In this document: piece after piece, positions 1 to 64,000 of the stretch
Position numbering within the stretch: position 1 is the stretch's first letter
Layout: each line of letters starts with the position of its first letter
Virus record (IMG/VR): IMGVR_UViG_3300031998_000005
DNA from: a virus
Taxonomy: Duplodnaviria > Caudoviricetes
Strand: one strand, 5' to 3'
Length of the DNA: 64,000 nt
Made by a program: the position numbers and the translations under genes
Notes under the pieces: model-generated
Seen by the model: the letters and a program-made list of their open reading frames with translations, nothing else
Told to the model about the DNA's origin: nothing
Database searches by the model: none

Positions 1-363
1 CGCCTTGACACAGAACGGAGTTTCGGCAGCCTCCACGAATACAGGACCGACCATCGGACACACATAGTCAAACAGGTAGTTATGGAATTTTCGCCACACG
101 AACACCTCAAAGTCCTGTCGCTTCAAATTATTCTGTGGTTTGAAAAAGTTATTCCGCAAGTATTCCAAGTTCACGGACAGGTCATCGTTCAAGGCATCCT
201 TACCGAACAACTTGAGATACATCACCTTTGCCTCATCCGTGGTCATCAGCCCCTTGGCGAACTCGTCCAAGCGGATTACAAAGAACCCACGCTGTTGCAA
301 GAGAACTGACAGGGTGGACTTGCCACTACCGATACGCCCCGTAATAAGATAAATCCTAGCCAT
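1..363 (-). CDS. P-loop kinase, dephospho-CoA kinase / dNMP kinase-like (3' end runs off window)
   Basis: Not in the ORF track. Translated by hand from ATG at 363: MARIYLITGRIGSGKSTLSVLLQQRGFFVIRLDEFAK, an N-terminal Walker A followed by a CoaE-like VIxxD motif. Confidence 0.7.
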   Translation of the reverse strand, partial: MARIYLITGRIGSGKSTLSVLLQQRGFFVIRLDEFAKGLMTTDEAKVMYLKLFGKDALNDDLSVNLEYLRNNFFKPQNNLKRQDFEVFVWRKFHNYLFDYVCPMVGPVFVEAAETPFCVKA

Positions 364-364
364 A

Positions 365-712
365 TCACTTGTCCTTATACTTATTGTAAAATTCTCTCAA
401 ATCAATCGTCCCGCCCAACCGCTTGAACAGGCTGTCCATCCTAGCAAACGCTTCGTCATCGTAGGAGAACTTACGCCCCTCACGTTGTTCCAAGCGTAGC
501 AGTTTATCATCAATGAACTTTTTGCAGGAATACAGGTCAAAGCAGTGGGCAAAGGCACACATACCATCTTCGTCAATGGCTTCCCACACCACGCAATGTT
601 CGCCTTGAAAATACCCGCAACACTCAATGAATACGCCACGATACAGGTAGCGAATGCCGACCTCGGAACGTCCCCTTTTGTTATGGGGTAATCTATGTGC
701 CCGATACGTCAT
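365..712 (-). CDS. hypothetical protein
   Basis: 115-aa ORF packed between its neighbours on the coding strand. Confidence 0.65.
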   Translation of the reverse strand: MTYRAHRLPHNKRGRSEVGIRYLYRGVFIECCGYFQGEHCVVWEAIDEDGMCAFAHCFDLYSCKKFIDDKLLRLEQREGRKFSYDDEAFARMDSLFKRLGGTIDLREFYNKYKDK

Positions 713-715
713 ACG

Positions 716-1279
716 CTACCCGTCAATCTTCTTGTCAAGGAAATTGGCAAGGTCTTTGAGTTTATCGGTTTCCCCGTTGATGGCACAGGTGCGAATCTGC
801 ATAGAGAGCCGACGCATAAACGGAGTGTATTTCGGGGACGGGAAATTCAACTGCTCCAAGGGAATCCTGGAAAGTTCCGCTTCCTTCTTCAAGCGGATTT
901 CTTCTGCCTTTGCGTTGGCAAGCATCTGCTTGAGTTGTTCTGCGTGTTTATGTGCGTCTTCGGCACTGCTGTATTGGGGAACATCGGCACAACCCGTAGA
1001 GCAATTTCCACAGGTCTTCGGGAAACCCCTGTTCTTATGGCTGTAATGCAGTTCCTTGCCACAAGAACAGCGAACGGGATAAGACAGCCCGAACAGGGTG
1101 GCGTAGGCTTCATCATAGCGTCTGCCGTGTTCCTGTTGCACGTGAGCATCAAACTCCCGCTTGCTATAAGGAACTTTGCAAAGCGGGCAAGTGTAATCCG
1201 TGCGGGTGTATTTCATCGCACCCGTCTTGGTGCGGGTCACGTATTGTTCACGGGGTTCGGTAATATATTGAATTTTCAT
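716..1279 (-). CDS. zinc-finger protein (C2H2-like CPLC..H..H plus CSCG/CGNC)
   Basis: Cys/His motifs; AACCGAGGA RBS and a sigma70-type promoter upstream. Confidence 0.7.
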   Translation of the reverse strand: MKIQYITEPREQYVTRTKTGAMKYTRTDYTCPLCKVPYSKREFDAHVQQEHGRRYDEAYATLFGLSYPVRCSCGKELHYSHKNRGFPKTCGNCSTGCADVPQYSSAEDAHKHAEQLKQMLANAKAEEIRLKKEAELSRIPLEQLNFPSPKYTPFMRRLSMQIRTCAINGETDKLKDLANFLDKKIDG

Positions 1280-1325
1280 CGGGGCTATCCTCGGTTAAAA
1301 GGTGTGGTTGTCATTGTATAACCCA

Positions 1326-1360
1326 AATATAACAAAATACCTAGTCAGCGTCAATAGGTA
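1326..1360 (-). promoter_or_regulatory. sigma70-like promoter TTGACG-N17-TATATT overlapped by a TACCTA-N11-TAGGTA palindrome
   Basis: -35 at 1349-1354, -10 at 1326-1331; near-identical copy at 3287-3321. Confidence 0.75.
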
Positions 1361-1383
1361 ATCGCAAAAATTTTCAAATTTTT

Positions 1384-1566
1384 TTAGACCGCCTTTTTAA
1401 TACCCTTAAAAGACTTATGGACATCGGGCAGTTTCTTTTCAACTAGCCCAAGCAGTTGCTCGTGAAGCCGTGCAATCTCCCGCAGGGAGTCATACTCCCA
1501 TCTAGGGATAGTAATGGTTTCGGGATGATGGTGCGAGTCTAGCGGGTATTTCTTATGCCTGTTCAC
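1384..1566 (-). CDS. hypothetical protein
   Basis: 3' part of ORF 1384..1674; GTG start with a GGAGG RBS overlapping the upstream gene end. Confidence 0.45.
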   Translation of the reverse strand: MNRHKKYPLDSHHHPETITIPRWEYDSLREIARLHEQLLGLVEKKLPDVHKSFKGIKKAV

Positions 1567-1945
1567 TCGCCCCTCCATTGTCTGCGGGGAATCCTGCGAA
1601 TTTCCAGGTATTAGCGTTCTGCAACGAGAACACAAGGTTCTTTTCATCAGTCGGCACGAACACACCGCAGTCAATGAGCAAGACCATCAAGGCAAGCAGT
1701 TGGTCGGGATGTGCCGACAGGGGGCTGTGCAGACAGAAATAATCAGCGGTCACGTTCCCGTTCAAGGCTTCATAGGACGTAGCAAGAAAACGGGTAGAGT
1801 TATCCACGGCAATCAGCAGGGCGGTTTCGGTCGGGAAAGCGTCCTTGAACATCGGGGCATACTGCTTCGCCTTGCGGGTAATCTCGGCTTCATATTTCAT
1901 ATCCGCAGACGCAGGGGTGACTTTCGGGGTAGAGTTTCTTGACAT
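1553..1945 (-). CDS. hypothetical protein
   Basis: 130 aa, TTAACCGAGGA RBS. Confidence 0.7.
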   Translation of the reverse strand: MSRNSTPKVTPASADMKYEAEITRKAKQYAPMFKDAFPTETALLIAVDNSTRFLATSYEALNGNVTADYFCLHSPLSAHPDQLLALMVLLIDCGVFVPTDEKNLVFSLQNANTWKFAGFPADNGGASEQA

Positions 1946-1966
1946 AAGGGTTTCCTCGGTTAAGTT

Positions 1967-2040
1967 AAAAAGGGGCGGTTCTCGGCATAGGACAGTTGTT
2001 ATGAACCCAAGGGTTCCGCAAAAAGAGTGAGAACCGCCCC
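1967..2040 (-). ncRNA. candidate small structured RNA or leader (12-bp closing stem plus U-tract)
   Basis: GGGGCGGTTCTC (1972-1983) pairs with GAGAACCGCCCC (2029-2040); TATATTT box at 2045-2051; T5 follows the stem on the minus strand. Confidence 0.45.
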
Positions 2041-2089
2041 AAGTAAATATAGCATATCTACATTGTGGATAAGTTGTGCAGATTGTGGA

Positions 2090-2371
2090 TTACCACTCCA
2101 CAAGGACACGAATTTCATTATTCCTAGCGTCAAAGTCTTCCTTTGACGGCTTCCACCCCAAATCCACAAGGATGGGGTGGACAATGCTGACACAATCAGC
2201 AGGCGTGATGTCCACCAACAGCGGGATAGTGACCTCACCCGAACGCAAGCCCCGCCAACAATACTGCGGAATGCACTTGTCCAAGCGTTCCTGGACGTAT
2301 TCTTTCCACTTGAAATACTTTTTCGTCAGTTCGGACGCAGTGAACGGGGAGATATTCTTGACCTGTTCCAT
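2090..2371 (-). CDS. hypothetical protein
   Basis: 93-aa ORF in an operon-like array. Confidence 0.6.
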   Translation of the reverse strand: MEQVKNISPFTASELTKKYFKWKEYVQERLDKCIPQYCWRGLRSGEVTIPLLVDITPADCVSIVHPILVDLGWKPSKEDFDARNNEIRVLVEW

Positions 2372-2374
2372 AGC

Positions 2375-2686
2375 CTAGTCCTCTTCGGATTCGGCAGCGT
2401 CATACGCTTCCTGTGTGCTAGGCAACGGACGTTCCCTAAATTCCTTACGAGAAAGGGAAACATACTGACCCCCATCGGGCAGGCTGTCATCCCAAACCCC
2501 CACATACACGCTGTATCGCACACCCTTGCCCGTAGGGAACACCTTGGGGACAAGTTCCGTGATACGCTTGTAGGCTTCCTCGTAAGAAGTGCCGTTAGAG
2601 TGAATTTCCGTATTGTGCCACAATCCCCCGTCCTTGTCATCAAAGAGATTGTCTGCGTGAATGCCATAGATGGTTGTTTTTGCCAT
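2375..2686 (-). CDS. hypothetical protein
   Basis: 103 aa, TTAACCGAGGA RBS. Confidence 0.7.
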   Translation of the reverse strand: MAKTTIYGIHADNLFDDKDGGLWHNTEIHSNGTSYEEAYKRITELVPKVFPTGKGVRYSVYVGVWDDSLPDGGQYVSLSRKEFRERPLPSTQEAYDAAESEED

Positions 2687-2701
2687 AGTTGTATTCCTCG
2701 G

Positions 2702-3019
2702 TTAAAGGTCAGTGTAGTCAAACATCTTGTTCCAACGGGGAGTCGGTTCAAATACAGCGTCGTGCTGTTTCTTCGTAAGATTGTCTATCCTGCTCCAATA
2801 GACAATCGGGCAATAAGGCATCCTGCCCCATTTACCTTTCAAGTCAATGTCGTTTTTGAGCCATTCAATCTTATCGTGCGTAGGGGCTTTAACATCAAGG
2901 TATCTGCCGTTCTTGCGATTACGCCAAGCGATAAGAACTTCACCCAAGTCGGTAAGGACTAGGATTTCAGTTTTCGGGGGGATTTCATTTACGTTCCTGT
3001 TCCATTTCATAGCAGACAT
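2702..3019 (-). CDS. hypothetical protein
   Basis: 105-aa ORF in an operon-like array. Confidence 0.65.
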   Translation of the reverse strand: MSAMKWNRNVNEIPPKTEILVLTDLGEVLIAWRNRKNGRYLDVKAPTHDKIEWLKNDIDLKGKWGRMPYCPIVYWSRIDNLTKKQHDAVFEPTPRWNKMFDYTDL

Positions 3020-3020
3020 C

Positions 3021-3251
3021 CTAGTTTCCCTTGAGAATGCGGGTCACGCCTTCCTTTGCCCTGTAAAGGCGACAATACGAATCAAGACGCTTGCTCCTGT
3101 AAGAGCCATCGGGTTTCTTGAAGGCATAGGGTTCCAGGATTTCCCATTCATCTAGTGCGTAGTTGTGATGAATCCACAACGTCCTGTCCTTGTAGGTGGC
3201 GATGTAGAGACCCGTCTTGTTTTCACGCTTGATTTGAACTTCGTCTGCCAT
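3021..3251 (-). CDS. hypothetical protein
   Basis: Start moved to MADEVQ (3251), 7 nt after the TTAACCGAGGA RBS and downstream of the promoter. Confidence 0.65.
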   Translation of the reverse strand: MADEVQIKRENKTGLYIATYKDRTLWIHHNYALDEWEILEPYAFKKPDGSYRSKRLDSYCRLYRAKEGVTRILKGN

Positions 3252-3286
3252 TACTGCATCCTCGGTTAAAGTGGTTGTCTGCACAG

Positions 3287-3321
3287 AATATAACAAAATA
3301 CCTATATCTCGTCAATAGGTA
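3287..3321 (-). promoter_or_regulatory. sigma70-like promoter TTGACG-N17-TATATT with a TACCTA-N11-TAGGTA palindrome
   Basis: -35 at 3310-3315, -10 at 3287-3292; same design as 1326-1360. Confidence 0.75.
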
Positions 3322-3348
3322 TTGTAAAAATAATATGTTATATTTTTC

Positions 3349-4152
3349 TTACACGCAGTAATAGACTGCGTGGAGGTTGCTATTCTTGTCGTAGTGCATT
3401 TCCGCAGCGACCACCACCTTCTTGTCATAGGAAAGTTGGCTCATTACAGTAGAACCGAGTTCCAATTCCTGCGTGTAGGTGAACACCTGTATATCGGTAA
3501 GCAATCTGGAAATCTCGTTGCAGTTGTTTACCACGTTCTCCATCGTAGATTGGTCTATGTTCGTAAACTGACCGAACGGCAGAATAACCTGTGCGTCATC
3601 GGGATAAGAACCCGTCACAAGGTTTTCCCAACCGATATACCCCGCAATCGGAGAGCGACCATATATCCTACGGAACGGAACATTTATGACAGTCGGCTTC
3701 TGCTTATAGAGTTCGGAAAAGTAGAGAACCTTATTATTTTCAAAATCTATAAAGGCGGTCTTGGGCGACATATTGGAAAGCAAGATAGCCAACTGCCCGT
3801 TATTCAAAAACAGGTTCAAGAGAGTAATCGGAATTTTCGGACCGTTATCCAATCCTAGACCTTTTAGGATTTCTGCGACCTCTGCGGACTCTACCGATGA
3901 CGGCTGTGAGTTAAGCCACTTGACCTGGGAATCAAGCATAGCGGAAATCTTCACTTGGGTCTTCTCGCCCACGTTCATATAGACTTCGCTACCGACCATC
4001 TTGTATTCTTTCTTTACATTGTCAATGGTTATATTGAACTTCGGAGCATCCGAATAGGATGCCATAGGAACAAGCATTTCTACGAAAGTATAAGCCGAGA
4101 GAGCCTTGCGGACGATAACCTCGTCAATGTTTCCAAGAGAGCATTCAAGCAT
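3349..4152 (-). CDS. putative baseplate hub protein (gp27/gpD-like)
   Basis: Position after the tape measure gene and size; sequence support is weak. Confidence 0.4.
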   Translation of the reverse strand: MLECSLGNIDEVIVRKALSAYTFVEMLVPMASYSDAPKFNITIDNVKKEYKMVGSEVYMNVGEKTQVKISAMLDSQVKWLNSQPSSVESAEVAEILKGLGLDNGPKIPITLLNLFLNNGQLAILLSNMSPKTAFIDFENNKVLYFSELYKQKPTVINVPFRRIYGRSPIAGYIGWENLVTGSYPDDAQVILPFGQFTNIDQSTMENVVNNCNEISRLLTDIQVFTYTQELELGSTVMSQLSYDKKVVVAAEMHYDKNSNLHAVYYCV

Positions 4153-4418
4153 TAGATTTTGAAATCCTTTACTTCATTAAGTTCCGTAGCAATCCAAGTC
4201 CTATCCACCACTGCAACGGCAGCACGATTAGCCAACCGATGTGGGGTATCTACTCCGTTATAAATCATATCCCACTTCATAAAAGAATCACGGGGAAACA
4301 CCTTGTCGGGGCGATTCTTGGATTTGAGTGTGATGACATTCACAGAACCCATCACCGAGCGGGGGTTCACACTGCTATTATTGTTAAGGAACCGTTCAAT
4401 ACTTTTCAGTTCAATCAT
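4152..4418 (-). CDS. small tail/baseplate protein
   Basis: Translationally coupled within the tail operon. Confidence 0.4.
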   Translation of the reverse strand: MIELKSIERFLNNNSSVNPRSVMGSVNVITLKSKNRPDKVFPRDSFMKWDMIYNGVDTPHRLANRAAVAVVDRTWIATELNEVKDFKI

Positions 4419-5347
4419 TCCCAACCACTCCTTACGGAACTTGCCGTAAACAAAGAACCATACATATTGGATATAGTCATCGCCACTTTCATCTGCGTAG
4501 GATAAACTACCCCGCCCGATGTATCATCAACGGCATACCCCGTTTCCGTAAACTTTGCACTTGTCATAACACCCGTGATACTTTGTGCGACCTTCTGCCC
4601 GTCTATAAGTAGTTCTATCGGATGTCCCGCACAAGCCCACTTACCGACAATACCCGAATTAAAGTTCGCACCCATAGCATCAACACCCGCAGCGACGTTC
4701 GCTCCGATACCCGTCAAGGTCCCGACCACGGGAATGCCTGCTGACTGCCCCGCCATAGAAGATTCCGAACGAGCCTTGCCTTCAGCATACATTTGAGCAT
4801 CCCCGTTAATGTAGCCCGCAAGCATTTTCGCCTGGTCTGTATTATGTTGCATAGCCGAAGCCATCATAGCCATACCCGCAGCGTCCACGGGGTCATCGTT
4901 ATACAAAGCGTCATCCCCGTGTCTAGTCGGGCGATAGGAAGATATACTCATACCAAGAGTTTCATTCTTGGAAACAACCTGTTCCCATCCCTGGGCTACA
5001 ATTTCCGAGCGGAGTTGTTTCTTGCAAGTGATATAATCACGATAGTCCGTAAAATACATCACCCCATCAAGGGACACATCTAGGTTCAAGCGACTATCGC
5101 TCCATTGAACACCCGGCATAGGTTTAGACAACTTATCCGAGGGGTCATTACCTGTTCCCAATGCACTCAAACCTTGCACTAGGGTAAGGAACTTTTCTAC
5201 CGAACCCGTCCCTTCTCTAACACTATAAGACGGAAAGCCGTGGTCATCCAAAGAGATATAATCCTTGGAATAAACATACAAGCACCCATACCGATAGCAA
5301 TTAAGCCTAGCAAGCCTACGAAAATCTCTGCACTCTATATCTTCCAT
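4415..5347 (-). CDS. putative tail tube initiator / baseplate protein
   Basis: Start moved to MEDIECRD (5347) with an AGGAG RBS; follows the tape measure gene; C-terminus resembles tube-fold proteins (YPTQMKVAMTI). Confidence 0.45.
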   Translation of the reverse strand: MEDIECRDFRRLARLNCYRYGCLYVYSKDYISLDDHGFPSYSVREGTGSVEKFLTLVQGLSALGTGNDPSDKLSKPMPGVQWSDSRLNLDVSLDGVMYFTDYRDYITCKKQLRSEIVAQGWEQVVSKNETLGMSISSYRPTRHGDDALYNDDPVDAAGMAMMASAMQHNTDQAKMLAGYINGDAQMYAEGKARSESSMAGQSAGIPVVGTLTGIGANVAAGVDAMGANFNSGIVGKWACAGHPIELLIDGQKVAQSITGVMTSAKFTETGYAVDDTSGGVVYPTQMKVAMTISNMYGSLFTASSVRSGWE

Positions 5348-5357
5348 ACACCTTCTC

Positions 5358-7226
5358 CTACACTGCCCAAGGTGACACGTAAGGACTGATACCCATAATC
5401 GGAGTAGTTCCAGGATTCTTGGAAGCAGCCAAGACTGCGTCACGCATCGCCTCGGTTTGTTCCTTTTGTGCTTGCCAATCTTCCAACCTATACACGGGTG
5501 CTTCACCCGCAACAGACGCACGGGCTTGAGCCAAGGTAGCCTCGGCATCCGCAGGGGATGTTAGAGCAGTTTCTTTACGAGATACAACCACTCCCCCTTG
5601 TGCCGAAGTAGTGTCTATGGCGACACCGCCCTGCGTTCTTTGCCGTTTAGATTCAGCCTTTTTAGCCAAGCGTTCGGCTTCCGTAGCCCTAGTCTGCTCA
5701 AGAGCGGATGTGACAGGTTTCTTCTCCGTCCAATGCGGACCGATAAGCGGAGCGTGGTCAAACAGGTTTATCAACCCGTTAAAGCCCGCCATCGCCTGTG
5801 CGGACAGTTCCATAATAGATGACACGATAAACGGCATTATCAACTTGGTCATATCCATTATGGCTCCCGCCAAACTACTGAATATCGGCACAAGTCTATC
5901 AAAGGACATAATGGCACTTGCGACCATACCCCAAGGTCCAAGGAATTTCAATGCCGAGCCTGCAAGAGAACCCAACTTACCAACAATTCCACCAAGAGCC
6001 TTGGTGATACCGCCCATATTGACAGCACCCGCCTTACTACCAAATTTTCCCACAGATGCAACAGGTTTATTGACAGTAGCCTGTGGACTTGTCCTCTGCC
6101 TAGTAGGACCGTTAGGACGAGTAGTTTGCGTATTCGCCTTTTCAAACTTCGCATTCTTCGGAGCGGGTCTTGCTTCCACGGGCTGTGGAGTAGCCTGCGG
6201 AGCAGTCGGCTCGGCTTTGGGCGTAATAGGTTCGGCAGACTTTGAAACCTCGGCAACGGCATTCGTGGCTTCGTTTACAGCAGTTTCAACATCTGCCTTT
6301 GTAATAGTGGGAGTTTCTGCGGGGGTCTTGGAAACTTCGGCTTCCTGTTTCTTTTCAATATCCGCAGAACTCTCAACACCTTCCCGTGTAAGAACAGGGG
6401 TTTCATTAGACTTATTGGAACGTATTGCATTAGCGACATCCTTAATAGCCTGTTCCATCTTCGGAACACTGAATTTAGCCCTGCCCGAAAGCAACTGCTT
6501 TTCAAAAGTTTCGCCTTCGCCTGCCAAAGCCTTAACTTGCTGTGCCCTATCCGAATACAACTTGGCTGCGGAGCCTGGGTCGGAGATATTTTCCCGTGCC
6601 GCTACGGTAGCAGACGCTTCTTTCATCCACCACGCTTCATCGTCATATTTTTCCTTAACCGCTTCGGCAGCAGGGGTTTCCTTCTTCTCCTTAACGAAGC
6701 GACTCAATCCGTTCACAAGGAACTTTCCGAGAGAGTCACCCCCAGAATTAGCGATACCCCCAAGAGCAGACTCTATCGTTCCGTATTTATCTTGAATGGC
6801 AAAGTTGGCTTCGGCACGTTTCTGTTCTATTTCTTTTAGGTTAGCATTCAAAGCCTTATTAAAAGTCCTAAAAGTCTGCTGTTGTTCACGAATAGCCTTT
6901 ATCTGTTCTTCCGTGACTTGGGGCACAAGCCTTTCAGCCATATCCATCATACGCAGATGGCGTTCACGCTCAATCTTATCTTCGGCAACTTTTGTTTGAA
7001 GCAGATTACGGATAGTCTGTTGGACATCCTCGGCTTCACCTGTCTTTCTCGCAACAAGGTTGGCAGCAGTTTGGTCACGAACCGCCTGCTGTAATTTATC
7101 TACGGCAGTCGCTACTACGTCCATACCCGCAGTAGCACCTTTCAAGACATCAGCAATAGGGGATTTTTCCGAAGCCCGCTCACGCTGTTGCTTCAAGCCA
7201 TCCATAAGTTCTTGAAAAGTTGCCAT
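5358..7226 (-). CDS. tape measure-like protein
   Basis: 622 aa, helical and Ala/Glu/Lys-rich with a Gly-rich hydrophobic segment (GGIVGKLG..LGPWGMVA); follows tube and chaperone genes. Confidence 0.65.
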   Translation of the reverse strand: MATFQELMDGLKQQRERASEKSPIADVLKGATAGMDVVATAVDKLQQAVRDQTAANLVARKTGEAEDVQQTIRNLLQTKVAEDKIERERHLRMMDMAERLVPQVTEEQIKAIREQQQTFRTFNKALNANLKEIEQKRAEANFAIQDKYGTIESALGGIANSGGDSLGKFLVNGLSRFVKEKKETPAAEAVKEKYDDEAWWMKEASATVAARENISDPGSAAKLYSDRAQQVKALAGEGETFEKQLLSGRAKFSVPKMEQAIKDVANAIRSNKSNETPVLTREGVESSADIEKKQEAEVSKTPAETPTITKADVETAVNEATNAVAEVSKSAEPITPKAEPTAPQATPQPVEARPAPKNAKFEKANTQTTRPNGPTRQRTSPQATVNKPVASVGKFGSKAGAVNMGGITKALGGIVGKLGSLAGSALKFLGPWGMVASAIMSFDRLVPIFSSLAGAIMDMTKLIMPFIVSSIMELSAQAMAGFNGLINLFDHAPLIGPHWTEKKPVTSALEQTRATEAERLAKKAESKRQRTQGGVAIDTTSAQGGVVVSRKETALTSPADAEATLAQARASVAGEAPVYRLEDWQAQKEQTEAMRDAVLAASKNPGTTPIMGISPYVSPWAV

Positions 7227-7233
7227 AGTTAAT

Positions 7234-7353
7234 TTACCTCGTCATAGTTCGTCTAGCCTGTGACTGTGCCTGCTTTCGTTCCTTTTCAAGCATTTCTTCA
7301 CGGGCACGTAAATAATCTTCAACCTCTGCCACCGATTTGGTCATATCCAAATC
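7234..7353 (-). CDS. tail chaperone extension (gpT/gp51-like), probably reached by +1 frameshift
   Basis: +1 frame open over 7431-7234, overlapping the 3' end of 7352..8092; charged helix EVEDYLRAREEMLEKERKQ. Confidence 0.5.
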   Translation of the reverse strand, partial: DLDMTKSVAEVEDYLRAREEMLEKERKQAQSQARRTMTR

Positions 7354-8092
7354 AAAGCCTAAAATTAGTCTTATATCTGCTAGTCGCTTCCTTGTCAAGA
7401 AAGGGTGTATATTGAGTGACCTCCACGGCACTCAAAGCCACGCTGTATTTCTTCTTGCACTTGGGGCATTCAAACTCTGCCTGCGTGTCATCCAGGAAAT
7501 ACCGCTTGATTGCTTCAAGCATAAGGTTCAACAAGCAGAAATCATCAATAGCCAAAATCTTTTCACGAACCCCCTCGGAACTGCCGTCCACACGGAGAAC
7601 ATACGGAGCAATAATATCCACGAACTTGGCAGGGTCAAAATCATCAAGGGTTGTATTCTGCGTAAGGTTCAACTTGCTAACCATATCGTCCCAGGCTTCC
7701 AAGGTCGGATAGCCCAATTCCCACTTACCATTGTCAATAGTAAGCGGATAGGGGTCTTCATCAGTAAGACTAGGCACAGGGGGAAAATCCTTCATCGTGA
7801 TAGTCCGCTTATGCTTGTCATCACAATACGGACAAGTCAAGTCCAATGTCCAAGACTGCTTGGGGTATGCGTGGAATGCGAGCATCGCAAGCAAGTATTT
7901 CACGTCCACGGGAACGAGTTTGCTTGCGTCAATTTGGTCATCCACAAGCACTTGGATAAGTTTTGCGACCTCCACCAAGGGCGGGTTCTTTCCAAGGTCA
8001 ATAGCCTGTTGCAAGTTCATAGCCTTCATCTTGAACGACTTGAACTGATACGGCTTGAAATTGGACGGAAGGGAGTTTACAGGTATAATCAT
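7352..8092 (-). CDS. baseplate hub / tail assembly chaperone, T4 gp26-like
   Basis: LPS N-terminus, DVKYLL, two CxxC motifs (CPYC, CPKC); lies between tube and tape measure. Confidence 0.7.
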   Translation of the reverse strand: MIIPVNSLPSNFKPYQFKSFKMKAMNLQQAIDLGKNPPLVEVAKLIQVLVDDQIDASKLVPVDVKYLLAMLAFHAYPKQSWTLDLTCPYCDDKHKRTITMKDFPPVPSLTDEDPYPLTIDNGKWELGYPTLEAWDDMVSKLNLTQNTTLDDFDPAKFVDIIAPYVLRVDGSSEGVREKILAIDDFCLLNLMLEAIKRYFLDDTQAEFECPKCKKKYSVALSAVEVTQYTPFLDKEATSRYKTNFRL

Positions 8093-8110
8093 CGGTTTAC
8101 CTCGGTTGTT

Positions 8111-8533
8111 TTAGATGGCTCTCAAAGTGAGTTTCACATTGAGAATTTCTGCGTCCTTGTAGTTCACAGAATCGGGTGGTTCGTAATCGGCAAGATAGCA
8201 TTTAACCTGTGTAGGATTATCTGCGTGACCCCACATAAGGGTAATCGGCAACCGCTCGTCAATGTAGCCAGGATGAACAGTAGCCGTATAAAGGTCACGC
8301 AACAGCATTTCCTGTCGGTTTGTCACGTAGGCTTCAACAGTAAATTCGGGGGTTTTCAACTCCCCGTCCGATAGAATGAACGGGCGTAGTCCTCCAACGT
8401 CGGAAATAGCCAACTTGTTCAACTCGTCAAAGCCACGGGGGAACTTGCACTCCGCATCAAAATGAGCAGTGTCAAGAAACGTAGTGTCAATCGCCTGTTG
8501 AACAGAAAGTCCATTTTCTCTTGTAAAAGCCAT
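8111..8533 (-). CDS. tail tube-like / baseplate-tube junction protein
   Basis: 140 aa, beta-rich, adjacent to the tail tube gene. Confidence 0.45.
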   Translation of the reverse strand: MAFTRENGLSVQQAIDTTFLDTAHFDAECKFPRGFDELNKLAISDVGGLRPFILSDGELKTPEFTVEAYVTNRQEMLLRDLYTATVHPGYIDERLPITLMWGHADNPTQVKCYLADYEPPDSVNYKDAEILNVKLTLRAI

Positions 8534-8581
8534 ACTCTAAATATACATTATTTGGATTGTTTGCGGAAATACTTATACACT

Positions 8582-8611
8582 AAAAACCCGCCCATACGGA
8601 TATGAGCGGGT
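8582..8611 (-). terminator. rho-independent terminator after tail tube
   Basis: ACCCGCTCATA-tccg-TATGGGCGGGT followed by a T-run on the minus strand. Confidence 0.75.
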
Positions 8612-8633
8612 TAGTTCTACTAGCACTTGGGAG

Positions 8634-9218
8634 TTAGGTATTACCGTCGCCCGTAGTCCATCCGTGGCAACGAATATCAAGTTGGACAGAACCGATTTCG
8701 GCACTATCGGACTGATAGTTCGGAGACTGCACCTTATTGAACTGCACACCCTTGAGATAATAGGTAATAGCAACGCCAGGGTCGCCATCCTTGTTGGAAT
8801 TACCAAGAGAGGTCAAGGTAATGCCGTCAAAGGTGTATTCCTTTTTCTCGTTGATGTTGCGGTGTTCAAAGTAGCCCGCAGTGTTATTGGCTACGTTCAC
8901 GAGAGCCTTGAAAATACGATGGTCCATATTTTCATAAATGTCAATCGGGAGAGAGTCAATAAAGCGGTCTTGCCACGCAGCCTGCGAAATATGGATGCCC
9001 TTGATTTCCGCTTCGGCATACGTGATTTCAGTTTCAAACTGAAAATCCGAATGACAAGCGAACGACATCTGCAAGCGGGGGTCGTTGTCCACATCGCCCA
9101 TAAGTTCTTTCAACTTATTACACTTGCTAAAGTCAATTCGCCAGTTAGACGTGACCGCATAGTTGTATTCGTTGAAGTTGCTACCAAGCAATTCACCAAT
9201 TTTAATGTTCTGCGGCAT
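8634..9218 (-). CDS. tail tube protein (gp19-like)
   Basis: 194 aa directly downstream of the sheath; tube-like beta pattern. Confidence 0.7.
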   Translation of the reverse strand: MPQNIKIGELLGSNFNEYNYAVTSNWRIDFSKCNKLKELMGDVDNDPRLQMSFACHSDFQFETEITYAEAEIKGIHISQAAWQDRFIDSLPIDIYENMDHRIFKALVNVANNTAGYFEHRNINEKKEYTFDGITLTSLGNSNKDGDPGVAITYYLKGVQFNKVQSPNYQSDSAEIGSVQLDIRCHGWTTGDGNT

Positions 9219-9221
9219 AAG

Positions 9222-11486
9222 TTAAGCCTCCTGTGCAAGCGACACAGCCAAAGTCTGCGTCTGGCTGTATGCAGTGATATAGACATCCACGAACCTTGCA
9301 ACACCCTTGAAACGGATAGCGTAGTCAAAGCGGAGAACTTCGTCACCGATTACGTTCTTGTCCGCATTGACAATACCCTCTTCAATGTAGTTCTTGTCAA
9401 TAAAGTTCTGGTTCAACTGATTAAGCACGGCAAGACCACGATTCACAGTGGATTGGTCGTTGTATTCAGCCACAAACGCCTTCATAGCGTCATAGATGGC
9501 GAACTTCATCCAAAGGAACGAAATAATGCAGTGAATATCGGAAAGCGATGTGTCCGTAAGTTGGCTCGTGCGTTCTTCCCAAAGATAGTAGCCACCATCT
9601 TCAATGACGGGGTTAATCTTCAACTGACGAGCAAGCATATTACGTTCGGGACCGCTAAACTGCTGCGAGAGTTCCAAACAGGAAATCTGTCCGTAGGTGT
9701 AGCCAAACGGAGGACGTGCTTCAATGCCATCGTTGTAATGGCTGTTGAGCAAGTCTGCAACCAAGCAAGCCATCGTGACCGCAGTTCTCTTACCCGCAAG
9801 GGTGCGGTAAGCATACTGACAATAGTCAGCGATAAAGCGGTTGCCGTGGCGACCCGTAAGGTTAGCGAACACATCAAACGCAGCGGAACGACCGATGTTA
9901 GACAAACCAAGGGTTGCTTCGTTGGAAGACGTAATAGCCGAAATGTAATCGGCAGGGTTCATCACGTCGCCAAGGTTCGGAGTAGCAAGACAACGCCAAC
10001 GGGTAAGGTTGTCGCCAAGCAAGACTTGGAGAGCCTGCGAGTAGGCGTAGGACTTGTTCTGCCCAAGGATTTGGTTCGGGGTAATCATACCCTCAAAGTA
10101 TTTCAGTTCGTTGGTCAGCGAATCGTTGTCGTAGTCAATGGTATAGTCGCCAAAGGTTTCGCTAGACTTCGGAACGAGATACTTGGAACTACCCATCACG
10201 GCATCAGCCTGCATAGAGATATAGTTAGCGTCAAAGTCATCGTAGGACATAGACACCACATAATCGTTCTTGCAGTAAGTTCCGTAGTAGGAAGCCCAAA
10301 ATTCGTTCTGCTCACCCATAAACATATAGGCGTTGCGGTTCTTGAGATAGAGTTGAGTGCTGATGTTGAACTTTGCAACATAGTTGCCGTCAGCCCCCTT
10401 GGAAACAGTCACGTTGCCACACGGGAACGCATAGAAACCAGGGGAAACCTTGCGACCAACTTCGGGGTCTTCGGCAATCGGCAAAGTCACCTGTGCAGAC
10501 AGGGAAACAGACAGACCAAAGCAGTTGAGTTCCTGCCTACCGCCATCCTTGCCCGAATACAACAGATACACGCCATACTTGTCATCTTCGCCCGAATCCG
10601 AACCTTCAACACCCTCACCAGGCGTGTATTGGAGCGGAATATCCCAAGACGGGTCAATCACAGGGGTCTTGCCATCGGCATACTTGGCACCCTTGATAGC
10701 GTCTGCGAACTTGTCAAACATACCCCAATCGCTACCATTGAACAGGTCGGAGTAGTCAAATTCAGCCATACGGCTCACACGACCATTCACGAACGCAGTA
10801 ATCTTGACAGGGTGTTCGCCTTCAGCACCACCGTCGCTACCCGCAGCCGAACCGACAAGGAAGCCGTCCAACTTGAAATCGCCCGTGGCGGTAATCAAAC
10901 TAGACACATCGGGGTTAAATGCGAGTTCTGCGGTCACGTCTTCGTCAATGTGGTTAGCACCATCAAAGTCAAACAACTGCACACGGACGGAACGACCTTC
11001 CTTGGCATAGGCAGACTGCGTGATGGGTTCGCTGAAACGAACAACCACGTTCTTGTTATCCTTGGCACAATAGTCGCCTTCGCCCTTAAAGTAGAGCAGA
11101 ACTTCATCGCTCTCAACAGGGGAAGCAATAGCAGACGCAGGCATCTGCGTATTGGCAACCAACTTACCATCTTCAATAGACAACTTAATCAAACCGAACG
11201 GCTTATCAGCGGGGAGCAGTTCGGGGTCTTTTGCACGGCAAAGGACCTGCGGAACTTTACGTTGTGCGAGAAGATAGGCTTCCATCGCAGCAAGTCCGTG
11301 GCGTTCCATATTCGGAGTGCCGAACGTCTTAACGTAATCGTCTTCGCTAGAAATCAAGATGGGTGTATTACAAAGTCCCCTGTCCGCTTCAATAGCACCC
11401 GCAGAACGGAAGCCGATAGCAACAGCAGAACGCTGCGACTTGTCAATCAAGTAAACGCCAACACCGGCAGAGTCGTTAATAGGCAT
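9222..11486 (-). CDS. tail sheath protein (gp18-like)
   Basis: GVGVYLID N-terminus, PILISSEDDYVKTFGTP, C-terminal ERNML..KINPV..GYYLWEERT..AEYND.. Confidence 0.92.
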   Translation of the reverse strand: MPINDSAGVGVYLIDKSQRSAVAIGFRSAGAIEADRGLCNTPILISSEDDYVKTFGTPNMERHGLAAMEAYLLAQRKVPQVLCRAKDPELLPADKPFGLIKLSIEDGKLVANTQMPASAIASPVESDEVLLYFKGEGDYCAKDNKNVVVRFSEPITQSAYAKEGRSVRVQLFDFDGANHIDEDVTAELAFNPDVSSLITATGDFKLDGFLVGSAAGSDGGAEGEHPVKITAFVNGRVSRMAEFDYSDLFNGSDWGMFDKFADAIKGAKYADGKTPVIDPSWDIPLQYTPGEGVEGSDSGEDDKYGVYLLYSGKDGGRQELNCFGLSVSLSAQVTLPIAEDPEVGRKVSPGFYAFPCGNVTVSKGADGNYVAKFNISTQLYLKNRNAYMFMGEQNEFWASYYGTYCKNDYVVSMSYDDFDANYISMQADAVMGSSKYLVPKSSETFGDYTIDYDNDSLTNELKYFEGMITPNQILGQNKSYAYSQALQVLLGDNLTRWRCLATPNLGDVMNPADYISAITSSNEATLGLSNIGRSAAFDVFANLTGRHGNRFIADYCQYAYRTLAGKRTAVTMACLVADLLNSHYNDGIEARPPFGYTYGQISCLELSQQFSGPERNMLARQLKINPVIEDGGYYLWEERTSQLTDTSLSDIHCIISFLWMKFAIYDAMKAFVAEYNDQSTVNRGLAVLNQLNQNFIDKNYIEEGIVNADKNVIGDEVLRFDYAIRFKGVARFVDVYITAYSQTQTLAVSLAQEA

Positions 11487-11488
11487 TT

Positions 11489-12655
11489 TTACTTCTCCTT
11501 GTTATACATATTTTTGGCAACGATGGAATCCATTTCCACCGTCTTTTCGGGTGCTCGGCTCATAGCGGACTCGTGCATTCTGTCAAGCAAAGCCATTTCG
11601 TCAGTGATGACTGCCTGGTGCTTTTCAGCCACTTTTTCGGGAGCATACTTGCGGGTAAAACCTTCTGCCATTTCAGCACCCATATACTTGGTTGCAACTT
11701 TCCTGGCTTCGTTCACATCTTCCTGCAAGAGCGACTTTACAAGGGTGGCGACTTTCTTCTTATCATTACCAACAAAGGATTCTCCCTTGAAACGATACTG
11801 CGAGGCGACACTTTCGCACGGCTCGGCTTCTTCCATCGCAGCACACCATTCGTCATCTTCGCAAGTATCTGCCTTTTGGCAAAGGGCATTGTCAATAATG
11901 CAGTTCACGGCAGACACAAGGAAAGAACGGAGTTCTTCAAGTTCGTAATCGGTCGGGTATTCGGGGATATTAAGGGCAAGGTCGCCCGTTTCGTCATTAT
12001 AACCACCATCAATGGTGTCCGCTCCGTAATACGGGGCAGGCACAAATTCCTGGGTAGGCTTGACGAGTTCTGCCGAACCACGGACGAGCAACTGACCGCC
12101 TTCATTGGCGATAGTCACGCCTGTGCCTTCCAAAGCGTCATTAGCAAGAGCGATGACGGCATCAAGTTCAATCGGGAAACCATCGGTGTCCACAGCGTTT
12201 TCAAGTTCTTCTTTCTTCTTGAAACTAGAACCCGTGGTCTTGTTTAGGGCATCCATAAACTTGTCGGGGTCATCAACCTCAATAGCAGAACCGTCGCCAT
12301 CTACGACATATTTCTTGCCGTCCTTTTCAAAGGACTTCACGGAGTTCTTGCCATCGCTGTAAACGGATTCAGCCTTAACAGGGTCAAACTCTACGGACAC
12401 GTTATAAGTAGCGTTGTAGCCGTTGGAAATCGGTGTCATACGAACGGACTCAATGACAGGCGAGGATGCCTTAATCTTGTCCATAAGTTGCGTGACGGCA
12501 CCTGCACCGCCCGTTACGGATTCGGTAAACGAGAAGCGACCACTCTTGTATTGGTCAATGTGGAACGCTTCACCGATGCCGTGACCAAAAGTAGCCTTAA
12601 TCCCGTTAGACAGGTCAGCCCAAAATTTAGTCTTTGCGTTTTCAGTGAAATTCAT
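11489..12655 (-). CDS. putative head internal/core protein with many xES sites
   Basis: Acidic, 388 aa; FTES/VIES/CES/MHES motifs; TATATTT box upstream. Confidence 0.45.
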   Translation of the reverse strand: MNFTENAKTKFWADLSNGIKATFGHGIGEAFHIDQYKSGRFSFTESVTGGAGAVTQLMDKIKASSPVIESVRMTPISNGYNATYNVSVEFDPVKAESVYSDGKNSVKSFEKDGKKYVVDGDGSAIEVDDPDKFMDALNKTTGSSFKKKEELENAVDTDGFPIELDAVIALANDALEGTGVTIANEGGQLLVRGSAELVKPTQEFVPAPYYGADTIDGGYNDETGDLALNIPEYPTDYELEELRSFLVSAVNCIIDNALCQKADTCEDDEWCAAMEEAEPCESVASQYRFKGESFVGNDKKKVATLVKSLLQEDVNEARKVATKYMGAEMAEGFTRKYAPEKVAEKHQAVITDEMALLDRMHESAMSRAPEKTVEMDSIVAKNMYNKEK

Positions 12656-12699
12656 TGTTAGGAACTCCTAGTTTAGTATATACTTCCCAAAATATAAAT

Positions 12700-12726
12700 A
12701 AAAAATCCCGTTGGAAAACCAACGGA
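12700..12726 (-). terminator. rho-independent terminator
   Basis: CCGTTGG-N4-CCAACGG followed by a T-run on the minus strand. Confidence 0.6.
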
Positions 12727-12774
12727 ATAATGTTTATTTGAAAATGTTGAACCGATTTTATTTTATACAAAATA

Positions 12775-12833
12775 AATATAACAAATTACCTAGTAATATA
12801 ACAAGATACCTAATAAATATAACAAAATACCTA
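12775..12833. repeat. three tandem copies of AATATAACAARWTACCTA (period 20-21 bp)
   Basis: Copies at 12775-12792, 12795-12812 and 12816-12833 in AT-rich intergenic DNA. Confidence 0.9.
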
Positions 12834-12854
12834 CAAAGTATCTGTCAAATTATT

Positions 12855-13019
12855 TCAGCACTGCACGGCTTCACGACCCCATTGTTCGTCAAGGTCGGGG
12901 TGTTCTTTGCGGAACTTTACCAAAGCCTTATGGATTTCCCAATCTATGTTCAATCCTTCCTTTTCGCACTTGGGCTTTAATTCGTTATAGAGTTCCTTTA
13001 CCTTTTCTTCCATTGTCAT
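12855..13019 (-). CDS. small hypothetical protein (54 aa, MTMEEKVKELY...)
   Basis: Translated by hand; GAGG RBS; TGCTATAT box upstream. Confidence 0.6.
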   Translation of the reverse strand: MTMEEKVKELYNELKPKCEKEGLNIDWEIHKALVKFRKEHPDLDEQWGREAVQC

Positions 13020-13140
13020 TGTATAACCTCATTTGAGTATTAAATGTGGTTGTCCATATACTATATAGCAACATACTATCAAAAACGAAAAGTTGCCGAT
13101 TTCTCGGCAACCATTCGCAACCAATCCCCTAGCACGAACA

Positions 13141-14820
13141 TTAGAGTTCGGGTTCGGGCATACCCGCAGGGTTCGGGGCTTCACCAGGCTCGCCATCGGA
13201 TGTCAGTTCTTCACCACCACCCTCTTCACCACCTTCGGGAGAGTATTCCTGTTCCACTTGGTCAATCACGGAGTCTTCGTCTTCTTCGGAGTCGGCTTCA
13301 CCACCGTCGGCAGAACCGCCTTCGTCATCAGCGACAATCTGCGTGATAGCGTCAGCCAAGATACCGATGACGTTCATATTGTCTTCGTTCTTGTGGTAAG
13401 ACAAAGCGTTCTTCAAGGTCACGCAGGCTTCGCCAAGTTGCTTGAACGATTCCACTGCGTTCTTCACTGCGTCTTCGGCATAGATAACCTCGTCATCAAA
13501 CTCGCCTGCAAGGGCAGCGTCCTTGACGAGATTATCACAGCAAGTCAGCACGGACTTGGTAAGAACCTCAAATTTCTTGCCAAGGGAAACACGCTTTCTT
13601 GCGGTGTAGGATTCCACCACGATACCGACAACAGCAAAGGTTTCTTCCACATCCCCGAAAGTATCGGAAGCGTCAAGGGCTTCGTCTTCCAAGCCAAAGA
13701 ACAAGGACGTGAACGAATCCCAAAGAGAAGAAATCTTGTCTTTGAGCGTGGACACCAATTCTTTGAGTTTGTCAAGCAGACCCTCGGACACAAGCGATTC
13801 GCCCGCTTTCGGGAGTGAAGCGATGTCGCTCTTGGAAAGCGTAGAAAGGTTGGTCTTGATAATCTGTGTCGGAGTGGACGCTTCTTTCACAATCTGTTCA
13901 ATAAGGTCACGGAGTTCCTTGAACTGCTTGGGGTCTATGATGGCTTCTTCAAGTTTCGGAGCAGTTTCCAACATAGCGTTCATACGTTCAAGGACAGGGG
14001 TAAGGCTGTTCTTTGCGAACTTGTCCTTAACACCATAGGTAGCCCTAGTCACGGTCACAAGTTGAACCACATCGTCAGCGTCCATAAGACCATCAGCGAT
14101 ACTATCCTTGATAGTCTGTGCGTCCACTTCAATGGCTCGTTTGGCATTGTCCATCCAAGCGGTAACAACCTTGTCGCCACGGGTAGCATAACGGCTGTCA
14201 AGAACTGTCAGCAACTGCATAACATCGGGGATGTTAGCATAGTCGGCATACACGACTTTAAGGGCTTCTTTGAGAGCGTCTTCAATGTCGGCTGCCGCCT
14301 TGACTTCGGGCGACTTGTTGAACGAGATAGCGTCCTTGATACCCTTGACAGACTGCTGTTTGAGCAAGTCCACTTTCTCGGAGAACTCGTTGAGTTTCTT
14401 GATGGACGCTTCCAAATCTTCCTTGGACTGCTTGAGGTCTTCGGACTTGGCTTTCAAGTGCTTGCGATGTTCTTCAAGCACGTCCAGGATTTCGCCAAAG
14501 TTGCGGAGTTTGGACTTGTCCTTGATAGTGACCATACCCGCACCGAACTTGGACGCTTCGGACTTCTTGGATTCGTTATACATCTGCGAAAGTTTCTTTG
14601 CAAAGGCTTTCGGACTACCCGAACGAGCGTCCAAACCCACAATTCCGTGGTCGTTAGCATACATACCGATAATGCTTTGGGGATTACACCCTAATTTCCG
14701 CAATTCAGCATTAAGTTTATCCATCCAAATTTCGTCTTCACGATTTTCGGACTGCTTCCCGAACTTACGGGTCGGCTGCACCGATTCAGTAGTATGGTTC
14801 TTAATTGTCATCTTGGACAT
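13141..14820 (-). CDS. putative prohead core/internal protein, coiled-coil, with tag leader
   Basis: MSKMTIKNHTTES leader, NESKKSE linker, highly acidic C-terminus. Confidence 0.55.
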   Translation of the reverse strand: MSKMTIKNHTTESVQPTRKFGKQSENREDEIWMDKLNAELRKLGCNPQSIIGMYANDHGIVGLDARSGSPKAFAKKLSQMYNESKKSEASKFGAGMVTIKDKSKLRNFGEILDVLEEHRKHLKAKSEDLKQSKEDLEASIKKLNEFSEKVDLLKQQSVKGIKDAISFNKSPEVKAAADIEDALKEALKVVYADYANIPDVMQLLTVLDSRYATRGDKVVTAWMDNAKRAIEVDAQTIKDSIADGLMDADDVVQLVTVTRATYGVKDKFAKNSLTPVLERMNAMLETAPKLEEAIIDPKQFKELRDLIEQIVKEASTPTQIIKTNLSTLSKSDIASLPKAGESLVSEGLLDKLKELVSTLKDKISSLWDSFTSLFFGLEDEALDASDTFGDVEETFAVVGIVVESYTARKRVSLGKKFEVLTKSVLTCCDNLVKDAALAGEFDDEVIYAEDAVKNAVESFKQLGEACVTLKNALSYHKNEDNMNVIGILADAITQIVADDEGGSADGGEADSEEDEDSVIDQVEQEYSPEGGEEGGGEELTSDGEPGEAPNPAGMPEPEL

Positions 14821-14831
14821 AACCCTGCTCC

Positions 14832-15548
14832 TTACTTAATTTTCAAATTCTTGTTCGGACGAACACCAAGGTTCTCGGCATACACATAATACGGCTGCGA
14901 AGCACCTTCCATAGTTGCGTCCACATAAACATAGGTTTCTTCAAAGACGGCATCGCCCTCGTTCGTTTCCAAATCGTAGTGTCCGTCATCTGCCATAGCC
15001 TGTTCGGTCTCCGAAACGTCTAACAAGATGTTCGTCCACCCACGTTTATCGGCAATAGCCACGGCTTCTTCCAAAGCACCTTCGGCATTATCGTCATCCA
15101 CGTCCACGTAGATGCCCGTGGTCGTATAACCACTACCCGACCAAATACTAACCTCGGTAGGCAGGAACATTTCTTCGGACGGATAATATGACACAACGCC
15201 ATAGGACTGCCCATCTGCGATGTTCACAGAATAGGGATAATCTTCATCGGGCATATATCCGTTCTCGCCCTCAATCTCACGGGTCGTGAACAATTCATTG
15301 TCCACGAACAACTGCATAAGTTGGCGGGCTTTATCTACAATCTCGGACGATGCTTCGGAGTCTTCAATAATGATGACATCCTTTTCAGCGTCATAACCCA
15401 AAGGCAGTTCCTTGCCGTCCACCACAATAAAGGACTGCTCCCCTTCAAGCACATCAAGGGCAGCGTCCTGCGGGTCTTCGGCTTCGGGGTATAGTTCCGA
15501 CAAGTCTTCGGACGTAAAGTAAAACTTTTGGTTATCGGGTTCAAGCAT
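14832..15548 (-). CDS. acidic putative internal-head cargo protein
   Basis: Very Asp/Glu-rich; ends in LKIK; N-domain resembles a module of 18305..22102. Confidence 0.55.
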   Translation of the reverse strand: MLEPDNQKFYFTSEDLSELYPEAEDPQDAALDVLEGEQSFIVVDGKELPLGYDAEKDVIIIEDSEASSEIVDKARQLMQLFVDNELFTTREIEGENGYMPDEDYPYSVNIADGQSYGVVSYYPSEEMFLPTEVSIWSGSGYTTTGIYVDVDDDNAEGALEEAVAIADKRGWTNILLDVSETEQAMADDGHYDLETNEGDAVFEETYVYVDATMEGASQPYYVYAENLGVRPNKNLKIK

Positions 15549-15624
15549 AAATTACTTACCTGTAAATAACTATTCGTTAGAAATATAACTAAAAATCAGT
15601 ATAAGCGAAAAGCCTTGCATACGG

Positions 15625-15651
15625 AAAAGCACCCCATTTCTAGGGTGCTTT
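15625..15651 (-). terminator. terminator-like hairpin
   Basis: AAAGCACC...GGTGCTTT. Confidence 0.6.
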
Positions 15652-15667
15652 CGCATTTCACAGGCAA

Positions 15668-17137
15668 TTAAAAGATTACGAGATAGTTCCCCTTTTCGTG
15701 CTTGTAGGCTTGTAGGTCGCCATCGTCAATAGCAGCCTCAATACATTCTTCCTTGCTCTTGGACTCGTCCTTGAACTTATCGTCAAGGTATTCGTCATAC
15801 ACCTCGTCAGCATCGCACCAAGCGGTGTATTGGAACAGGTTGTCAAAGAACCCGCAAGCGTCTTCAATTTCGCCCATTTCGGAGTAGTATTCCCACAGGG
15901 CATCCCAATAATCTTCGTTGTCATCAAGGTAGGCTGCGGACGCACACAGACGCATAAACATATTATAGTCTATGCCCATCATAATCTTGCCACCGACACC
16001 CTCGGATTTCTTACGGGATTCGTTCTGTCCGTGTTCTTCACGCCAATCATCCACAAGCGTAAAGCCCAAACGCAAAAGTTCATCATCTTCGGAAAGCGTA
16101 TCACGAATATCCGTGCCATACACCCCCATAAGATAATCTATCAAATCACCGCAATCTTCATCAGCAACGCACCTGTCCATCAGTTCTGCGAACTTGGGTT
16201 TCTTCCAATGGTTCTTATGAACATCTGCGTAAATCTTTTTTGCTTCGGGCAAAGTAAGATTATTGATAACTTCCTCGGATTTCTTATTTTCAGCAGTGTT
16301 TTTCATAGCACCTTTCTCCCTACAATACTTGCAAAGACCACCATAGCGGTCATAATCATACTCGGTCATAACCGCACCACAAGAGTCGCAGCGTTCCATA
16401 CTCTCTTTCTTGCCGTCCTTGCAGGATTCGGGTTTCTTGGATTCGCTCAACTCGCCACCCAAGACCTTTGCCAATTCTTCGGCGGCTTCCTTGTTAGGCA
16501 GATGAACGTAGAATATGTTTTCGTAATAGTAGTCGGCTCGTTCGTCACCGCCTTCTATCTTGATAGTAAATTCGGGGTCATCCTTTGCCTGGTCTTCATC
16601 AAAGACAATATCATCGCCCTCACCCTCATAGGTATAATACTTGGAGAGAACATCCACCACATCTTCAAGCACATACTCGGCATCGGCATACCCTATAAGT
16701 TCTTCAAAACCATCATAGGTTTCAATTTGAGTAGAACCCCTTTCGTTCTTCTTGGATTCGGACTTACCCGCCTGTTTCAAGCACTTGTCAATAAGCGGGA
16801 AGGGGTCAAAGTCACCAACGTGTCCGTCAGCCTCCCCTAGAACATCGCAATCAGCCGTGTCATATTGACACGTAAGCCAAGAGTGTCCGTTTTCCAAATC
16901 AGTGACAAGAGTCAGCATAAATTCAGTGTCGGGGGCCATTCCCTCGACATTCTTAATGCTGCAATGCCACTCGGCATATCCCTCGGAACCACCATCATTC
17001 CAAGCGTCAATCACATCGCCCTTGTCGCCAATCACAGACTGCACACAAGAACGAAATTCGGATTCAAGGTTCTGCCCATAGGCATTTCCGTATTCTTCCT
17101 GCCCATAGTCTCGTGCAAAATTTTTAATAGCGTTCAT
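15668..17137 (-). CDS. acidic multi-module polyprotein with ESKKxE linkers
   Basis: Linkers ESKKNE, ESKKPE, ENKKSE, ESRKKSE; includes a CxxC..CxxC module. Confidence 0.7.
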   Translation of the reverse strand: MNAIKNFARDYGQEEYGNAYGQNLESEFRSCVQSVIGDKGDVIDAWNDGGSEGYAEWHCSIKNVEGMAPDTEFMLTLVTDLENGHSWLTCQYDTADCDVLGEADGHVGDFDPFPLIDKCLKQAGKSESKKNERGSTQIETYDGFEELIGYADAEYVLEDVVDVLSKYYTYEGEGDDIVFDEDQAKDDPEFTIKIEGGDERADYYYENIFYVHLPNKEAAEELAKVLGGELSESKKPESCKDGKKESMERCDSCGAVMTEYDYDRYGGLCKYCREKGAMKNTAENKKSEEVINNLTLPEAKKIYADVHKNHWKKPKFAELMDRCVADEDCGDLIDYLMGVYGTDIRDTLSEDDELLRLGFTLVDDWREEHGQNESRKKSEGVGGKIMMGIDYNMFMRLCASAAYLDDNEDYWDALWEYYSEMGEIEDACGFFDNLFQYTAWCDADEVYDEYLDDKFKDESKSKEECIEAAIDDGDLQAYKHEKGNYLVIF

Positions 17138-17149
17138 CGTTATCTCTCC

Positions 17150-17842
17150 TTATGCGATATTGCCATCTTCAGTGAACTCGTATTCACGCCATTCAATTTC
17201 GTCCTTGATGTCATCATCGGACACTTCGTAGAACCAATCATAGCCGTCATCTCCAAACTGACTATCTATGTGACCCATAACATCACGAGCATAGGTTTCA
17301 AGTTCGTTCAACAAACCTATTTCGTCATCAGTCAGTTCCACGTCATAGTCGGGAACGACCTCAAGGCGGTCAGCCAACGAGTAGCCGTAACGATTGTTAT
17401 ACGCAAGGTCAATATCATAAATATCTGCCTTGTCGCACACAGCCTTGATAGCGTCCTTGTCCGAAAGGGGCTTGATGTTAGAACCCGTAAGCGGGTATTT
17501 AGACACGTCCGCATTCAGCAAATCATCTACACGCAATTTGCCGTAAGTATTAAACCCATCGCCCTGGGAATAGGACAGGGAATACTGCACTTTCAAATCG
17601 GAGTTCGGGAACAATTCATCAAGACACGTTACACACGAATCCGAGAACGTGGAGTAATCATCGCTACGAATACGCAGGATTTCTTCTTTCACTGCGTCCT
17701 TTGCCGTTTTCTTGGCTTCATCGGAAAGTTCATCGTAGGAATAAACGTCATAACTAGGCGGTTGAATCGTCCGCTTTTCGGAACGCTTATTCTTGGCGAG
17801 GCTTTCAATCTTCTTGTTCATAGAACACTTAAACTTTTTCAT
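17150..17842 (-). CDS. acidic phage protein (VYxYDELSDEAK...EYEFTEDG family) with CSMNKKIES leader
   Basis: Recognisable widespread phage/plasmid domain of unclear function. Confidence 0.65.
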   Translation of the reverse strand: MKKFKCSMNKKIESLAKNKRSEKRTIQPPSYDVYSYDELSDEAKKTAKDAVKEEILRIRSDDYSTFSDSCVTCLDELFPNSDLKVQYSLSYSQGDGFNTYGKLRVDDLLNADVSKYPLTGSNIKPLSDKDAIKAVCDKADIYDIDLAYNNRYGYSLADRLEVVPDYDVELTDDEIGLLNELETYARDVMGHIDSQFGDDGYDWFYEVSDDDIKDEIEWREYEFTEDGNIA

Positions 17843-17857
17843 AGTTCCGTCCTTTTA

Positions 17858-18292
17858 TTAAAGTTTAGACGCTGCCAAAGATACAGCCCCCGCAAGAGAA
17901 ACCATATCTTCCTTTCGTTCGTCCATAGCCTTCAGCAACTGACGGAGCGATGGAACACCCGCCAAACCGCTGTTACGATACATTTCCGCTTCGTCTTCGG
18001 GGTCAAAACCATCGGCATATTCTACAAGTTCGTCTGCCATCGCAGAAATGGTTTCAGCAAAATCTTCCCCTGCGTTCCACACCACAGAAAACGTAGCGTC
18101 ACCACCTGTAGAATAATCATAACCCGAAATCTCGGCACAGATTTCACCAGGACGATTTTCGGAAACATAAGCGGATTCAAACATCGTCCCCGCCTTTCCC
18201 ATCACACCTTCAAGCCAATCTCGGATAGCGTCATAATCGCTATAGGCTTCGTTCTTCTTGGATTCACGAACCTTAATCTTCATCTTGGACAT
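17858..18292 (-). CDS. tagged acidic cargo protein
   Basis: MSKMKIKVRESKKNE leader. Confidence 0.7.
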   Translation of the reverse strand: MSKMKIKVRESKKNEAYSDYDAIRDWLEGVMGKAGTMFESAYVSENRPGEICAEISGYDYSTGGDATFSVVWNAGEDFAETISAMADELVEYADGFDPEDEAEMYRNSGLAGVPSLRQLLKAMDERKEDMVSLAGAVSLAASKL

Positions 18293-18304
18293 AATATATT
18301 CTCC

Positions 18305-21300
18305 TTACACAAAGTAGAACAGGTTGGAACTACGGGCAGTAATCACATACTTTTTGCCCTCGTTATCACGGAGCAGGGCACCGTTCATTCCGTAAGTTCC
18401 ACGGCTCACACCGATGGTTTCAATGCCCTTCTTGCGGAGTGCCTTGGCTTCTTCATCGGAAATGGTCGTGATGTCTTCGGCTTGACCAAAACGAGCCATA
18501 TCTTTCAGTTCCTTCTGCTTCAAGGTAAGGCTCTCGGACTTCTTGGATTCATTTCTAGGGTCATACAAAATACTTGCACGATTAAGACTAGAAATAGGCA
18601 AACTAAATTCCTTACCTGTATCTACGGACTGACCCACAAATGTGCGAGGTTTTAGTTCACGAATATACTGCTTTACCCCATCAAGACTAATCATCATACC
18701 TACAACGAATTTAGTCTTGCCGTGCTTAAAATAGTCACCATCGCTATAACAATCCTTACAGAAAGCCCGATTACCCTCTCCCCAAATAGGGTCATCTGTG
18801 GGATTGCCACAGATAGAACAGATTACAGTTGCTTTCTCGGACTTCTTGGCTTCTTCCTTGCATTCGGGCAGATAGTCGCCTTGGAAAGTCTTGGTAGTAG
18901 CATAATACCACTTGCCGTCCTTATCGCCAAAGTAAGTCTGTCCAACAAGATTGCCGTTAATATCCATAGCATAGCCCGCAGTGTGGAGCCACTGCTTATT
19001 ACGAATATCGTTGAATTGTGCAGGCGTAGTAATCTCAACTGCGTCCAACGTCTTCATCTTGTTAATAAGGTCGGCACGGCTACGATACATACGATTACCC
19101 AACTTCTTCGGGGGCAAACCTTCGGTCTGCTTGCTTTCGTCATTAGCCTTGATGTCCTTGATTACAGACGGTCCATACTTTTGCAAGTAGGCGTGATAAT
19201 CGTCCATCGTCACGATTTCTTCGTAGGCACGACTATCCTTGTCAATAACATTAGTCACGGCTGTAGAAGCCCAACGCTTTAACTTTTCGGGCAGTCTGTC
19301 TTCAAACCAATCGTAGGCGACTTGCCACATAAAGTCAGTGTCTTCCTTGTCAATAGCGTCATCCTTGCCGTAGCCATAATACTTTTTCTTGGCTTCGGTC
19401 TGCTTGCTTTCGTTAGCAGGGTGTTCCGCAATCAACTTTTTAAGGTCGGCAGTAAGGTCATCCCACAGGTCTGTCAGTTTGTCTGCGGTGTAAGCCTTAT
19501 CCCACTCACGGATAACGCCAGGACCGATACCATCTTCATCAAAATCAAGAATATACGAAGCATTATCCGTAGTGCCATCATCGCAAATACCAAGAGCCAC
19601 AAGGACACCTGTGCCATCGGGCAACCACGTATAACATTCAACGTAATCGCTACTACCATTATCGCTATCCAAAGCCTCCGTATCATCAAGACCCAAATCA
19701 GCAAGAGTATTGCACAGGTCGCTGTATGCTTCGGAACCTTCTATTTCGGGGTCGCAATAGAAATAGTTTTTAAGTGTGTCGTGTCCGTATTGGTTCTTGG
19801 CTTCGGACGGCTTACCATCTGCGAAAACCTTGCGGTCAAGATAGAAACCCGCATCGCTAGGGTCATCTGCAAAAGAAGCGGAGTCGTTAGCCATTATCCA
19901 ATCGTTCAAAAGCCCCGCAGCCTTACTCACGCTACGTTCTTCATCGTAGTAAGTCGCCAACATATTGACGAAATGATTACCTTCTTTATCAGTAACAACC
20001 TTGCCACGCTTGGCAAGCCACTTGCTAAAATTCTTGATGTAGCGTTTACGCAATAACGCCATCACGTCCTTTTCAAACTTATCCGCTTCGGGGTCGGCAT
20101 CGTAGTTCACGAAATCGCCAACCTTGAACGTAGCGTCCGCTTCGTTCTTCTTGGTCTTATCGTCCTTACAATCCTTGCCCTTACAGCCCTTGTCATCGTC
20201 ATTACCCTCGGACTTACCGCCTTCGGAGTAAATGTCAAAATGCGGACTGCCGTTCACGCCATCCATAATAGCAACGTAGTCACCATCATCACTAGAACCT
20301 GTCAGTTCGCCATTGGCGAGTTTCTTGACAAGTTTTACGGCTTTATCGCCACCCTTATGGTCAGTAGTCAGCACTATAAGCATTTTAGGTTCACGACAAA
20401 GACCAAGCGGGATTTCTTCGCCATCAATAGACACATAGTCCTGGTCAAAGCAAGAGTCTACAAAGTCATTCAGCCTTTGCAAGTATTCGTCCATAGCATC
20501 GGGGTCTTCATCCCAATTCTCGCCATACTCGTCAATAATATCCTGCAACCTGTCTGCGGGGAGGTCAAGTTGCTCACAGGCTTCATCGTGGGTCATAACC
20601 TCGGCACCACGCCAAATATCTTCGTAGGCTTCGGACTTATCGCCCTTGGCGTAGTAGTCCATCTTGTTATCAAAGGCTGCGTATCGTGCTTTCTTGCGAT
20701 AGTCGGCAGTTGTCTGCTTGTCGCTAGACGAAGCCCAATAGATGTCAAACGAGTCGCCCACAATGTCGCCATTCGGCTTTTCCTGTTCGCCTGCCATAAC
20801 AATCACTTGCACAACGCCATCATCATCCTTGTAGGAATCAGCAAGTTCTTTCGCAGCATTGATAGCGTCATCTTCGTCATAGAAAGTTTTAGCCGCCTGC
20901 ATATCGTCCAAGCCTTCCTCATCGCCATCGGCATCAATGCGAGTAAGGTCCAGGGTGAAGATGTCCTTGTTGCCCTCGGCTTCGGACTTCTTGCTTTCAT
21001 CCTTTGCGTTAAGACCAAATGTTGAAGATATGCCCAAATCGTCATCAACGCAAAGGTCAAACCACTTCTTGCCAAAGGCTTTAAGGGCATCACGGTCATT
21101 GCCGTAAACATATACGGCTTTACCACCTGGAGGCAGTCGGGGGTCTTCACCCAAGTTGCGGGCGTATTCTGCACCCTTCGCAGCGTCTTCGTTAGACGTG
21201 AACACGATGACGAAGTAATCGGAGCCTTCGGCTTTATTAGACTCGGATTTACCACCAAGGACAGCATAAATCTTACTAACAAGTTCATCATCAAAATCAG

Positions 21301-22102
21301 CCCAATTAGTGCTTTCTCCCGTTTCGTCTTGAAACTCCACGGTGCCATCGCCCCAAACATTGACTTGTCCATAAGTGTGTCCGTCGTATTCAATCGGGTC
21401 AATCATAACTGCATCGGACGAGTCCCATTCAACTTCAATGCCGTCCTTATCACGATAGCAAGAGTTTTCGTCATCCCAAGTCCAACCCGCAGCCTTGGCA
21501 GCGTAGTGGTCCATATTATACTTGGCATAATCGTCAATAGACAGACCCTCGGACTTTTTGGATTCGTTAATAATAATACCCATAGCCTTAATATCGGGGT
21601 CATTCGCCATTTCTCTATGCAAATCAAACAAAGGCTTATACTTGTCTAACAGTTCTTTAGTAAACACGGAACCCATCGTAGAATACCCTGTATCGCCAAG
21701 CATAATCTCACCAAACTTGCCAAGAGAGTTTGAGCGTATTCGCAACTTACCACCAAGTTCTTTTGCTCTCTTACGATAAGCGTCCAACGTGGCTTCGGAC
21801 TTTTTGGATTCGTTAGACATAGACCAGAACCCGAAGTCCGCTCCATCGCCTTCGCTTGCACCAAAGTAGCAACCGTCGGGAGCGATTTCATTGAGCAAGT
21901 CAGTGAGTTCATCCACGACCCATCCCATAGTTTCATCGTCAAGGTTCTTCCAATCTTCAACTTCGGGATTTTCCTTGATATATTTGTCATACTTATCCTT
22001 GCCGTAGGTCTTCAAGACACCAAGGAATTTCGGGATAAGGTCATCGGATTTGAGAGTTCCACTAGACACGGAACGGTCACGCAAGTCTTCAATGTTTGCC
22101 AT
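18305..22102 (-). CDS. 1265-aa polyprotein of about 12 small domains joined by ESKKSE/ESKQTE-type linkers
   Basis: 4x ESKKSE, 2x ESKQTE, plus ESNKAE, EAKKSE, KKNE and KSE variants, spaced about 80-150 aa apart. Confidence 0.8.
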   Translation of the reverse strand: MANIEDLRDRSVSSGTLKSDDLIPKFLGVLKTYGKDKYDKYIKENPEVEDWKNLDDETMGWVVDELTDLLNEIAPDGCYFGASEGDGADFGFWSMSNESKKSEATLDAYRKRAKELGGKLRIRSNSLGKFGEIMLGDTGYSTMGSVFTKELLDKYKPLFDLHREMANDPDIKAMGIIINESKKSEGLSIDDYAKYNMDHYAAKAAGWTWDDENSCYRDKDGIEVEWDSSDAVMIDPIEYDGHTYGQVNVWGDGTVEFQDETGESTNWADFDDELVSKIYAVLGGKSESNKAEGSDYFVIVFTSNEDAAKGAEYARNLGEDPRLPPGGKAVYVYGNDRDALKAFGKKWFDLCVDDDLGISSTFGLNAKDESKKSEAEGNKDIFTLDLTRIDADGDEEGLDDMQAAKTFYDEDDAINAAKELADSYKDDDGVVQVIVMAGEQEKPNGDIVGDSFDIYWASSSDKQTTADYRKKARYAAFDNKMDYYAKGDKSEAYEDIWRGAEVMTHDEACEQLDLPADRLQDIIDEYGENWDEDPDAMDEYLQRLNDFVDSCFDQDYVSIDGEEIPLGLCREPKMLIVLTTDHKGGDKAVKLVKKLANGELTGSSDDGDYVAIMDGVNGSPHFDIYSEGGKSEGNDDDKGCKGKDCKDDKTKKNEADATFKVGDFVNYDADPEADKFEKDVMALLRKRYIKNFSKWLAKRGKVVTDKEGNHFVNMLATYYDEERSVSKAAGLLNDWIMANDSASFADDPSDAGFYLDRKVFADGKPSEAKNQYGHDTLKNYFYCDPEIEGSEAYSDLCNTLADLGLDDTEALDSDNGSSDYVECYTWLPDGTGVLVALGICDDGTTDNASYILDFDEDGIGPGVIREWDKAYTADKLTDLWDDLTADLKKLIAEHPANESKQTEAKKKYYGYGKDDAIDKEDTDFMWQVAYDWFEDRLPEKLKRWASTAVTNVIDKDSRAYEEIVTMDDYHAYLQKYGPSVIKDIKANDESKQTEGLPPKKLGNRMYRSRADLINKMKTLDAVEITTPAQFNDIRNKQWLHTAGYAMDINGNLVGQTYFGDKDGKWYYATTKTFQGDYLPECKEEAKKSEKATVICSICGNPTDDPIWGEGNRAFCKDCYSDGDYFKHGKTKFVVGMMISLDGVKQYIRELKPRTFVGQSVDTGKEFSLPISSLNRASILYDPRNESKKSESLTLKQKELKDMARFGQAEDITTISDEEAKALRKKGIETIGVSRGTYGMNGALLRDNEGKKYVITARSSNLFYFV

Positions 22103-22117
22103 AATGCTAACCTGTCG

Positions 22118-22264
22118 TTAAAAATTGGGAATAAAGTCGGGGAGAACATCGCCCTTGAAGTTCCCCTCCCACAATGCGTCATCACGCTCGTCTTTCGGTG
22201 CATACATCGCAAGGACGTATGACAAGTAGTTATACGAAGACGGCTTTTCAGTTTCTTCTGCCAT
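22118..22264 (-). CDS. small hypothetical protein (48 aa, MAEETEKPSS...)
   Basis: Translated by hand; fills the gap; GGAG upstream. Confidence 0.5.
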   Translation of the reverse strand: MAEETEKPSSYNYLSYVLAMYAPKDERDDALWEGNFKGDVLPDFIPNF

Positions 22265-22270
22265 AGGACA

Positions 22271-22495
22271 TTACTCCATTTCCGAAGTGTCCACATTGAA
22301 CACAATCTTGCCGTGGCAATCGGGAGTGTCCCAGATGTTGTCAATGGACATAATTTCAAGTTCTTGGTATTCATACGACATATCGTCATATTCGCCATCA
22401 AAGATTTCTTCAGCGTTGCCGTCCTTCAAGTCCACCAACACTACTCGTTGCATCCCTGCGTCTGCAAACAAATCCATAACGTCACTGACTGTCAT
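22271..22495 (-). CDS. small acidic hypothetical protein
   Basis: 74 aa, AGGGAG RBS. Confidence 0.65.
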   Translation of the reverse strand: MTVSDVMDLFADAGMQRVVLVDLKDGNAEEIFDGEYDDMSYEYQELEIMSIDNIWDTPDCHGKIVFNVDTSEME

Positions 22496-22569
22496 AGGAA
22501 AACTCCCTTGTTAAAGATATTTGTCAATAAAAATAATAAAATTTTTTGCCTTGCGAACAAATACATAAT

Positions 22570-22605
22570 AAAAAAGCACCCCCGCCATAAGGCAGGGGCA
22601 CTTTT
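22570..22605 (-). terminator. terminator after major capsid gene
   Basis: GC-rich hairpin (CCCC-GCC/GGC-GGGG) with a T6 run nearby on the minus strand. Confidence 0.55.
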
Positions 22606-22628
22606 CAAAGGTTCACACCTTTTACGGA

Positions 22629-24275
22629 TTAGCCGTTGCTTCCGCTACCGCTACCACCATTCGGGGTGGAGGTAAGGAACACATTGACATCCGCAGCGGG
22701 GTCGGCATCCTTGGTGATGACGATACGCTGAACGAACTCGGCAACCACAGGTTCAATCGCCTTCCAAGAAGCGATAGCACGCTGCTGTTGGAACGGGTTT
22801 TCGGCAACCTGCATAGTGTCGGTGAGGAACACCGGCATATAGGTAGCACAGACCACAGGTGCTTCAAACGGAGAGTTATCACTGCTGTAAGCACAGATAA
22901 CTTCGTTCGGAGCAACGATGGCGTTGGAACGGATAACCGTGATGCCTTCGTTTTCAAGAGTGCCATACACGTGCGGGCCAACGAGGTTGGTCTGCGGTGC
23001 AAGACGGAAACCAGGCAGAGAAGCGATATACTGACAAGCGACATAGCCCGCCACAATCTTGTTGGCGTGACCCTTACCCGCACGGCTACCGATGGCGGCA
23101 GATGCAGCCTGGATAGTGTAAAGGAAGGACTGACGATGTTCAAATTCGCTGATACCAGGAGTCTTGTTGAGATTCCAAGTAATCGGCTTCCACTTGTTAG
23201 CACACTTGACGTATGCGGCAAGAATCTTCTCGCTTTCAGCCATCGCCATATGACCCGTAAGGTCAGCGAGAACTTCATCACTTGCAGCCTTGCCGAAACG
23301 CTTGTTGAACTGGAAGGACTTGAACGTGCCCATCATTTCCTTAAGACCGATGATTTCAGCAGAAACCACCTTGGAGTCAAGGGAGTATTCAATAGCAGGA
23401 ACGTCCGGTGCCTTTTCAAAGTCCACATCATAAGTCACGCCACCCTGGTAGCCACTCGGAATAGTGAGAACGAGGTCACCACCATCCTGTGCAGCAGTCA
23501 CAGCAACCTTGCCGTAGAAAGTCGGCAACTGACCAGGACCGCCACAGACACCAACGATGTCTTCAACCTTGCCATCCTTGTCCACAAGACGCACGTTAAT
23601 CGGCATATTCCAACGGAGATTGCCGACACCATACTTGATGGTAGCCTTGCCGTCTGCAGCGATGACAAACTGACGTTCGGACATATAGCCCGTCGGAGAA
23701 GCCTGCCAACCCTTGAGAGCGTTGAACGTGATAGCGTCAAAGTTCTTGGCTGCGAGAGTGGCAGCGTCCAAATCGCCTTCGCCACTATCAGCAGGGCGAC
23801 CACGAGTGTCCAACCACTTCTTCCAAGCACCCGCAAAGGTCTTGTCGCCTTCAAACTTGCCGTCAGCGTCCATCCAGCGGTCTTCGGGGAGAGTCGGCAG
23901 ACCATTCTGTGCGGTCAGCGGATAGCCGTGGGTAAAGGTCTTCTTAAAGTAAATCAGACCCTGGGATTCATCAAGCGTCTGCACACTAGCCAACTGCGGA
24001 GCGATGGAGAGTGCGTAAGTGGCACTGATAAGGTCAAGAGCCACACGGGGGAGAACGCCAAGGCTAGAAGCCGAGGAGTTTTCGTTCACGTAGGATTCGT
24101 AACGCTTATAGTTGTCCATCTGCTGACCCAAGTTGTAGCGGGCGGTAGCAGAAAGAGTGCCCTTAAAGGACGGGGATTTAGCAAGTGCTTCAAACTGCTT
24201 GCTATAACGAGCATCGTAGGATTCTACGAGGCGGTTGAATTTCTGGTTAGACATTTCTTCAACGGAAGTCTTCAT
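22629..24275 (-). CDS. major capsid protein (T4 gp23-like)
   Basis: LASVQTL..SQGLIYFKK, vSAEiigLK, EVLADL..EsekIL, PVVCATYMPV; predicted propeptide cleavage at VNE65; strongly biased codon use. Confidence 0.92.
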   Translation of the reverse strand: MKTSVEEMSNQKFNRLVESYDARYSKQFEALAKSPSFKGTLSATARYNLGQQMDNYKRYESYVNENSSASSLGVLPRVALDLISATYALSIAPQLASVQTLDESQGLIYFKKTFTHGYPLTAQNGLPTLPEDRWMDADGKFEGDKTFAGAWKKWLDTRGRPADSGEGDLDAATLAAKNFDAITFNALKGWQASPTGYMSERQFVIAADGKATIKYGVGNLRWNMPINVRLVDKDGKVEDIVGVCGGPGQLPTFYGKVAVTAAQDGGDLVLTIPSGYQGGVTYDVDFEKAPDVPAIEYSLDSKVVSAEIIGLKEMMGTFKSFQFNKRFGKAASDEVLADLTGHMAMAESEKILAAYVKCANKWKPITWNLNKTPGISEFEHRQSFLYTIQAASAAIGSRAGKGHANKIVAGYVACQYIASLPGFRLAPQTNLVGPHVYGTLENEGITVIRSNAIVAPNEVICAYSSDNSPFEAPVVCATYMPVFLTDTMQVAENPFQQQRAIASWKAIEPVVAEFVQRIVITKDADPAADVNVFLTSTPNGGSGSGSNG

Positions 24276-24293
24276 AATGTCTTCTCCTTATGG

Positions 24294-24860
24294 TTAGGCT
24301 TTCTTGCCAATTTTGGAACGGAATTTCGCACGGGCTTCGTTGCAAGCCTTTTTACGGGCTTCGGCAGAACCCTGCTTGGATTCAGCCTTCTTCGCAGCAC
24401 GGCGGGCTTCAAGACGCTTGCGGAACGCTTCTGCACGAGCCTCATTACGGGCGGGAGCAGTAGCCTTGTTAGCAGAACGTCTGGCTTCAAGACGCTTGCG
24501 GAATGCTTCGCGGCGGGCAGCCTTGCGGGATTCTTCTGCGTCCTTGGGTTCTTCGCTACCTTCAACAGACGCAGAACCGAGAACTTCCTCTTCTTCCACA
24601 TCTTCCTTGGAGTTAGTGAGAACAGCGACAGTCACCGAGTTTTCGTTTTCCGGGTCGGGAGAAACGACAACCTGGATGTCCTTGTCTTCATCAGCGAAAA
24701 CGACTTCCGTTTCAGCAGCGTCCAACTTAACGTCGCCAACTTCAACGATGTTGTCATCTTCACGGAGTTTCTTTTCGGCTCTACGGGCTTCAAGACGCTT
24801 GCGGAAAGCAAGAGTGCGAGCCTCGTTGCGAGCAGAGATAGAGCGTTTGTGAGTAACCAT
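24294..24860 (-). CDS. scaffold / prohead core protein
   Basis: Start moved to MVTHKRS (24860, AAGGAG RBS); directly upstream of the capsid gene; 3x AFRKRLEARR around an acidic core. Confidence 0.65.
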   Translation of the reverse strand: MVTHKRSISARNEARTLAFRKRLEARRAEKKLREDDNIVEVGDVKLDAAETEVVFADEDKDIQVVVSPDPENENSVTVAVLTNSKEDVEEEEVLGSASVEGSEEPKDAEESRKAARREAFRKRLEARRSANKATAPARNEARAEAFRKRLEARRAAKKAESKQGSAEARKKACNEARAKFRSKIGKKA

Positions 24861-25046
24861 AATAATGGTCTCCTTGTTAGGGTTCTTGTTTTTTCTAGTG
24901 AAGCGGGAAACCCGCTCTCCTACAAGGGTTAATTTGTGCGTAATGCACGAATTGGCAGGGAAATTGCCTACCCTTTGACAACAGAATATAATAAAAAAAT
25001 TATGCGATTTCGCAAAAATCGCAAAGAAAATGTCAAAAAATGTCAA

Positions 25047-25091
25047 ATATAACAAGATACCTAATTCTACGTTGTAGGTAATTTGTTATAT
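25047..25091. promoter_or_regulatory. inverted pair of the ATATAACAARWTACCTA box (N11 spacer)
   Basis: ATATAACAAGATACCTA-attctacgttg-TAGGTAATTTGTTATAT, upstream of scaffold/capsid. Confidence 0.7.
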
Positions 25092-25141
25092 AAGGTAGAT
25101 ATAGTATTATATTTATTTTGTATGTAATCCTGTGTGCATAC

Positions 25142-25170
25142 AAAAAGAGTTCCGATTGCTCGGAACTCTC
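25142..25170 (-). terminator. rho-independent terminator
   Basis: GAGTTCCGA-N4-TCGGAACTC followed by a T-run. Confidence 0.75.
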
Positions 25171-25200
25171 TTGATGATTTTGTCGTAATTGGAATACGGG

Positions 25201-26607
25201 TTAATCCTCTTCGGACCAAATTTTACGAGCGTATTCAGTTGCTTCCGCAGAACCAAAAGGAGAGCCATCCAAAGGACTACCACTCAACACGCCATCCACC
25301 CATTCTGCAAATTCATCGGCAGTTCCAGAATAACCACCAAAGCCATCCAATTCTCGCATAATGGCATACTTACCAACGATTTCGGCGGCATCAGCATCGT
25401 TAATCACAAAGTCATCGTTAGTATGCGACAAGATTTCATCACATACTGTATCTAATGCGGTTTCTGCGTTAGATACAACAAAGTGCGAAAGGCTACTCTC
25501 GTTCTTCTTGGAAACACTCTCTTTCTTCTTCTGCATAGAACAGATGTTGGACTTGCTTTCAAAACTACCCCAACCCGTTGCAGGAGTCAGTCCACTAGGA
25601 ACATCAAAGCCCTTTTCCTTAACAATCTTAATAAGTTCGGGCATATCTTGGGGGCATTCTGCCATCGCCAACCGCAGGGTATTATTAACCTGGGCTTGAT
25701 TACGAGGATTCCAATTTTTGAACATCGGGTGCATTTCTTGTAGTTTGGCAAGGCTTTCCTTCTTCTTCTGCATAGAACAGGTGTGCTTCTTGGCTTCCTT
25801 CTTCTTGGATTCATCCACATAAACAGCATTATACGGACCCATTTCCTTACCCGTAGCACCACGATAAATCATAGACAAGTCATCACGGAAACCAAATCCA
25901 GGATGCTTAAAGCCACTACCGTCTTCAGCCGTTGCACGATGACGACCGTTCTTCCAAGAATAGTTCATAATGAACTTACCGTTAGAAGTCACATCCACGG
26001 AGTCATTATCCTTCATCGTAATCTTTATCCCCATTGTGGGATATGCCTTACTGTAATAGTCCTCGTAGTCCTTCCAAAACTGCGGATTACGCCAACAAGA
26101 CATCTTACCAAAATCGGGATAGTTCTGGTGAATGTCATACAACATAAACATCTTTTCGTTTTTCTTGGCTTCCTTCTTCTTGGACTCCATCAAATCCAAA
26201 GCAGTAGTCCCTTCCTCGTTCGGCTCGCCATACTTCTTCCAAATGGCTTGGGCTTCATCGTTATACCACTTGACATCAAAATTGTCATCGGTATAAACAA
26301 CCTTGCCAACCGCCATATCGGTGTCCCAAACTTCGCCCGACTTTTCATCATAGGGCATATAGAAGTCGGAGTAGTCCATCACCATCAGATTGCGATGCTT
26401 ATAGCCAATCTTGGAACAAAGGGTGTAGCCGTCCTGCTGATACAGGTCTTCTTCTTCATCGTAGCCCTCGCCCCAACCCATAACGAAACACAACTCGGTC
26501 CCGTCATCAGTTGTTTCAAGAGTCTTCCACCACACCACCGAACCCGATGTAGTAAGGGTCTTGATAGCGGTGTTAAAGTCCTTTCCTGTAATCTTCTTCA
26601 GTGCCAT
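25201..26607 (-). CDS. four-module polyprotein with ESKKKE and CSMQKKKES linkers
   Basis: 2x ESKKKEAKK, 2x CSMQKKKES. Confidence 0.75.
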   Translation of the reverse strand: MALKKITGKDFNTAIKTLTTSGSVVWWKTLETTDDGTELCFVMGWGEGYDEEEDLYQQDGYTLCSKIGYKHRNLMVMDYSDFYMPYDEKSGEVWDTDMAVGKVVYTDDNFDVKWYNDEAQAIWKKYGEPNEEGTTALDLMESKKKEAKKNEKMFMLYDIHQNYPDFGKMSCWRNPQFWKDYEDYYSKAYPTMGIKITMKDNDSVDVTSNGKFIMNYSWKNGRHRATAEDGSGFKHPGFGFRDDLSMIYRGATGKEMGPYNAVYVDESKKKEAKKHTCSMQKKKESLAKLQEMHPMFKNWNPRNQAQVNNTLRLAMAECPQDMPELIKIVKEKGFDVPSGLTPATGWGSFESKSNICSMQKKKESVSKKNESSLSHFVVSNAETALDTVCDEILSHTNDDFVINDADAAEIVGKYAIMRELDGFGGYSGTADEFAEWVDGVLSGSPLDGSPFGSAEATEYARKIWSEED

Positions 26608-26626
26608 AATACACCTTTCCTTTGCC

Positions 26627-27298
26627 TTATTCGGCTTCTACGTTAATTTCCTTATATCCGTCCTTGAACGAATAAGTTTCAAACTGCTTTTTGACTTCTG
26701 CCAAGAACTTATCCGCATTCGCCTGCGTCATCTGTTCTTCGGTCAATTTCATAACCACATCCAGGTCATCTTCGGGATGGCGACCATAGGTATAGTCAAA
26801 ACTGCGACTAATACGCCCGTGAAGTGTATGTTCACGCCCAAAGTTGTAAAGCCAAATCTCGGCATAAGCGAAAATCTCGCAACCTTCGCTCCACCACTGA
26901 TTTTCAAAGTCGTAGAAGTCATCGGAACGGAGGTCGCATTCCACGCCTTCCTTCTCGCATTGTTCCTTGTAGGCATCTTCGCACTGCTCCTGCAAGTAAT
27001 CGTAGTCCTTGTCAATCTTGTCATCTGCGTAGCCTTGACCGACAATGTTGTAGGAAGTGGTCATCCAAGTCTTTTTAACACCGCCATCGTTGTGGGAGAT
27101 ATATCCGCTGTAATCATCACGCTCAATATCTTCCACACCATCACCTAGTTCATACCAGGCATCACACATACCGCCACAAGACTGATTCACGTCATAGTTT
27201 TCAAGGATTTCGGTAGCCCCGTCCTTGATAAAACTATCGTAGAACTTCGCCCCTGCGGAACCGCTAGACTCGTGAACTCGGATTTTCATTTTAGACAT
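26627..27298 (-). CDS. tagged acidic cargo protein
   Basis: MSKMKIRVHES leader. Confidence 0.7.
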   Translation of the reverse strand: MSKMKIRVHESSGSAGAKFYDSFIKDGATEILENYDVNQSCGGMCDAWYELGDGVEDIERDDYSGYISHNDGGVKKTWMTTSYNIVGQGYADDKIDKDYDYLQEQCEDAYKEQCEKEGVECDLRSDDFYDFENQWWSEGCEIFAYAEIWLYNFGREHTLHGRISRSFDYTYGRHPEDDLDVVMKLTEEQMTQANADKFLAEVKKQFETYSFKDGYKEINVEAE

Positions 27299-27342
27299 AG
27301 GACTACTCTCCTTAAATCTTTCTCAATGCTGAAATATACATT

Positions 27343-28323
27343 TTATTTTTCAGTGAACTTGGACAGGTCGGCAGAACAAATCTCGTAAGTGCCCAAGTTG
27401 TAGTGGACTTTATCGCCCGAAGGCTTGACAATGCCCAACTCGGCAAGTTTCTGCAACAGCCTGCCGTCCATACTAGAACTTGCAAAAAATTCATTAGTGT
27501 CTAACGAATACCCAGGCAAGCACACAGAAACATCCGTATAAATCTCGCCATCGTCACACTCGGCAATCAAGGCAATACCATTCGTCATAGCGTATTGTTC
27601 CAAGCGGACCGTGAGATTATTTTCTTCCCCATAGGCTTTATACGTGAAATACTCCGTCCGCTTGCCGATAGGCAACTTACTCTTGCGAGCCTCGGCTACG
27701 CCTTCTTCAACCTTGTATTTGTTATACATTTCAATGGTCCACTGCTCGGCTTCTTCAACCGATGTGGTTTCCTTGATTTCACTACCATTAAAGTTTTCTG
27801 CAACATTGAACGTGAAAACACTTGCACTCAAACACACTTCCGCATCGGGAGAATACCAAGCGTCTACGACACCTGGAATGTCCGCAAGGTCGTTAATGTC
27901 GGACAACGAGCCAAACAATTCCCAATCCTTGCCGTTGCTATCCGCAGCAATCTGCTGCAAGGCATCACGGATAGATTCAACATCCACAAAAGCCACAAGT
28001 GCAGGAGCGGACGGCAAAACCGCCTTCTTGTATTCCTCCTGCATAACCTTTTCAACTTCTTCCCTGCTCGGACGGTCCTTAAAGGCAACCATAAGGTAAT
28101 TATCCTTTACGGTAGCCCTATCCACGTCAAGGGATATGTTTTCAATATCCCAAGCCACATCGGGGTCAAAATCCTCGGTGCCCTTGAATACCGCAAGTGC
28201 GTGTGCGGTATAACAAGACGGCAAGAAATCCCCAATTTCGTTCTTCAAGGACTGGGGAAGAAACAGGCTTTCGGCTTCCTGTTTCTTGCTCTCGTGCAAA
28301 CGGATAGACAATTTCTTGGACAT
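27343..28323 (-). CDS. tagged cargo protein with C-terminal DUF4313-like domain
   Basis: Start moved to MSKKLSIRLHES; C-domain (Y..NGIAL...YTDVSVCLP...L.ELGIVKPSG..Y) fits the DUF4313 pattern. Confidence 0.65.
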   Translation of the reverse strand: MSKKLSIRLHESKKQEAESLFLPQSLKNEIGDFLPSCYTAHALAVFKGTEDFDPDVAWDIENISLDVDRATVKDNYLMVAFKDRPSREEVEKVMQEEYKKAVLPSAPALVAFVDVESIRDALQQIAADSNGKDWELFGSLSDINDLADIPGVVDAWYSPDAEVCLSASVFTFNVAENFNGSEIKETTSVEEAEQWTIEMYNKYKVEEGVAEARKSKLPIGKRTEYFTYKAYGEENNLTVRLEQYAMTNGIALIAECDDGEIYTDVSVCLPGYSLDTNEFFASSSMDGRLLQKLAELGIVKPSGDKVHYNLGTYEICSADLSKFTEK

Positions 28324-28338
28324 TGTGATACACTCCAA

Positions 28339-28614
28339 TTACTTATATTTTTCCAACTGCTGAAAGACATAACTAAACGCATCGTTAATGCGTTCCTGCT
28401 TTCGGGCGAGATTTTCCGCAATTTCAGTAGCAGTGCCATACGCAGAATCGGCAGCACCATCTTGAATGTCTATAATACTCCCCCAAAGGGATTCTATGGG
28501 AGAGCGACTACCGATGATAGCAGAAATGTCTTTAAGTTCATCCTGCAAATTTTCAAACTCGCCCTGCAAGGACTCGTTGCTTTCGTGCAAACGGATAGAC
28601 AACTTTCTAGGCAT
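28339..28614 (-). CDS. tagged small helical cargo protein
   Basis: MPRKLSIRLHES leader. Confidence 0.65.
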   Translation of the reverse strand: MPRKLSIRLHESNESLQGEFENLQDELKDISAIIGSRSPIESLWGSIIDIQDGAADSAYGTATEIAENLARKQERINDAFSYVFQQLEKYK

Positions 28615-28617
28615 ACC

Positions 28618-29655
28618 TTAACCTCCAAGGATGTAAGAAATCAGGCTGCCATCATTGGCTTCGTCCTTCTTGATAGCCTTGGCTTCCAAGACCTTGAACG
28701 TCTGCGGTGCAGGCTGTTCACGCTCAATGCTTTCGTAAGTAGCACCCGCCTTGCGACGCTCCTTAACGTAATCTTCATTAAGCCCGTTCTTGTTGGCGAA
28801 TTTCAACTCACGGATAGTTTCTTCGGACATCTTGATTTCTTCCTGCAAGTCTTCCACGAACTTGACGATAGACTGCTTGATGTCCTCGGTCACCTCGGTA
28901 AAGTCTTCAAACTTATACGTGTCGTTAGAGCCGTCATCGCAGTTGGACATTTCACAGCCGTTCTTGTCAAGGCTTTCAACGATGTAGGTGCTTCCGTCAA
29001 GTTCAACGGGTGCCCCAAGTTCGTTAGCCAAGGAAAGCAGGCTTTCAGCAACACGTTCGTTCACGGATTCTTCAAGGGCTTCCTTCTTCTTGGATTCCGA
29101 AATAACCTTGGGCTGTGCGTCAAGGAAACCAGGGTCTTGAACAAAGTCAAAGCGTTCAAGTTTGTAAGTCTTGGGGTCAAGAATGTCGTTGCCATCTTCG
29201 TCCTTGCCTTCGTAGTCGCCATCGGCACGGGAACTGACATACATCGTAGTTCCTGCACGGAGAATGGTGTAAAGGGTCTTACCCATATCCGTATTGTAGA
29301 TGACCGATTCAGCAATGCCCGTCTTCCAATCAATGTTGCGGGTAATATGGGAGAACTTGCCCTCGGCAATATCTTCGTCAGTGATTTCGGCTTCGTGTCC
29401 GATACGACCGAACATCTGTCCGTTCTTGAGTTTGCGTTGCACATCTTCGTCTTGACCCGCAACTTCCCAAAGTTCTTCGGTGTAAAGACGATGATTACGG
29501 CTTACCTTGCCAGGGCAGAAATGCTGACCCTTGACAATGGCGAGAATAGTGCCGCCGCTCTTGGCAACCTCGGATTGAGCGGACTCGTCCACACGGGCAA
29601 TATCGTCCACGAACTCGCACTTAAACGGGATATAATCTTCTGCAATTTTCTGCAT
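28618..29655 (-). CDS. prohead core protease (T4 gp21-like)
   Basis: SRNHRLY, GRIGH (catalytic His), SHI, TDMGKTL, VSSRADG (catalytic Ser), FDFVQDPGF; ESKKKE after the domain. Confidence 0.92.
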   Translation of the reverse strand: MQKIAEDYIPFKCEFVDDIARVDESAQSEVAKSGGTILAIVKGQHFCPGKVSRNHRLYTEELWEVAGQDEDVQRKLKNGQMFGRIGHEAEITDEDIAEGKFSHITRNIDWKTGIAESVIYNTDMGKTLYTILRAGTTMYVSSRADGDYEGKDEDGNDILDPKTYKLERFDFVQDPGFLDAQPKVISESKKKEALEESVNERVAESLLSLANELGAPVELDGSTYIVESLDKNGCEMSNCDDGSNDTYKFEDFTEVTEDIKQSIVKFVEDLQEEIKMSEETIRELKFANKNGLNEDYVKERRKAGATYESIEREQPAPQTFKVLEAKAIKKDEANDGSLISYILGG

Positions 29656-29704
29656 AGTAAACTAACCTTCCTTATCTACAATAGGTGTAAATGCTACCAC
29701 AAGT

Positions 29705-30001
29705 TTATTCCTTGTAATCCATAATCTGCCTAATAAGGGCATCTGCCCATTCATCCATCGGGATTTCATCAAAAGACGAACCCCATACATCGGAGTAGAA
29801 CTCATTACTAGGTAAATCATTCATCACGTTGTTAATAAGTTTACCAAACGGACCGCTATTAAAAGAACCTAGACCTAGCATCAGTGTCCACCATCCCTCA
29901 CGTATTTTTTCAACGGCACGGATAAGGTCTTCTTTAGATTTTGGTTTTTCAAAATCTTCGTTCTGCTTGGTTTCGTGAACCTTGATAGTCATTCTACCCA
30001 T
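29705..30001 (-). CDS. tagged cargo protein, paralog of 31637..31942
   Basis: MGRMTIKVHE leader. Confidence 0.65.
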   Translation of the reverse strand: MGRMTIKVHETKQNEDFEKPKSKEDLIRAVEKIREGWWTLMLGLGSFNSGPFGKLINNVMNDLPSNEFYSDVWGSSFDEIPMDEWADALIRQIMDYKE

Positions 30002-30005
30002 AAGG

Positions 30006-31625
30006 TTATTCTCCTAAAAATTCAATGAGATTTTCATACGGGGTTTCACCGAAATCTTCGTAGTTCAAGTAACTATCGTTAATATCATCCTTATCCCATA
30101 CAGCACGGATATTGTCTAACAACTTGCGGAGCAGTTTCTTATCATATCCTGCAAGGAACGCATTATAGAAATCAATCGCTGTAGGAATAAAGTCGGGGTC
30201 GTGTTCAAGCAACAGGTTAAGTGCTTCTTCATTATTCGTTTCGCCCACGACTCGTTTCCAATCTTCCACAAAATTCAAATCCCGTTCACTATCCCAACTA
30301 TAACGATAGGGATAACTACCATCCTTATCTGCGGGAGCATCTGTGTATTCGTCCCAACCCGCATAAAGCCACGGTTTGTCGGGTGTCGGAGCAGTTCCCG
30401 CAAAAAGTTCCTTCATAGTATCTACATCATTATTGAGAATAGCCCAACCCATAGGGTCGTGGTCATCCACGTAGAACCCATCAGCGGAACTTTCGTGTGT
30501 AACAATATCACCGCTACCATAGACAGAAGCAAGGTCAGCACCGTCGCCACGGGCTTCGGAGTGTTTAGCACGGGGCTTACGAGTAGCCCGCTTTACATTT
30601 CTTACAAAGTCATCCCACGAATCCCCTGGGTGCTTACGAACGCCTGCTGAAATACCTTTAAGAACAATATCCAAATCGTCCAAAGTATCACAAGTCATAT
30701 GCTGATGACCATACATAATGAAAGACACTTCATAATGCGTTTGAATATCACTAGAACCACCAAGACCCGTGAAAGTTTCAGTGTAGATAATGACTTCGCC
30801 ATAGGGAGAATTATAAACTATCTTCTGCTTTTTCGGGTCAATCTTGGCATCGGGGCTGTATTTCTGTGCGACTTTAAGAGCGTCCTGCAACGCCTTACGG
30901 TCCTTGGCATACATACTGCGATAAGGTGCTTGGTCGCCTGTGCGTTCAAGTTCATCGTCATCAAAGACGGATTCGGTAGGCTTTTCGTTCTTACGTCCGA
31001 CCACGCCTGTCGGTGCGACCCCAAGCGATGATGCAGATGCACCATCTTCGTTCTTAAAACCCTTGGACTTCTTCCAAACCGCATATTCGGACGGGTCATC
31101 AATCTTTGCAATAACCCCGTGGAAACCATCAGTTACCATATTGAACCAATCCTTCACAATCAGTTCAATCGCATCGTAAGCCATATCAAACGGCTCGTCC
31201 TGCAAGCCTTGATTTACAACCGCCACAATGGGTTCTGCACCAACTACGTGAATATCAAGAAGATGGGAGTCCGTGCCCTTACTATAAACGGAGTGGCAAG
31301 CGTCTTCATCCTTACGATAATCCGACTTGACATAGAAATACTTACCGCTCGGATTGTCAAACCCACGGATAAACAATCCCTTAATCACAGCGTTCAAGTC
31401 ATCCCATTGGTTAGACAAATCCACATCGTCCAAGACAGATTCCGAAATCTTCGTAGCAGAACGGATAGGAGCGGTCACACTTGCAAGGTCGCCAAAGTCG
31501 CCATAAGTGCGGGGGAGCAAGGATTCATAACGAGCCTGGGCTTCGTCCTTGTCCTTAAAGGCTTCAACTTTCTTCTTGCCGAAGAAATCCGTATAGGAAA
31601 TAGTCCAATTAAGTCCTTTTGTCAT
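30006..31625 (-). CDS. multi-module putative internal head protein
   Basis: ISES/KNE/PTES/HSE/THES sites; internal NEDGASASSLGVAP peptide. Confidence 0.6.
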   Translation of the reverse strand: MTKGLNWTISYTDFFGKKKVEAFKDKDEAQARYESLLPRTYGDFGDLASVTAPIRSATKISESVLDDVDLSNQWDDLNAVIKGLFIRGFDNPSGKYFYVKSDYRKDEDACHSVYSKGTDSHLLDIHVVGAEPIVAVVNQGLQDEPFDMAYDAIELIVKDWFNMVTDGFHGVIAKIDDPSEYAVWKKSKGFKNEDGASASSLGVAPTGVVGRKNEKPTESVFDDDELERTGDQAPYRSMYAKDRKALQDALKVAQKYSPDAKIDPKKQKIVYNSPYGEVIIYTETFTGLGGSSDIQTHYEVSFIMYGHQHMTCDTLDDLDIVLKGISAGVRKHPGDSWDDFVRNVKRATRKPRAKHSEARGDGADLASVYGSGDIVTHESSADGFYVDDHDPMGWAILNNDVDTMKELFAGTAPTPDKPWLYAGWDEYTDAPADKDGSYPYRYSWDSERDLNFVEDWKRVVGETNNEEALNLLLEHDPDFIPTAIDFYNAFLAGYDKKLLRKLLDNIRAVWDKDDINDSYLNYEDFGETPYENLIEFLGE

Positions 31626-31636
31626 ACAAGCGACCC

Positions 31637-31942
31637 CTAGCGGTTATGAACCTTGATTTTAAGATGACTTTCAGTCTTGCCATTACCCAGGCTTTCAAGA
31701 TACTCAATCATAGCATCGCAAAATTCTGCAATCCGCAGTTCATCATAGGAACGTGGAGCGAACGAATCGCCATACAACGCATCTATAGCAGGGACATCTT
31801 CGCAGGCTTGGTTGAACCAACCACCATACTCGTTCTCACGCCCAGGAATTACAACGGCATCGGAGTTTATAAGGGTTTCGTTGAACCCATCACGCATTTT
31901 CTTAAAGCCGTCTATAAGTTCTTGTTTCGTAATGTTAGACAT
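31637..31942 (-). CDS. cargo protein with C-terminal tag (TESHLKIKVHNR)
   Basis: Paralog of 29705..30001. Confidence 0.65.
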   Translation of the reverse strand: MSNITKQELIDGFKKMRDGFNETLINSDAVVIPGRENEYGGWFNQACEDVPAIDALYGDSFAPRSYDELRIAEFCDAMIEYLESLGNGKTESHLKIKVHNR

Positions 31943-32053
31943 CGGTTGTCTCCGTAAGTAATAAGTTCATCAGTAAAAATAATAACAAAACCAACCAAGC
32001 GGTATGCACCCTACATCAAAATAAGGCATATCCTACGTGATATAACAAGATAC

Positions 32054-32830
32054 CTACGGCTTTTCCACCTCAACATAAGCGTCTGCGGGAACGATGACCC
32101 TTGTTCCATCGGTCGCCACGTGTTCTTTCCATTCGGGAGTGCCGTTGAAATCCATAGACGCAAGCGGAATCCCGTTAGGATTATACAAGTCCACGACAAT
32201 GCTACGGAGCGGTGCCATCTTCCAATCTGCGAACTCGGACACAAACTGCAAGAACACCTTGACGTTCCAAGAGTAGGAAAACAGGTTGCCCTGTCGGAAA
32301 GACACGAGTTCTTCTGTTCCCAAGTCCTGTATGACAGTCAAGTTCAAGCCTGCCGTATTATACCCGCCCTCGGACGGGGTGCTTCGGTCATCGTAAGCAA
32401 ATCGTAAATTTATCGGGACATTATGGATATTTTGATACTCGGCTGCGAACGCCTCGGCAAAATCTTCAATCAGTTCTGCCTTGTTAGACACCAAGACACA
32501 GCCCATACCGAAAGACGCAGAAACTGTCTTTTTGAACTTCAACTTGTCATCGGGGGTCTTTCCATCGGCTATACGGATAGAGCGTCTAACAAGATTCTCC
32601 AAAGAATCCCTAGTCCAAAACAGGTAGGAATACGGGTCTTCTCGGACCGTTTCCCTGTCCGTCTGCGACTTGCGTTCCATTTTCTTATTGGCTATGTCTT
32701 GGTCAAGCAGGCGTTGGGGACCCTCGGCATCCGCACCATAAGCGACTTTCATAGACTTATCAAAGCCCTGCCTAGTAAAGAAATTCCGCATTTGAGCGAA
32801 ATAAGCCTTGACAGCAATAGACTGCATCAT
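32054..32830 (-). CDS. putative tail completion/terminator protein (gp15-like)
   Basis: Size, beta pattern and structural context; weak call. Confidence 0.45.
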   Translation of the reverse strand: MMQSIAVKAYFAQMRNFFTRQGFDKSMKVAYGADAEGPQRLLDQDIANKKMERKSQTDRETVREDPYSYLFWTRDSLENLVRRSIRIADGKTPDDKLKFKKTVSASFGMGCVLVSNKAELIEDFAEAFAAEYQNIHNVPINLRFAYDDRSTPSEGGYNTAGLNLTVIQDLGTEELVSFRQGNLFSYSWNVKVFLQFVSEFADWKMAPLRSIVVDLYNPNGIPLASMDFNGTPEWKEHVATDGTRVIVPADAYVEVEKP

Positions 32831-32845
32831 AAATCAAACACCCCA

Positions 32846-33376
32846 CTAGAACAGGACTTTCTGCTGTGCCGGGGTGTGAAGACCCGTAAGCGGACAAGCC
32901 GTCATACAATTCAAGCCCATACTACTACCATCGCCAATCGTTATCATATCCGCTGCGATAGAGAGAATACCCTTGGTTTCCACATTAGTTCCCGCCAAGG
33001 AATGCTCCACACGGAAACCATCATCGCCACCCTGGAACTCAAACTGCGTTCCGTCCTTGCGACCCTTAAAGATATTCTTGCCCAATCGGATATAAAATTC
33101 ATCTGTGGTGTTAGTCCCGTTCAATTCCTGGGCTAGACCCAAGACATAGGCTTCGCACAGGTTTCGGACTTCCACGATTACTTCGTCATCCACTTCGTAG
33201 GAATAAGAAAGGGGTAGCAGGGGTTTTGCCCAAAAGTCAAGGTGGACTTCTTCCTTGGCGTTCATCGTGCATTGGACTTTATAGAAATCCCCTATCTCCA
33301 ATATCTTGCAACGGAGAGTATAAGTTCTAGGCGTGAGAGCCTTGCGGAGTGCAGCAGTGCCAAGGTCAAAATTCAT
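32846..33376 (-). CDS. putative baseplate central spike (gp5/gpV-like)
   Basis: OB-like N-terminus (YEVDDEVIV..AYVLG), beta repeats, C-terminal CxxxCPLTGxH. Confidence 0.55.
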   Translation of the reverse strand: MNFDLGTAALRKALTPRTYTLRCKILEIGDFYKVQCTMNAKEEVHLDFWAKPLLPLSYSYEVDDEVIVEVRNLCEAYVLGLAQELNGTNTTDEFYIRLGKNIFKGRKDGTQFEFQGGDDGFRVEHSLAGTNVETKGILSIAADMITIGDGSSMGLNCMTACPLTGLHTPAQQKVLF

Positions 33377-33418
33377 ACCCTAAATATAAGTAAATTTTGT
33401 TATATTAGTAAATACCCT

Positions 33419-34069
33419 ATGAAAGCATATAACCACGAAAAAGCCATAATTTCCCTAACTACGTGGAAAGCCCGCATAAATACGGCAGGGCTAACCCTGT
33501 TTAGCCTAATCAAGAAATGTCCAGGTTTCCACATCGTCCTAGTCCTGTCCGAGGACGAGTTCCCCGAAAAGGAAAAAGAACTCCCCGACACCATTATGGC
33601 TTTCGTGAATCAAGACCTAGTTGAACTACTTTGGGTCAAACGGAACTACAAGGCTTTCAAAAAAGTAATCTTCACGATTGAGAAATATAAGGGAATACCT
33701 GTCATCAGTGCGGACGATGACTGCCTATACACGTGCAACTATGCCGAAAAACTCTACAAGCGGTGGTTGCAAACGAAGGCTGACGTGGTTAGATACACCC
33801 CAAGGACAAAACAGATTACCCAAGGTCCTTGCACCCTATATTGTCTATCGCCCACGCTAGTCCAAGAGTTCATCAACTCCCTTACCGATGAACAGATTAA
33901 GGCTTCACAAGACGATAACGTATTCTCGCAGTTCCTAACCAAGAACGGGATTAAAATTACCACGAACGTCAATAGCAAGTCCTTGCCGTTCGTATTCCAC
34001 AACAGCAACAAACCCCTAACCAAAGGGCAACGGAACAAAGCCTGTTATGCCCAATGTTTTTGGTATTGA
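33419..34069 (+). CDS. glycosyltransferase-like protein (GT-A, ISADDD)
   Basis: Start moved to MKAYNHE; IISLTTWKARI...YKAFKK...IISADDD. Confidence 0.75.
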   Translation: MKAYNHEKAIISLTTWKARINTAGLTLFSLIKKCPGFHIVLVLSEDEFPEKEKELPDTIMAFVNQDLVELLWVKRNYKAFKKVIFTIEKYKGIPVISADDDCLYTCNYAEKLYKRWLQTKADVVRYTPRTKQITQGPCTLYCLSPTLVQEFINSLTDEQIKASQDDNVFSQFLTKNGIKITTNVNSKSLPFVFHNSNKPLTKGQRNKACYAQCFWY

Positions 34070-34071
34070 CA

Positions 34072-34677
34072 ATGAAACAATATAACGGAGAAAAGGCGAT
34101 TATCAGCCTAACCACTTGGAAAGCCCGTATAAATACAGTAGGCTTGACACTATTCAGCCTTTATACGCAGTGTCCTAGTTTCCATATCGTGCTTGTTTTA
34201 AGCGAAGAGGAATTTCCTAAAAAGGAAGCCGAACTGCCCGACAGCGTTATGGCATTCGTAAACAAGAACATAGTTGAACTCTTATGGGTTTACAAGAACT
34301 ATAAGTCGTTCAAGAAAGTCCTATTCACTATGGAAAAATATAAGGACGTTCCAATCATATCTGCCGATGATGATTGTATCTATGTCTGCAACTACGCTGA
34401 AAAACTATACGACTATTGGAGAACCACAGGAACACAAGTAATCAGTTATCGTATGTCCAAGAAAGACCCTATGTGTCCAATAGGATGTAGTGTGCTATAC
34501 GCACCAACGACGTTTGATAAGTTTATCAAGGCGTTCAAGACCTACAAGATAATGAATATGCAGGATGACGGGTTCTACAAAAAAGTCTGTAAGGCACAGC
34601 ACCTGTCATTCGCAGCACTCTATAAAAAATTCCCGTGTTATTTCCACGACCAAATAAAGCCCATAAACGGAGTATAA
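34072..34677 (+). CDS. glycosyltransferase-like protein, tandem paralog of 33419..34069
   Basis: Highly similar N-terminal 120 aa or so; ISADDD. Confidence 0.75.
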   Translation: MKQYNGEKAIISLTTWKARINTVGLTLFSLYTQCPSFHIVLVLSEEEFPKKEAELPDSVMAFVNKNIVELLWVYKNYKSFKKVLFTMEKYKDVPIISADDDCIYVCNYAEKLYDYWRTTGTQVISYRMSKKDPMCPIGCSVLYAPTTFDKFIKAFKTYKIMNMQDDGFYKKVCKAQHLSFAALYKKFPCYFHDQIKPINGV

Positions 34678-35304
34678 ATGAACTTAATCGGCAATTCCTG
34701 TGTAAGTGCATTTATCAGCAAACTTTGCCTAAAAGAACCTTACGAAAATCCGTTCTGTTGGGCTAAACTAGACTTTGATAGTATCTACGCACTTATAACA
34801 AAATACGACAGCCTTGACTACAACAATGTAGAGTTTATCAAAACAGAAAACTACTACACGGCTGTAATAGACAACTGCGTAAAAGTCCAATATATCCATT
34901 ACCTAGAAGACCCCAATACACCAGAACTTACCTTTGAAAGAGCGAACGTAAAGTGTAGGGATATTCTGCCTTATGTTAAAGAAAAGTATTTTGCCCGTGT
35001 CGCTAAAATGCAAGCCGACAAAAAAGAACCCATATTCATCCTTGCTGCGGGATATTGGCAAGAATACTATCTATCCGATGAACAGATACAAAAAATCATA
35101 GACGCAGACCCGAAATACAAAATAATCGTATGTATGCCTGTCAGTGAAAAGAACAGACTGACTAGCCAAGGAAACGTGCGAATACACAACCACACCTACA
35201 AGATGGGCGTGGACGGAGTTCACAAAAAGATAGCCATATACCTGGCAAGTTATTTCTTCGGAACTAAAGTTTCAGCAACTGACCAAATTTCAAATCTGTC
35301 GTAG
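34678..35304 (+). CDS. polysaccharide-locus protein, DUF1919/DUF1796-like
   Basis: LIGNSC..NPFCW..FIHY-like motifs. Confidence 0.45.
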   Translation: MNLIGNSCVSAFISKLCLKEPYENPFCWAKLDFDSIYALITKYDSLDYNNVEFIKTENYYTAVIDNCVKVQYIHYLEDPNTPELTFERANVKCRDILPYVKEKYFARVAKMQADKKEPIFILAAGYWQEYYLSDEQIQKIIDADPKYKIIVCMPVSEKNRLTSQGNVRIHNHTYKMGVDGVHKKIAIYLASYFFGTKVSATDQISNLS

Positions 35305-36121
35305 GGTTCTTATATGTGATATTGCCCGATGCGGGTATGAACGTCAGTTCGGACAAATAAGTTTTTCCGTTAATGGAATAAAAATCCACACGGACACACT
35401 TGAAATCCACACACAACTTTTTAGCGAACGCCAACATTTCTTCGTAATTGCTAGGCTTTTCGTCTAACAAGTCATACCTAGCAGGGTGAGCATTCCAACT
35501 AACATCCAACATCGGCTTAAAATCCGTAGTATAATAGTTGAAATGCAAGCCCTGTGTAAACCTACCATTTATAACTTGCAAGTATTTAACATCCCCATTA
35601 AAGCACACGAACTTATAATCAGTCAAAGATGTCTTTCCAAGATTTTCTTCGTAGCGTTCTATAAAGACCTTACGAGGTATCACGCTATAAAACAACTCAT
35701 AAGATAGCGACCCGTAATCAACACGAAGCCACTTATTAAGAGTTTCCACTATCTTACGCTTATCTACCGACTGCTTGTCTTTAACAATGATATTGTAGCC
35801 ACTCCCGTGATTGCATTTTATTACAAACTGACGGGGCAACTTATCAAAGTCAATCTGTTCGGGTCTGTCATACACAGCCAAGATAGGCAGACACAAATCC
35901 CGACCAAGTTTAATCTTACAATACTCACGCAAAGTAATCTTATCAGCACAAAACGCTTTAAGGAACGTGGAGTCGTGTATCTTCAACCACTGCAACTTAT
36001 CTGTGAGTGTTTTAGGGTTCTTCAAGTTTGCAGTAGGGAACATCTTTTTCAAAAGAGGCTCTTTGCTCAAACAAAATTCTTCCCAGGTCATACCATCTTT
36101 TGCCATACGAACTCCCGACAC
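35264..36121 (-). CDS. TupA-like ATP-grasp protein
   Basis: NPKTLTDKLQWLK, ADKITLREY, FVIKCNHGSG, DYKFVCFNG, VRVDFY, ELTFIPASG. Confidence 0.88.
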   Translation of the reverse strand: MSGVRMAKDGMTWEEFCLSKEPLLKKMFPTANLKNPKTLTDKLQWLKIHDSTFLKAFCADKITLREYCKIKLGRDLCLPILAVYDRPEQIDFDKLPRQFVIKCNHGSGYNIIVKDKQSVDKRKIVETLNKWLRVDYGSLSYELFYSVIPRKVFIERYEENLGKTSLTDYKFVCFNGDVKYLQVINGRFTQGLHFNYYTTDFKPMLDVSWNAHPARYDLLDEKPSNYEEMLAFAKKLCVDFKCVRVDFYSINGKTYLSELTFIPASGNITYKNPTTDLKFGQLLKL

Positions 36122-36867
36122 TTTTGATAGAGTTTGCCATTACTCATAGACACACGGCTTCTATGATTACATTTCCAAATCCATTCTTTTTTAGACTTGA
36201 ATTGGTAATGTAATAACTTCAAGGCAGTATCTGTATCAGCCCCAAGATACCAATTACCTTTCAAACGTTCTCCATTACACATATAAGATAACTGATTACC
36301 CACAATAGGGTTATGCGTTTCTTTCGTAGGTAATGAATAGTTCACGAGACCCGTAGTCCTAACAAAAGTCTTAACAGGCTTGTTGCCCCCGTCAAATAAG
36401 TTAGCCCACTTGTCGTTAGACTCACTGCAATACTCCATAAGGGACATTGAACCCCTATCCGTATTGACATCTTTCGGGAACATATTTTTCCAACGAATAG
36501 ACAACTTACACATATCACGCCACTTTGACTGATAGTGTAGAATCATATCGTTCACATCGGAAAAATCACGCATCCACAGGAACTCGTCATCATCAATAGG
36601 CAAAACCCACCACGCCTTGCTATCGTTATTGATATAACGATTATACAGGCTATACTGATTTGGGAAACCCTTGACTAATTCATAAGAAACGGCATCGCCA
36701 TAACTATCGCAAACACCCTTGATATTCACAGGGCTTTCATTATCAAATATATGGCAATGCTCAAAACGACACGTAGTCAAATGCCATTCCAACCAATCCT
36801 TAAAATCATTCAAGTTGGTTGTCTTGGTCAATAAGACTACTTCAGTTAGATAAATCTTCGGTTGCAT
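36088..36867 (-). CDS. glycosyltransferase (GT92/GT2-like)
   Basis: WLEWHL..FEH.HIFDNES, WVLPIDDDEFL, LLHY..KS..EW..K..R; start moved to MQPKIY. Confidence 0.75.
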   Translation of the reverse strand: MQPKIYLTEVVLLTKTTNLNDFKDWLEWHLTTCRFEHCHIFDNESPVNIKGVCDSYGDAVSYELVKGFPNQYSLYNRYINNDSKAWWVLPIDDDEFLWMRDFSDVNDMILHYQSKWRDMCKLSIRWKNMFPKDVNTDRGSMSLMEYCSESNDKWANLFDGGNKPVKTFVRTTGLVNYSLPTKETHNPIVGNQLSYMCNGERLKGNWYLGADTDTALKLLHYQFKSKKEWIWKCNHRSRVSMSNGKLYQKCREFVWQKMV

Positions 36868-37171
36868 TTTCGTCCACAACAGGTTTAGTCGTTGAGCGTT
36901 TGTTCTTGATATAGTCCTGCACAAACGCTTCATATTTCAAAACAAATTGTGTATGTTCTGCGGGAGTATAATACGGAACGATACTAGCAGACGCAATAGC
37001 CCTGCGACGCCCCACAGTAGCCTTCAAATCCGCTACCTTATTAGTCTTGTTCGGAGTATTCTGCCCGCAGATAGCCTGCACAGCGGGTGCAGACATAGCC
37101 GCCTTCGGTCGGGGCATCTTCTTCAATTTCTTAATGGTGGCAAGCACGTTCCCACGGGTCAATTTATTCAT
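36842..37171 (-). CDS. basic hypothetical protein
   Basis: 109-aa ORF. Confidence 0.5.
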   Translation of the reverse strand: MNKLTRGNVLATIKKLKKMPRPKAAMSAPAVQAICGQNTPNKTNKVADLKATVGRRRAIASASIVPYYTPAEHTQFVLKYEAFVQDYIKNKRSTTKPVVDENATEDLSN

Positions 37172-37177
37172 AGTAAA

Positions 37178-37798
37178 CTATCTCCAAAAGCCACGACCTG
37201 TATTAGTTGCCCCAAAAGTAGTTCCCGAAAAGAAATAGGGTTTCGGGATTCCCGTGTAGGCTTCATTACGCAAGTCGGTTATGTTTTCGGGGTCTTCATC
37301 CCTGTTAATCATTATAAATTCTTCCCACTCCTTACGTTCTTCTTCGCCCTTGGATTTCAAATACTCGGCATCCAAGTCAAACGGCTGTGTGGGATATTTA
37401 GCAAATGCCAAACGCTCACCTATCGCTTTCTTGCAATAGGCAACAAACAGACACTCCAATTCGTGTGGCAGACCCGCCAAGTATGCGTTGTTCGCAGTCA
37501 AGGCGATAGTCACAGTTATAGTTCCCGTTCCGTTAAATATCCTGGTCTTGGTATTCACGAACTCGGACAACTTGCCCGTCTTACCACCGATGGTAACCAC
37601 CTGGTCTAAAAGAATATCGGGAACGTAATCGCCACTTTCAATAGAGTAGTTATACGTGTTCGTGCGGGGGAACAGGCGATACTTACGATACCAATGCACC
37701 GCTTTCTTATACATACGACGAAGGACTTTTTCCGAAATCAGTTCTTCGGTGTCAAGGTCCATTTCTTCGTCAAGAACTTCTCGCAAATCAACAGCCAT
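37178..37798 (-). CDS. putative neck / head-tail adaptor (gp13-like)
   Basis: C-terminal AYCKKAIGERLA..LDAEYL.SKGEEERKEWEE pattern. Confidence 0.6.
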   Translation of the reverse strand: MAVDLREVLDEEMDLDTEELISEKVLRRMYKKAVHWYRKYRLFPRTNTYNYSIESGDYVPDILLDQVVTIGGKTGKLSEFVNTKTRIFNGTGTITVTIALTANNAYLAGLPHELECLFVAYCKKAIGERLAFAKYPTQPFDLDAEYLKSKGEEERKEWEEFIMINRDEDPENITDLRNEAYTGIPKPYFFSGTTFGATNTGRGFWR

Positions 37799-38614
37799 TT
37801 AAGACCTCCCCGCCCGTTGAACAGCCACATCACGAATATGCTTCATAGATTGTGCAAAGTAAGCCAACAAGTCCATCTGCGTGGATGACATAAATTCGGG
37901 ACCAAGCGTATCAAAAACAATGTAGTTCTTGACATAGCGTTCATCGTCCGCAGTGTTCGTCACGCCTTCCAAATACAGACGAACCTTGTAGTCTATTTCC
38001 ATTTCGGGACCGACCTTAATCACACCCGATGTCTTGGAAATATACAACAAAACAGGCGTTTCCGTAGTAGTCATATAATGCAAGTTTTCATAAACCTGTG
38101 TATCAAGTTCGTCATACACATCCACGGATTCCCAATGCGTAGAATCGTTCGGGGGCAGAACCTCGGCATTATCCACATCTTCTATGCACCTGTAATACGT
38201 GTATTCGCCCAAGTTATCTACAACCCACACCGTCGCCCCGACCCTGTAAGGGTCATTGATAGCAAACGGGGCAAACATATCATACAGGTCGGCAAGGACA
38301 GCGATGACATTATACTCCACGTCCTCCGAAGGCATATAGGTAAACTCAATGTCCAAAGCAGTAACAGGCTTGCCCGTTTCTCCCCCGTCCTTTTCATACA
38401 GGCTCGGCAAAAAACTCGTGCAGGGCATTTCATCGCCCTTGGCTTCGGAAGGAATAGCATCCCAAGTAAGTGCTGCCACTTGCGATACATCTTCCATACC
38501 GCTCGTCACATTACAAAGGACAGCCCTCAAATTGGAAAGTTTAGCACCCGTAGCGACAGCCCTAGCCAACGCAAGGTTGCCTTCGTTTGTAAGCATATCA
38601 TACTTGGTAGCCAT
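37799..38614 (-). CDS. baseplate / tail-fibre attachment protein
   Basis: MLTNEGNLALA N-terminus typical of fibre anchors; CBM5/12-like YRVGATVW..Y.C..P..HW insert. Confidence 0.55.
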   Translation of the reverse strand: MATKYDMLTNEGNLALARAVATGAKLSNLRAVLCNVTSGMEDVSQVAALTWDAIPSEAKGDEMPCTSFLPSLYEKDGGETGKPVTALDIEFTYMPSEDVEYNVIAVLADLYDMFAPFAINDPYRVGATVWVVDNLGEYTYYRCIEDVDNAEVLPPNDSTHWESVDVYDELDTQVYENLHYMTTTETPVLLYISKTSGVIKVGPEMEIDYKVRLYLEGVTNTADDERYVKNYIVFDTLGPEFMSSTQMDLLAYFAQSMKHIRDVAVQRAGRS

Positions 38615-38616
38615 AA

Positions 38617-38843
38617 CTAAAATCCTTCTAATTCAGTGTCAATTTTCTTCTTCGCTTTCCCCTGCGACAGACCGCCAACAGGGATAGTCAAAACCACCAC
38701 ATCGCTGTCATACACATCCAGGGTCAAGCCCCTATCGTCAGCCGAAATCGCTGCGGAACACCCCGCAGGCAGAATGCGGTTGGCATACTGCTTTAATTCC
38801 TGCATATCCAATTCGGACGCTTCGGTTCTCTTAAACTTTGCCA
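38617..38843 (-). CDS. hypothetical protein
   Basis: ORF between structural genes; likely start MAKFKR (start position approximate). Confidence 0.5.
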
Positions 38844-38866
38844 TATACCCTACCAATATACCTTTT

Positions 38867-41797
38867 TTAGTCTTCTTCTTCAAACGTAAATTTCAACAGG
38901 TAGTCCGAACTATCCCCATCTAACACCAACCTATCGGTAAACGGCACTACAATCATACCACGGATATATCCGATGGCATCCCAAAAATACAGGAAACGGG
39001 GAACACCCCCACCAATCTTGATGGTATCGCCATCCCACTCAAAGGTCAAGTTCTTCACTTCGGGAGAAGAAACACGGACAACCATATCCTTGAACGAAGC
39101 GACATCGCTGACCCAACAGCCCCACAACTTAACCCCATCAAGGGTTTCCCAATCCGCAAACGGGGTGGTTTCATCCATAACCCATTCCGACCCGTCATCA
39201 GTCAAGACATACTGCCACATAAGGGCTTCTGCCGACACTTTCAATGTGCTAGTAGCAAGACGGAGCGTAATGGCTGCCATACCCTTGCACAAGTAAACAT
39301 CCGAACCATAGCGGTCGGGGTCGGTCGGGTTCATTTGGGTAGCGTCCATAAACCCATCAAATCCGTGGTCGCCCGCACGAGCCTTGTAATCATCCGTGCC
39401 AGGAGATTCGGGATTTCCTATACAACCTATCGTATAGCGGGATGTCCAACACCACTTGTATCGGAGTTCTTCGCTCTCATAGTCAATACCCGTAGCAACC
39501 TTGAACACAAACGAGGCTGTCCCCTGCTTGAATTTCAAGCGGAGATATACTGCGTGGTCAAACGAGAAATAGCGGTAGCCATCCCTTTGGTCGTATTCAA
39601 CATATTCAGTCCACTCGTCATCCTGCGAATATCTATACAGAACAGACGGATAAACTTCGTTCACTACAAGATTGACGAAATCAAAATACTTTCCTGGGAA
39701 CAACTTTAAGCCGACCGAACCGCCCCAAGCGTCCTGCAAAGCGACAGGCTTGGAAACACCTATCATACGAGCGTGTCCGACGGTGGCAAGACGAATCTTC
39801 AAACGGAAATAGATATAGATAGGAATTTCGTAAGAAAGCAGGCTACCCAAAGCGACAGCCAAACTTGCAAAGGAATCGTCATCTATCCACTGAACACCAT
39901 CGCCCAAGTCAATGGTGCAGTCCGCAGCCAAGCGGTCTAACAAGTTCGCATCAGCACGATAATATCTGTTGTTCACAGACATATCATAGTCAGCAACATT
40001 CCTGTCCGAACCGATATGCGTAAACTTGTAGAACTGCTCCCACGTTTGCGTGTCCTTATTAAACCGCCACACAACATCGGGGTCTTCGCCCTCAACGGAA
40101 TACCTAATCCAAGGCGGTCCAAATTCTTCATACGCTTCGTTAGGAACACCCCTAGACGGAATGGTATTACCTTCATACCAAATCCTGTCTGCCTTGACAG
40201 ACTTTGCGATTTCCTTAACCTTGTCTATCTCGGTATAGATGTCCTTGATTTCAGTTTCAAGACCACCTTCAAACTGCGAATACACCACGGATGGATAAGC
40301 CCTACGCAAGTTTTTAAGGTCCATACCGATGGCGTTCATCGCAGCCTTAATGCCTGGGAATGTTTCCCTAGTCCTGTAAAGCAACGCCCACAGGATAACA
40401 CTATACTTTGAACCAAGAGCGTCCACGAGCGGATATGGAATATCCACCAACTTTGCATACAGACGGAACGCTTCTTCTCGGACAGGACAGGTCTTACACA
40501 CAACAGCGTTGGCTGCATTCGTATAAGGCTTGATAATCGGGTCGCTCAACAGCGTATCGTTGCTTTCGCTATACACTTCCGTCCAATGCGGATTCCTGTA
40601 ATGTCCAGGTCTGTAAGTTTCTTCAAGACCCTTTTCTTCAATAGTCGTATCGTTTCGCTGATATATCGTAAGGACGTTATCCTTAATCACCGAAACCAAG
40701 TCGCCCGCAGCATAGTCATAAAAATACTTGCGGTCGTAATAGCCCCAATAATGATGGACAGGGAACGCACGGAGCAAGTCCATCTTGAACATATAGCCAC
40801 CGACATCAAGCACAGCCCACAAGGATGTAAGGTCATACTCGCCATCGGGCAAACCCATAGGCTCAACGCTGTAATAAACACCCTGCAACCAATAAACGTG
40901 CTTTGACCCATCATCATCTTCACCAAAAGCCGTAGGTAGCACACTAGCAATAATAGTCTTGGTTTCATCATTAGGGTCGGGAATTTCCCTAGTCGGGATA
41001 TTTTCAAGAGCGTAGTAATCCGAACCGCAGTAAGATACCAAACTGCCCGCTTCATAGGTGTCCTGCTTGGAGAACAGCGGACACAGGAGATTTACTCCAA
41101 GAGTTCTCGTCAATCCGTTCACGACAACTTCCGTTCCCGCAGGCAAACGAGGACCGGTTATGAACAGGCGATTATCCACCACGATAGCACGGGCATCCCT
41201 GTATTTCATAACGGCAAACTGACTTACCGCAGCCGAAAGGTTAGCCTGTTGGAAATTGTAGATAGGAACACCCGCTTCGTAAAGGGCTTCCAAGAACTGC
41301 GGTTCAATAACCTGTCGGTTCAAGTCTGCCACAGCCCTGTTTTCCCTATTCCACGGAGTAATGATATGTCGGAGAAGCGGGGGTTCTTCAATAGACACCC
41401 AAGACCGCCAAATCGGGGTCATCTTCTCGCCACTCACAGAAAGCGTAAAATCCAAAGAATAAAGACCAGGCGTTTCGGGGTTCGGATGGTTTACCGCCAC
41501 CCTATCCGAAACGTCAATAACGTGGTCGCCATAATACACCTCAACACGGGGGTATTCAATAGTGTAATCCACGTATGCGTCCACTTTAAGAACTTCTGCG
41601 GGCAACTGCGTAAGGTGTATCGTAGGCTTAACATCCGTAGGAACAGGACCGTCAATGTAGCCACCCAAAAATTCCTGCCAATAAGTAGATAAGGCTTCGT
41701 CATCAACAGGACGAAGAATAACGCCTTCCGCAGAAGCCGACACAACAATGTAATACTGCTGATACGAAGTGTTAATAAAATCTGCCATTAGAACCAC
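38867..41797 (-). CDS. large baseplate wedge-type protein with CBM5/12-like inserts
   Basis: 976 aa; LYRTRETFPGIKAAMNAIG (gp7/gpI-like); YEAGSLVSY and YAAGDLVS inserts. Confidence 0.55.
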   Translation of the reverse strand: MVLMADFINTSYQQYYIVVSASAEGVILRPVDDEALSTYWQEFLGGYIDGPVPTDVKPTIHLTQLPAEVLKVDAYVDYTIEYPRVEVYYGDHVIDVSDRVAVNHPNPETPGLYSLDFTLSVSGEKMTPIWRSWVSIEEPPLLRHIITPWNRENRAVADLNRQVIEPQFLEALYEAGVPIYNFQQANLSAAVSQFAVMKYRDARAIVVDNRLFITGPRLPAGTEVVVNGLTRTLGVNLLCPLFSKQDTYEAGSLVSYCGSDYYALENIPTREIPDPNDETKTIIASVLPTAFGEDDDGSKHVYWLQGVYYSVEPMGLPDGEYDLTSLWAVLDVGGYMFKMDLLRAFPVHHYWGYYDRKYFYDYAAGDLVSVIKDNVLTIYQRNDTTIEEKGLEETYRPGHYRNPHWTEVYSESNDTLLSDPIIKPYTNAANAVVCKTCPVREEAFRLYAKLVDIPYPLVDALGSKYSVILWALLYRTRETFPGIKAAMNAIGMDLKNLRRAYPSVVYSQFEGGLETEIKDIYTEIDKVKEIAKSVKADRIWYEGNTIPSRGVPNEAYEEFGPPWIRYSVEGEDPDVVWRFNKDTQTWEQFYKFTHIGSDRNVADYDMSVNNRYYRADANLLDRLAADCTIDLGDGVQWIDDDSFASLAVALGSLLSYEIPIYIYFRLKIRLATVGHARMIGVSKPVALQDAWGGSVGLKLFPGKYFDFVNLVVNEVYPSVLYRYSQDDEWTEYVEYDQRDGYRYFSFDHAVYLRLKFKQGTASFVFKVATGIDYESEELRYKWCWTSRYTIGCIGNPESPGTDDYKARAGDHGFDGFMDATQMNPTDPDRYGSDVYLCKGMAAITLRLATSTLKVSAEALMWQYVLTDDGSEWVMDETTPFADWETLDGVKLWGCWVSDVASFKDMVVRVSSPEVKNLTFEWDGDTIKIGGGVPRFLYFWDAIGYIRGMIVVPFTDRLVLDGDSSDYLLKFTFEEED

Positions 41798-43152
41798 CCT
41801 ATCCTTACTCGCATATTAGCACTTGTCATCGGGAGCATATAGGCTTCCCATCTATCCTTGCTTTTTAGACTCCACGTAAACAAAAAGTCAATAGCCGAAT
41901 GTGGGGGAATCCTAATAAAATTCAAGGCTTCAACTTCACCATCATAGTTATTAGAACTGCTACTGCTTTCGCTACTATCGCCCTTAACCGAATTAGCAAC
42001 AGCCATACCGATAGATGTGGCAGCACCCACCACTACACCCAAACCAAAGGACGTGCCTTTATTGCTAGACACAGACTTATCTTCTACCTTCGGAGAAAGC
42101 CTACCGAACGACCAAGCATTACAGGCTATCACAGCAGTGTCCGTTGGATTTTGAACCGTCAAAATCATATCCCTTTCCGAAACAGACGGGGGCAATATAG
42201 TAATCTTCACGTGTCCATTTCTATAACCACTCGTTTCCTTTAACGGGTAGAGCATAGTAATACTAGGCGGGGATGTCAAAGGTAGCGGAGCAGAACGGTC
42301 CTCCCCAAATTGGGTAAACTCCGTTCGGACATACTCGGAATTATACTTAATACCCCCAAAAGAAAGTCCAACCGACAATATAGGAATGGCTACGTTTATA
42401 CCCGCCCCGTCCCGTTGCAATCTATACCAATCCTGGTCGGTCTGTGCATCACCAAATCTAAACTGACCCGTCACACGATACACAGGACGGATTACGTGGT
42501 TCATACCAATCTGCGTCCATTGGGATAAATCATAGCCCACACGATACTGCGAAATAACTTGCACAGGCATAGACACTCGCAGATTGGACAGGTTAAGCGT
42601 AGGATAAGCGGAGTCATCATTAAACCGCTTAATATAGCCATCATCACATTCATACCTGTCTATGGTTGCCGTGTCGCTTACATTACAATACGACGTGGTT
42701 AAATTACCCGAAACCTCTATCCTGGAAATTTCTGCGTCATACGGGAGCGATACATCGTTAGCGACCAACTCCTTAATAATACCGCCAACAATCTGCATAT
42801 CCTCTTCTTCACTGCCGATTTCCCGCATAGGGGCTTTAAGCGGTGCAGACTGAATGAGCAGTTTCATCGTGTCCCGATAATACTTTCCGTTCTGCACAGA
42901 AACAGACGTAGGTTCGGGTATAAGTTCTGCAACCCCGCCAATAAGCAACTGCATATAGGTGGAATCACAAATACTCCGTATAAGTTCAAAAGTCGGAACG
43001 ATGTCCACGGAACCATCAGCCCACTTAATCTCCACTATACCCTTATCTTCGTGACCATCTGCGGGCATTACGTCATACAAGGCTTGTAGAAAAGCCTTGA
43101 CATCAAACTGCAATTCACGAAAAGTGCGGGTAGCGGTATGGGCGTTAAGCAT
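41788..43152 (-). CDS. baseplate/tail structural protein
   Basis: 454 aa in the baseplate operon. Confidence 0.5.
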   Translation of the reverse strand: MLNAHTATRTFRELQFDVKAFLQALYDVMPADGHEDKGIVEIKWADGSVDIVPTFELIRSICDSTYMQLLIGGVAELIPEPTSVSVQNGKYYRDTMKLLIQSAPLKAPMREIGSEEEDMQIVGGIIKELVANDVSLPYDAEISRIEVSGNLTTSYCNVSDTATIDRYECDDGYIKRFNDDSAYPTLNLSNLRVSMPVQVISQYRVGYDLSQWTQIGMNHVIRPVYRVTGQFRFGDAQTDQDWYRLQRDGAGINVAIPILSVGLSFGGIKYNSEYVRTEFTQFGEDRSAPLPLTSPPSITMLYPLKETSGYRNGHVKITILPPSVSERDMILTVQNPTDTAVIACNAWSFGRLSPKVEDKSVSSNKGTSFGLGVVVGAATSIGMAVANSVKGDSSESSSSSNNYDGEVEALNFIRIPPHSAIDFLFTWSLKSKDRWEAYMLPMTSANMRVRIGWF

Positions 43153-44390
43153 TATGCCATCTCCAAAGCGTAGACAACTTCCCTAGCAGTAGAACCACTG
43201 CCAGGTTTGTTAAGGCAATTCACGATATAACGAACACAGGAATAAGGCGGGATAGTCACCATATCCCCAAACTCAACAGATAGCGGAACGTCCGAATTAA
43301 CCATACACGTGACTTTCATAGTCCTATAAATCTTCCATTCCTTGTCAAGCGTTTGGTAATAGACTTCCTTGCCTATATCCGTTTGGGCAAAGTTGGTAAG
43401 ATACCACATACCATTACCACTACCGCCATTACTATAAGCACCCGTAGGAAACGCCAACAACGCTGCGAACTGACATTCATCCCTATTGACAATGTTAGTA
43501 ACGGGATAGAAAGCAGTAGAGTTCGGAAGGTTCACGAACACCGCCAAGTTAGCCGGTGCAGACATAGTAGAATAACGAATCCACGCAAACCGATACTTGA
43601 AATCGTCATACTCATTATTACCGCATAACTTAATCATATCGGGAACAGCCGTAGCATTCTGTATCGGAGCATCCGAAGAAAGCAACGGGAATCCTGCATC
43701 AGCAGGGGTCAAGGCGTTGCCACCCTCGTTTATCTTCCATTCCCAATAAGACGCACTGCCTTCCACACCAACAAGGTTCGCAGCATTGTTTATAGCAGAA
43801 TTATTCCGATAGAATATATTACGGACATTCTTCGGACGGAACTGCCTAGCACCCAAGAGCGTCAAACCTTCGCAAGTCAAAGAACTATTCACGTTCAAAT
43901 TCTCCACACGAAGGTTCTTTGATTTAAGGGATGTCGCTGTGAGCCTTTCAAAGTTCATAGACCCGAAACTGACATTACCGCCCGATACGGACACTTTACC
44001 CTTGATAGATTGAATATACGCACTATCCACGTTCACGTGCTTGGCGATACAATTCTCAATAATGGATGCGACAAGTTTGCTACAAGACACGGACGTAGCA
44101 TACCCATTACCATCGGTCACGCACAGATAGCCGTTAGCGTCCACCGACAACTTTACCTGTTTACCGCCCGTGGTCTGCCCACCCAACAAAATCTCGTCAA
44201 ACTTGCCATTCTTGTAGTTGCTGACAAGTTCAAGGATAGTATTCACAGTAATGGTGTATTTGCCCATAGTGAACGTGACAGGCTCTTTTCCACTGAACAA
44301 AGCCTTCAGTTTCAAAATGAGTTCAACAAAGTCATCATTAGCCGACTTCATCACTTCAAGGGCGGTAGAACTATCTGCAATACTAGACAT
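43152..44390 (-). CDS. tail spike/fibre-like protein
   Basis: Beta-helix-like Asn/Ser/Val repeats; context. Confidence 0.5.
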   Translation of the reverse strand: MSSIADSSTALEVMKSANDDFVELILKLKALFSGKEPVTFTMGKYTITVNTILELVSNYKNGKFDEILLGGQTTGGKQVKLSVDANGYLCVTDGNGYATSVSCSKLVASIIENCIAKHVNVDSAYIQSIKGKVSVSGGNVSFGSMNFERLTATSLKSKNLRVENLNVNSSLTCEGLTLLGARQFRPKNVRNIFYRNNSAINNAANLVGVEGSASYWEWKINEGGNALTPADAGFPLLSSDAPIQNATAVPDMIKLCGNNEYDDFKYRFAWIRYSTMSAPANLAVFVNLPNSTAFYPVTNIVNRDECQFAALLAFPTGAYSNGGSGNGMWYLTNFAQTDIGKEVYYQTLDKEWKIYRTMKVTCMVNSDVPLSVEFGDMVTIPPYSCVRYIVNCLNKPGSGSTAREVVYALEMA

Positions 44391-44411
44391 CAGTAATGCT
44401 CCTTATGCGTG

Positions 44412-45194
44412 TTAATCGGTAATCTCTTGGTCAAGAACTCGTAAAATAGGAACGGAGTTTTGACCAGGTGCAGCCCATACCAAGAACGTAGCCATCTTGC
44501 CAAGTTCAATAGAAACCGTCGTCACCTGTTGGTCATCATCACTATGGTGGATATGCAACGTAACCGCCCCATAGGACACAGACCCATCATAACTTGTGTT
44601 CGCCCCAATAAACGTAACGAGTGTGCAATACTGCCTGTTAGACGCATACAGGGTTTCATTCACAGCGGGTGCTTTGATATACAGGTTGTATTCCGAAATA
44701 TGTTCATCAGTAGCCGAAGCAGGGTAGCCCAACCAAATAAACCTTGCAAGTTCAAACAGGCTCACACGGATTTCGGGCTTTTGGGCTACACGGCAGGAAT
44801 AATAAGTATTGTTCAAATTACGAACAATGCCCAAATTACTCTCATACTTTTCATAGGGGTCTGTAAAACTACCGCCATCGCCCGAAATCCACGTTTTAGC
44901 CGTCTGCTGTGTCGTAGAAATATGACCTGTTCCGGGGCCATATTTAGTCTTTAACTTTATTGAAAAAACTTCGGGGTAGTCCAACGACAACCCTTTAACA
45001 AGGTCTTCACGTATCTTCGCAAGGTTATCTACCTCGTGGACGTGATTAGACAACACTATCTTCACGGTCCGTGGAGTAGTCGTATCACAAATCAAATCCC
45101 ATTTGGTAACGATTTCGGCAATATCGCTCTGTGCTTCCGCAAGCATTTTCAATGCGGAAGCGAAATCTACGAGTGCAGCAGGCATTTGTTCCAT
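44412..45194 (-). CDS. baseplate/tail structural protein
   Basis: 260 aa; context. Confidence 0.45.
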   Translation of the reverse strand: MEQMPAALVDFASALKMLAEAQSDIAEIVTKWDLICDTTTPRTVKIVLSNHVHEVDNLAKIREDLVKGLSLDYPEVFSIKLKTKYGPGTGHISTTQQTAKTWISGDGGSFTDPYEKYESNLGIVRNLNNTYYSCRVAQKPEIRVSLFELARFIWLGYPASATDEHISEYNLYIKAPAVNETLYASNRQYCTLVTFIGANTSYDGSVSYGAVTLHIHHSDDDQQVTTVSIELGKMATFLVWAAPGQNSVPILRVLDQEITD

Positions 45195-45197
45195 AGG

Positions 45198-47198
45198 TTA
45201 TTTCCTCGCTCCAAGAATTTCAGTAAGGTCCACAGACAGCATACTAGGTGGAACATAAGTCGCAGACGGCAACGGCAACTCTACTTCCATCTTTGAGTTA
45301 TCCACCGCCACCAACCGCAACATCACATACACGGAGGACAGGTTGAACTTTTCCGTCAGCAACGAGTTCAACGTATCGGCTCGCAACACCTTACCAACGT
45401 GATAGCAAATATAATCTTCAATCGTTGCACGAACTTGCTGTTGCATAGTATAGGGGGCGGTATATTTGATTTCAACCTCAACCCCGACTTGCCCAAGCGG
45501 TTCAACCACCACGGACGTGAACCCAAGTTTACCCGATATGTTGAAATACCCCTTAATCTCGGATTCAAAGATAGACTGCGTAAGTTGCTCGTAATCATCA
45601 AACCGATAACTGACGTTATAGGCTACACCCGTAGACTCGTCATCTTCAAGTTCAAGGGCTTCTTCACGGGTAACCCAAAAGCGGTCTTCGCTATACAACG
45701 AAATATCTTCTTCACTACCAGGTTCAACAGTCTGCCCACCATCACGCAAAGCAAGCCAAAGTTGCTTCGTCTTGGAATGATACACGACATCGCCTTGATA
45801 GTAAACCCCGTGTTCATCCCAATATCTGCGGTTCTTCAAGACAAGCCCCGACAGCACGATAGTCGCATTGTCATACACACAAGCAGACGGATAATAGCGA
45901 TTGTAAATCTGCGACAGGGAGTTCCCGTTAGCCAAAGACATATAGAACACCCAACCTCGTTTGGACGAAGGCAAGCCCCTATGGTTCGGGTCGGAACAGA
46001 TATACACGTTCCCCATATGGACAACCATTTCCCCAGGATTGTATCGCTTATACTGATTAAACTTGTAGCGTTCAAAGAAAATCTTGGCTTCGGTCTTTCG
46101 TCCGTTCTTGGCATCCACGTAGCCTTGGTTCAAAAGCGACATAGTTTTCCAAGTAGCCCAATTATACTCCCTACGAGCAAAACAGGACTTAACGAACGGA
46201 ACTTTACTGACCTCGGTAACAAGGTCACGTTCGTCCGTAATCTTACTAGCAGCAAAAAATTCAGCAACCGCACGGGAACGCAACGTAGTAGCAGAATCCC
46301 CCGTATTCATCGGAGAAAGCATAGGGGTGCTTTCGCCATTCAAAACCACTTCCGTAATATCACGATTGAACTTGATAGACGAATGGTCCACGGGTGCAAG
46401 ACTTTCGCACTTAACATAGGACACGATGACCCGCTTAATCGGGGCTTTACCCTTGCTGTTATAACCCTTACCGAAGATTTCGCCATCCCCAAGGGTCAAG
46501 GTCATACCACGAGGAGTATGCTGTAACAACGCCGCCTTGGAGTTATCGGGCATACCCAAAAGTTCATCAAGCGACCAAGCCAAGTCCAACCAAATGGGGG
46601 CTTCGTCATTGTCCATTTCCAACTTGATTTCAACGGATTCCGACCATATAGACTTATAAGTTTCCCCGATATAGACAGGGGCAAAAATACCTGGGGTATA
46701 TCCGTCAAATCCCGAATCTATGGTCTGTTGGACATAATCGCCTGCACAAAACAAGGCTTCGTATTCCGTTCCCTTTTCGGAACCCTCAACGTGTCCTGTT
46801 TCGTTAATCTTGAATACAATAAGGTTAGTCTTCGTGCCATCTTTAAGAGCGATAGTTCCCAAAGAACTCCAACGAGTATAAGTCCGCTCCGACCAAAAAC
46901 GGAACGGAGTAGCATAGTTAATCTTCGGGGGAGTAATAGACTCAATGCTGTTAAGCAAGACACCTTCCGCAAGTTTGAGCAGATATGCGTCATTACTATA
47001 CAGGACATCCATATTCAACAAATGGGACGCAGCACGGGCGGTCACAGCGTCAAGCCCATAAACGAGCATTTGCAGGAAAGAGCGGGTCTGCTGTCCAAAT
47101 ACTGCGGAGTCCTTGTTGAGCGTGGCTGCGGAACGCCCCAACCTTTCCTGTATAGAAAGGTTAGCCAGGGCAAAATGGTCAAAGAACTGCTGTGCCAT
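45198..47198 (-). CDS. baseplate wedge protein (gp6/gpJ-like)
   Basis: LTLGDGEIFGK, TLRSRAVAEF..KITDERDL; next to the gp25-like gene. Confidence 0.7.
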   Translation of the reverse strand: MAQQFFDHFALANLSIQERLGRSAATLNKDSAVFGQQTRSFLQMLVYGLDAVTARAASHLLNMDVLYSNDAYLLKLAEGVLLNSIESITPPKINYATPFRFWSERTYTRWSSLGTIALKDGTKTNLIVFKINETGHVEGSEKGTEYEALFCAGDYVQQTIDSGFDGYTPGIFAPVYIGETYKSIWSESVEIKLEMDNDEAPIWLDLAWSLDELLGMPDNSKAALLQHTPRGMTLTLGDGEIFGKGYNSKGKAPIKRVIVSYVKCESLAPVDHSSIKFNRDITEVVLNGESTPMLSPMNTGDSATTLRSRAVAEFFAASKITDERDLVTEVSKVPFVKSCFARREYNWATWKTMSLLNQGYVDAKNGRKTEAKIFFERYKFNQYKRYNPGEMVVHMGNVYICSDPNHRGLPSSKRGWVFYMSLANGNSLSQIYNRYYPSACVYDNATIVLSGLVLKNRRYWDEHGVYYQGDVVYHSKTKQLWLALRDGGQTVEPGSEEDISLYSEDRFWVTREEALELEDDESTGVAYNVSYRFDDYEQLTQSIFESEIKGYFNISGKLGFTSVVVEPLGQVGVEVEIKYTAPYTMQQQVRATIEDYICYHVGKVLRADTLNSLLTEKFNLSSVYVMLRLVAVDNSKMEVELPLPSATYVPPSMLSVDLTEILGARK

Positions 47199-47208
47199 CG
47201 TTCATACC

Positions 47209-47550
47209 TCAAACTATCGCATTTACGTCAAATGTTTCAGTTCCAAAAGTCAGTTGCAAGTCCACTGTAAAATGGTCATCCCCTTGGGGAGAAATAACGT
47301 CTATCCCCAAGATTTCGTCCTCACGAACCACCTGTGAACGGATTAAAATTTCGTGGATTTTCCGCTTGACGGACGCAATACCTTGAAAATCCGTATAATC
47401 GCCAATAGCATCCCCAAGACTAGGAATCGGGGGGTCAGTATAGCCCAAATCCCCAAAAGCCAAGATAACGCACTTACAAGCCTGCAAGCGTTCTTTGCTA
47501 CCGACTATTAAAAGTTCGTTTGTTCCGTCATAATCGTGGTTAAAATCCAT
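47209..47550 (-). CDS. baseplate wedge gp25-like protein
   Basis: 113 aa upstream of the gp6-like gene; PSLG motif. Confidence 0.55.
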   Translation of the reverse strand: MDFNHDYDGTNELLIVGSKERLQACKCVILAFGDLGYTDPPIPSLGDAIGDYTDFQGIASVKRKIHEILIRSQVVREDEILGIDVISPQGDDHFTVDLQLTFGTETFDVNAIV

Positions 47551-47579
47551 ACCTTAAATATATATATTTTAAGGCAGGA

Positions 47580-48479
47580 TTAAACCTCAAAGGAACTCTT
47601 ATTCGGGTATTTGCCTGCCAAATAGTCCTTTGTAAGCCTTACGTGCTTGCCATCTGTGTCATTAAAGCACACAACCTGGCGGGTATCGGCTTCTGCGAAC
47701 ATCTGCTTGGAGAACGTAGGCATTTCAAAATAACCCTTATGGGGGAACTTGTCGCTGTGGACAGACATCCCCGCCACATTTTGAGCCATCATCAACATCA
47801 TATGGTTATAGTCGTGGTCTCTACGCCACTTGCCCAAACCCTTGGAAATTCTATCCCACTCGTCATTCAAGAACGCCTTACAGAACTCGGCATTGTAAAC
47901 CTGGAACAAGTGATGCCAATGATAATAGGGCAATGGCTTGGCATAGTGGTCCATAACCAACTTATGCCCGTTCGTCAAGGTTTTACGGAACTGATTGAAC
48001 ACGCCATAAGCATCACGGCTCTCAAAGAAAGCCAAAGGTTTCCCGTCCTGCTCAAAGCAAGAATCATCCACAGGGGCATTGACATACATATCGTCATTTG
48101 ACAAAATGAAATTGCCCTTCAAGTCCAATTCCTTAATGGCACAAAGTTCAATAGTGCTACTATTGAAACAGGGTCTATGCTTATCGGGAATAAACTCGTT
48201 ATGGTAATGGGCTACAATGCGAGGGTCATCTTTACGCAAGAATGACGGGAACTGCGACGGTTGCATTAAGAGCAGATGAACCTTGGTCAAAGACTTGTAG
48301 TTCTGCTCCAACGCCCGCCACCAATACTTGAAAAGCCCGTGGCTAGAATACCTACGACGAAATGGCACGAAGAAAATCTGTCGTGCCTTTTCATTCTTGG
48401 GGTGTAAGTTCTTCGCTTTTAGAAAAACATCAAGCCAAGCATCGTCATCGGATTCCACAAAGGGAATGACTATATCCAA
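47580..48479 (-). CDS. Stealth-family sugar-phosphotransferase
   Basis: DIVIPFVESDDDAW (CR1), HNEFIP..PCFNSSTIE..FILSNDDMY (CR2), VCFND (CR4). Confidence 0.85.
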   Translation of the reverse strand: MDIVIPFVESDDDAWLDVFLKAKNLHPKNEKARQIFFVPFRRRYSSHGLFKYWWRALEQNYKSLTKVHLLLMQPSQFPSFLRKDDPRIVAHYHNEFIPDKHRPCFNSSTIELCAIKELDLKGNFILSNDDMYVNAPVDDSCFEQDGKPLAFFESRDAYGVFNQFRKTLTNGHKLVMDHYAKPLPYYHWHHLFQVYNAEFCKAFLNDEWDRISKGLGKWRRDHDYNHMMLMMAQNVAGMSVHSDKFPHKGYFEMPTFSKQMFAEADTRQVVCFNDTDGKHVRLTKDYLAGKYPNKSSFEV

Positions 48480-48494
48480 AAGGGTGTTGCTCCT

Positions 48495-48626
48495 TTAATC
48501 GCAAATCTTCTTACGGGTGTTTTTGTTAGACGCACTTTCAGCGGTCTGCTTGCCATCAAACTCAATCTTGACGGTCTTGACACCCTGCGGAATTTTGACG
48601 ATTACTTCGTCCATCTTCTGTGCCAT
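48495..48626 (-). CDS. small hypothetical protein (43 aa)
   Basis: Translated by hand (MAQKMDEVIVKIP..); AGGAG RBS. Confidence 0.5.
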   Translation of the reverse strand: MAQKMDEVIVKIPQGVKTVKIEFDGKQTAESASNKNTRKKICD

Positions 48627-48982
48627 TAGAAATTCTCCTTGTTCCTACGACGACGCTTTCTCGGAGTTTCTTCGGTCGGAACTACGTCAGTCGGAGTTTC
48701 ATCGCTCGGAACAGACGGCTGTTCAACAGAAGTTTCTACGGGTTCTTCAACCTTGGTTTCCACGACAGGTTCTACCACCTTGGGCTGTTCAACGGGAGTT
48801 TCCACAACCTTGGGAATTTCCACCTTGGGGGCTTCAACCTTGGGCTGTTCCACAGGCTTTGTAGCCTTGGGAGCGACAGGCTGTTCCTTCTTTACGGGCT
48901 TCGGCTGTGCAGGCTTCGTCTGCGTGGGCTTGGCACGACGCTTGTTAATGAGCGACTTGAGTTCGGACAGTTTCTTGTTCAT
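48626..48982 (-). CDS. low-complexity Pro/Val/Glu/Lys protein (PKVE repeats)
   Basis: Repeated PKVE/PVEQ, Arg-rich tail. Confidence 0.6.
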   Translation of the reverse strand: MNKKLSELKSLINKRRAKPTQTKPAQPKPVKKEQPVAPKATKPVEQPKVEAPKVEIPKVVETPVEQPKVVEPVVETKVEEPVETSVEQPSVPSDETPTDVVPTEETPRKRRRRNKENF

Positions 48983-49151
48983 CTTTCAGTTCCTTTTTGT
49001 TCTTGGGAGCAAGGCGAGCCTCAATCTCCCCCATTCGTGTTTCAAATAAATGTAAATAATTTCGGAGAACTGCGACACGGATTATGAGAAAAATATCAAG
49101 GATTACCGCTAGAATCAGCAGAATCGTGAGAATTAGTGTTGATGTTGCCAT
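48945..49151 (-). CDS. single-TM membrane protein (spanin/holin-like)
   Basis: N-terminal hydrophobic helix; in the lysis cluster. Confidence 0.5.
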   Translation of the reverse strand: MATSTLILTILLILAVILDIFLIIRVAVLRNYLHLFETRMGEIEARLAPKNKKELKDEQETVRTQVAH

Positions 49152-49428
49152 TTTCCACCTCGGTTTTATTAGGACGTAAGAGAATATCTACTTGTGCCTG
49201 CAAGTCATCCAAAAGTGTTTCTTGGAATGCCAACCTGTCTTTCACGCCCGTTATTCCAAAACGAACCTTGGTATTGGCTTCCCGCAAAGCACGAAACAAC
49301 TTTTCAAACTTTTGGAACTGCTCCATAGCCTTGCGAACCTGTATCACAAGATACACACAGGAAATCAGCAAAGCCAATGGCAAAATGCAAGATACAATTT
49401 GACTTAACAATTCCATAGACATACTCAT
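49096..49428 (-). CDS. TM plus coiled-coil protein (spanin-like)
   Basis: Hydrophobic N-terminus containing LISC, then coiled coil. Confidence 0.5.
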   Translation of the reverse strand: MSMSMELLSQIVSCILPLALLISCVYLVIQVRKAMEQFQKFEKLFRALREANTKVRFGITGVKDRLAFQETLLDDLQAQVDILLRPNKTEVENGNINTNSHDSADSSGNP

Positions 49429-49449
49429 ACAATAAATATAGCACCATAC

Positions 49450-49863
49450 TTACTTTTTCAAGTAAACACAAGCAACTACATCCTTACGAATAGGGCGAAT
49501 ACGGATAAATCCCGTAGATGTCGCAGCCGTCTTACAAGACGAGCCACCGCCCCCCGCTTCAAGCATCAAACCATCCCCAAGGGCTACAGCAACGTGAGTA
49601 ATCTTGGATGTAGATTTCCCAAAGAATAGAATATCCCCATCGTGGGCATTATCCACATTCCCTTCTTTCCAAGTAGCCGTCTTGGTAAGGTGGTCATACA
49701 ATCCCTGTGCGGTCGTATCAGCACCTGTGTATAGACCAAAAGCCCAAAGACCTTCTAGGACAAGCCCACTGCAATCAAAGCCGTGGGCAGTCTTTCCTGT
49801 TCCATTCCCACCCCAAATATACGGGCGACCAATAAAGGTTTTCAAATACTCCGTAAGCGTCAT
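49450..49863 (-). CDS. NlpC/P60 cell-wall peptidase
   Basis: GRPYIWGG, GFDCSGLV, GDILFF, HVAVALG. Confidence 0.9.
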   Translation of the reverse strand: MTLTEYLKTFIGRPYIWGGNGTGKTAHGFDCSGLVLEGLWAFGLYTGADTTAQGLYDHLTKTATWKEGNVDNAHDGDILFFGKSTSKITHVAVALGDGLMLEAGGGGSSCKTAATSTGFIRIRPIRKDVVACVYLKK

Positions 49864-49867
49864 ACAA

Positions 49868-50338
49868 CTACCCCGCTTCCTTTGCAGACCATCTAAACGT
49901 GAAAAGCGTCCTGTTCGTGTCCGTCAAGAAATCATCTTCTTCATAGGCAGACTTTCCAAATGCACGAACAGAATAATAAACCACGTTCCGCTTAATTTTA
50001 CCCATACCCGCCCATTCAAGACCATCACGCAAGAACTCGTCCGAAAGTTCACGGGTAGCAGGGTGTTCCCCCTCGCAGGCATCACAGGGAGTGTAGAACG
50101 CATCGTGAATAAGATAAATCAGTGATTTCTTTTCATCGCCAACCTGGTCAATGAACCCGTCCACAAAGCGACCGCCACTGCGGAAATTCGTAACAAACCC
50201 TGCCTTAAAACCAAACTCAAAGCAACCAATATCCGTAATCACGGATATGTTCGTGTCCTGGGATAACTTGTAATAGCGATTTCCCGTGGGAGTAACCGCC
50301 AAGCAAGGTTTATCCATAACTATGGAATAGATATTCAT
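49868..50338 (-). CDS. DUF1353-like protein
   Basis: AGFVTNFRS, LIHDAFY, SDEFL, VYYSVRAFG. Confidence 0.7.
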   Translation of the reverse strand: MNIYSIVMDKPCLAVTPTGNRYYKLSQDTNISVITDIGCFEFGFKAGFVTNFRSGGRFVDGFIDQVGDEKKSLIYLIHDAFYTPCDACEGEHPATRELSDEFLRDGLEWAGMGKIKRNVVYYSVRAFGKSAYEEDDFLTDTNRTLFTFRWSAKEAG

Positions 50339-50595
50339 TTAGAACCCCCCTGCTTATACCTTTCGGATAATGCACCTTTAATGAAAGCAACATCACCCGC
50401 CATTGTGTTTATACGCTCGTAGATAGCGTTAAGTTCACCCGACCGAGCCTTGTTTGCTTCCTCAAGGTCTTCTTCAAGTTTCTGTATTCGCTTGGCGTGG
50501 TCACGTATCACAAATGCAGCCCACGCTAAACATAAAGCAGCAGGCACACCTATAACACTAGATAAATTCGTAAGCACATCTAAAAGTTGTTCCAT
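50335..50595 (-). CDS. holin-like membrane protein
   Basis: One TM plus coiled coil, near the peptidase. Confidence 0.5.
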   Translation of the reverse strand: MEQLLDVLTNLSSVIGVPAALCLAWAAFVIRDHAKRIQKLEEDLEEANKARSGELNAIYERINTMAGDVAFIKGALSERYKQGGSK

Positions 50596-50613
50596 AAACT
50601 AACCCTCCATTGA

Positions 50614-52032
50614 TTACGAATTTGCAGTAGCAATCGGAGTAAAACCTACGGCTGACCACCCGCCCCCAGATGTAATGGTAGCACCAATATACCCATACTG
50701 ACCATCTGCCGTAATCGGAGTAGAAGCAAAGAAATATACAAGACCAGCGTGTGCCCTAACCGCACGATGCGACAGAAACAACTCGGCATCATCATTTTCA
50801 CTTACAGAAACGTGCGAAATCAGCAAAGTCTTACCCGCTTCGTAAGCATTATGCAATTCTTGATAAGTTGTAGTTCCGTAAGTCACAAGGAATATAGGAG
50901 AACTACCACTAATAGATTTAGGAGTAGCCGTCCAATCGTAAGTGCTGGAATAAAAACTATTACTATACTCCATAAACGAACCATCGTCCTTCGGACTTTC
51001 CCTAAACAGGACAGAAGTTCCCCCACTAACTACCATAGCAGTTCCGCATACAGTTCCATCACGACTTGTGCGGATAAGCATTATCGGCATCTTACCTTCA
51101 GCCATAGCCGTAAGAATATCCGTAGCCTTCACCAAATGACCATCACTATCCCTACAGCGGTTCGTATCACTTTCATACTCATAAACCGCAACGGGAGGTA
51201 TCTTATCCAATGTATAATTGAGAGCAATTACTAACCCATCAACCCCTGTAAAGTTTGCCTGTGTGGAAGTAGCACTATCACAGATAAACAGGGAGTCGCC
51301 AAATACATAATACCAACCCTTTGTATAACGCAAATCCGTTCCTGTAATCTCCAATTCTTCGCCCGCATTAGGGTCATACAGATTAGGGTCAATCAAATGG
51401 CGAACACCATACACTGCACCGCTAGTAATAGGGTCTTTACTATTTTCTACAGGTAGAGCATCGGGATGTTTCCATACAAGAAACGGGGGATTAGCATTAG
51501 TCTTGGCTACCAACACGTCCCCAGGGGCAAACTCACCATCTGCATCGGGCGGGGTAATCGGAATAATAGCACCCAAATCGTTGCCACTACCCATACGGAT
51601 AACGACAAGTCCCGTGCCCATCTTCTTTTCAAGATTTACGGGAGCAAACACAGGCGGTTCAGCACGACCACTGCTAGTATATGCCTGGAACATAGAAGAC
51701 TTGATGTCGTGTCCATCTGCGTCCTTATAAGCCATTTCCGCAGCAAATTTAACATCATCAAGACTAACCCACAATTCAGTGTTCTCATCATAGGGAGATT
51801 CAGCCTTGACCACCGATGTCCAATCGCTAGTCCCGTCTTCTTCTCCCATAAACAAACTCTTGCTAGTAGGAACAGGAATAGCCCCATCGCCTGCGGGGAT
51901 AAGTTCATCGCCATACTTGACATACAGCAAACGGTCCGTAGTGCATAAGCCCAACTCACGCTCAATAAGTTTTTCTTGGAGAGTTGCCAAATCTCCCGCC
52001 CGAATCAACTGCTTGGATGCTATCTTTGCCAT
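50614..52032 (-). CDS. tail fibre / accessory fibre protein
   Basis: LIERELGLCT..LYV N-terminal fibre motif; VENSKDPITSGAVY; mosaic C-terminal modules. Confidence 0.6.
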   Translation of the reverse strand: MAKIASKQLIRAGDLATLQEKLIERELGLCTTDRLLYVKYGDELIPAGDGAIPVPTSKSLFMGEEDGTSDWTSVVKAESPYDENTELWVSLDDVKFAAEMAYKDADGHDIKSSMFQAYTSSGRAEPPVFAPVNLEKKMGTGLVVIRMGSGNDLGAIIPITPPDADGEFAPGDVLVAKTNANPPFLVWKHPDALPVENSKDPITSGAVYGVRHLIDPNLYDPNAGEELEITGTDLRYTKGWYYVFGDSLFICDSATSTQANFTGVDGLVIALNYTLDKIPPVAVYEYESDTNRCRDSDGHLVKATDILTAMAEGKMPIMLIRTSRDGTVCGTAMVVSGGTSVLFRESPKDDGSFMEYSNSFYSSTYDWTATPKSISGSSPIFLVTYGTTTYQELHNAYEAGKTLLISHVSVSENDDAELFLSHRAVRAHAGLVYFFASTPITADGQYGYIGATITSGGGWSAVGFTPIATANS

Positions 52033-52068
52033 AAGACTAAATCCTCATATTCAACTTAAATATAATTA

Positions 52069-52093
52069 AAAAGCCCGATACAGGGTATCGGGG
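52069..52093 (-). terminator. rho-independent terminator
   Basis: CCCGATAC/GTATCGGG stem followed by a T-run. Confidence 0.6.
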
Positions 52094-52103
52094 TTCTTCA
52101 CAT

Positions 52104-52466
52104 TTAGACCGCTACGGCTACATTATCCTGTCCGATTAACTGCTCTGCCCTTTTCCTAGCCCTCGCAGCCTTCTTCCACGCAGCCCTTTTAGCCTTAAAT
52201 TCGGGGTCGTTCTTATGCTTCTCGTAATATCTCCGTTTCTTTTCTTTGACCTTTTCGGGATTGGCTTTCTCCCACTCCCGTTGCAATCGCAGACATTCTT
52301 CCCTATTAGCCCAATATCGTTTCTTACTCCGTGCCCTAGCCCCAACCTTTCTCTTTTCCTGGGATTCGGGAGAGCGATTAGGATGCTTTATGTGCTTGGG
52401 CTTCACCACGATAGGTGTTTCAAGTAGTCTAGCACGGAGTTTAGACCAATCTATTGTATCAGCCAC
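52104..52466 (-). CDS. basic helical protein (WEKANPEKVKE, HNH N-terminal-like)
   Basis: Lys/Arg-rich; GTG start after an AAGGA RBS. Confidence 0.55.
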   Translation of the reverse strand: MADTIDWSKLRARLLETPIVVKPKHIKHPNRSPESQEKRKVGARARSKKRYWANREECLRLQREWEKANPEKVKEKKRRYYEKHKNDPEFKAKRAAWKKAARARKRAEQLIGQDNVAVAV

Positions 52467-52482
52467 AAATATCCTTTGTTTG

Positions 52483-52620
52483 AAAAAGGCGGTGCAGGGA
52501 ACCGAGAACCCGCACCGCCCCGCCACACGCCAATGAGCCTGCTACAAAAGTAGCGACGTGTGACTGTTTCCACCCTTATGGAAGCAGACAGGACGGAATG
52601 GCTACAAACCGAACCTGTCC
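52483..52620 (-). ncRNA. candidate multi-hairpin ncRNA or cis-regulatory leader
   Basis: Four consecutive helices between a TATATTT box (52626-52632) and a T5 tract. Confidence 0.5.
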
Positions 52621-52670
52621 TTTCCAAATATACTCAATTACAGGCGAGTGCGTCTTATGTGTCTTGGCTT

Positions 52671-52928
52671 TCACGTGCCCATCGGGGGTATTTTAACCCG
52701 AACTACAAGTCCATTCTCGTCCTCCTTCCAATAGACATTAGCCCGCCTAAACGCCTTGCCCATTTGTGATACAAGCAATTCAGCCTGGGGTGAGGCTACC
52801 TTATGAAAATGGAGAGATATGGACGTATAGCCATCGTGTTCAAGAACATCCTTGCCTTCAAGCGACAAGCCCTGCCGTTGCCAAATACCCTCTGCTCTCA
52901 CAAGCAACTTATGAGCGTATGCGTTCAC
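52671..52928 (-). CDS. hypothetical protein
   Basis: 85-aa ORF in an operon. Confidence 0.55.
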   Translation of the reverse strand: MNAYAHKLLVRAEGIWQRQGLSLEGKDVLEHDGYTSISLHFHKVASPQAELLVSQMGKAFRRANVYWKEDENGLVVRVKIPPMGT

Positions 52929-53059
52929 TTCTGCTTGCCTTCGTCAGCCGTGGGCTTGGGGAACTTGTTATAGTTAATACAAGCCTTAACCCCGCCCATA
53001 CGATTGGCACAATAAGTCTTGGAATTACACGTATTGCAAAGAGATTCTTTTGCCATCAT
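52925..53059 (-). CDS. small Cys-rich protein (44 aa)
   Basis: Translated by hand (MMAKESLCNTCNSKTYC..C); fills the gap. Confidence 0.45.
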   Translation of the reverse strand: MMAKESLCNTCNSKTYCANRMGGVKACINYNKFPKPTADEGKQK

Positions 53060-53520
53060 TATTCCTTTGGTTCAACTACATCTGCGGTGTTAAGCAAGAT
53101 GTGATACAACTGCTCCGACAGCCCAAAGCGGTCTTTGTTCACTTCAAGCGACTGCCGAATGTTGCCACCCTTGTTTCGCTTACAGGCTGCAAGCCAATCA
53201 AGCCACATTTCTACCAACTGCATAAGGTTCATCCCATCTATGCCGTTTTCAAAATGTTGCGGGTGGTGGTCATTGACCTCGTAGTGATGGTCAAGAGCAG
53301 GACCAAGATATTCAAGCGATTTCTTGTATTCGTCCGAACCATACTGATGCTTGGACAGATGTTGGTGTGTGCCAACATAATCAAAGCGTTCCTTTTCGGG
53401 GTCGTGCAGTTTAGATTCATCGTGTCTTTCCGCACGGTCCATAATGTCCGTGCAGAAATCCGTGGCAAAGTCCACGACCATTTGACGATGGGCAAGCGTA
53501 TCTTGTGTAGAGTCAGCCAT
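53059..53520 (-). CDS. HD-like DUF5662 family protein
   Basis: TLAHRQMV, RAERHDESKL, HHYEVNDHHPQHF, LVEMWLDWLAA. Confidence 0.8.
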   Translation of the reverse strand: MADSTQDTLAHRQMVVDFATDFCTDIMDRAERHDESKLHDPEKERFDYVGTHQHLSKHQYGSDEYKKSLEYLGPALDHHYEVNDHHPQHFENGIDGMNLMQLVEMWLDWLAACKRNKGGNIRQSLEVNKDRFGLSEQLYHILLNTADVVEPKE

Positions 53521-53816
53521 TAGACCTTACCCGCCTTCTTGCTGATTTCATTTTCAATCGCCTTGGCATTAGCACGACGGAGCAAGGACAGACGAACAGC
53601 AAGCGTATCACGATAGTCACGCATAAAGTTGAACTGCTCACAAAGCAGTCCATACTGTTCTTCGCCTACCTTTTTGATAAAGGTATCGCCCAAGTTCAAC
53701 GCAGCATTCAAGCGTTCAACCCTGCCTGCAATTTCGTCAAATTCCACTTCAAGAGAAACGATGACTTCGGCAACGCTCTTTACAGGGGTCTTCTTGATAT
53801 TCTTCTTTTTAGCCAT
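53520..53816 (-). CDS. crAss001_48-like helical protein
   Basis: EQYGLLCEQFNFMRDYRDTLAVRL pattern. Confidence 0.6.
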   Translation of the reverse strand: MAKKKNIKKTPVKSVAEVIVSLEVEFDEIAGRVERLNAALNLGDTFIKKVGEEQYGLLCEQFNFMRDYRDTLAVRLSLLRRANAKAIENEISKKAGKV

Positions 53817-53831
53817 TGTAGTAATCCTCCA

Positions 53832-54353
53832 TTAAACCTTGGATGTTCCTTCCACGCCACGCTTTACACGGGCATTAGTTCTCTTACGAAGCCACATAAG
53901 GGCTTCTTCAATCTTCGTAATAGCACAAGCGTTTTCACGGCACTTGTATTCGGACTTTTGGAAACTTTCAAGACGGCACAAGACCATACCAAGCAAGTCT
54001 TCATTGGCAACGCCATTCACACCATTTTCCTTGATAGGACCTTCCTGGAAATTCACAACACCGACCACAAGGTTCTGCCCCTTGTGTTCACCTTCGGTAT
54101 CGGGCTTGGCTGCGATAACCTTAAAGTGGTGCGGAGCATTGAACTTGTAATCCGCTTCGTGAATAATCATCGTGTAATTCTGCGTTAGCAAGTCGTGATT
54201 GAGAACCACATAACTAGGTGCATTATTCACATCGGATTTCTTGGCAGCACCTTTCTTCACTGCGGTCTTTGCACCCTTTTTCGGAGTAGCCTTGACCGCC
54301 TTCTTCGGAGCGGTTTTCTTTTCTGTCTTCGGAGCAACTTTTTTAGTAGCCAT
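53832..54353 (-). CDS. tad1: Tad1-like anti-Thoeris/CBASS nucleotide sponge with Lys/Ala-rich N-terminal tail
   Basis: AxHxF..FQEGPIKE.G.NGV..EDLL..V..RL.SFQ...CRENACAIT..EEALMWL..R...R..R.VEGT matches Tad1. Confidence 0.8.
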   Translation of the reverse strand: MATKKVAPKTEKKTAPKKAVKATPKKGAKTAVKKGAAKKSDVNNAPSYVVLNHDLLTQNYTMIIHEADYKFNAPHHFKVIAAKPDTEGEHKGQNLVVGVVNFQEGPIKENGVNGVANEDLLGMVLCRLESFQKSEYKCRENACAITKIEEALMWLRKRTNARVKRGVEGTSKV

Positions 54354-54374
54354 TGGTATCTTCCTTTTTTAGAG

Positions 54375-55499
54375 TTAAACACTATACATTCCGTAGATAA
54401 CACCCAGGATAAACACAAAGATTACCCCGATGAAATACATTACGAACCTACTGATTTCCGTCTTCTCATTAAAGAGCAAAATGAACGGGTCAAAAATTTC
54501 CTTACGCATAGTAAGTTCGGGTCGCTTGAGTGCAGGCTTTTTCACGGGAACACCCGCCAACTCCACGAGAGCCGTATAAATATCCCTTTGGAAATCTTCC
54601 AAGTATTCCACAGGAACACGCTTGACACGTCCGTGCAAATTATCGCCACCGATTTCGCCATCTTGTAGGATTCTAGGTTCTTCGGTATCATCGCCAATAA
54701 AAACAGTAAAGGTATCGCCACAATAGATACCCTTGTGTGCAGATACCTCCCAAATAGTCGGTTCTACAACCAAGGTATGCGGGCGACACTTATAAGAATC
54801 CCAAGAGTCACCCAAGAAAGTAGAAAGCACACCACTAGCCGAAGATATTGTCCATATACGGCAAGGCACGATACCATCATTCCCCATAAATCGGGCGAAC
54901 ATACGACGGTGGCAGATGTCATAGCATTTCTTTACAGCGTGGTCGGCATCTACACAGGAACTATGCCATTCTTCAAACAAAGCACCTACAATCGCCCTGC
55001 CGATATAGAAATGATGGGTTGTAATCGGAATTATCCCAATGTTATTCGGGAACATATTTTCTTCAAGAACGATACCCTTGTTCGGAAGCAGAACCTCTCT
55101 AAAATACGGAGATACAGACAAGCCGTCAAGTATCATAGCCATATACGGACTATCATCATCCGTAATATAAAGAGCCATATCTATCGGAGTGCCTGGTATC
55201 AAAGTCCACTTGCTATGCGGGTCTTTAACCAATGTAAGAATATACAGGTCATACAAGAAGCCAACCACCGCAGCGGTAGTCCTGCCTGCACCCAAACAAC
55301 CCGCCATAATCACGTCCGTATATTGAGAACGCAACGGGTCTGCATACACATCCTTGAGAACACCCAACCAATAAGGATAGATGTCTTTGAACACCTTACC
55401 CAAGTATTCGGGGTCTTTTATGAATGTTTCAATATCTACAGGAATAGCCTTCAAGTCCTGTGGTTCTAGGTTTATCATAACTGCTCTCTCCTTGCCCAT
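54375..55499 (-). CDS. truncated, degenerate large-terminase ATPase paralog with C-terminal TM helix
   Basis: PVDIETFIKDPEYLG..IYPYW, GCLGAGRTT, GALFEE, PTIWEV, VPVEYLEDF..DI..AL.ELAGV; no nuclease domain. Confidence 0.65.
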   Translation of the reverse strand: MGKERAVMINLEPQDLKAIPVDIETFIKDPEYLGKVFKDIYPYWLGVLKDVYADPLRSQYTDVIMAGCLGAGRTTAAVVGFLYDLYILTLVKDPHSKWTLIPGTPIDMALYITDDDSPYMAMILDGLSVSPYFREVLLPNKGIVLEENMFPNNIGIIPITTHHFYIGRAIVGALFEEWHSSCVDADHAVKKCYDICHRRMFARFMGNDGIVPCRIWTISSASGVLSTFLGDSWDSYKCRPHTLVVEPTIWEVSAHKGIYCGDTFTVFIGDDTEEPRILQDGEIGGDNLHGRVKRVPVEYLEDFQRDIYTALVELAGVPVKKPALKRPELTMRKEIFDPFILLFNEKTEISRFVMYFIGVIFVFILGVIYGMYSV

Positions 55500-55987
55500 T
55501 CTGCAATAAGGATAGCGTCAGCGTCCTTATGCTTGCGAATAACCTTTTCTTGGTCGGGGAACAAACGAAGCCCGATGTCCATAGACGCTTTCTTCAGTTC
55601 TGGGGCACCCTGCACACCTTTAGGCAACAAAGCCCCCTGCCACTGACGGGAGTCAGCATACAGATGGGGGATTCCCAAATCTTCAATGACACACAAGGTC
55701 GCTTCAAGCGAACGGGCTGCTGACACGGATGCCTGGAAACGCATAGGGTTAATCATAGGTCGCTCAATCACAGCAACAATTTCGCTAGAAGCAATACCAC
55801 TACCCATAAGGTCAATGAGCCACTGCTTCAAAGCAAGATGGTCAATGCGAGAAATAATCTTCTTCGCCTTGGTATAACTCTGTTCCTTGATAATCGGAGT
55901 TTCAATGATTTGGGCAGGACAATCGCCTACACAGGCAATAGTTCCCGTAGTTCCGTTATCCACGCCAACATAGATTTTATGTGCCAT
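55475..55987 (-). CDS. RuvC-like Holliday junction resolvase
   Basis: VGVDNG, VIERP, QWQ, DADAILIA. Confidence 0.8.
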   Translation of the reverse strand: MAHKIYVGVDNGTTGTIACVGDCPAQIIETPIIKEQSYTKAKKIISRIDHLALKQWLIDLMGSGIASSEIVAVIERPMINPMRFQASVSAARSLEATLCVIEDLGIPHLYADSRQWQGALLPKGVQGAPELKKASMDIGLRLFPDQEKVIRKHKDADAILIAEWARREQL

Positions 55988-55988
55988 A

Positions 55989-56612
55989 TTAACCTAATGC
56001 CTCATCTATCTGCTTAAAAAGTTCTCGTTCTGCAACCACATCGCCTGCACAATACTGACCGATTTCGTCCGTCCTACCCTGTCGGAAAAGGGATGGAACT
56101 TCCGAACCGCAAACAGAACCCTTGGGGTCTTCAATGTTAAGGAGCAGGCAAGCGGAGCGTAGCGACATTGATGCACCGCCACCGAAACGCATAAGTTCCA
56201 TCGTGTCAATATGCGGAATATCCCACGGCTTCTTTCCGCTGAAATTAAGAGATTTCGGCACATACCTACGCTGTGCCATAAAACGCTTTGCCAAGAAAGG
56301 AATGTCAAAACCCTTAATGTTATGACCAATCAGTATCACGTTTTCGCTGTCAAGGAACGATTCAAGAGTTTCAAGCATTTCTGCTTCTTCTTCTACACTC
56401 CCTGCCGTCAATACCTTTGGAGCGTCATCACCATAGGCATTGGCATAGGCAACTGCACAAACCATACCAAACTCTGCGTGGAGAGCAGCCATATCTTCCA
56501 ATTCCTGCCCTTCCTTGCCAGGGTATTTTGTCGCAGCCCAAATCGGGTAGAACGTGTCCATAATCCCAGGACGGGGAGTAGTTTCTATGTCTATAACGAA
56601 TTTTCTAGCCAT
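55989..56612 (-). CDS. DEDDy 3'-5' exonuclease (PolB-like)
   Basis: DIET, GHNIKGFDIPFL, HIDTM, YCAGDV. Confidence 0.88.
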   Translation of the reverse strand: MARKFVIDIETTPRPGIMDTFYPIWAATKYPGKEGQELEDMAALHAEFGMVCAVAYANAYGDDAPKVLTAGSVEEEAEMLETLESFLDSENVILIGHNIKGFDIPFLAKRFMAQRRYVPKSLNFSGKKPWDIPHIDTMELMRFGGGASMSLRSACLLLNIEDPKGSVCGSEVPSLFRQGRTDEIGQYCAGDVVAERELFKQIDEALG

Positions 56613-56649
56613 CAGTAATACCTCTTAATTAAGATATAGCAACATACTC

Positions 56650-57012
56650 TCAATTTACAACAACGCCCTTCGGAATAAACACCCGAAGAACTCTCTCACC
56701 CTGTTCCTTTTCTTTCTCTATGGTCATCCCGTCCTGCGAAGCAATCGCCATTTCCTTACGTTCTTCGGAGAACATACGAATGTCCTTTTCAGCCTTGTCC
56801 AACAGGTCATTAAGTTGCTTAATCCGTTCCATAAGAATAGGAACTGACACGGAAGCGACACACGCCTCCGCAACAACGTGCATATCTACCTTACCATCTT
56901 GGAGTAATCCATACATACGACCTACGCTCACATCGTAGGTCTCGTTATCGTTAAGCAATCCCCGAATAATCTCAAACGGAGTCTTCTGCGGGTTCTGCGA
57001 GTTCTTGGACAT
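56650..57012 (-). CDS. hypothetical protein
   Basis: 120-aa ORF. Confidence 0.6.
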   Translation of the reverse strand: MSKNSQNPQKTPFEIIRGLLNDNETYDVSVGRMYGLLQDGKVDMHVVAEACVASVSVPILMERIKQLNDLLDKAEKDIRMFSEERKEMAIASQDGMTIEKEKEQGERVLRVFIPKGVVVN

Positions 57013-57388
57013 TAGGCTTATTACGGGGGATTATGTTAATCTTGTTATTCTTACGCTTTTCGTTAAAAGCACGGAAATCGGAGAAACGGGGTTTGGCTTC
57101 ACGGGGAATACCCAACTTTTCTTTGTGCTGTCGGATAGATTCCCAAGAGCGGTTCGGAACAATCTTGCCATCTAGCAAGAGAGCGTCTTCGGACTCCGTC
57201 CACCACCAATTACAGGTGTTCTTACGGAGTTCTTTCCAAGGAATGCCGTGCTTGTGAGCGTAGGATGCCGCCTGCAAGTAAGTGCGTCCTTCGGGAACTT
57301 TCCCACGCCTTACATCTGCGATTTCGGGTGCAAGCCATCTTTTCTTCGGCACATTTCTTGACATAGCCACCAATTCCTTTGTTCCCAC
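56972..57388 (-). CDS. basic protein with a duplicated VPxRT/SW motif (possibly DNA-binding)
   Basis: WTESEDALL, Myb-like. Confidence 0.5.
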   Translation of the reverse strand: MGTKELVAMSRNVPKKRWLAPEIADVRRGKVPEGRTYLQAASYAHKHGIPWKELRKNTCNWWWTESEDALLLDGKIVPNRSWESIRQHKEKLGIPREAKPRFSDFRAFNEKRKNNKINIIPRNKPNVQELAEPAEDSV

Positions 57389-57469
57389 CTTGTCTATGGG
57401 AAACAGTCTATCGTGGCTGTCTAACGGCTAATATAATAAAATATCACAGAAAAAGCAATAGATTATCTG

Positions 57470-58039
57470 TTATTTTTCATCTTTTTTAGGAACGAGATAT
57501 TCCGCATCGGGGTTCGCCTGCCGAAAATCACGAAGCATATAGGTCATCGCTTCACTGCTGTCAGCGTCTTCGGGCTTGTGAACCTTACCGCAAACCACCC
57601 GCCCCTCCTTTGATACGGGGGGAACAAAGATTTCTTCATCCTTGAACATATCCAAAAGTTTGGTATGGTTTCGGATAGCCGACCGCAACTGCAAGGCAAC
57701 CCAATGGAACGAATCGGCTATGTTCTCCCGCTCGGTAATCTTTTCGGCATTGGTTACAAATTCTTCCAACTTGGATATAAGAGCCGATGTATAAGCCCAT
57801 ATCGCCCGTTTCAAATCCTTGTCAAGCCCCTGTTTCTTACAGGCATACAAGAAAAGAGCGGACTGCACCCACTCCATTGAACACGGTCCATTCTTCTCCC
57901 GTATCTGTCTAGCCCGCTCACGGGCTTCCCTACGAGCCTTGATATACTGCGATGTTCCCTTATTAAACGATAAAGCCTCCGCAAACTTTTTGGAGTGCAT
58001 TGGCTTTCCGTGAATATAGATGTAATCTTTTTTAGCCAT
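57470..58039 (-). CDS. hypothetical protein
   Basis: 189 aa downstream of portal. Confidence 0.6.
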   Translation of the reverse strand: MAKKDYIYIHGKPMHSKKFAEALSFNKGTSQYIKARREARERARQIREKNGPCSMEWVQSALFLYACKKQGLDKDLKRAIWAYTSALISKLEEFVTNAEKITERENIADSFHWVALQLRSAIRNHTKLLDMFKDEEIFVPPVSKEGRVVCGKVHKPEDADSSEAMTYMLRDFRQANPDAEYLVPKKDEK

Positions 58040-58042
58040 CTA

Positions 58043-59611
58043 CTAATCAGTCTGTTTCAGCGGGGCATCCCTACCGCTCATAGACTTGGCATCGGAGTTA
58101 TTCACGTCCACGTTAATAATCTGCGAAGCACCCGCAAGCCCGTCAAGCAGGGATTCAATGTAAGCGACATACGCCTTGATGTTCACATACGGAGCAATCT
58201 TCTCGTTGTTCACAATGCCGTCTAACATATTGAATACGTTGCCAATCACAGTTGCCGAAGCGTCCGCATATTCCAGGCGGTCAAGTTCGGACGTGTTAAT
58301 CGCACAATACTGATTGATAACGATATTGCCCGTAACATCGTGTCCATAGGACATCAGCAAATCCGTAATCATCTTTTCAAGGAACATCTGCAACGCAGCC
58401 TGTCCCGCCTTGACCTTTCGGGCATATCGGGCATAGCGTCTTAATGCACCGCCAACCTTGGTTTCATCACGACCTGTAAACACGAACTCGGCAGGAATAG
58501 ACTTGATGTCAAGAATCAAGTTTCGCATATTGTTAATGCGGTCGGGCAGACCTTCCACACTAGCATTCTCGGTAGCACCCAAGGACGCAGCAATCGCACC
58601 CCTTTGGCTCTGTTGCGGGATTACACGGAGTTTCGTGGCTTCCGCAGCATACATACGGATAGTGTCAATGTTATAAGCCGTAACGGAGTCGCCACCCGTA
58701 TTATTTATCGCTTTTTCATACCAGGCTGTAAACTCTTTCAACTGCTCCAAGTCAAGACCATCGGGAGCGGTCACGGACACAAGGGAATTTCGTTGGAGCG
58801 AAGCGTTTATAGAAGCCAAGTCCAACTGCTCAAGCATTTCAAGGGATGTCAGTTTGTCATAGATTTCAAAGCAGAACGGGCGACCAAGACTGCCATTCTG
58901 TGCGATGGTAGCATCCCTAGACTGCAAGGACACATTCATAGCCGACAGGGAATAGCGGTAGCGGTCGGACTGCATATCCAGGCACAGGATTTCCTTGTTA
59001 TCCAAAAGGTCAATCTTGTTCACTTGGTCCACCGACAACTTGTAATACATCGGAGTAGCATTAAGACCTTCCAACGAAATCGTAAACACCGACCCCGGTT
59101 GGAACGTATCTTTCAAACCAACAATATGACCTTCCTTATCACGGATATATTCAACGAAATACTGACCATAGAAAATAGCGTCAAACAAAATCTTGGAGAT
59201 ATACTTGTCCAACTGCGTAGAGCGTCTAAAATTCCGAACAATCTTATTCGCAGCATTGGACTTGTTATACCGCTTGTCTATGGTAATGTCAAAAGTAAGG
59301 TTCGTGCGAGGGTCCACTGCTAGAATATCATAGGACAGCGTTTCAATCATCGCCATCACAAGATAGTTAGACTTCAACGGCTCATACTTATTCACGTCTT
59401 CACGATAGCGGGTAAACTGCTCGTAAAGTTGTGTAAGCAGGCTAATTTCGGTCGCCCCGTTAGCGGAGATTTGACGGATAACTTGGCGGTCGTGTTCGTT
59501 AGACGCAATCAGTTCTTCCACGGAGGTCATACGCCTTCCGATGTCTCGGAAAGTCGTATAGTCCGTAAAAGTGCTTAAAAACCGCTGTATAAATTGTCCA
59601 TATATATTCAT
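58043..59611 (-). CDS. portal protein (gp20-like)
   Basis: 522 aa; DAIFYGQYFVE, GRPF, LEMLEQ, IPAEFV, ALRRYARYARKV..Q, INTSELDRLE. Confidence 0.78.
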   Translation of the reverse strand: MNIYGQFIQRFLSTFTDYTTFRDIGRRMTSVEELIASNEHDRQVIRQISANGATEISLLTQLYEQFTRYREDVNKYEPLKSNYLVMAMIETLSYDILAVDPRTNLTFDITIDKRYNKSNAANKIVRNFRRSTQLDKYISKILFDAIFYGQYFVEYIRDKEGHIVGLKDTFQPGSVFTISLEGLNATPMYYKLSVDQVNKIDLLDNKEILCLDMQSDRYRYSLSAMNVSLQSRDATIAQNGSLGRPFCFEIYDKLTSLEMLEQLDLASINASLQRNSLVSVTAPDGLDLEQLKEFTAWYEKAINNTGGDSVTAYNIDTIRMYAAEATKLRVIPQQSQRGAIAASLGATENASVEGLPDRINNMRNLILDIKSIPAEFVFTGRDETKVGGALRRYARYARKVKAGQAALQMFLEKMITDLLMSYGHDVTGNIVINQYCAINTSELDRLEYADASATVIGNVFNMLDGIVNNEKIAPYVNIKAYVAYIESLLDGLAGASQIINVDVNNSDAKSMSGRDAPLKQTD

Positions 59612-59634
59612 ACCAAAGACCTGTTAAAGTATTA

Positions 59635-61482
59635 CTAGAAGATGTAAGTATTACCCGAAGCGTCAGTTATCATACAGACCATAGAACCCGCAGATGCCAC
59701 CATTTCATTAGTAGCAGCCTGCTGAGGATTATAGTAATCTCCAACCAACAAAACATCTTTATTCGGAGCGTCTGCGGGCGTAACGTATTCTACAATCGGG
59801 GTAGATGTGACGGGATTATCACAACACAACATCGCAGCCACCCAATATGTCTGACCCGCAACCATTTCCAAATCAGTATTCAAAGTATATTCGTGCAGAT
59901 AATGGACACCATCAATGGTAGCCCCATCCTTATTTCCCCTAGTTATCGTAGCGTCTTGATTATTCTTACGCAGGGCAGCATAACTAAACCCGTCCATTAT
60001 AAGCGGTGTAGGTGCATCTGCCCAATACTCATTAGGACCTGCATAGTTGTGTGTATCTATGTAGGTTATCTTATGAACAACGATATTCTTGGCGGGTGTG
60101 ACTCGTTGCATTACGATAGCGTTTTGATAGTTAGACACAGTAGAACCACTACAAATATCTCCAAGAGTCTGTGCAGTTCCCAAAGCATAACTATCATAAT
60201 TCGGGAATGGGTCTTCACTAGGCGGGGCTTCACCCACCAACCTATTACTTATCAGCATAAAAAATCTAGGAACATCCTTCAATTCCCTATGACCATTGAA
60301 CCAAAAATTCCTTAAAACCGATACATCAGCAGTTTCCCAATCAACCCTAAAACTACTACCTGTTTCCGCAACATTATCTTCAAATTGAGTAATACCCGGA
60401 ATAGTATTATTAAATGCCACATTACACGAAGGAGCAACGGCTAGGGTCAAGCCACTAGCACCCTGTCCTGGGGCATTATCACGTCTATATGCCAAAACAG
60501 CATAATAATAACGAGAACTCTCTAACCGAATAACAGGTCTATCCCCCGTAGGGGCTATCATATACTTCAACTGACAATGATTTACCCCACTATGCAGTTG
60601 AACTTTTCCCGTATCACCTAGCCAAGAAGTGCTACCGCCCCCATTAGTATCGGGAACGAACTCATAAATACCAAAACAGACATCCCCACTATAAACAGTA
60701 TCACCCACATAAACAGACAAGAAAGTAGGGGCTTCTCCATCAACACGCAATTCTTGAGCAATCGGAACTAGAAAAAGTTGTCCTAAAACAACATTTGAAG
60801 AAGGTGTCCACCCCGAAATGGCTGACCTAAAATCAAACTGACCTGTTATTTGAGCAAACGGAAAAGTGCTAGTTATCTTTTGGTCCATATCATCAAGAAG
60901 AACCAACATTTCATCTGTCACATCTAGCACCTCCTCCTTGATAATAATTTGACCCCCTTCAATGTCAAGCCCCTCACCGACTTGCACATCCAAGGCATTA
61001 GTTTCGGGATTAACATAAAGACCATCACCAGGGATAACACTAATCACGTCATTTTCGTCAATATCTATGGCATCACCCGCAGTATAAGAGCCACCGCCAC
61101 CACCATCACGACCATCATAAATCTCAAAAGACTGCGGTCCTTCTGCGGACGTAATAGTAATCTCATAACCACCAGGATTTCCACCACTCGGTTCTATTGG
61201 CTCAATAGAAATTTCGGGAGAGAACCCATCAGCACCCTGCGGGCCTTGTTCGCCCTGTGGACCTTGCGGACCGGTATCGCCCTGTGGACCTTGCGGACCG
61301 GTATCGCCCTTATCGCCTTTATCTCCCTTATCGCCCTTTTGACCCTTAATCTTGGAAAGGGGTAATTTTTTGAGTTTATGGCTAGGAACGCCATCGTCAA
61401 TCACAACGTAGGATTTAGCATCATACGTTCCTTCGTCCAACATATAAATGCGTTTTACAACGATTTCCTTATCTTTAGCCAT
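59635..61482 (-). CDS. collagen-repeat fibre protein
   Basis: About 13 G-X-Y triplets, [18 protein letters not shown], beta-sandwich C-terminus. Confidence 0.75.
61230..61345 (-). repeat. collagen-coding repeat with a 27-bp tandem duplication
   Basis: cgccctgtggaccttgcggaccggtat x2. Confidence 0.8.
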
Positions 61483-61498
61483 AATAAACCTCAGTCGT

Positions 61499-61867
61499 TT
61501 ACTCGTCGTTCAACATAGGGTCGCATACATTATCGGTGTCAAGACCCGAATCCTCGGTAGTATCTAACAATACCGCAAAATTGCCATCTTCAAAACCGAT
61601 GACAAACTCCACATCCATATCACGGGCTTCTTCCGATACATTATCGCCTATCACGACAGGCGGGGACATAGCGTCAAAAACGGCATCGCCTATGGCATCG
61701 CCATTAACAGGTTCTTCCATTTCCATCGGGTCACGGATTGCACAATCTATCGGTTCTTCCTTGACGTGCGTTACAAGGACCGTTTCACCCTTTGACACAC
61801 GAGAACCATCTATCGGCAGATAGACTAAACCCTTAACCCTATTTACTCTGTCCCGCTTTAATGTCAT
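61499..61867 (-). CDS. acidic hypothetical protein
   Basis: 122 aa, TATATTT box upstream. Confidence 0.6.
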   Translation of the reverse strand: MTLKRDRVNRVKGLVYLPIDGSRVSKGETVLVTHVKEEPIDCAIRDPMEMEEPVNGDAIGDAVFDAMSPPVVIGDNVSEEARDMDVEFVIGFEDGNFAVLLDTTEDSGLDTDNVCDPMLNDE

Positions 61868-61931
61868 ACTGCCTTAAATATAAATAAATCCGACCGACAA
61901 GCAAACAGCGATTTACCCGAAAAGGGCTATT

Positions 61932-62309
61932 TTACTCCGCAAGCGACAAAAGCCTACCCACGTCCTTATCCGTATGCCCGTCAAAATGCTTTGCCCGTTC
62001 AAGTTCGGGGCATTTGAACATATCCCAATCCTTATCTTCATAGTGATAGGAATACGGACCATCGGGGGTATCTATGCAGACAACAAACCACCCGCCCCCG
62101 AAACAAAGTTCCCCATCTTCGTGCCTATGCGATTTCCAGGACAGGTCGGGAAACAGGTTCACGAGCGTAGCAAACAAGACGCACCGCTGTCTGTAAAGAC
62201 TATTGAACGTATGAAACCCATCCGAAAGTTCCCCTACATCCGACACGCCCGCCATTTCAGCCGCGGTCTGCATAATCTCTTTCATCTGTTCATCACTTAC
62301 TCTTGTCAT
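61932..62309 (-). CDS. WDGH-domain phage protein
   Basis: SDGFHTFNSLY..R..LF, WKS..H.DG, WF, SYHY...W..F, FDGHT. Confidence 0.7.
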   Translation of the reverse strand: MTRVSDEQMKEIMQTAAEMAGVSDVGELSDGFHTFNSLYRQRCVLFATLVNLFPDLSWKSHRHEDGELCFGGGWFVVCIDTPDGPYSYHYEDKDWDMFKCPELERAKHFDGHTDKDVGRLLSLAE

Positions 62310-63094
62310 ACAATACCTAACTTTTGGTCAATGATTTTACGGGTAAGCCCCTCAAGGGTTTCCACTTTCCTGTTTCCCAAGTATGCCCCGATTTCAACGC
62401 TGAAATCTCGGCAGGGAATATACTCCCACCCATCACGCTTCAAATGGACTAGGGCTAACTCCCCGACCCGCAAATTGGTCATACGCTCTATAAGCAACTT
62501 ATAAGTGCTTAATTGTGCAGAATAGTGGATGTAATTGCAATCGGGCAAACCTTCAAGCGGTCCGATACATTGTTGGAACGGGTTTTCCTTTTTGATTTCC
62601 TTGTTCGTCTTCCAATCCAGGATAGCAATACAATCTTCCCCCCTATCCCAACAAAGGTAGTCAATCGTTCCACACAAAGCCCATTCGGGCTTATAAACAA
62701 TGAACTCATTACGAATAGGCACAAACCGTCGGCACAGACGATTGTAGGCTTCCAATCCGTTCTTCCTAACACGCTCGTAATCGCCAACAGGTTCTACGGG
62801 CTGATAGTGCTTACGTTTCCACAAGTTCTCCATATAACTATGGACTTGCGTTCCCATAGACGCAGCCTCGTTCTTGTTCTTATCCCACATAGCCTTGACA
62901 TCGGCTACCGCCATATTGTGCTTGACGGCATACTTTTCGGCTATCTTATCCCAATCTTGTTCTTCACAGAACTCGTGGACGAACTTGGTGACGGACGTGT
63001 ATTTTGTTCCAAGGGAATCCGTGTAAGTATGAGTTTCTTCTTCAAAGAAAATATCACGGAATTTCCACAATTCTATGTCCAAATCACAGACCAT
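62306..63094 (-). CDS. PD-(D/E)XK exonuclease
   Basis: FEEETHTY, SVTK, GTQVH, E..V..CGTID, LDWKT, Y..QL..Y; start moved to MVCDLD. Confidence 0.82.
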   Translation of the reverse strand: MVCDLDIELWKFRDIFFEEETHTYTDSLGTKYTSVTKFVHEFCEEQDWDKIAEKYAVKHNMAVADVKAMWDKNKNEAASMGTQVHSYMENLWKRKHYQPVEPVGDYERVRKNGLEAYNRLCRRFVPIRNEFIVYKPEWALCGTIDYLCWDRGEDCIAILDWKTNKEIKKENPFQQCIGPLEGLPDCNYIHYSAQLSTYKLLIERMTNLRVGELALVHLKRDGWEYIPCRDFSVEIGAYLGNRKVETLEGLTRKIIDQKLGIV

Positions 63095-64000
63095 AAACAG
63101 ATGCCTTTTCGCAGAACACGTTATGGTCCCAATACTGAATAGCGTTGGCAAACCATTCCACCTGTTCCATAGAAATAGGTGTAAAATTGTGATAGTCCGC
63201 AGCCAGGTCAAACCCGTTCTTCTTGGCGAACGCCCTGCCGTGGATATGACCATACAGCACAATGTTATCGGGGTATTCGGGGGTCATCGTTCCTTCATCG
63301 GGTTCGTGAACCACGTAGTAAGTCCGTCCGTTCTGCTTGAACTGCTCCGCAGACGAAAGCACAATATCCCTGCCCATATAGGAAAGTTCCTTTTCAACCT
63401 CGGACATAATCTCTCGGTCGTAGTTCCCAAGGACAAAATACAGGGTCTTGAAATTAAGGCAGGACACAATATCCCGCATAGTGGAAATATCCCCGAAATC
63501 CCCTGCGTGGTAAACATCATCGTTCATCGTGACGGACTTGTTCCAATTAGAAATCATCGTCAAGTCCATAAAGTTCGTGTCCACGAAAGGTCTGCGGGAA
63601 AGTTCAAGAGTTCTCTGCTGTGAGAAATGAGTATCGGAGATAAAGAACTTTGTGGTCGCCCTGTTCAACCTGGACACCACAGCAGTCAGCATTTCTTCCA
63701 AGTCAGTCCAATATGGGATTTTCTCCTGTTCAAGTCGGACTTTAAGGTAATCGTTCTTTTCTGCGTCATCGGGGAAACCGCAGAACACGCCAGGCTTGTT
63801 ATACCAATCCCCGAACTCAATGTTTGTCGTGAAAGCGGGGAAACCCCTGTCTATGTGTCTATCCACCCAAAAGACGATGGCAGATGCCTTGTGCATAGCG
63901 ATGGTTTCCCACTCGGTCTGCACCCGCAAGGATTCCTTGCCATACTTATCACGCAGTTCTTGAAACCTATCGTTTGTCGGGGTAATCACGTTCCCGTCAA
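63084..64000 (-). CDS. nucleoside 2-deoxyribosyltransferase-like domain fused to a calcineurin-like metallophosphoesterase (5' end off window)
   Basis: QTEWE..A.AIVFW..PAFTTNIEFG, then SDTHF, HAGDFG, LGNYD, HEP, GHIH. Confidence 0.78.
   Translation of the reverse strand, partial: DGNVITPTNDRFQELRDKYGKESLRVQTEWETIAMHKASAIVFWVDRHIDRGFPAFTTNIEFGDWYNKPGVFCGFPDDAEKNDYLKVRLEQEKIPYWTDLEEMLTAVVSRLNRATTKFFISDTHFSQQRTLELSRRPFVDTNFMDLTMISNWNKSVTMNDDVYHAGDFGDISTMRDIVSCLNFKTLYFVLGNYDREIMSEVEKELSYMGRDIVLSSAEQFKQNGRTYYVVHEPDEGTMTPEYPDNIVLYGHIHGRAFAKKNGFDLAADYHNFTPISMEQVEWFANAIQYWDHNVFCEKASVYGL

Follow-up and report, generated by a model that had tools for sequence, protein, structure and literature searches.

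In bacteriophage T4, the internal proteins IPI, IPII and IPIII, and Alt (PMC3012670, PMC9026906), begin with a leader of about 10 residues that ends in Glu and precedes otherwise unrelated, fast-evolving sequences. T4 gp21 recognises L/I-x-E for cleavage, and self-processing at its C-terminus has been suggested (PMC9026906). In phiKZ, 201phi2-1 and SPN3US, a gp21-related protease (gp175/gp245) cuts after Glu (PMC10052503, PMC5694885). Many head, inner-body and ejection proteins are processed by these enzymes, several times per protein, and the proteases remove their own C-terminal part; multiple cuts and C-terminal self-cleavage were described for SPN3US gp245 (PMC10052503). Polyvalent proteins (Iyer et al. 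2017, PMC5512222) combine 2-15 unrelated domains in a virion-gene setting, with extreme mosaicism among orthologues. They were predicted to accompany the DNA into the host cell, proteolytic release of their domains was proposed, and they offer a precedent for head-packaged ParB-like domains (PMC5512222). PeSL cassettes of T4-type genomes (PMC2839356, PMC4122927) consist of promoter and stem-loop elements between genes and swap whole genes; a short conserved sequence flanks the variable units and apparently serves as a recombination joint, giving mosaicism between close relatives.

The locus described here shares features with each of these systems. It was found in a 64,000-nt stretch of DNA (the window) from an uncultured genome of 215,686 bp (99% complete by CheckV), whose source is a very divergent T4-like jumbo myophage. 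A Glu-ending leader on unrelated proteins, a homologous gp21/S77-type protease with a site of its own behind the catalytic domain, a gp23-type capsid protein, and genes partly scattered beyond the head module are common to this phage and T4. T4-style capsid targeting and gp21-type processing have probably been expanded here into mosaic polyproteins that are packaged and cleaved.

Distribution of the ESKKxE motif and the leader

A six-frame scan of the whole genome for E-[ST]-K-[KQ]-x-E gave 21 matches, compared with a mean of 0.36 (maximum 3) in residue shuffles of all 909 ORFs of at least 80 aa, so that the ESKKxE linkers reported in the first-pass annotation were confirmed. The coding strand holds 20 of the 21 copies, in two gene clusters. 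The first (window 14557-29974) surrounds the genes for the T4-type protease, the scaffold-like protein and the capsid protein, in agreement with the head-module location claimed earlier; its eight motif-bearing ORFs contain 15 copies against 0.03 expected by shuffling. Six of these fall in the 1265-aa polyprotein, two each in the 489- and 468-aa polyproteins, and one each in the 559-, 144-, 326- and 98-aa proteins and the protease (Table 1). The second cluster, with five copies, lies beyond the window at 100.9-109.1 kb of the genome, and the remaining match, in an ORF at genome 11853-12500, is probably due to chance. Synonymous codons differ among the copies (Ser TCC/AGC, Lys AAG/AAA, Glu GAA/GAG), indicating that the motif is selected as protein. 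The linker DNA is also nearly identical among copies, and the near-restriction of Ser codons to TCC or AGC points to some DNA-level or common-descent effect besides protein selection.

Table 1. Features of the polyprotein block and the adjoining head genes (window coordinates; ↓, predicted cut)
Feature	Position	Strand	Basis or remarks
Polyprotein, 1265 aa, ~12 modules	18305..22102	(-)	Linker motifs, homologues, AF2 models
Strict linkers of 1265-aa ORF, N-terminal three	21794-21811, 21548-21565, 20981-20998	(-)	Residues 98, 180, 369
Strict linkers of 1265-aa ORF, C-terminal three	19394-19411, 19121-19138, 18533-18550	(-)	Residues 898, 989, 1185
Polyprotein, 489 aa, zinc-ribbon module	15668..17137	(-)	Strict linkers 16742-16759, 16427-16444
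Polyprotein, 468 aa, between protease and scaffold	25201..26607	(-)	ESKKKE at 26170-26187, 25795-25812
559-aa protein, degenerate leader MSKMTIKNH	13141..14820	(-)	One linker, 14557-14574
539-aa protein without strict linker	30006..31625	(-)	First ~210 residues conserved
Very acidic 238-aa protein, possible system member	14832..15548	(-)	Conserved in relatives, no linker
Prohead protease, 345 aa, T4 gp21 / Peptidase S77 type	28618..29655	(-)	phrog_207, E 1.6e-21
144-aa protein, leader and linker MSKMKIKVRESKKNE↓A	17858..18292	(-)	Sequence motifs
326-aa protein, leader and linker MSKKLSIRLHESKKQE↓A	27343..28323	(-)	Motifs; weak DUF4313 match
98-aa protein, leader and linker MGRMTIKVHETKQNE↓D	29705..30001	(-)	Sequence motifs
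91-aa protein, leader MPRKLSIRLHES	28339..28614	(-)	Leader
223-aa acidic protein, leader MSKMKIRVHES	26627..27298	(-)	Leader
230-aa protein, second signal type MKKFKCSMNKKIESLAKNKRSE	17150..17842	(-)	phrog_5162 match (function unknown)
101-aa ORF, leader-like end LKIKVHNR	31637..31942	(-)	Sequence
Major capsid protein, T4 gp23 type	22629..24275	(-)	PF07068, E 1e-9
Scaffold-like protein, 188 aa	24294..24860	(-)	Position directly upstream of capsid gene and composition only

The strict count in the 1265-aa ORF is lower than the "at least 8" clear linkers first reported. Six degenerate linkers (KSESNKAE, GDKSE↓A, GGKSE↓G, TKKNE↓A, GKPSE↓A and AKKSE↓K), of the type K-x-E↓small, also fall on its module boundaries, and 8/13 of its segments have a net charge of -4 to -25, in keeping with the description of the modules as mostly acidic. 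The 489-aa polyprotein has two further degenerate linkers, NKKSE↓E and RKKSE↓G, and its C-terminal module (ending GNYLVIF) is also present in relatives; in the 468-aa polyprotein, a CSMQKKKES signal follows each of the two ESKKKE linkers. Behind the linker of the 559-aa protein lies a coiled-coil body that is conserved and whose tail is acidic, and relatives place extra modules, M9 and M10, before the same body. The 539-aa ORF had been listed as linker-bearing; it lacks a strict motif here, though it is mosaic in relatives, in which the part beyond about residue 210 is swapped and M9 or M10 occurs with strict linkers.

An N-terminal leader, M-S-K-M-K-I-K-V-H-E-S, is common to 15 otherwise unrelated ORFs, whose starts follow the pattern M-x(2-5)-[KLT]-[IL]-[KRST]-[IVL]-[HR]-E. 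Leader codons differ among these ORFs and their upstream DNA is unrelated. In some of them the linker motif stands directly behind the leader, and leader and motif together are restricted to three gene clusters, of which the window cluster is built around the head genes. The 1265-, 489- and 468-aa polyproteins have no N-terminal leader. A separate leader-tagged ORF (genome 104207-105208) gave a sub-threshold ParB-like match. The T4 capsid-targeting sequence is MKTYQEFIAE, and the leader MSKMKIKVHE, compared with it by eye, showed no resemblance.

The prohead protease and candidate cleavage sites

Against PF03420 the protease scored 21 bits (E 2.5e-4), short of the 27-bit cut-off, but residues 41-189 were aligned to nearly the whole profile (positions 46-197 of 198). 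A precomputed PF03420 match exists for several homologues, and the family profile matches T4 gp21 (5jbl, E 6e-4). H87, H103, S141 and S142 are invariant among 24 family members, and in the 5jbl alignment H87 and S141 are paired with two Ala of the crystallised T4 chain, which may have replaced the catalytic His and Ser to inactivate the enzyme. S141 is the candidate catalytic Ser. As was noted earlier, ESKKKE (residues 187-192, window 29080-29097) lies directly behind the catalytic domain, the PF03420 match ending at residue 189. Across the 24 family members E187 and S188 hardly vary, and the segment PKVISES was aligned with PKEITES of T4. Two candidate self-processing sites, V-I-S-E187↓S and K-K-K-E192↓A, are thereby placed at the domain end, the first aligned with ITE↓S of T4; a weaker site, E-S-A-Q-S-E, is present at residues 22-27. 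The linker carries Lys at P3 and P4, and the T4 L/I-x-E rule, with its aliphatic P3, is not literally matched. The proposed consensus K-x-x-E↓small has low information content.

ESKKxE was looked for in the capsid protein and was absent. K57-x-Y-E60-S61 is invariant in an N-terminal alignment of the capsid family, and K57-R-Y-E60↓S61 is probably the maturation site. The scaffold had first been placed at ORF 24272-24601, and the scaffold-like gene was found instead at the position given in Table 1. Its product is rich in Arg, Glu and Ala, contains 3-4 repeats of ARNE↓A..FRKRLEARR, and is 82-89% identical in relatives; counterparts in distant relatives begin M-x-I-K-...-KKNE↓A. The claim that the polyproteins are substrates of the T4-type prohead protease is upheld as a prediction, through indirect but convergent evidence.

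Module exchange, folding and selection

The 120 metagenomic homologues of the 1265-aa ORF, each spanning 6-23% of it, contain 231 strict motifs in 54,553 aa, and its modules are reshuffled among them into 34 different combinations. Of the 246 internal homology boundaries, half (50%) are no more than 10 aa away from a strict linker, compared with 10% for random positions; this clustering bears out the proposal that the modules are independent units linked through a uniform site. The E, S, K and E of the motif are strictly invariant in 140 distinct contexts. Loci with 90-94% identical capsid protein hold different module sets. The same modules were found behind either leader or linker, so the two are equivalent: in P0116 and P0118, M10 follows MSNKKFKITVK-ESKKSE↓GLPPK, the polyprotein has it behind ND-ESKQTE↓GLPPK, and M7, M5 and M4 also occur singly behind leaders. 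M1 begins MKKSE↓ANIEDL in relatives and M↓ANIEDL in this genome, which gives the same predicted mature end, and relatives also have an ORF end in ESKKSEA followed by the stop. More distant relatives have the leader and a compact head module without polyproteins, indicating that the polyprotein block is a clade-specific expansion.

In AF2 models, 8/9 strict or degenerate linkers are coil with pLDDT<50 between domains with pLDDT 70-95, as expected from the claim that linkers lie between, not within, folded domains, although the low values may partly stem from changes of alignment depth at mosaic junctions; the exception, at residues 98-103, is a helix start with pLDDT ~70. Module dN/dS values (0.06-0.33) are comparable to those of core genes and indicate purifying selection. 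Searches of the modules against Pfam, PHROGs, PDB and BFVD (Foldseek) and the ESM Atlas yielded no match that points to a function; what they returned was limited to zinc ribbons, small beta-barrels and ferredoxin-like folds, with no support for the anti-defence or DNA-mimic roles suggested in the first-pass annotation. Profile and structure searches matched no module to known anti-defence or effector families, and no Pfam or PHROG matches were obtained in the polyproteins.

These properties bear on an improbable but still live alternative, in which the polyproteins build the prohead core as expendable filler, in the manner of T4 gp22, gp67 and gp68, and are cut at the linkers into pieces that are expelled before or during DNA packaging and are not injected cargo. 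The gene neighbourhood of protease, scaffold-like and capsid genes and the lack of functional matches would suit such a role, as would the mostly acidic modules, unlike the basic T4 internal proteins. T4 core proteins are split into several fragments, which then exit the head (PMC9026906), and long SPN3US propeptides are cut several times (PMC10052503). However, the modules, 75-190 aa in length, are folded domains under the constraint just described, some occur as single leader-tagged proteins like the T4 internal proteins, and zinc-ribbon and ParB-like domains are present. To our knowledge, the peptides that leave T4 proheads are short, smaller than such modules. Moreover, module sets differ between phages with ~90% identical capsid protein, which is unexpected of a structural template, and distant relatives make the same head type without the block.

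It is less probable still that the polyproteins are uncleaved multidomain virion proteins that act or are delivered at full length, with ESKKxE as a flexible charged spacer and recombination joint. Mosaic polyvalent proteins are often packaged unprocessed, N4 vRNAP being an example (PMC5512222), and near-identical linker DNA with its limited Ser codons would fit a joint. A spacer does not account for copies of the motif where the catalytic domain of the protease ends, in a position homologous to ITE↓S of T4 gp21, or directly behind leaders, where no interdomain spacer is needed; nor for the relatives' MKKSE↓A start of M1 and ESKKSEA end, and the invariance in 140 contexts exceeds what a spacer requires. 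Processing in the cytoplasm, whether by a host enzyme or by the phage's own protease, would yield many small late proteins from few transcripts without packaging, much as RNA viruses economise on gene expression with their polyproteins. It would suit the leaderless large polyproteins but is very unlikely, given the confinement of motif and leader to three clusters, the window one around head genes, the likeness of the leader to the T4 targeting sequence in length, position and terminal Glu and, as far as we know, the activation of gp21-type proteases only inside the assembled prohead.

A predicted packaging pathway and its place among known systems

In the favoured reading of packaged and processed polyproteins, the gp21-type protease would cut after Glu at K-x-x-E when Ser, Ala or Gly follows. 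The site would appear in three guises: the leader M-S-K-M-K-I-K-V-H-E↓S of the 15 ORFs, with a role comparable to that of the capsid-targeting sequence in T4; the internal linker E-S-K-K-x-E↓[A/G/S]; and the C-S-M-Q-K-K-K-E↓S signal. Signal-bearing proteins would join the scaffold in assembly of the prohead core. At maturation, the protease would trim itself at V-I-S-E187↓S-K-K-K-E192↓A and the capsid protein at K-R-Y-E60↓S, and the polyproteins would be converted into free modules of ~75-190 aa. Cleavage of leaders and linkers is likely, and packaging into the capsid is nearly as well favoured. The modules would most likely stay in the head and exit with the DNA, like T4 IPI-III and Alt, because they are folded domains under purifying selection; retention and ejection as such are put forward tentatively. 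An anti-defence or host-takeover role of the modules is more doubtful. Recombination at the linker DNA would swap modules between genes and between phages, for which the linker-coding 18-21 nt may provide in-frame microhomology. The cargo reading of the first-pass annotation is partly supported overall, and its estimate of ~30 products is of the right order.

It is conceivable, if somewhat speculative, that polyproteins cut by the head protease serve generally as a combinatorial platform from which phages inject small effectors. If so, a uniform cleavable linker would double as an in-frame recombination joint by which effectors swap among carrier genes and phages, and one chain loaded into the capsid would release dozens of independent proteins, a so far undescribed phage counterpart of polymorphic toxin cassettes.

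The relation to T4 targeting would be an analogy of function and position, accompanied by homologous protease and capsid proteins. The leader sequence is unrelated, at least 15 ORFs are tagged here versus 3-4 in T4, and a uniform 6-residue linker with Lys at P3/P4 strings many predicted modules, mostly acidic where T4 internal proteins are basic, into chains as long as 1265 aa. The giant-phage proteases of phiKZ, 201phi2-1 and SPN3US recognise S/A/G-x-E or A-x-E, in contrast to the Lys at P3 here, and mostly remove N-terminal propeptides from single proteins of paralogous families; uniform linkers and mosaic strings of unrelated modules are not described for them, and a PHROG search found no homology to their ejection or inner-body families. 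The polyproteins share the multidomain, mosaic organisation of polyvalent proteins, but none of the hallmark domains of that class (zincin-like MPTase, ART, DdrB-ParB, PBECR, LPDs, methylases) was detected in them. They have no embedded peptidase, and the prohead protease is predicted to process them in trans at a defined, repeated linker. As in PeSL cassettes, a short conserved sequence, apparently a recombination joint, flanks variable units, but in this phage it falls within reading frames, codes for a peptide signal, and swaps protein modules in frame.

Genomic setting of the polyprotein block

The window covers positions 114370-178369, read on the minus strand, of a linear 215,686-bp IMG/VR virus record that is 99% complete and 46.8% G+C, and the genes around the polyproteins all lie on the minus strand of the window. 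No DNA-level similarity among GenBank phages was found by megablast, and the closest capsid matches in a tblastn search of GenBank phages (from Acinetobacter, Vibrio, Ralstonia and Rhizobium phages) were 25-34% identical, which makes the phage a very divergent T4-like jumbo myophage. In the same type of search, the polyprotein match was confined to the first 95 residues. The relatives of this phage were recovered from metagenomes of rumen and gut type. An AT-rich, non-coding region of ~340 nt lies upstream of the scaffold-like gene and forms the block's largest gap; it is likely a late promoter region. Long antisense ORFs of 596-1094 aa lie opposite the sheath, capsid, protease and polyprotein genes; these are probably shadows of codon bias, and would be selected by a naive longest-ORF gene call.

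Features of the polyprotein block and associated loci (window positions unless marked; strict linker, E-S/T-K-K/Q-x-E)
Feature	Position	Strand	Strict linkers	Match or remark
Tail sheath	9222-11486	-		phrog_23
559-aa ORF	13141-14820	-	1	
ORF with leader-like C-terminus	14832-15548	-		ends ...NLKIK
489-aa ORF	15668-17137	-	2	
ORF opening with third signal	17150-17842	-		
144-aa ORF	17858-18292	-	1	leader and linker
1265-aa ORF	18305-22102	-	6	
Last module of 1265-aa ORF	18308-18532	-		75 aa, pLDDT ~90
Major capsid protein, gp23-type	22629-24275	-		PF07068, E 1e-9
Scaffold-like protein	24294-24860	-		
AT-rich gap	24861-25200			
468-aa ORF	25201-26607	-	2	
326-aa ORF	27343-28323	-	1	leader and linker
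Prohead protease, gp21-type	28618-29655	-	1	phrog_207, E 1.6e-21; PF03420 over residues 41-189
98-aa ORF	29705-30001	-	1	leader and linker
539-aa ORF	30006-31625	-	0	
ORF with leader-like C-terminus	31637-31942	-		ends ...HLKIKVHNR
Antisense ORFs	8664-11948, 16865-18655, 22788-24932, 27595-29724	+		
ParB-like nuclease ORF	genome 104207-105208 (L007:6208-7209, same genome)			PF08857, E 2e-4, below cut-off; phrog_1033
ORFs opening with third signal	genome 105221, 105704, 202073			
ORF with leader-like C-terminus	genome 106279			ends ...NIKVHNA
Reverse-transcriptase gene of a relative	L014:17292-18647			
Tad3-family gene of a relative	L015:2567-3358			
GTP cyclohydrolase I and QueC genes of relatives	L009:9007-9696, L012:722-2419			

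Linker and leader peptides

The strict linker was found 21 times in a six-frame translation of the whole genome, compared to a mean of 0.36 and a maximum of 3 after residue shuffling of all 909 ORFs of at least 80 aa; the observation made in the first-pass annotation is confirmed. Twenty of the 21 copies are on the coding strand, and these form two clusters, at 14557-29974 of the window (15 copies) and at genome 100.9-109.1 kb (five copies). The eight motif-bearing ORFs of the window hold 15 copies, versus 0.03 expected. At least eight linkers had been claimed for the 1265-aa ORF; only six are strict, but they are accompanied by six degenerate sites, in which K-S/N-E is followed by A or G. The 539-aa ORF, which had also been described as strung on such linkers, contains no strict copy.

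The linker codons vary between copies (TCC/AGC, AAG/AAA, GAA/GAG), and the motif is therefore selected as protein. The linker serine is encoded by TCC or AGC in 19 of 19 cases in this genome and in 22 of 24 in relatives, where codon usage predicts 44%. This restriction points to common descent or exchange of linker DNA in addition to protein selection, and leaves room for a partial DNA-level or common-descent effect. A DNA-level repeat as the sole explanation was ruled out by the differing synonymous codons.

A leader, M-S-K/N-M-K-I-K-V-H-E-S or a close variant, opens 15 ORFs in three clusters (genome 100.2-102.8 kb plus 107.3 kb; window 18292-30001; genome 202.5-203.6 kb). Variable codons and unrelated upstream sequences mark it as a peptide signal; the lack of similarity upstream also rules out a shared promoter or ribosome-binding element behind the common N-termini. 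In three of these ORFs the leader passes directly into a linker, as in MSKMKIKVR-ESKKNE-A. A third signal, C-S-M-Q/N-K-K-K/I-E-S-L (CSM), is present at the start of four further ORFs, and twice within the 468-aa ORF (residues ~275 and ~365), directly after ESKKKE linkers. Leader-like peptides also form the C-termini of three ORFs, each just upstream of the next gene, and may represent internal sites of earlier fusions that have since decayed.

Module exchange, folding and family history

Six IMG/VR loci with a 90-94% identical capsid protein keep the motif and differ in their module sets; pieces of the 1265-aa ORF either belong to other genes there or stand as ORFs of their own. When shorter homologues of this ORF were sought, the best 120 of 126 proteins were analysed; each covers only 6-23% of the query, with alignment ends piling up sharply at the linkers, both the six strict and the six degenerate ones. 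The homology boundaries define 12 modules (residues 1-103, 104-185, 186-374, 375-495, 496-632, 633-655, 656-768, 769-903, 904-994, 995-1089, 1090-1190, and 1191-1265). Half (50%) of the 246 internal boundaries are no more than 10 residues away from a strict linker, compared with 10% of random positions. Strict motifs number 231 across the 54,553 residues of the same best 120 homologues and fall in 140 distinct contexts; the residue next to the second Glu is S, A or G in 77%. These homologues display 34 different module combinations. Throughout this set, module 1 is always N-terminal, and the last module, ending in SSNLFYFV, is always C-terminal (~80 proteins); the latter could be the anchoring part of the carrier, or merely the conserved 3′ end of the gene. 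Three other carrier genes, of the 489-aa, 559-aa and 539-aa types, accept the same modules.

Individual modules were also found behind different signals. Module 10 follows ND-ESKQTE↓GLPPK in the window polyprotein (arrows mark predicted cuts) and MSNKKFKITVK-ESKKSE↓GLPPK in two metagenomic homologues (P0116 and P0118), while modules 4, 5, and 7 occur singly behind leaders. Module 1 starts with MKKSE↓ANIEDL in relatives and with M↓ANIEDL in the window; the mature end would be identical whether it arose by cutting behind the second Glu or by loss of Met. One ORF of a related phage (L004) terminates in ESKKSEA. Leader and linker are thus interchangeable, and these swaps, together with the solo modules and the terminal ESKKSEA, make it hard to explain the motif as a mere spacer.

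AlphaFold2 models computed with homologue alignments gave confident domains (pLDDT 70-95) for modules 1, 4, 5, 10, 11, and 12. In two such models, eight of nine strict or degenerate linkers lie between domains, in segments of pLDDT <50, a class that comprises ~26% of residues; the ninth, at residues 98-103, was modelled as the start of a helix with pLDDT ~70. The low pLDDT at linkers may be due in part to changes in alignment depth at mosaic junctions. Modules had dN/dS ratios of 0.06-0.33 between the window and its relatives; for capsid, protease and sheath the ratios were 0.05-0.16. The dS values were often saturated.

Relatives whose protease is 45-62% identical have a compact head module, consisting of the protease, a scaffold-like gene of ~150 aa and the capsid gene (not adjacent to the protease in one locus, L014), and the polyprotein block was not found in them. 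The block is therefore an expansion specific to the clade of this phage. Several small ORFs nearby in these relatives open with leader variants (e.g. MIIKVHE, MIRIRVRQKANE↓A, and MKINLVSKTNE↓A), and KKNE↓A or ESKKAE↓A is present in the scaffold-like proteins of these relatives, so that both the leader and the K-x-E↓A site are ancestral to the family. Among relatives, a reverse-transcriptase gene beside fibre-like genes is a possible diversity-generating retroelement, the head genes have a Tad3-family gene close by, and two genes of the 7-deazaguanine pathway, GTP cyclohydrolase I and QueC, adjoin the protease.

Candidate protease sites, module function and known systems

The observation that ESKKKE follows the catalytic domain of the protease was confirmed, as the Pfam S77 profile stops at residue 189 and the motif occupies residues 187-192. 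Among 24 aligned family members (30-95% identical), I/L/V-S/T-E187-S188 is nearly invariant; the KKxE that follows is present in members with a protease identity of at least ~66%; below that level it has been altered or lost. The family profile matches T4 gp21 (5jbl), with PKEITES of T4 aligned with PKVISES. T4 gp21 cleaves after Glu in L/I-x-E, its own C-terminus is thought to be self-processed, and phiKZ gp175 is also C-terminally processed (PMC9026906); SPN3US gp245 removes its own C-terminal propeptide (PMC10052503). The capsid protein lacks ESKKxE, and has an invariant K57-x-Y-E60-S61 where a gp23-type propeptide should end. VNE65, which is not conserved, was dropped as the maturation site in favor of this K-x-Y-E60↓S61. 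In the scaffold-like protein, A-R-N-E↓A is repeated three or four times. A candidate site K/R-x-(x)-E with S, A or G as the next residue would be common to capsid protein, scaffold, leader (K-V-H-E↓S), linker (K-K-x-E↓A) and CSM signal (K-K-K-E↓S), a consensus too short for statistics.

The polyproteins had no significant Pfam or PHROGs match, and Foldseek against the PDB returned nothing at E≤0.001, the weak matches being to SH3/Tudor-like barrels and a MamM-CTD-like ferredoxin fold. The one good match in BFVD, a stand-alone 68-aa uncharacterised siphovirus protein (44% identical), probably falls on the last module of the 1265-aa ORF; in the ESM Atlas, module 1 matched unnamed viral clusters only. 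Zinc ribbons are present in module 11 and the 489-aa ORF. A "Lar restriction alleviation" label on a homologue (P0103) reflects a sub-threshold zinc-ribbon match (26.4 vs 28.6 bits) and carries no evidential weight. The sole functional lead is the ParB-like nuclease ORF, which starts with the variant leader MGLTIKIKENKKKE↓S and is a candidate head-packaged enzyme; ParB-like domains are known head-packaged components, e.g. P1 DdrB (PMC5512222). The acidity claimed for the modules holds for most of them, and would suit DNA mimicry and expendable core material equally.

Convergent sequence evidence gives good support for the polyproteins as predicted head-protease substrates composed of exchangeable modules, and their cleavage and packaging are probable. 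Retention and injection of the pieces, and their action against host defences, are plausible from the analogy with T4, but distinctly less likely. Ejection, anti-defence activity and DNA mimicry, as originally proposed, are speculation because the module searches yielded no function. If cleavage and ejection are true, the modules would constitute a large set of uncharacterised proteins that evolve fast, act early and are anti-defence or host-takeover candidates, the leader or linker would provide a simple sequence rule for finding such proteins in metagenomes, and the polyprotein would offer a natural design for multi-cargo capsid loading.

The capsid-targeting sequence and gp21 processing of T4 are the textbook route for phage head loading and injection of proteins, and T4 protein-delivery engineering rests on them. 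The present clade appears to have scaled up this route, with at least 15 tagged genes, polyproteins that would yield ~30-45 small proteins, and module exchange at the linker between phages of ~90% identical capsid protein. No account of uniform-linker cargo polyproteins emerged from full-text literature searches on phage polyproteins and prohead proteases. The closest known system is the T4 capsid-targeting sequence with the IP proteins and gp21 (PMC3012670, PMC9026906), which shares with this phage the protease type, the capsid protein type and a Glu-ended leader on diverse proteins. Giant phages of the phiKZ/SPN3US group also cut extensively after Glu, mostly for propeptide removal from paralogous proteins (PMC10052503). 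A mosaic multidomain architecture and predicted delivery are likewise features of polyvalent proteins, which differ in domain repertoire and have their own embedded peptidases (PMC5512222). Shuffling at short conserved joints has a precedent in PeSL cassettes (PMC2839356), where the joints lie between genes; here they lie inside genes.

Follow-up and report, generated by a model that had tools for sequence, protein, structure and literature searches.

Genes and Features of the Locus

The DNA considered here belongs to the 215,686-bp genome of an uncultured phage from the gut or rumen. In the window, i.e., the whole analysed stretch of 64,000 nucleotides, all features listed in a preliminary description were recovered in place, on the minus strand. 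In this stretch, the tagged genes lie between the genes for protease, scaffold and capsid protein and that for the tail sheath.

The prohead protease (28618..29655), of the T4 gp21 or peptidase S77 type and extended at its C-terminus, matches phrog_207 (E = 1.6e-21). Its family profile matches 5JBL (E = 2.7e-4), its model fits 5JBL with a probability of 1.00 and an rmsd of 2.3 Å over 139 columns, and H87 and S141/S142 are invariant in the homologue alignment. The catalytic domain is followed by a hinge, where residues 190–193 have a pLDDT below 50 in the model; 15 of the 18 homologues, the most distant with 46% identity, keep the hinge motif [IV]-[ST]-E-S, which is aligned with E-I-T-E-S of T4 gp21. 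The peptide E-SKKKE at residues 187–192 (29080..29097) is a candidate self-cleavage site. The gp23-type major capsid protein (22629..24275) was recognised by PF07068 (38.8 bits) and phrog_138 and has a candidate maturation site Y-V-N-E65/N (slash, cutting point), with V-N-E65 taken from alignment A2. None of the phages in the cultured-phage collection reaches 35% identity to it. Between the protease and capsid genes lies 24294..24860, probably encoding the scaffold protein, as judged from its position, charged composition and three AFRKRLEARR repeats (repeat family D7). In its protease (gp21 fold) and its capsid protein (gp23 type), the phage has head machinery of T4 type. Judged from these two proteins, it is no relative of phiKZ.

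Typical leaders in the window are MSKMKIKVRE, followed by SKKNE (18263..18292), on a 144-aa protein (gene 17858-18292); MSKMKIRVHE (27269..27298) on a 223-aa cargo protein (gene 26627-27298); MSKKLSIRLHE, followed by SKKQE (28291..28323), on a 326-aa protein (gene 27343-28323); MPRKLSIRLHE (28582..28614) on a 91-aa protein (gene 28339-28614); and MGRMTIKVHE, followed by TKQNE (29972..30001), on a 98-aa protein (gene 29705-30001). A variant leader, MSKMTIKNHTTE (14785..14820), begins a 559-aa coiled-coil protein with an acidic tail (gene 13141-14820). At the opposite end of a protein, gene 31637-31942 terminates with GKTESHLKIKVHNR, containing the tag copy SHLKIKVHNR (31640..31669) with K-T-E before it, and gene 14832-15548 terminates with NLKIK.

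Another N-terminal tag, MKKFKCSMNKKIES (17801..17842), with CSM(N/Q)KKxES from residue 6, was found in a 230-aa protein (gene 17150-17842). The junction CSMQKKKES occurs twice inside a 468-aa modular protein (gene 25201-26607), at residues 277–285 (25753..25779) and 356–364 (25516..25542), its DNA forming the 53-nt repeat D12. Further modular proteins are one of 1265 aa with about 10 ESKKxE-type junctions (18305..22102) and one of 489 aa with two (15668..17137).

The Leader Family and Its Cargo

According to the preliminary description, six otherwise unrelated proteins of the window carry leaders; all six are present, with bodies sharing no detectable similarity, but they are only the window's share of 18 such proteins in the whole phage genome, the 12 others being encoded at 100–109 kb, 196 kb and 202–204 kb. 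Their consensus is M-x-x-[M/L]-K-I-[K/R]-[V/L]-H-E. The core [ILVM][KRT][ILVN][HRK]E has 19 matches in about 350 ORFs of the genome, 16 of them within 14 residues of the start and one further after an in-frame Met preceded by a Shine-Dalgarno-like site. With a strict N-terminal pattern, 14 proteins were matched, whereas 1000 residue-shuffled proteomes gave 0.23 on average and at most 3. No mutual BLASTP match at E ≤ 0.01 was obtained among the mature parts of the 18 proteins, which are mostly acidic (pI 4.1–5).

Each of 17 leaders has Glu at P1 together with V, L or I at P3. Conservation extends to six to seven positions before the cutting motif (P7 M/L, P6 K, P5 I, P4 K/R). The leader ends in hydrophobic-x-Glu, a cutting motif of the T4 gp21 type; judged by sequence, this end matches the cutting rule of a T4-type protease. 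In the model of the 223-aa cargo, residues 1–12 have a pLDDT below 50, the folded part begins near residue 15 and the mean pLDDT outside the leader is 86, so that the leader is predicted outside the folded domain. Structural look-alikes of the 230-aa CSM-tagged protein align only from residue 26–27 on.

The tagged genes are distributed over four genome regions, and 11 of 18 lie outside the head module, which speaks against the T4-like targeting discussed below. The cluster at 100–109 kb has only a sigma-70-like promoter, the kind dominating non-structural regions; a TATATTT[AC] element lacking a -35 box, as before structural genes, precedes the tagged genes at 187 kb and 202 kb. In one relative, a tag stands on a domain of the S-AdoMet lyase type (PF23780, 46.8 bits at a cut-off of 28), and this S-adenosylmethionine lyase, an anti-restriction type of enzyme, is a predicted anti-defence cargo. 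One leader protein of G000 has a weak match to ParB-like nucleases; DdrB, likewise ParB-like, is packaged by phage P1 (PMC5512222). Cargo of both types is known from the heads of other phages.

Conservation and Exchange of Tags

Leader codons vary synonymously (AAA/AAG, ATC/ATT/ATA, GAA/GAG), the hydrophobic position uses GTT, GTG, CTC, CTG and TTG, and K is replaced by R through multi-base changes. Conservation of the DNA upstream is limited to the Shine-Dalgarno-like site. The adjacent leaders MSKKLSIRLHE and MPRKLSIRLHE share a 38-nt repeat of 84% identity (family D15), and junction-coding DNA recurs at 74–93% identity.

About 13 leader proteins were found in the relative G001 and about 7 in G002, and leaders also occur in relatives at 62%, 54% and 47% protease identity, with the motif kept and codons and lengths different. 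Across the clade, the same kind of leader precedes different proteins. Conversely, one cargo may follow different tags. In the orthologues of 26627-27298 (family A3), the common mature start S..G..F[YW]D.F stands behind MSKMKI.VHE, (K)CSMQKK[IK]ES or an internal ...NESKKSE, and orthologues of the variant-leader protein 13141-14820 start with MSLKIKTHKFE and MALRINNHTKDFAGKLHE-SKKSE. The G001 orthologue of MTNMKIRVHE has lost the usual Glu and has hydrophobic-x-Glu three residues later, MSSMKIKVHNISE. Selection for the tag therefore acts at the peptide level, as its codons vary synonymously, and the tag is portable, as first suggested, since it sits on unrelated bodies and is exchanged on orthologous cargo. 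Leader, CSM tag and internal linkers are interchangeable on orthologous cargo. The CSM peptide, initially described as a second tag, was confirmed at its sites but belongs to the same kind of tag as an alternative version and does not make up a separate system.

The two C-terminal copies reported earlier fared differently. The tail of 31637-31942 is identical in the L002 orthologue, the proteins being 69% identical overall, and a removable tag would fit this copy because a K-T-E/S site stands before it. The NLKIK terminus of 14832-15548 is present but is weak evidence, because just one of two relatives retains it.

Modules of the 1265-aa protein are recombined in relatives, some beginning exactly at junctions. 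Genome-wide, the share of homology breakpoints lying no more than 10 residues from a junction motif is just 12%, compared with 5% for random positions, which speaks against T4-like targeting; the signal is clear solely in multi-junction proteins. In the ESKKxE junctions, neither Glu is consistently preceded by a hydrophobic P3; these junctions therefore misfit the L/I-x-E rule of the leaders and of T4 cutting, another point against such targeting.

Possible Function of the Leader

In our opinion, the leader is best explained, with a probability of about 0.6, as a T4-like capsid-targeting propeptide removed by the head protease. In favour of this are the non-random N-terminal occurrence of the leader, its selection as a peptide on unrelated cargo, the Glu end that moves when lost, the T4-type protease and capsid protein, the neighbourhood of head genes in the window, the use of leaders across the clade, the exchange of tags, the predicted position outside the fold, the C-terminal copy and the cargo types. 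By analogy with T4, we infer both cleavage of the tag and capsid loading, and core binding, cleavage, encapsidation and ejection (injection) would proceed as follows. The core L/M-K-I-K-V, with alternating basic and hydrophobic residues, would dock a protein on the assembling scaffold core of the prohead; the gp21-type protease would then cut the hydrophobic-x-Glu end, leaving the mature protein free inside the capsid, to exit along with the DNA upon infection. The CSMQKKxES tag could be another form of the same address, and ESKKxE junctions may chain several modules behind one address, to be cut apart. If this is true, we deal with a new version of the "load me into the capsid" tag of T4. No published description of this tag system was found.

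It seems unlikely that leader and junctions are a processing signal only, namely, propeptides cut by the protease for inactivity or polyprotein processing, with capsid loading decided otherwise or the proteins acting unpackaged in the infected cell. The 11 tagged genes outside the head module, part of them with sigma-70-like promoters, and the junctions marking module borders would agree with this, and in the leader it is solely the Glu-terminated end that is directly paralleled by the conserved site of the protease itself. However, the six to seven conserved upstream positions exceed the cutting requirements of the T4 or SPN3US proteases, and the C-terminal L-K-I-K-V-H core sits after the cutting site, not before. 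Moreover, as known from T4, a gp21-type protease is active inside proheads, and therefore its substrates have to be there.

Improbable, too, is an uncleaved assembly or interaction tag, an amphipathic strand that stays on and joins another shared structure or partner (an inner body, a component of the tail or baseplate, a host target, or a chaperone, for example GroEL). The invariant end Glu that relocates when lost, V, L or I at P3, the equivalence of the leader position to inter-module junctions and K-T-E/S before the C-terminal copy are most easily explained by tag removal, although the alternating K-I-K-V pattern suits strand addition, the tag can stand at either terminus, tagged genes are scattered over four regions and the N-terminus of T4 gp23 is a precedent for directing proteins to GroEL (cited as reference 29 in PMC10052503). 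Finally, an mRNA-level translation-initiation enhancer rich in AAA/AAG, or a gene-conversion scar among neighbours, is scarcely credible despite the lysine codons after the start, the D15 repeat and recurrent junction DNA that could promote shuffling, as synonymous and conservative multi-base changes preserve the peptide and not the DNA, the motif is kept at 47–62% protease identity with other codons and lengths, it also occurs at a C-terminus, and it is exchanged with a differently sequenced tag on orthologous cargo.

Comparison with Known Systems

In T4, the capsid targeting sequence is carried by internal proteins IPI, IPII and IPIII and by Alt, and is removed by gp21 (PMC9026906, PMC3012670); cutting follows the L/I-x-E rule, and targeting residues are separate from processing residues (PMC9026906). 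T4 and this phage share a leader of about 10 residues at the N-terminus of unrelated, poorly conserved proteins, its hydrophobic-x-Glu end, and the protease and capsid protein types. T4 cargo includes anti-defence proteins, to which the lyase tagged in a relative may be a counterpart, and T4 Alt and gp21 are also processed C-terminally, where this phage has a tag copy. In contrast to T4, the tag sequence is unrelated, about 18 proteins instead of a handful are tagged, a second interchangeable tag (CSMQKKxES) and ESKKxE-chained modules exist, and the head gene block does not include many of the tagged genes. Cargo is acidic here, in contrast to the internal proteins of T4, which PMC9026906 describes as basic; this difference speaks against T4-like targeting.

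In SPN3US and phiKZ, propeptides of ejection and head proteins are cut by gp245/gp175 (PMC10052503, PMC5694885). These are likewise large phages with many head-internal proteins (predicted here), Glu at P1 and Ser favoured at P1', a protease that removes its own C-terminal part and several cutting sites per propeptide (both putative here). Nevertheless, SPN3US has an A-x-E site, in contrast to V, L or I at P3 in this phage, and mostly long (111–254 residues), protein-specific propeptides with no shared short tag, and about 80% of its head proteins are uncut.

Dar anti-restriction proteins of phage P1 are loaded at head assembly and injected with the DNA. Anti-defence proteins would similarly be placed in the capsid and injected here. 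In P1, a hierarchy of specific Dar proteins governs loading, which is not known to use a single short shared cleavable tag, whereas this phage has one short shared tag, putatively cleavable.

Polyvalent proteins of phages and conjugative elements (Iyer, Burroughs, Aravind 2017; PMC5512222) resemble the modular proteins of this phage in their length, many small shuffled modules, genes adjoining virion genes, predicted delivery with DNA and ParB-like nuclease modules. Recognisable conflict domains are their defining feature, and many have their own metallopeptidase, whereas almost no known domain and no embedded peptidase were detected in the modular proteins of this phage, whose joints are a repeated short peptide resembling the head-protease site.

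Distribution and Conservation of the Leader

The six N-terminal leaders, the C-terminal copy ...GKTESHLKIKVHNR, the C-terminal NLKIK and the three CSM(N/Q)KKxES motifs (hereafter the CSM tag) listed in the preliminary description were all confirmed at their positions. The leader pattern, with the consensus M-x-x-[M/L]-K-I-[K/R]-[V/L]-H-E, extends well beyond the window, across the source genome G000 (215,686 bp, estimated to be 99% complete), whose positions 114,370-178,369 correspond, in reverse complement, to the window. In a crude whole-genome ORF call, 19 matches to the core [ILVM][KRT][ILVN][HRK]E were found; 16 lie within 14 residues of the protein start, and a further match is preceded by an in-frame Met that has a ribosome-binding-like site. 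Counting the MSKMTIKNHTTE variant, G000 encodes 18 leader proteins: eight at 100-109 kb, six in the head module, one at 196 kb and three at 202-204 kb. A strict N-terminal pattern is present in 14 proteins; in 1000 shuffled proteomes, the number of such proteins averages 0.23 and never exceeds 3.

The leaders are 9-12 residues long. Alignment on the final Glu (P1, with preceding residues counted backwards) gives S/N at P9, K/N at P8, M/L at P7, K at P6, K/R at P4 and H at P2, with Ile at P5 and Glu at P1 in 17 out of 17. P3 is hydrophobic in all 17 (V 11, L 5, I 1), the commonest residue being Val, not Leu or Ile.

The codons of the leaders vary synonymously, K-to-R replacements proceed via multi-base changes, and the DNA upstream has only a Shine-Dalgarno-like GGAG in common, so an RNA-level element is ruled out as the main reason for the conservation. 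Paralogy of the tagged proteins is also ruled out, because the mature parts of the 18 leader proteins have no mutual BLASTP similarity at E <= 0.01. A secretion signal is excluded by the polar and basic nature of the tag, which has no hydrophobic core.

When IMG/VR was scanned for the coding pattern of MKIKVHE, 16 stretches were obtained. Six represent true leader contexts, all within the clade of G000; the other ten, with MKIKVHE at the extreme start of an ORF or in no real ORF, look like chance matches.

Interchangeable Tags and Proposed Joints in Related Phages

Among the close relatives in IMG/VR, two genomes are near-complete: G001 (213 kb), with a protease 87% identical, and G002 (215 kb), with one 71% identical. 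They encode about 13 and about 7 leader proteins, respectively, in addition to CSM-tagged ones. Head-region genes of more distant phages also begin with leaders, namely MIIKVHE and MIIRVHE at locus L051 (protease identity 62%), MAMKIRVRE, MTMKIKVNE and MALIKVRE at L052 (54%) and MLRIKLIE at L053 (47%). Within the structural region of the first of these phages (NODE_45_length_190986), a 451-aa gene with a weak match to RVT_1 (reverse transcriptase) was observed (L051:17292-18647, minus strand).

Six copies of CSM[NQ]KKxES occur in five proteins of G000, three of them at residues 5-6. The peptide E-S-K-K-x-E is found in about 14 proteins, with about ten copies in the 1265-aa protein 18305-22102 and one in the protease, and many leaders continue directly into S-K-K-x-E (e.g., ...VRE-SKKNE and ...LHE-SKKQE). 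The DNA repeats coding for these linkers are imperfect (74-93% identity). We read the CSM motif as an alternative form of the leader, and we take the ESKKxE peptides to be joints that connect cargo modules.

The interchange of tags on orthologous cargo is the strongest comparative evidence. Fourteen sequences of the cargo family of the leader protein 26627-27298 have a common mature start, S..G..F[YW]D.F, preceded by MSKMKI[RHS]VHE in some members and by (K)CSMQKK[IK]ES in others, usually with x-K-K-x-E between the tag and the mature start. In G001, the same domain is the second in a 345-aa protein and stands straight after ...NESKKSE. The protein at genome position 104222, the 559-aa protein 13141-14820 and the last module of the 1265-aa protein likewise recur behind different upstream parts, and in several relatives the shared part starts at a Glu-terminated junction. 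Loss of the usual leader Glu goes with a new hydrophobic-x-Glu three residues further on (MSSMKIKVHNISE in G001 versus MTNMKIRVHE). Genome-wide, homology breakpoints were found at junction motifs in 12% of cases versus 5% at random positions, in a noisy test to whose noise crude ORF calls and fuzzy BLAST ends contribute; the reading of junctions as module borders rests instead on the individual alignments.

The C-terminal tag copy of 31637-31942 is preceded by K-T-E|S, and this tail is unchanged in a 69%-identical orthologue. The C-terminal NLKIK of 14832-15548, considered in the preliminary description as a possible further copy, is kept as KLRIK in G002 and absent in G001, and little weight is given to it.

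Head Protease, Likely Cutting Rule and Probable Scaffold

The structural block of the phage lies on the minus strand of the window and includes the gp23-type major capsid protein (22629-24275; PF07068, 38.8 bits; phrog_138), the head maturation protease (28618-29655; phrog_207, E=1.6e-21), the tail sheath gene (9222-11486) and tail fibre genes. No cultured phage was matched when the head module was searched by Megablast, and the closest capsid proteins and proteases of cultured phages show 26-41% identity. Judged by its protease, E. coli phage IME392 is the nearest of these; its head genes are arranged plainly as terminase, portal, protease-scaffold and capsid, and leader genes are absent.

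A profile of 18 protease homologues matched the T4 gp21 structure (Protein Data Bank 5JBL) with E=2.7e-4. The protease model (mean pLDDT 77) had the 5JBL chains as its sole significant Foldseek matches (top three; probability 1.00, TM-score by target length 0.68-0.70, rmsd 2.3 Å over 139 columns); model and profile thus both place 28618-29655 in the gp21/herpesvirus-assemblin-like fold. Residues H87 and S141/S142 are invariant in the 18 homologues, and H87 and S141 align with two Ala positions of the deposited 5JBL chain, which we take to be a catalytic-site mutant. The PF03420 score of the window protease is 21 bits, below the curated cut-off of 27; several homologues at 31-74% identity bear a precomputed PF03420 label. 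Searched as single sequences, neither the protease nor the capsid protein had a match in the Protein Data Bank, and nor did a five-sequence capsid profile.

Fifteen of the 18 protease homologues, with identities as low as 46%, have [IV]-[ST]-E-S at the end of the catalytic domain. This motif aligns with E-I-T-E-S of T4 gp21 and is located at a hinge (pLDDT below 50 at residues 190-193); IME392 has V-A-E-S at the same position. The second Glu of E-SKKKE in the protease is present only in homologues at least 66% identical. In the capsid protein, the candidate maturation site Y-V-N-E65|N stands ahead of the conserved core; the site is kept as V-A-E in a 65%-identical relative, and the Glu is absent in the most distant one. 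Taken together, the protease and capsid sites point to a likely cutting rule in which a small residue comes after hydrophobic-x-Glu, like that of T4, where the hydrophobic residue is L/I (PMC9026906). The leaders fit this rule. The ESKKxE junctions depart from it, since neither Glu regularly has a hydrophobic residue at its P3.

By position and composition, 24294-24860 (minus strand) is the probable scaffold protein. It contains three copies of RNEAR..AFRKRLEARR; scaffolds of relatives begin with M-x-x-FRKKLRE, and the scaffold-position gene of the distant L053 begins with MGIKVLKE. These starts in relatives indicate that the scaffold N-terminus resembles the cargo leader, a hint that a self-association segment of the scaffold may be imitated by the tag.

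Properties of the Tagged Proteins

In G000, 25 genes with 7,235 codons in total encode tagged or junction-bearing proteins and take up about 10% of the genome. The tagged gene sets differ among G000, G001 and G002, even where the capsid proteins are 90% identical. The pI of 15 of the 18 mature parts is 4.1-5.05, versus a median of 6.3 for the proteome. The family alignment yielded a model of 26627-27298 (mean pLDDT 86, pTM 0.82) in which pLDDT stays below 50 over residues 1-12 and the first helix begins at residue 15; structural look-alikes of the CSM-tagged 17150-17842 align only from residue 26-27 onward. The tags are therefore appendages outside the domains and not parts of them.

Searches of Pfam and PHROGs with cargo and modular proteins gave almost no matches, the exceptions being weak ParB-like matches and an S-AdoMet lyase in a tagged protein of a relative. 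No match to peptidase families at E <= 0.01 was found among the tagged and modular proteins scanned. No clear fold match was obtained for the model of 26627-27298 (best Foldseek E-value 0.14; best VIA-align Z 7.3, within background), and a protein atlas returned viral hypothetical proteins only, plus a weak DUF4313 lead. The weak ParB-like nuclease matches belong to the leader protein at genome position 104222; heads of P1 package the ParB-like DdrB (PMC5512222).

The lyase protein of G001 (IMGVR_UViG_3300033463_000010, 82978-83718, plus strand; L040:6978-7718) has 246 aa and the leader MSLKIRLHE. Its domain (PF23780, E=3.6e-12, 46.8 bits versus a cut-off of 28) precedes D-E-S-K-N-E, which resembles a linker, and a small C-terminal module; the Protein Data Bank yielded no sequence match, and G000 has no orthologue. 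The T3 enzyme of the S-AdoMet lyase family counters restriction and BREX. The tagged lyase of G001 would be a candidate for a pre-packaged anti-restriction or anti-BREX enzyme.

In G001, the row of cargo genes past the capsid gene is broken by an opposite-strand 400-aa gene (MFKAYEYRIYPTKEQ...; L004:14429-15631, minus strand). G000 has no gene at this place, so this may be a mobile-element insertion.

Promoters and Gene Placement

The genome contains 33 near-identical sigma-70-like promoters TTGACA-N17-TATATT, of the form TTGACA-N7-GGTATTTTGT-TATATT. Two of them lie in the window (about 1326-1354 and 3287-3315, minus strand) and 31 outside it; none of the 33 is located in the structural block at 110-175 kb. 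They serve minus-strand genes at 5-100 kb and plus-strand genes at 100-110 and 175-210 kb. An element without a -35 box, TATATTT[AC], was found 12-60 nt upstream of nine structural-block genes, including the leader gene 26627-27298 (window 12784-12825 and before the genes at 27298, 15548, 33376 and others). It also precedes CSM-tagged genes at genome positions 187,316 and 202,073, the latter being the first gene of the tagged cluster at 202-204 kb. TATATTT[AC] may be a late promoter. The cluster at 100-109 kb adjoins the structural block on the same strand, and its sole promoter is the sigma-70-like one at 99,906. For either promoter class, we infer the labels 'early' and 'late'.

The 388-aa gene 11489-12655 has, upstream of it and on the plus strand of the window, AATATAACAA(A/G)(A/T)TACCTA in three tandem copies. 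Outside the window, seven paralogous minus-strand genes of about 230-280 aa at genome positions 48370-90309 have in common HPTQKP, GSGTTA and a C-terminal TGPFH(L/I)(F/Y)GN(I/L)G. They resemble DNA methyltransferases, and multiple methylations would thus probably protect the phage DNA.

Significance

Should the tag function in the proposed way, it would be a second natural address tag for the capsid, unrelated in sequence to that of T4, and would suggest that in uncultured phages the principle of the T4 internal proteins has grown into a large, modular system of delivery. The tag and the joints are possible tools to load and release foreign proteins in phage capsids. The approximately 25 mostly acidic proteins would be candidates for injection, a class where anti-restriction and anti-defence factors occur. 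The shared Glu-terminated leader together with a gp21-type protease could flag such cargo in metagenomic phage genomes.

A wider proposal may be put forward tentatively, with the odds somewhat against it. This clade of jumbo phages would devote about 10% of the genome to a pre-made payload, directed to the capsid by two short interchangeable tags usable at either end of a protein, with polyproteins chained by a dedicated joint peptide and cut by the head protease. The payload would be an anti-defence arsenal injected in the first minute, including an S-AdoMet lyase in one relative, with modules reshuffled at the DNA of tags and joints, and the whole would form a general, undescribed cargo-loading strategy of T4-type heads. 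No published description of the tag sequence, a second interchangeable tag, its C-terminal use, the joints or the size of the tagged set was found; the loading principle itself is known from T4.

Comparison with Known Systems

Among the main weaknesses of reading the leader as a counterpart of the T4 capsid targeting sequence (CTS) are the tagged genes outside the head module, the joints that misfit the cutting rule and the acidic cargo. Compared by eye, the leader and the T4 tag presumably have the initial Met and the final Glu alone in common.

Propeptides of phiKZ and SPN3US have a small P3 residue (A/S/G), the rule for the SPN3US protease being A-x-E (PMC10052503), whereas the leaders considered here have V, L or I at P3 and do not follow this type. 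Polyvalent proteins (PMC5512222) are marked by several recognisable conflict or effector domains in a single polypeptide and often by an embedded zincin-like metallopeptidase for self-processing; on these traits, the tagged and modular proteins gave the few domain matches described above and no peptidase match at E <= 0.01, although such a peptidase may still be present.

The T4 CTS is a propeptide of 10-19 residues, the N-terminal part of which binds the core and which is removed at its Glu-terminated end; it may serve evolution as a way to load varied proteins (PMC9026906; PMC3012670). With Asp as the last residue of the T4 tag, cutting is prevented while loading still takes place (PMC9026906). 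Both phages have a gp21-type protease, a gp23-type capsid protein and a scaffold core, the last recognized here by position and composition. The T4 CTS and the leader are both short N-terminal extensions outside the fold, the leader being replaced by other tags in the orthologues studied here; both end in a motif of the prohead protease, with V/L/I at P3 here and L/I in T4; and in both cases one tag is present on several unrelated, variable proteins. By analogy with T4, the tagged proteins would be cut, loaded into the head and injected. Since its features match the definition of the T4 CTS, the leader is read as a CTS analogue of new sequence, to which we assign a probability of about 60%.

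Follow-up and report, generated by a model that had tools for sequence, protein, structure and literature searches.

Several genes of a phage head region are built from short protein modules, and single modules in them lie between perfect direct repeats that encode the joint itself. Are these repeats a mere by-product of a conserved peptide, or have modules been gained, lost and swapped through them? The question was addressed in one 64-kb stretch of DNA (64,000 nt, hereafter the window) and in its relatives.

The head region and its genes

The region belongs to an uncultured T4-like jumbo phage with a 216-kb genome, 99% complete, and forms its head module. Megablast of the region against deposited phage genomes gave no match, and the capsid proteins of deposited T4-like phages were matched by tblastn as distant homologues only. 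A gp23-type major capsid protein (22629..24275; this and all genes and repeats described below lie on the minus strand; Pfam PF07068, 38.8 bits, above the cut-off) and a prohead protease of the S77/gp21 family (28618..29655; Pfam PF03420, E=2.5e-4, below the cut-off; PHROG 207 'head maturation protease', E=1.6e-21) are encoded in the same head module.

Three cargo polyprotein genes consist of ~100-residue modules with E-S-K-K-x-E as the joint. The first (18305..22102) codes for 1265 residues in 12 modules, m1-m12, without an N-terminal leader and with a constant C-terminal module, m12; the second (15668..17137; 489 residues, ~5 modules) also has a constant C-terminal module; and the third (25201..26607; 468 residues, modules A-B-C-D) was found as an identical protein on 2 contigs. 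Single genes carry short leaders instead: MPRKLSIRLHE in a 91-residue gene (28339..28614) that was not found in any relative fetched, MSKKLSIRLHE followed by SKKQE in a 326-residue gene (27343..28323; a weak DUF4313 match below the cut-off), and MSKMKIRVHE in a 223-residue gene (26627..27298). The region also encodes a conserved head protein (13141..14820).

None of 22 single modules reached the threshold of any Pfam family. The sub-threshold matches were zinc-ribbon-like for m11 and one small module, and PHROGs returned only families of unknown function. The fold of m12 alone was predicted with a pLDDT of 89.5, and in a Foldseek search of the PDB no match to it scored below E=0.077. From 12 near-identical sequences, AlphaFold gave only a poor prediction of m9-m12, with a mean pLDDT of 51; confidence dips at 102-116 and 183-202, where the two linkers lie, and little weight is given to this.

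Seven pairs of identical repeats

The seven identical pairs listed in a preliminary description of the window were all exact and maximal at the coordinates given here, and were also recovered independently. In the 1265-residue polyprotein, copies of 21 nt encoding N-E-S-K-K-S-E lie around m2 (21549-21569/21795-21815, spacing 246), copies of 21 nt encoding E-S-K-Q-T-E around m9 (19120-19140/19393-19413, spacing 273), and copies of 15 nt encoding K-K-S-E around m11 (18532-18546/18835-18849, spacing 303), which has zinc-ribbon-like CxxC pairs. One module of the 489-residue polyprotein is bracketed by 14 nt (16000-16013/16273-16286, spacing 273). In the 468-residue polyprotein, module B lies between 23-nt copies encoding S-K-K-K-E-A-K-K (25787-25809/26162-26184, spacing 375), and module C between 21-nt copies of the C-S-M-Q-K-K-K tag (25523-25543/25760-25780, spacing 237). 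All spacings are divisible by 3, including that of the last pair, 20 nt encoding L-S-I-R-L-H-E (28292-28311/28583-28602, spacing 291). The claim that each pair flanks exactly one module held for the other six pairs, but this one consists of the leaders of two adjacent genes and surrounds the body of the 91-residue gene; it is not a linker pair within one gene.

The whole 64-kb window was scanned for exact direct repeats of at least 13 nt lying 30-1500 nt apart. Of the 22 repeats obtained, the long in-frame ones were confined to 16000-28602, together with three copies inside a scaffold-like gene (24403-24806).

Repeat identity and codon usage

It had also been claimed that neighbouring linkers match even at synonymous positions, while distant ones differ. 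Among 17 canonical linkers, adjacent pairs did exceed non-adjacent ones: the in-register exact run was 11.4 nt against 8.4 nt for other pairs (permutation p=0.00035), identity was higher as well (p=0.018), and synonymous codons were identical in 70/88 cases (80%) against 415/608 (68%). The second half of the claim was overstated, since the linker at 14557-14574 shares 25/30 nt with that at 21794-21811. The adjacency effect needs a caveat, because it is weak or absent in most relatives: of the seven that could be tested, L004 alone reached significance (p=0.0016), and L003 showed no such effect. As for the suggestion that enclosed modules are richer in AT, it was borne out by overall GC (0.430 against 0.472 in other cargo modules; Mann-Whitney p=0.0002) but not by GC3, where the difference was not significant (0.45 against 0.50, p=0.14).

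These figures bear on the possibility that the repeats are nothing but codon-biased encoding of a conserved peptide, with stable module content and with the apparent variants being assembly chimeras. Codon bias in this genome is strong (GAA 81%, AAG 76%) and raises chance identity, and all the data are metagenome assemblies. However, the permutation result contradicts the notion that codon bias explains the repeats fully. With genome-wide codon usage, the probability of identical codons given the same peptide was 0.002-0.065 per pair, and the identity of the repeats is more than codon bias. Chimeras are countered by repeats of 14-23 nt, which are shorter than usual assembler words, and by long and short forms that were each assembled independently, on several contigs from different sources. 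Together with the variable module content described below, these results leave this explanation scarcely credible.

Relatives differ by whole modules at the linker repeats

The relatives compared share 90-98% DNA identity in the common parts, and the same six loci came back when viral contigs were scanned again with a capsid alignment. An alignment of related genomes had been predicted to place presence/absence breakpoints at the repeats, and so it did. Six of the seven pairs coincide with module presence/absence or with ends of homology, and for four pairs the missing stretch is exactly the bracketed module, with the switch of context inside the repeat. Identical module content, which would have refuted the proposal, is contradicted, because almost every relative differs in its modules.

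Clean three-way junctions were found at several places. In L012, whose capsid protein is 99% identical to that of the window, the ESKKKEAKK and CSMQKKK repeats are each present once, and modules B and C between them are missing; at the module C junction L012 passes from the upstream to the downstream context within the CSMQKKK repeat. A 270-residue protein present on at least 16 contigs (P0129) carries a single copy of the B repeat and no module B, and in P0123, where module B is found again, the same linker peptide stands on either side of it. L019 precisely lacks m11, with the context switch inside the 15-nt repeat, and in P0008, P0012 and P0040 m10 is joined straight to m12. L023 lacks m2-m4, the junction lying between two ESKKSEA linkers, and also 16013-16274, the module between the 14-nt repeats; here the two alignments overlap by 11 nt, at only 82-85% identity. 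Finally, L022 corresponds to L019/L020 minus m9, with the crossover in AAGCAGACCGAAG. We therefore observe in-frame indels and swaps of modules at linkers, and the gain and loss of modules in frame that had been proposed is supported by them.

For m2 and m9 in the window itself the support is indirect. The window's own 21-nt m9 repeats are supported only by ends of homology at 19133, 19122 and 19401: homology to L022 begins at 19133, and in L024 m9 matches 19122-19401 but in a different context. No clean m2-only indel was present in the relatives; the homology of L019, L020 and L022 stops at 21795, and that of m1-m2 in L024 stops at 21549. Overall, when 14 linkers were strictly defined, 22/42 homology ends (52%) lay no more than 15 nt from one of them, where 6.3% were expected and the highest value in 10,000 randomisations was 23.8%. 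Nearly all of the remaining ends were at weaker linkers, and one recurrent end (20088) lies inside module m7, away from any linker.

Flanking copies also co-vary at synonymous sites. Both copies around m2, whose linkers differ in L024, contain an AAA codon specific to the window, and the rare TCG codon is present in both copies around m11 in L021. This co-variation suggests duplication of a resident linker or gene conversion, and lends support to the linker duplication invoked in the preliminary description.

Gene-level cassettes behave alike, at leader repeats that include non-coding upstream sequence. An extra 132-residue gene lies between two leader copies in L012, upstream of the 223-residue gene, with a clean three-way junction. 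In L003 and L004, longer proteins contain the module of the 223-residue gene behind an ESKKSE linker; leaders and linkers interchange in front of one same module. The pair at 28292/28583 has to be treated with caution, as its history is a patchy mosaic and not a simple indel: the leader of the 326-residue gene in L012 and L021 is nearer to the copy of the window's 91-residue gene. As a pattern only, M-x(1-6)-[IL]-x-[IVLMT]-x-E starts 40/185 ORFs of the window and its relatives (e.g., MSKMKIKVRE and MSKKLSIRLHE).

The concentration of junctions at linkers could, in principle, be the work of selection alone. Illegitimate recombination would then occur anywhere, only in-frame, whole-domain products would survive, and the repeats would be a by-product of the conserved peptide without any mechanistic part. 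Such survival would itself concentrate junctions at linkers, and the weak adjacency effect in most relatives is compatible with it. Moreover, the shared tract at some junctions is only 4-13 nt, a short length for recombination by strand exchange; it is ~4 nt at the m6 junction in L022, and 6-7 nt at a module inserted in the L012 orthologue of 30006-31625. Nevertheless, most clean junctions switch context with nucleotide precision inside an identical tract of 13-23 nt, the lineage-specific synonymous variants common to both flanking copies (AAA in the window, TCG in L021) are not predicted by selection alone, and gene cassettes behave likewise at repeats that are partly non-coding. We consider that selection alone is improbable, and infer that DNA homology drives the exchange rather than just marking survivable junctions.

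The cassette-like behaviour of the modules, and a linker duplication on both sides of m2 that resembles a target-site duplication, could also point to a dedicated, integron-like site-specific system that recognises linker DNA and excises or integrates module cassettes. Yet no tyrosine or serine recombinase (PF00589, PF00239) was detected in the 99%-complete genome, although positive controls worked, and no structured site was seen. In addition, crossover points vary within the linker, and differing linkers (ESKKSE, GDKSE, CSMQKKK and the leaders) all serve. A system of this kind is very improbable.

Module repertoire among homologues

A total of 666 modules was counted in the 121 homologues of the 1265-residue protein. 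They fall into ~170 families and are arranged in 116 architectures, and each common module has 7-15 alternative neighbours to its right. An all-against-all comparison, which was unbiased, also showed the starts of alignments clustered on E-S-K-K-S-E. Tandem duplications were present (P0006 versus P0016; P0131). In the family of the 468-residue polyprotein, module A was found in 89/99 homologues and D in 23, and the middle is variable.

We also considered whether the bracketed modules are the rare ones, and this was not clearly so: of 120 homologues, m2 was in 1, m11 in 9 and m9 in 19, whereas m4, m7 and m8, which have no perfect repeats around them, were in 1, 2 and 4, respectively.

The linker as a possible protease cut site

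An S77 protease is encoded in the same region as the linkers, and proteases of this group cut after Glu, relatives removing their own C-terminal part (PMC5694885, PMC10052503). In the window, ESKKKE is placed at the end of the protease catalytic domain, followed by a C-terminal part of 153 residues, and in the conserved head protein ESKKSE closes a variable N-terminal part (88 residues; ~33 in L003) immediately before the conserved part. The interchange of leaders and linkers ahead of one module also favours this reading. That the linker is a cut site remains an inference, without cleavage data. The residue three before the last Glu of the linker is Lys/Gln, but it is hydrophobic in the leaders and in T4 sites (ITE and LTE; PMC5694885), so that cutting at the linker is not assured.

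Proposed mechanism

Relatives have gained, lost or swapped whole modules at these repeats, and hence we propose, with a probability of about 0.72, that the linker is both peptide joint and recombination seam, modules being exchanged through in-frame linker homology in head-cargo polyproteins. The products would be internal, probably ejected, head proteins, made either from single genes, whose leader of 10-12 residues ends in hydrophobic-x-Glu, or from polyproteins, in which autonomous ~100-residue modules may be joined by E-S-K-K-x-E or by the tag C-S-M-Q-K-K-K-E-S. Since the same peptide is needed at every joint, each module boundary would carry 12-25 nt of near-identical in-frame DNA. Recombination between two linker patches, within one genome, between sister genomes or with co-infecting relatives, could delete, duplicate, insert or swap modules with the frame intact, either by a phage RecA/UvsX-type machinery (a RecA-family protein is encoded in the genome) or by template switching. 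If each module works alone once cut free, most recombination products would be viable, and a very large combinatorial repertoire could result. Perfect repeats around a module may have been left by a recent event that placed the resident linker on either side of it, or by gene conversion between the copies. This scenario is inferred from sequence comparison and has no direct recombination data behind it; packaging and ejection of the modules are likewise inferred, in the absence of packaging data.

A further reading, which we hold only tentatively, is that the linker is under double selection, as protease site and as in-frame recombination site, so that protein-level cassettes would let this phage clade reassort a pool of well over 100 injected modules that its members share. 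The flanking repeats would then be footprints of excision and re-insertion of a module plus its linker, the coding counterpart of the PeSL mini-circles of T4-type phages.

Comparison with known systems

No paper on such linker-repeat module exchange was found in the literature. The T4 internal proteins IPI-III and Alt (PMC3012670, PMC5694885, PMC12373910) also combine a gp23-type capsid and a gp21-family protease with numerous small, mutually unrelated proteins encoded next to the head genes; these are very diverse and have in common only a short leader with hydrophobic-x-Glu at its end. Here, in contrast, a further stereotyped peptide, E-S-K-K-x-E, fuses many modules into polyproteins, of which the two largest lack a leader and carry a constant module at the C terminus; packaging and cutting are only inferred. 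In T4, each of the three internal proteins blocks one restriction enzyme of the host (PMC12373910), and ejected head proteins are the phage's first weapons inside the cell. In the present phage the cargo is arranged for in-frame exchange of whole modules at a standard joint, and the set differs in almost every relative. Anti-host functions could turn over fast by this route, which is concrete and testable. The system also offers a catalogue of ~170 small autonomous domains of unknown function for screening and, in a single gene, a natural design by which several proteins could be loaded into a capsid.

The head and ejection proteins of the giant phages SPN3US and phiKZ are cut at A/S/G-x-Glu (PMC10052503, PMC5694885) and resemble this system in the related protease, the cut after Glu with Ser favoured next, the several cuts per protein and the removal of the C-terminal part of the protease; they lose long propeptides, however, and do not form arrays in which modules can be swapped at a repeated linker. 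The polyvalent proteins of phages and conjugative elements (Iyer et al. 2017, PMC5512222) also carry many unrelated domains per polypeptide, among virion genes, and are assumed to enter along with the DNA and to be processed into units. They differ in that the 22 modules examined here are ~100-residue units of unknown family, with no known conflict or effector domain and no MPTase peptidase detected, and in that a single stereotyped linker forms the joints and is probably recognised in trans by the head protease.

Short conserved intragenic motifs delimit interchangeable segments in the gp38 adhesins of T-even phages as well (PMC3157838). There the motifs are glycine-rich and separate hypervariable segments that are fixed in number and order and all needed for one fold, whereas the proteins described here have 1 to 12 modules, each an autonomous domain. 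PeSL shuffling in T4-type phages (Arbiol et al. 2010, PMC2839356; PMC4122927) has in common with this locus short conserved repeats around variable cassettes, close relatives in which cassettes have been inserted, deleted or replaced with the crossover lying within the repeat, and one hybrid repeat left after loss. A PeSL, however, is an intergenic early promoter plus stem-loop terminator that moves whole genes; the repeats of the window lie within ORFs, encode the linker or leader in frame, and move protein modules, or genes by way of their coding leaders.

Head region and its genes

The virus record that holds the window comprises 215,686 bp and is rated 99% complete. The phage is uncultured, and the region analyzed is its head module. 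On the minus strand, family matches identified a gp23-family capsid protein (22629-24275), whose nearest deposited relatives are T4-like phages (25-34% identity), and an S77 (gp21-type) prohead protease (28618-29655). Around the capsid gene, also on the minus strand, lie three polyprotein genes, coding for 1265 (18305-22102), 489 (15668-17137) and 468 (25201-26607) residues. Their products are built of ~100-residue modules (m1 to m12 in the 1265-residue and A to D in the 468-residue polyprotein), and the joints are the linker, E-S-K-K-x-E, or the tag, C-S-M-Q-K-K-K-E-S. Several single-module genes start with a 10-12-residue leader, e.g., MSKMKIKVRE or MSKKLSIRLHE. No significant Pfam match was obtained for any module. 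In the predicted structure m12 folds confidently by itself, which fits autonomous domains; Foldseek revealed no structural relative of m12. The two largest polyproteins lack an N-terminal leader, and each carries a constant last module (m12 and the GVGGKIMMGIDY... module, respectively), which may be an anchor or targeting part of the chain.

Other features of the region were also recorded. The gene immediately upstream of that for the capsid protein (24294-25055, with its start likely close to 24860) encodes a 188-residue protein that is kept in all relatives and is probably a scaffold. Three 21-23-nt exact repeats in this gene (24403-24425, 24483-24503 and 24784-24806) encode AFRKRLEARR, and the three R-L-E|A motifs could be protease sites. 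In the capsid protein, V-N-E65|N-S-S is invariant. T4 gp23 sheds 65 N-terminal residues, and by analogy this protein may be matured at E65, where the sequence follows the hydrophobic-x-Glu pattern of the leaders and not that of the linker. The interval 22102-22628, after the capsid gene, contains a G+C-rich hairpin and then a T run, followed, ahead of the polyprotein, by two short genes, whose products have 74 and 48 residues in relatives and which are kept in the close relatives. Plus-strand open frames of 600-700 codons (16865-18655, 22788-24932 and 27595-29724) are most likely a side effect of coding-strand codon composition rather than genes. A homologue of module B (P0145) was deposited under a Bacteroidaceae metagenome-assembled genome name; its 223-kb contig probably represents the phage, placed in one bin with its host, and gives only a weak hint of the host group.

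Direct repeats at the linkers

The preliminary description reported seven pairs of perfect direct repeats that encode the linker and bracket modules. All seven are exact and not extendable, and were recovered independently by a general repeat finder. Every spacing (246, 273, 375, 237, 291, 303 and 273 nt) is a multiple of three, and the genes concerned are on the minus strand. Scanning the window from end to end for exact direct repeats (at least 13 nt, 30-1500 nt apart) gave 22; long in-frame repeats are confined to 16000-28602, except for the three copies in the scaffold-like gene (24403-24806). On the minus strand there are 18 occurrences of the canonical linker, all within 14557-29974; the plus strand has none. 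A 19th regular-expression match, in the scaffold-like gene, was discarded as not being a linker.

Repeat identity could merely reflect a conserved peptide and codon bias. Under genome-wide codon usage, the chance of the same codons was 0.002-0.065 per repeated peptide. When 17 canonical linkers were compared as codon-aligned 30-nt strings, the longest in-register exact run was 11.4 nt for neighbours and 8.4 nt for all pairs (permutation p = 0.00035), and identity was 19.3 and 18.1 of 30 nt, respectively (p = 0.018). Where the residue was the same, the codon was identical in 70/88 cases for neighbours and 415/608 for non-adjacent pairs (no significance test). We conclude that the excess over peptide and codon bias is real, but that mainly three pairs carry it. 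Thus neighbouring linkers are alike, as had been proposed, but the accompanying statement that distant ones differ does not hold throughout: 14557-14574 matches 21794-21811 as closely as the neighbour does. Among relatives' loci, the adjacency effect was significant in L004 only (p = 0.0016); L008 and L021 gave marginal values, and L003, L019, L020 and L022 showed no effect. Perfect repeats on both sides of a module thus occur occasionally and not as a rule. The suggestion that enclosed modules are AT-richer was borne out for GC content (0.430 vs 0.472, p = 0.0002) but not for GC3, which did not differ significantly.

Module junctions in relatives

Scans with the capsid protein yielded IMG/VR and metagenome contigs of 82-99% capsid identity. 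Protein searches gave 125 homologues of the 1265-residue and 99 of the 468-residue polyprotein, and the DNA of six of these was compared. Alignment of relatives placed module presence/absence breakpoints at the repeats, which supports the proposed accordion-like gain and loss of modules in frame. At the junctions described here, the relative tracks the window's upstream context to the linker and then the downstream context, switching inside the shared tract. In locus L012 (AUXO010139105.1), 90-98% identical to the window in common DNA, the orthologue of the 468-residue protein has only 270 residues, with one ESKKKE-(S)KK and one CSMQKKK copy, and both B and C are missing. L019 lacks m11, between 15-nt repeats; L023 lacks 16013-16274, between 14-nt repeats, and m2-m4, between two ESKKSEA linkers; and L022 lacks m6. 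Module m9 is an indel among relatives (L022 is L019/L020 without m9, the crossover being in AAGCAGACCGAAG), and for the window's own 21-nt pair at m9 the only support comes from homology ends, at 19133, 19122 and 19401. For m2, homology stops exactly at 21795 (L019, L020 and L022) and, in L024, which has a 96% identical m2 in a different context, at 21549; no relative showed a clean m2-only indel. At the level of whole genes, L012 has an extra 132-residue gene between two leader-region copies; the window's single copy at this site resembles the upstream one ahead of the leader and the downstream one beyond it. The 28292/28583 pair likewise concerns whole genes, but its history is a patchy mosaic, not a single indel.

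Inside the three polyprotein genes, 22 of 42 alignment ends (at least 85% identity) were no more than 15 nt away from a linker, counting the 14 linkers that met a strict definition (random expectation 6.3%, maximum 23.8% in 10,000 trials). Nearly all remaining ends were at weaker linkers (GDKSE, GGKSE, KSESNKAE and NESRKKSE); a recurrent end, 20088, falls within m7. In an all-against-all comparison of 120 homologues, with no motif supplied, alignment starts clustered on E-S-K-K-S-E.

It is unlikely that module variants and repeats were created by assembly. The repeats are shorter than the word sizes assemblers generally use, the 1265- and 468-residue proteins of the window were each found in two contigs from different sources, and the 270-residue form belongs to a seven-member cluster with at least 16 contigs.

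Structural genes are 80-98% identical to those of relatives at the nucleotide level; cargo genes are mosaics. The window's modules recur elsewhere as full-length matches abutting each other, and in relatives they occupy other orders and other genes, even on the far side of the capsid gene. Modules B and C were found again in other relatives, sometimes right behind an N-terminal tag. The 121 proteins were divided into 666 modules, which fall into about 170 families, 85 of them singletons, and are arranged in 116 distinct architectures. To the right of a common family, 7-15 different neighbours occur. In 71 of the 121 proteins the C-terminal module belongs to the m12 family, and direct BLAST detected m12 in 116 of 120 homologues. 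Tandem duplications were seen in P0131 and in the comparison of P0006 with P0016.

The orthologue of the 539-residue protein (window 30006-31625) in L012 (3-1838) has an extra ~175-residue module after ...RKT-ESKKNE, at the window's ...GRKNE|KPTE, and the microhomology on the two sides is limited to K-x-E. Hence even a conserved larger head-module protein accepts cassettes.

Possible routes of exchange

The copies around one module share lineage-specific synonymous variants. In the window, AAC GAA TCC AAA AAG TCC GA flanks m2 on both sides, and the single m1 linker of relatives has AAG AAA or AAG AAG; in L021 the rare TCG codon is present in both m11-flanking linkers, and in L024 m2 lies between the unlike linkers DESKKNE and GESKKSE. 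Because synonymous variants co-vary, we infer that linkers do not move with the module and that the module comes to be flanked by two copies of the resident linker. Such an arrangement would result from template switching or from paired crossovers at the module-proximal edges; alternatively, gene conversion between the two linker copies would have the same outcome.

Outside the window, a 455-residue open frame encodes a RecA-family protein (G000:C1:50545-51333 of the full record; PF00154, 43 bits), likely the UvsX-type recombinase of the phage. No tyrosine or serine recombinase was found in the phage genome (record 99% complete). General recombination or copy-choice is therefore likelier than a dedicated site-specific system. 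At some junctions the shared tract is only 4-13 nt, which means that microhomology events take place too. Part of the pattern must come from selection for in-frame, domain-preserving products, and this part cannot be separated from that of homology. Whether the DNA repeat plays a causal role in exchange remains to be tested.

The linker as a putative protease site

Four observations suggest that the linker is a protease site, although this is inferred without cleavage data. The motif ends the protease's own catalytic domain, followed by a 153-residue C-terminal part, and in a head protein (13141-14820) it stands where the variable N-terminal part gives way to the conserved body. Leader and linker take each other's place before the same module: L008 starts MSNKKFKITVKE|SKKSE-GLPP..., and the window reads ...KANDE|SKQTE-GLPP.... 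Cleavage after Glu is common to all proteases of this group, leaders in T4 have 10-20 residues, and in SPN3US Ser is favoured after the cut and the protease's C-terminal part is removed (PMC5694885, PMC10052503). Against a protease site, Lys or Gln is found three positions before the linker's last Glu, whereas that position is hydrophobic in the leaders and in the T4 sites ITE and LTE.

Comparison with known systems

In the literature searched, we found neither protease-linker polyproteins nor in-frame shuffling at such linkers described. Closest in function is the T4 system of internal proteins and capsid-targeting sequences. The gp38 adhesins (PMC3157838) likewise have conserved motifs bounding variable segments within a gene, but the number and order of their segments are fixed. 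Polyvalent proteins (PMC5512222) also combine many domains in one polypeptide, but without the stereotyped linker and module families found here. Closest in evolution is PeSL-mediated modular shuffling (PMC2839356), in which the repeats are intergenic regulatory cassettes, whereas here the repeat is coding and in frame.
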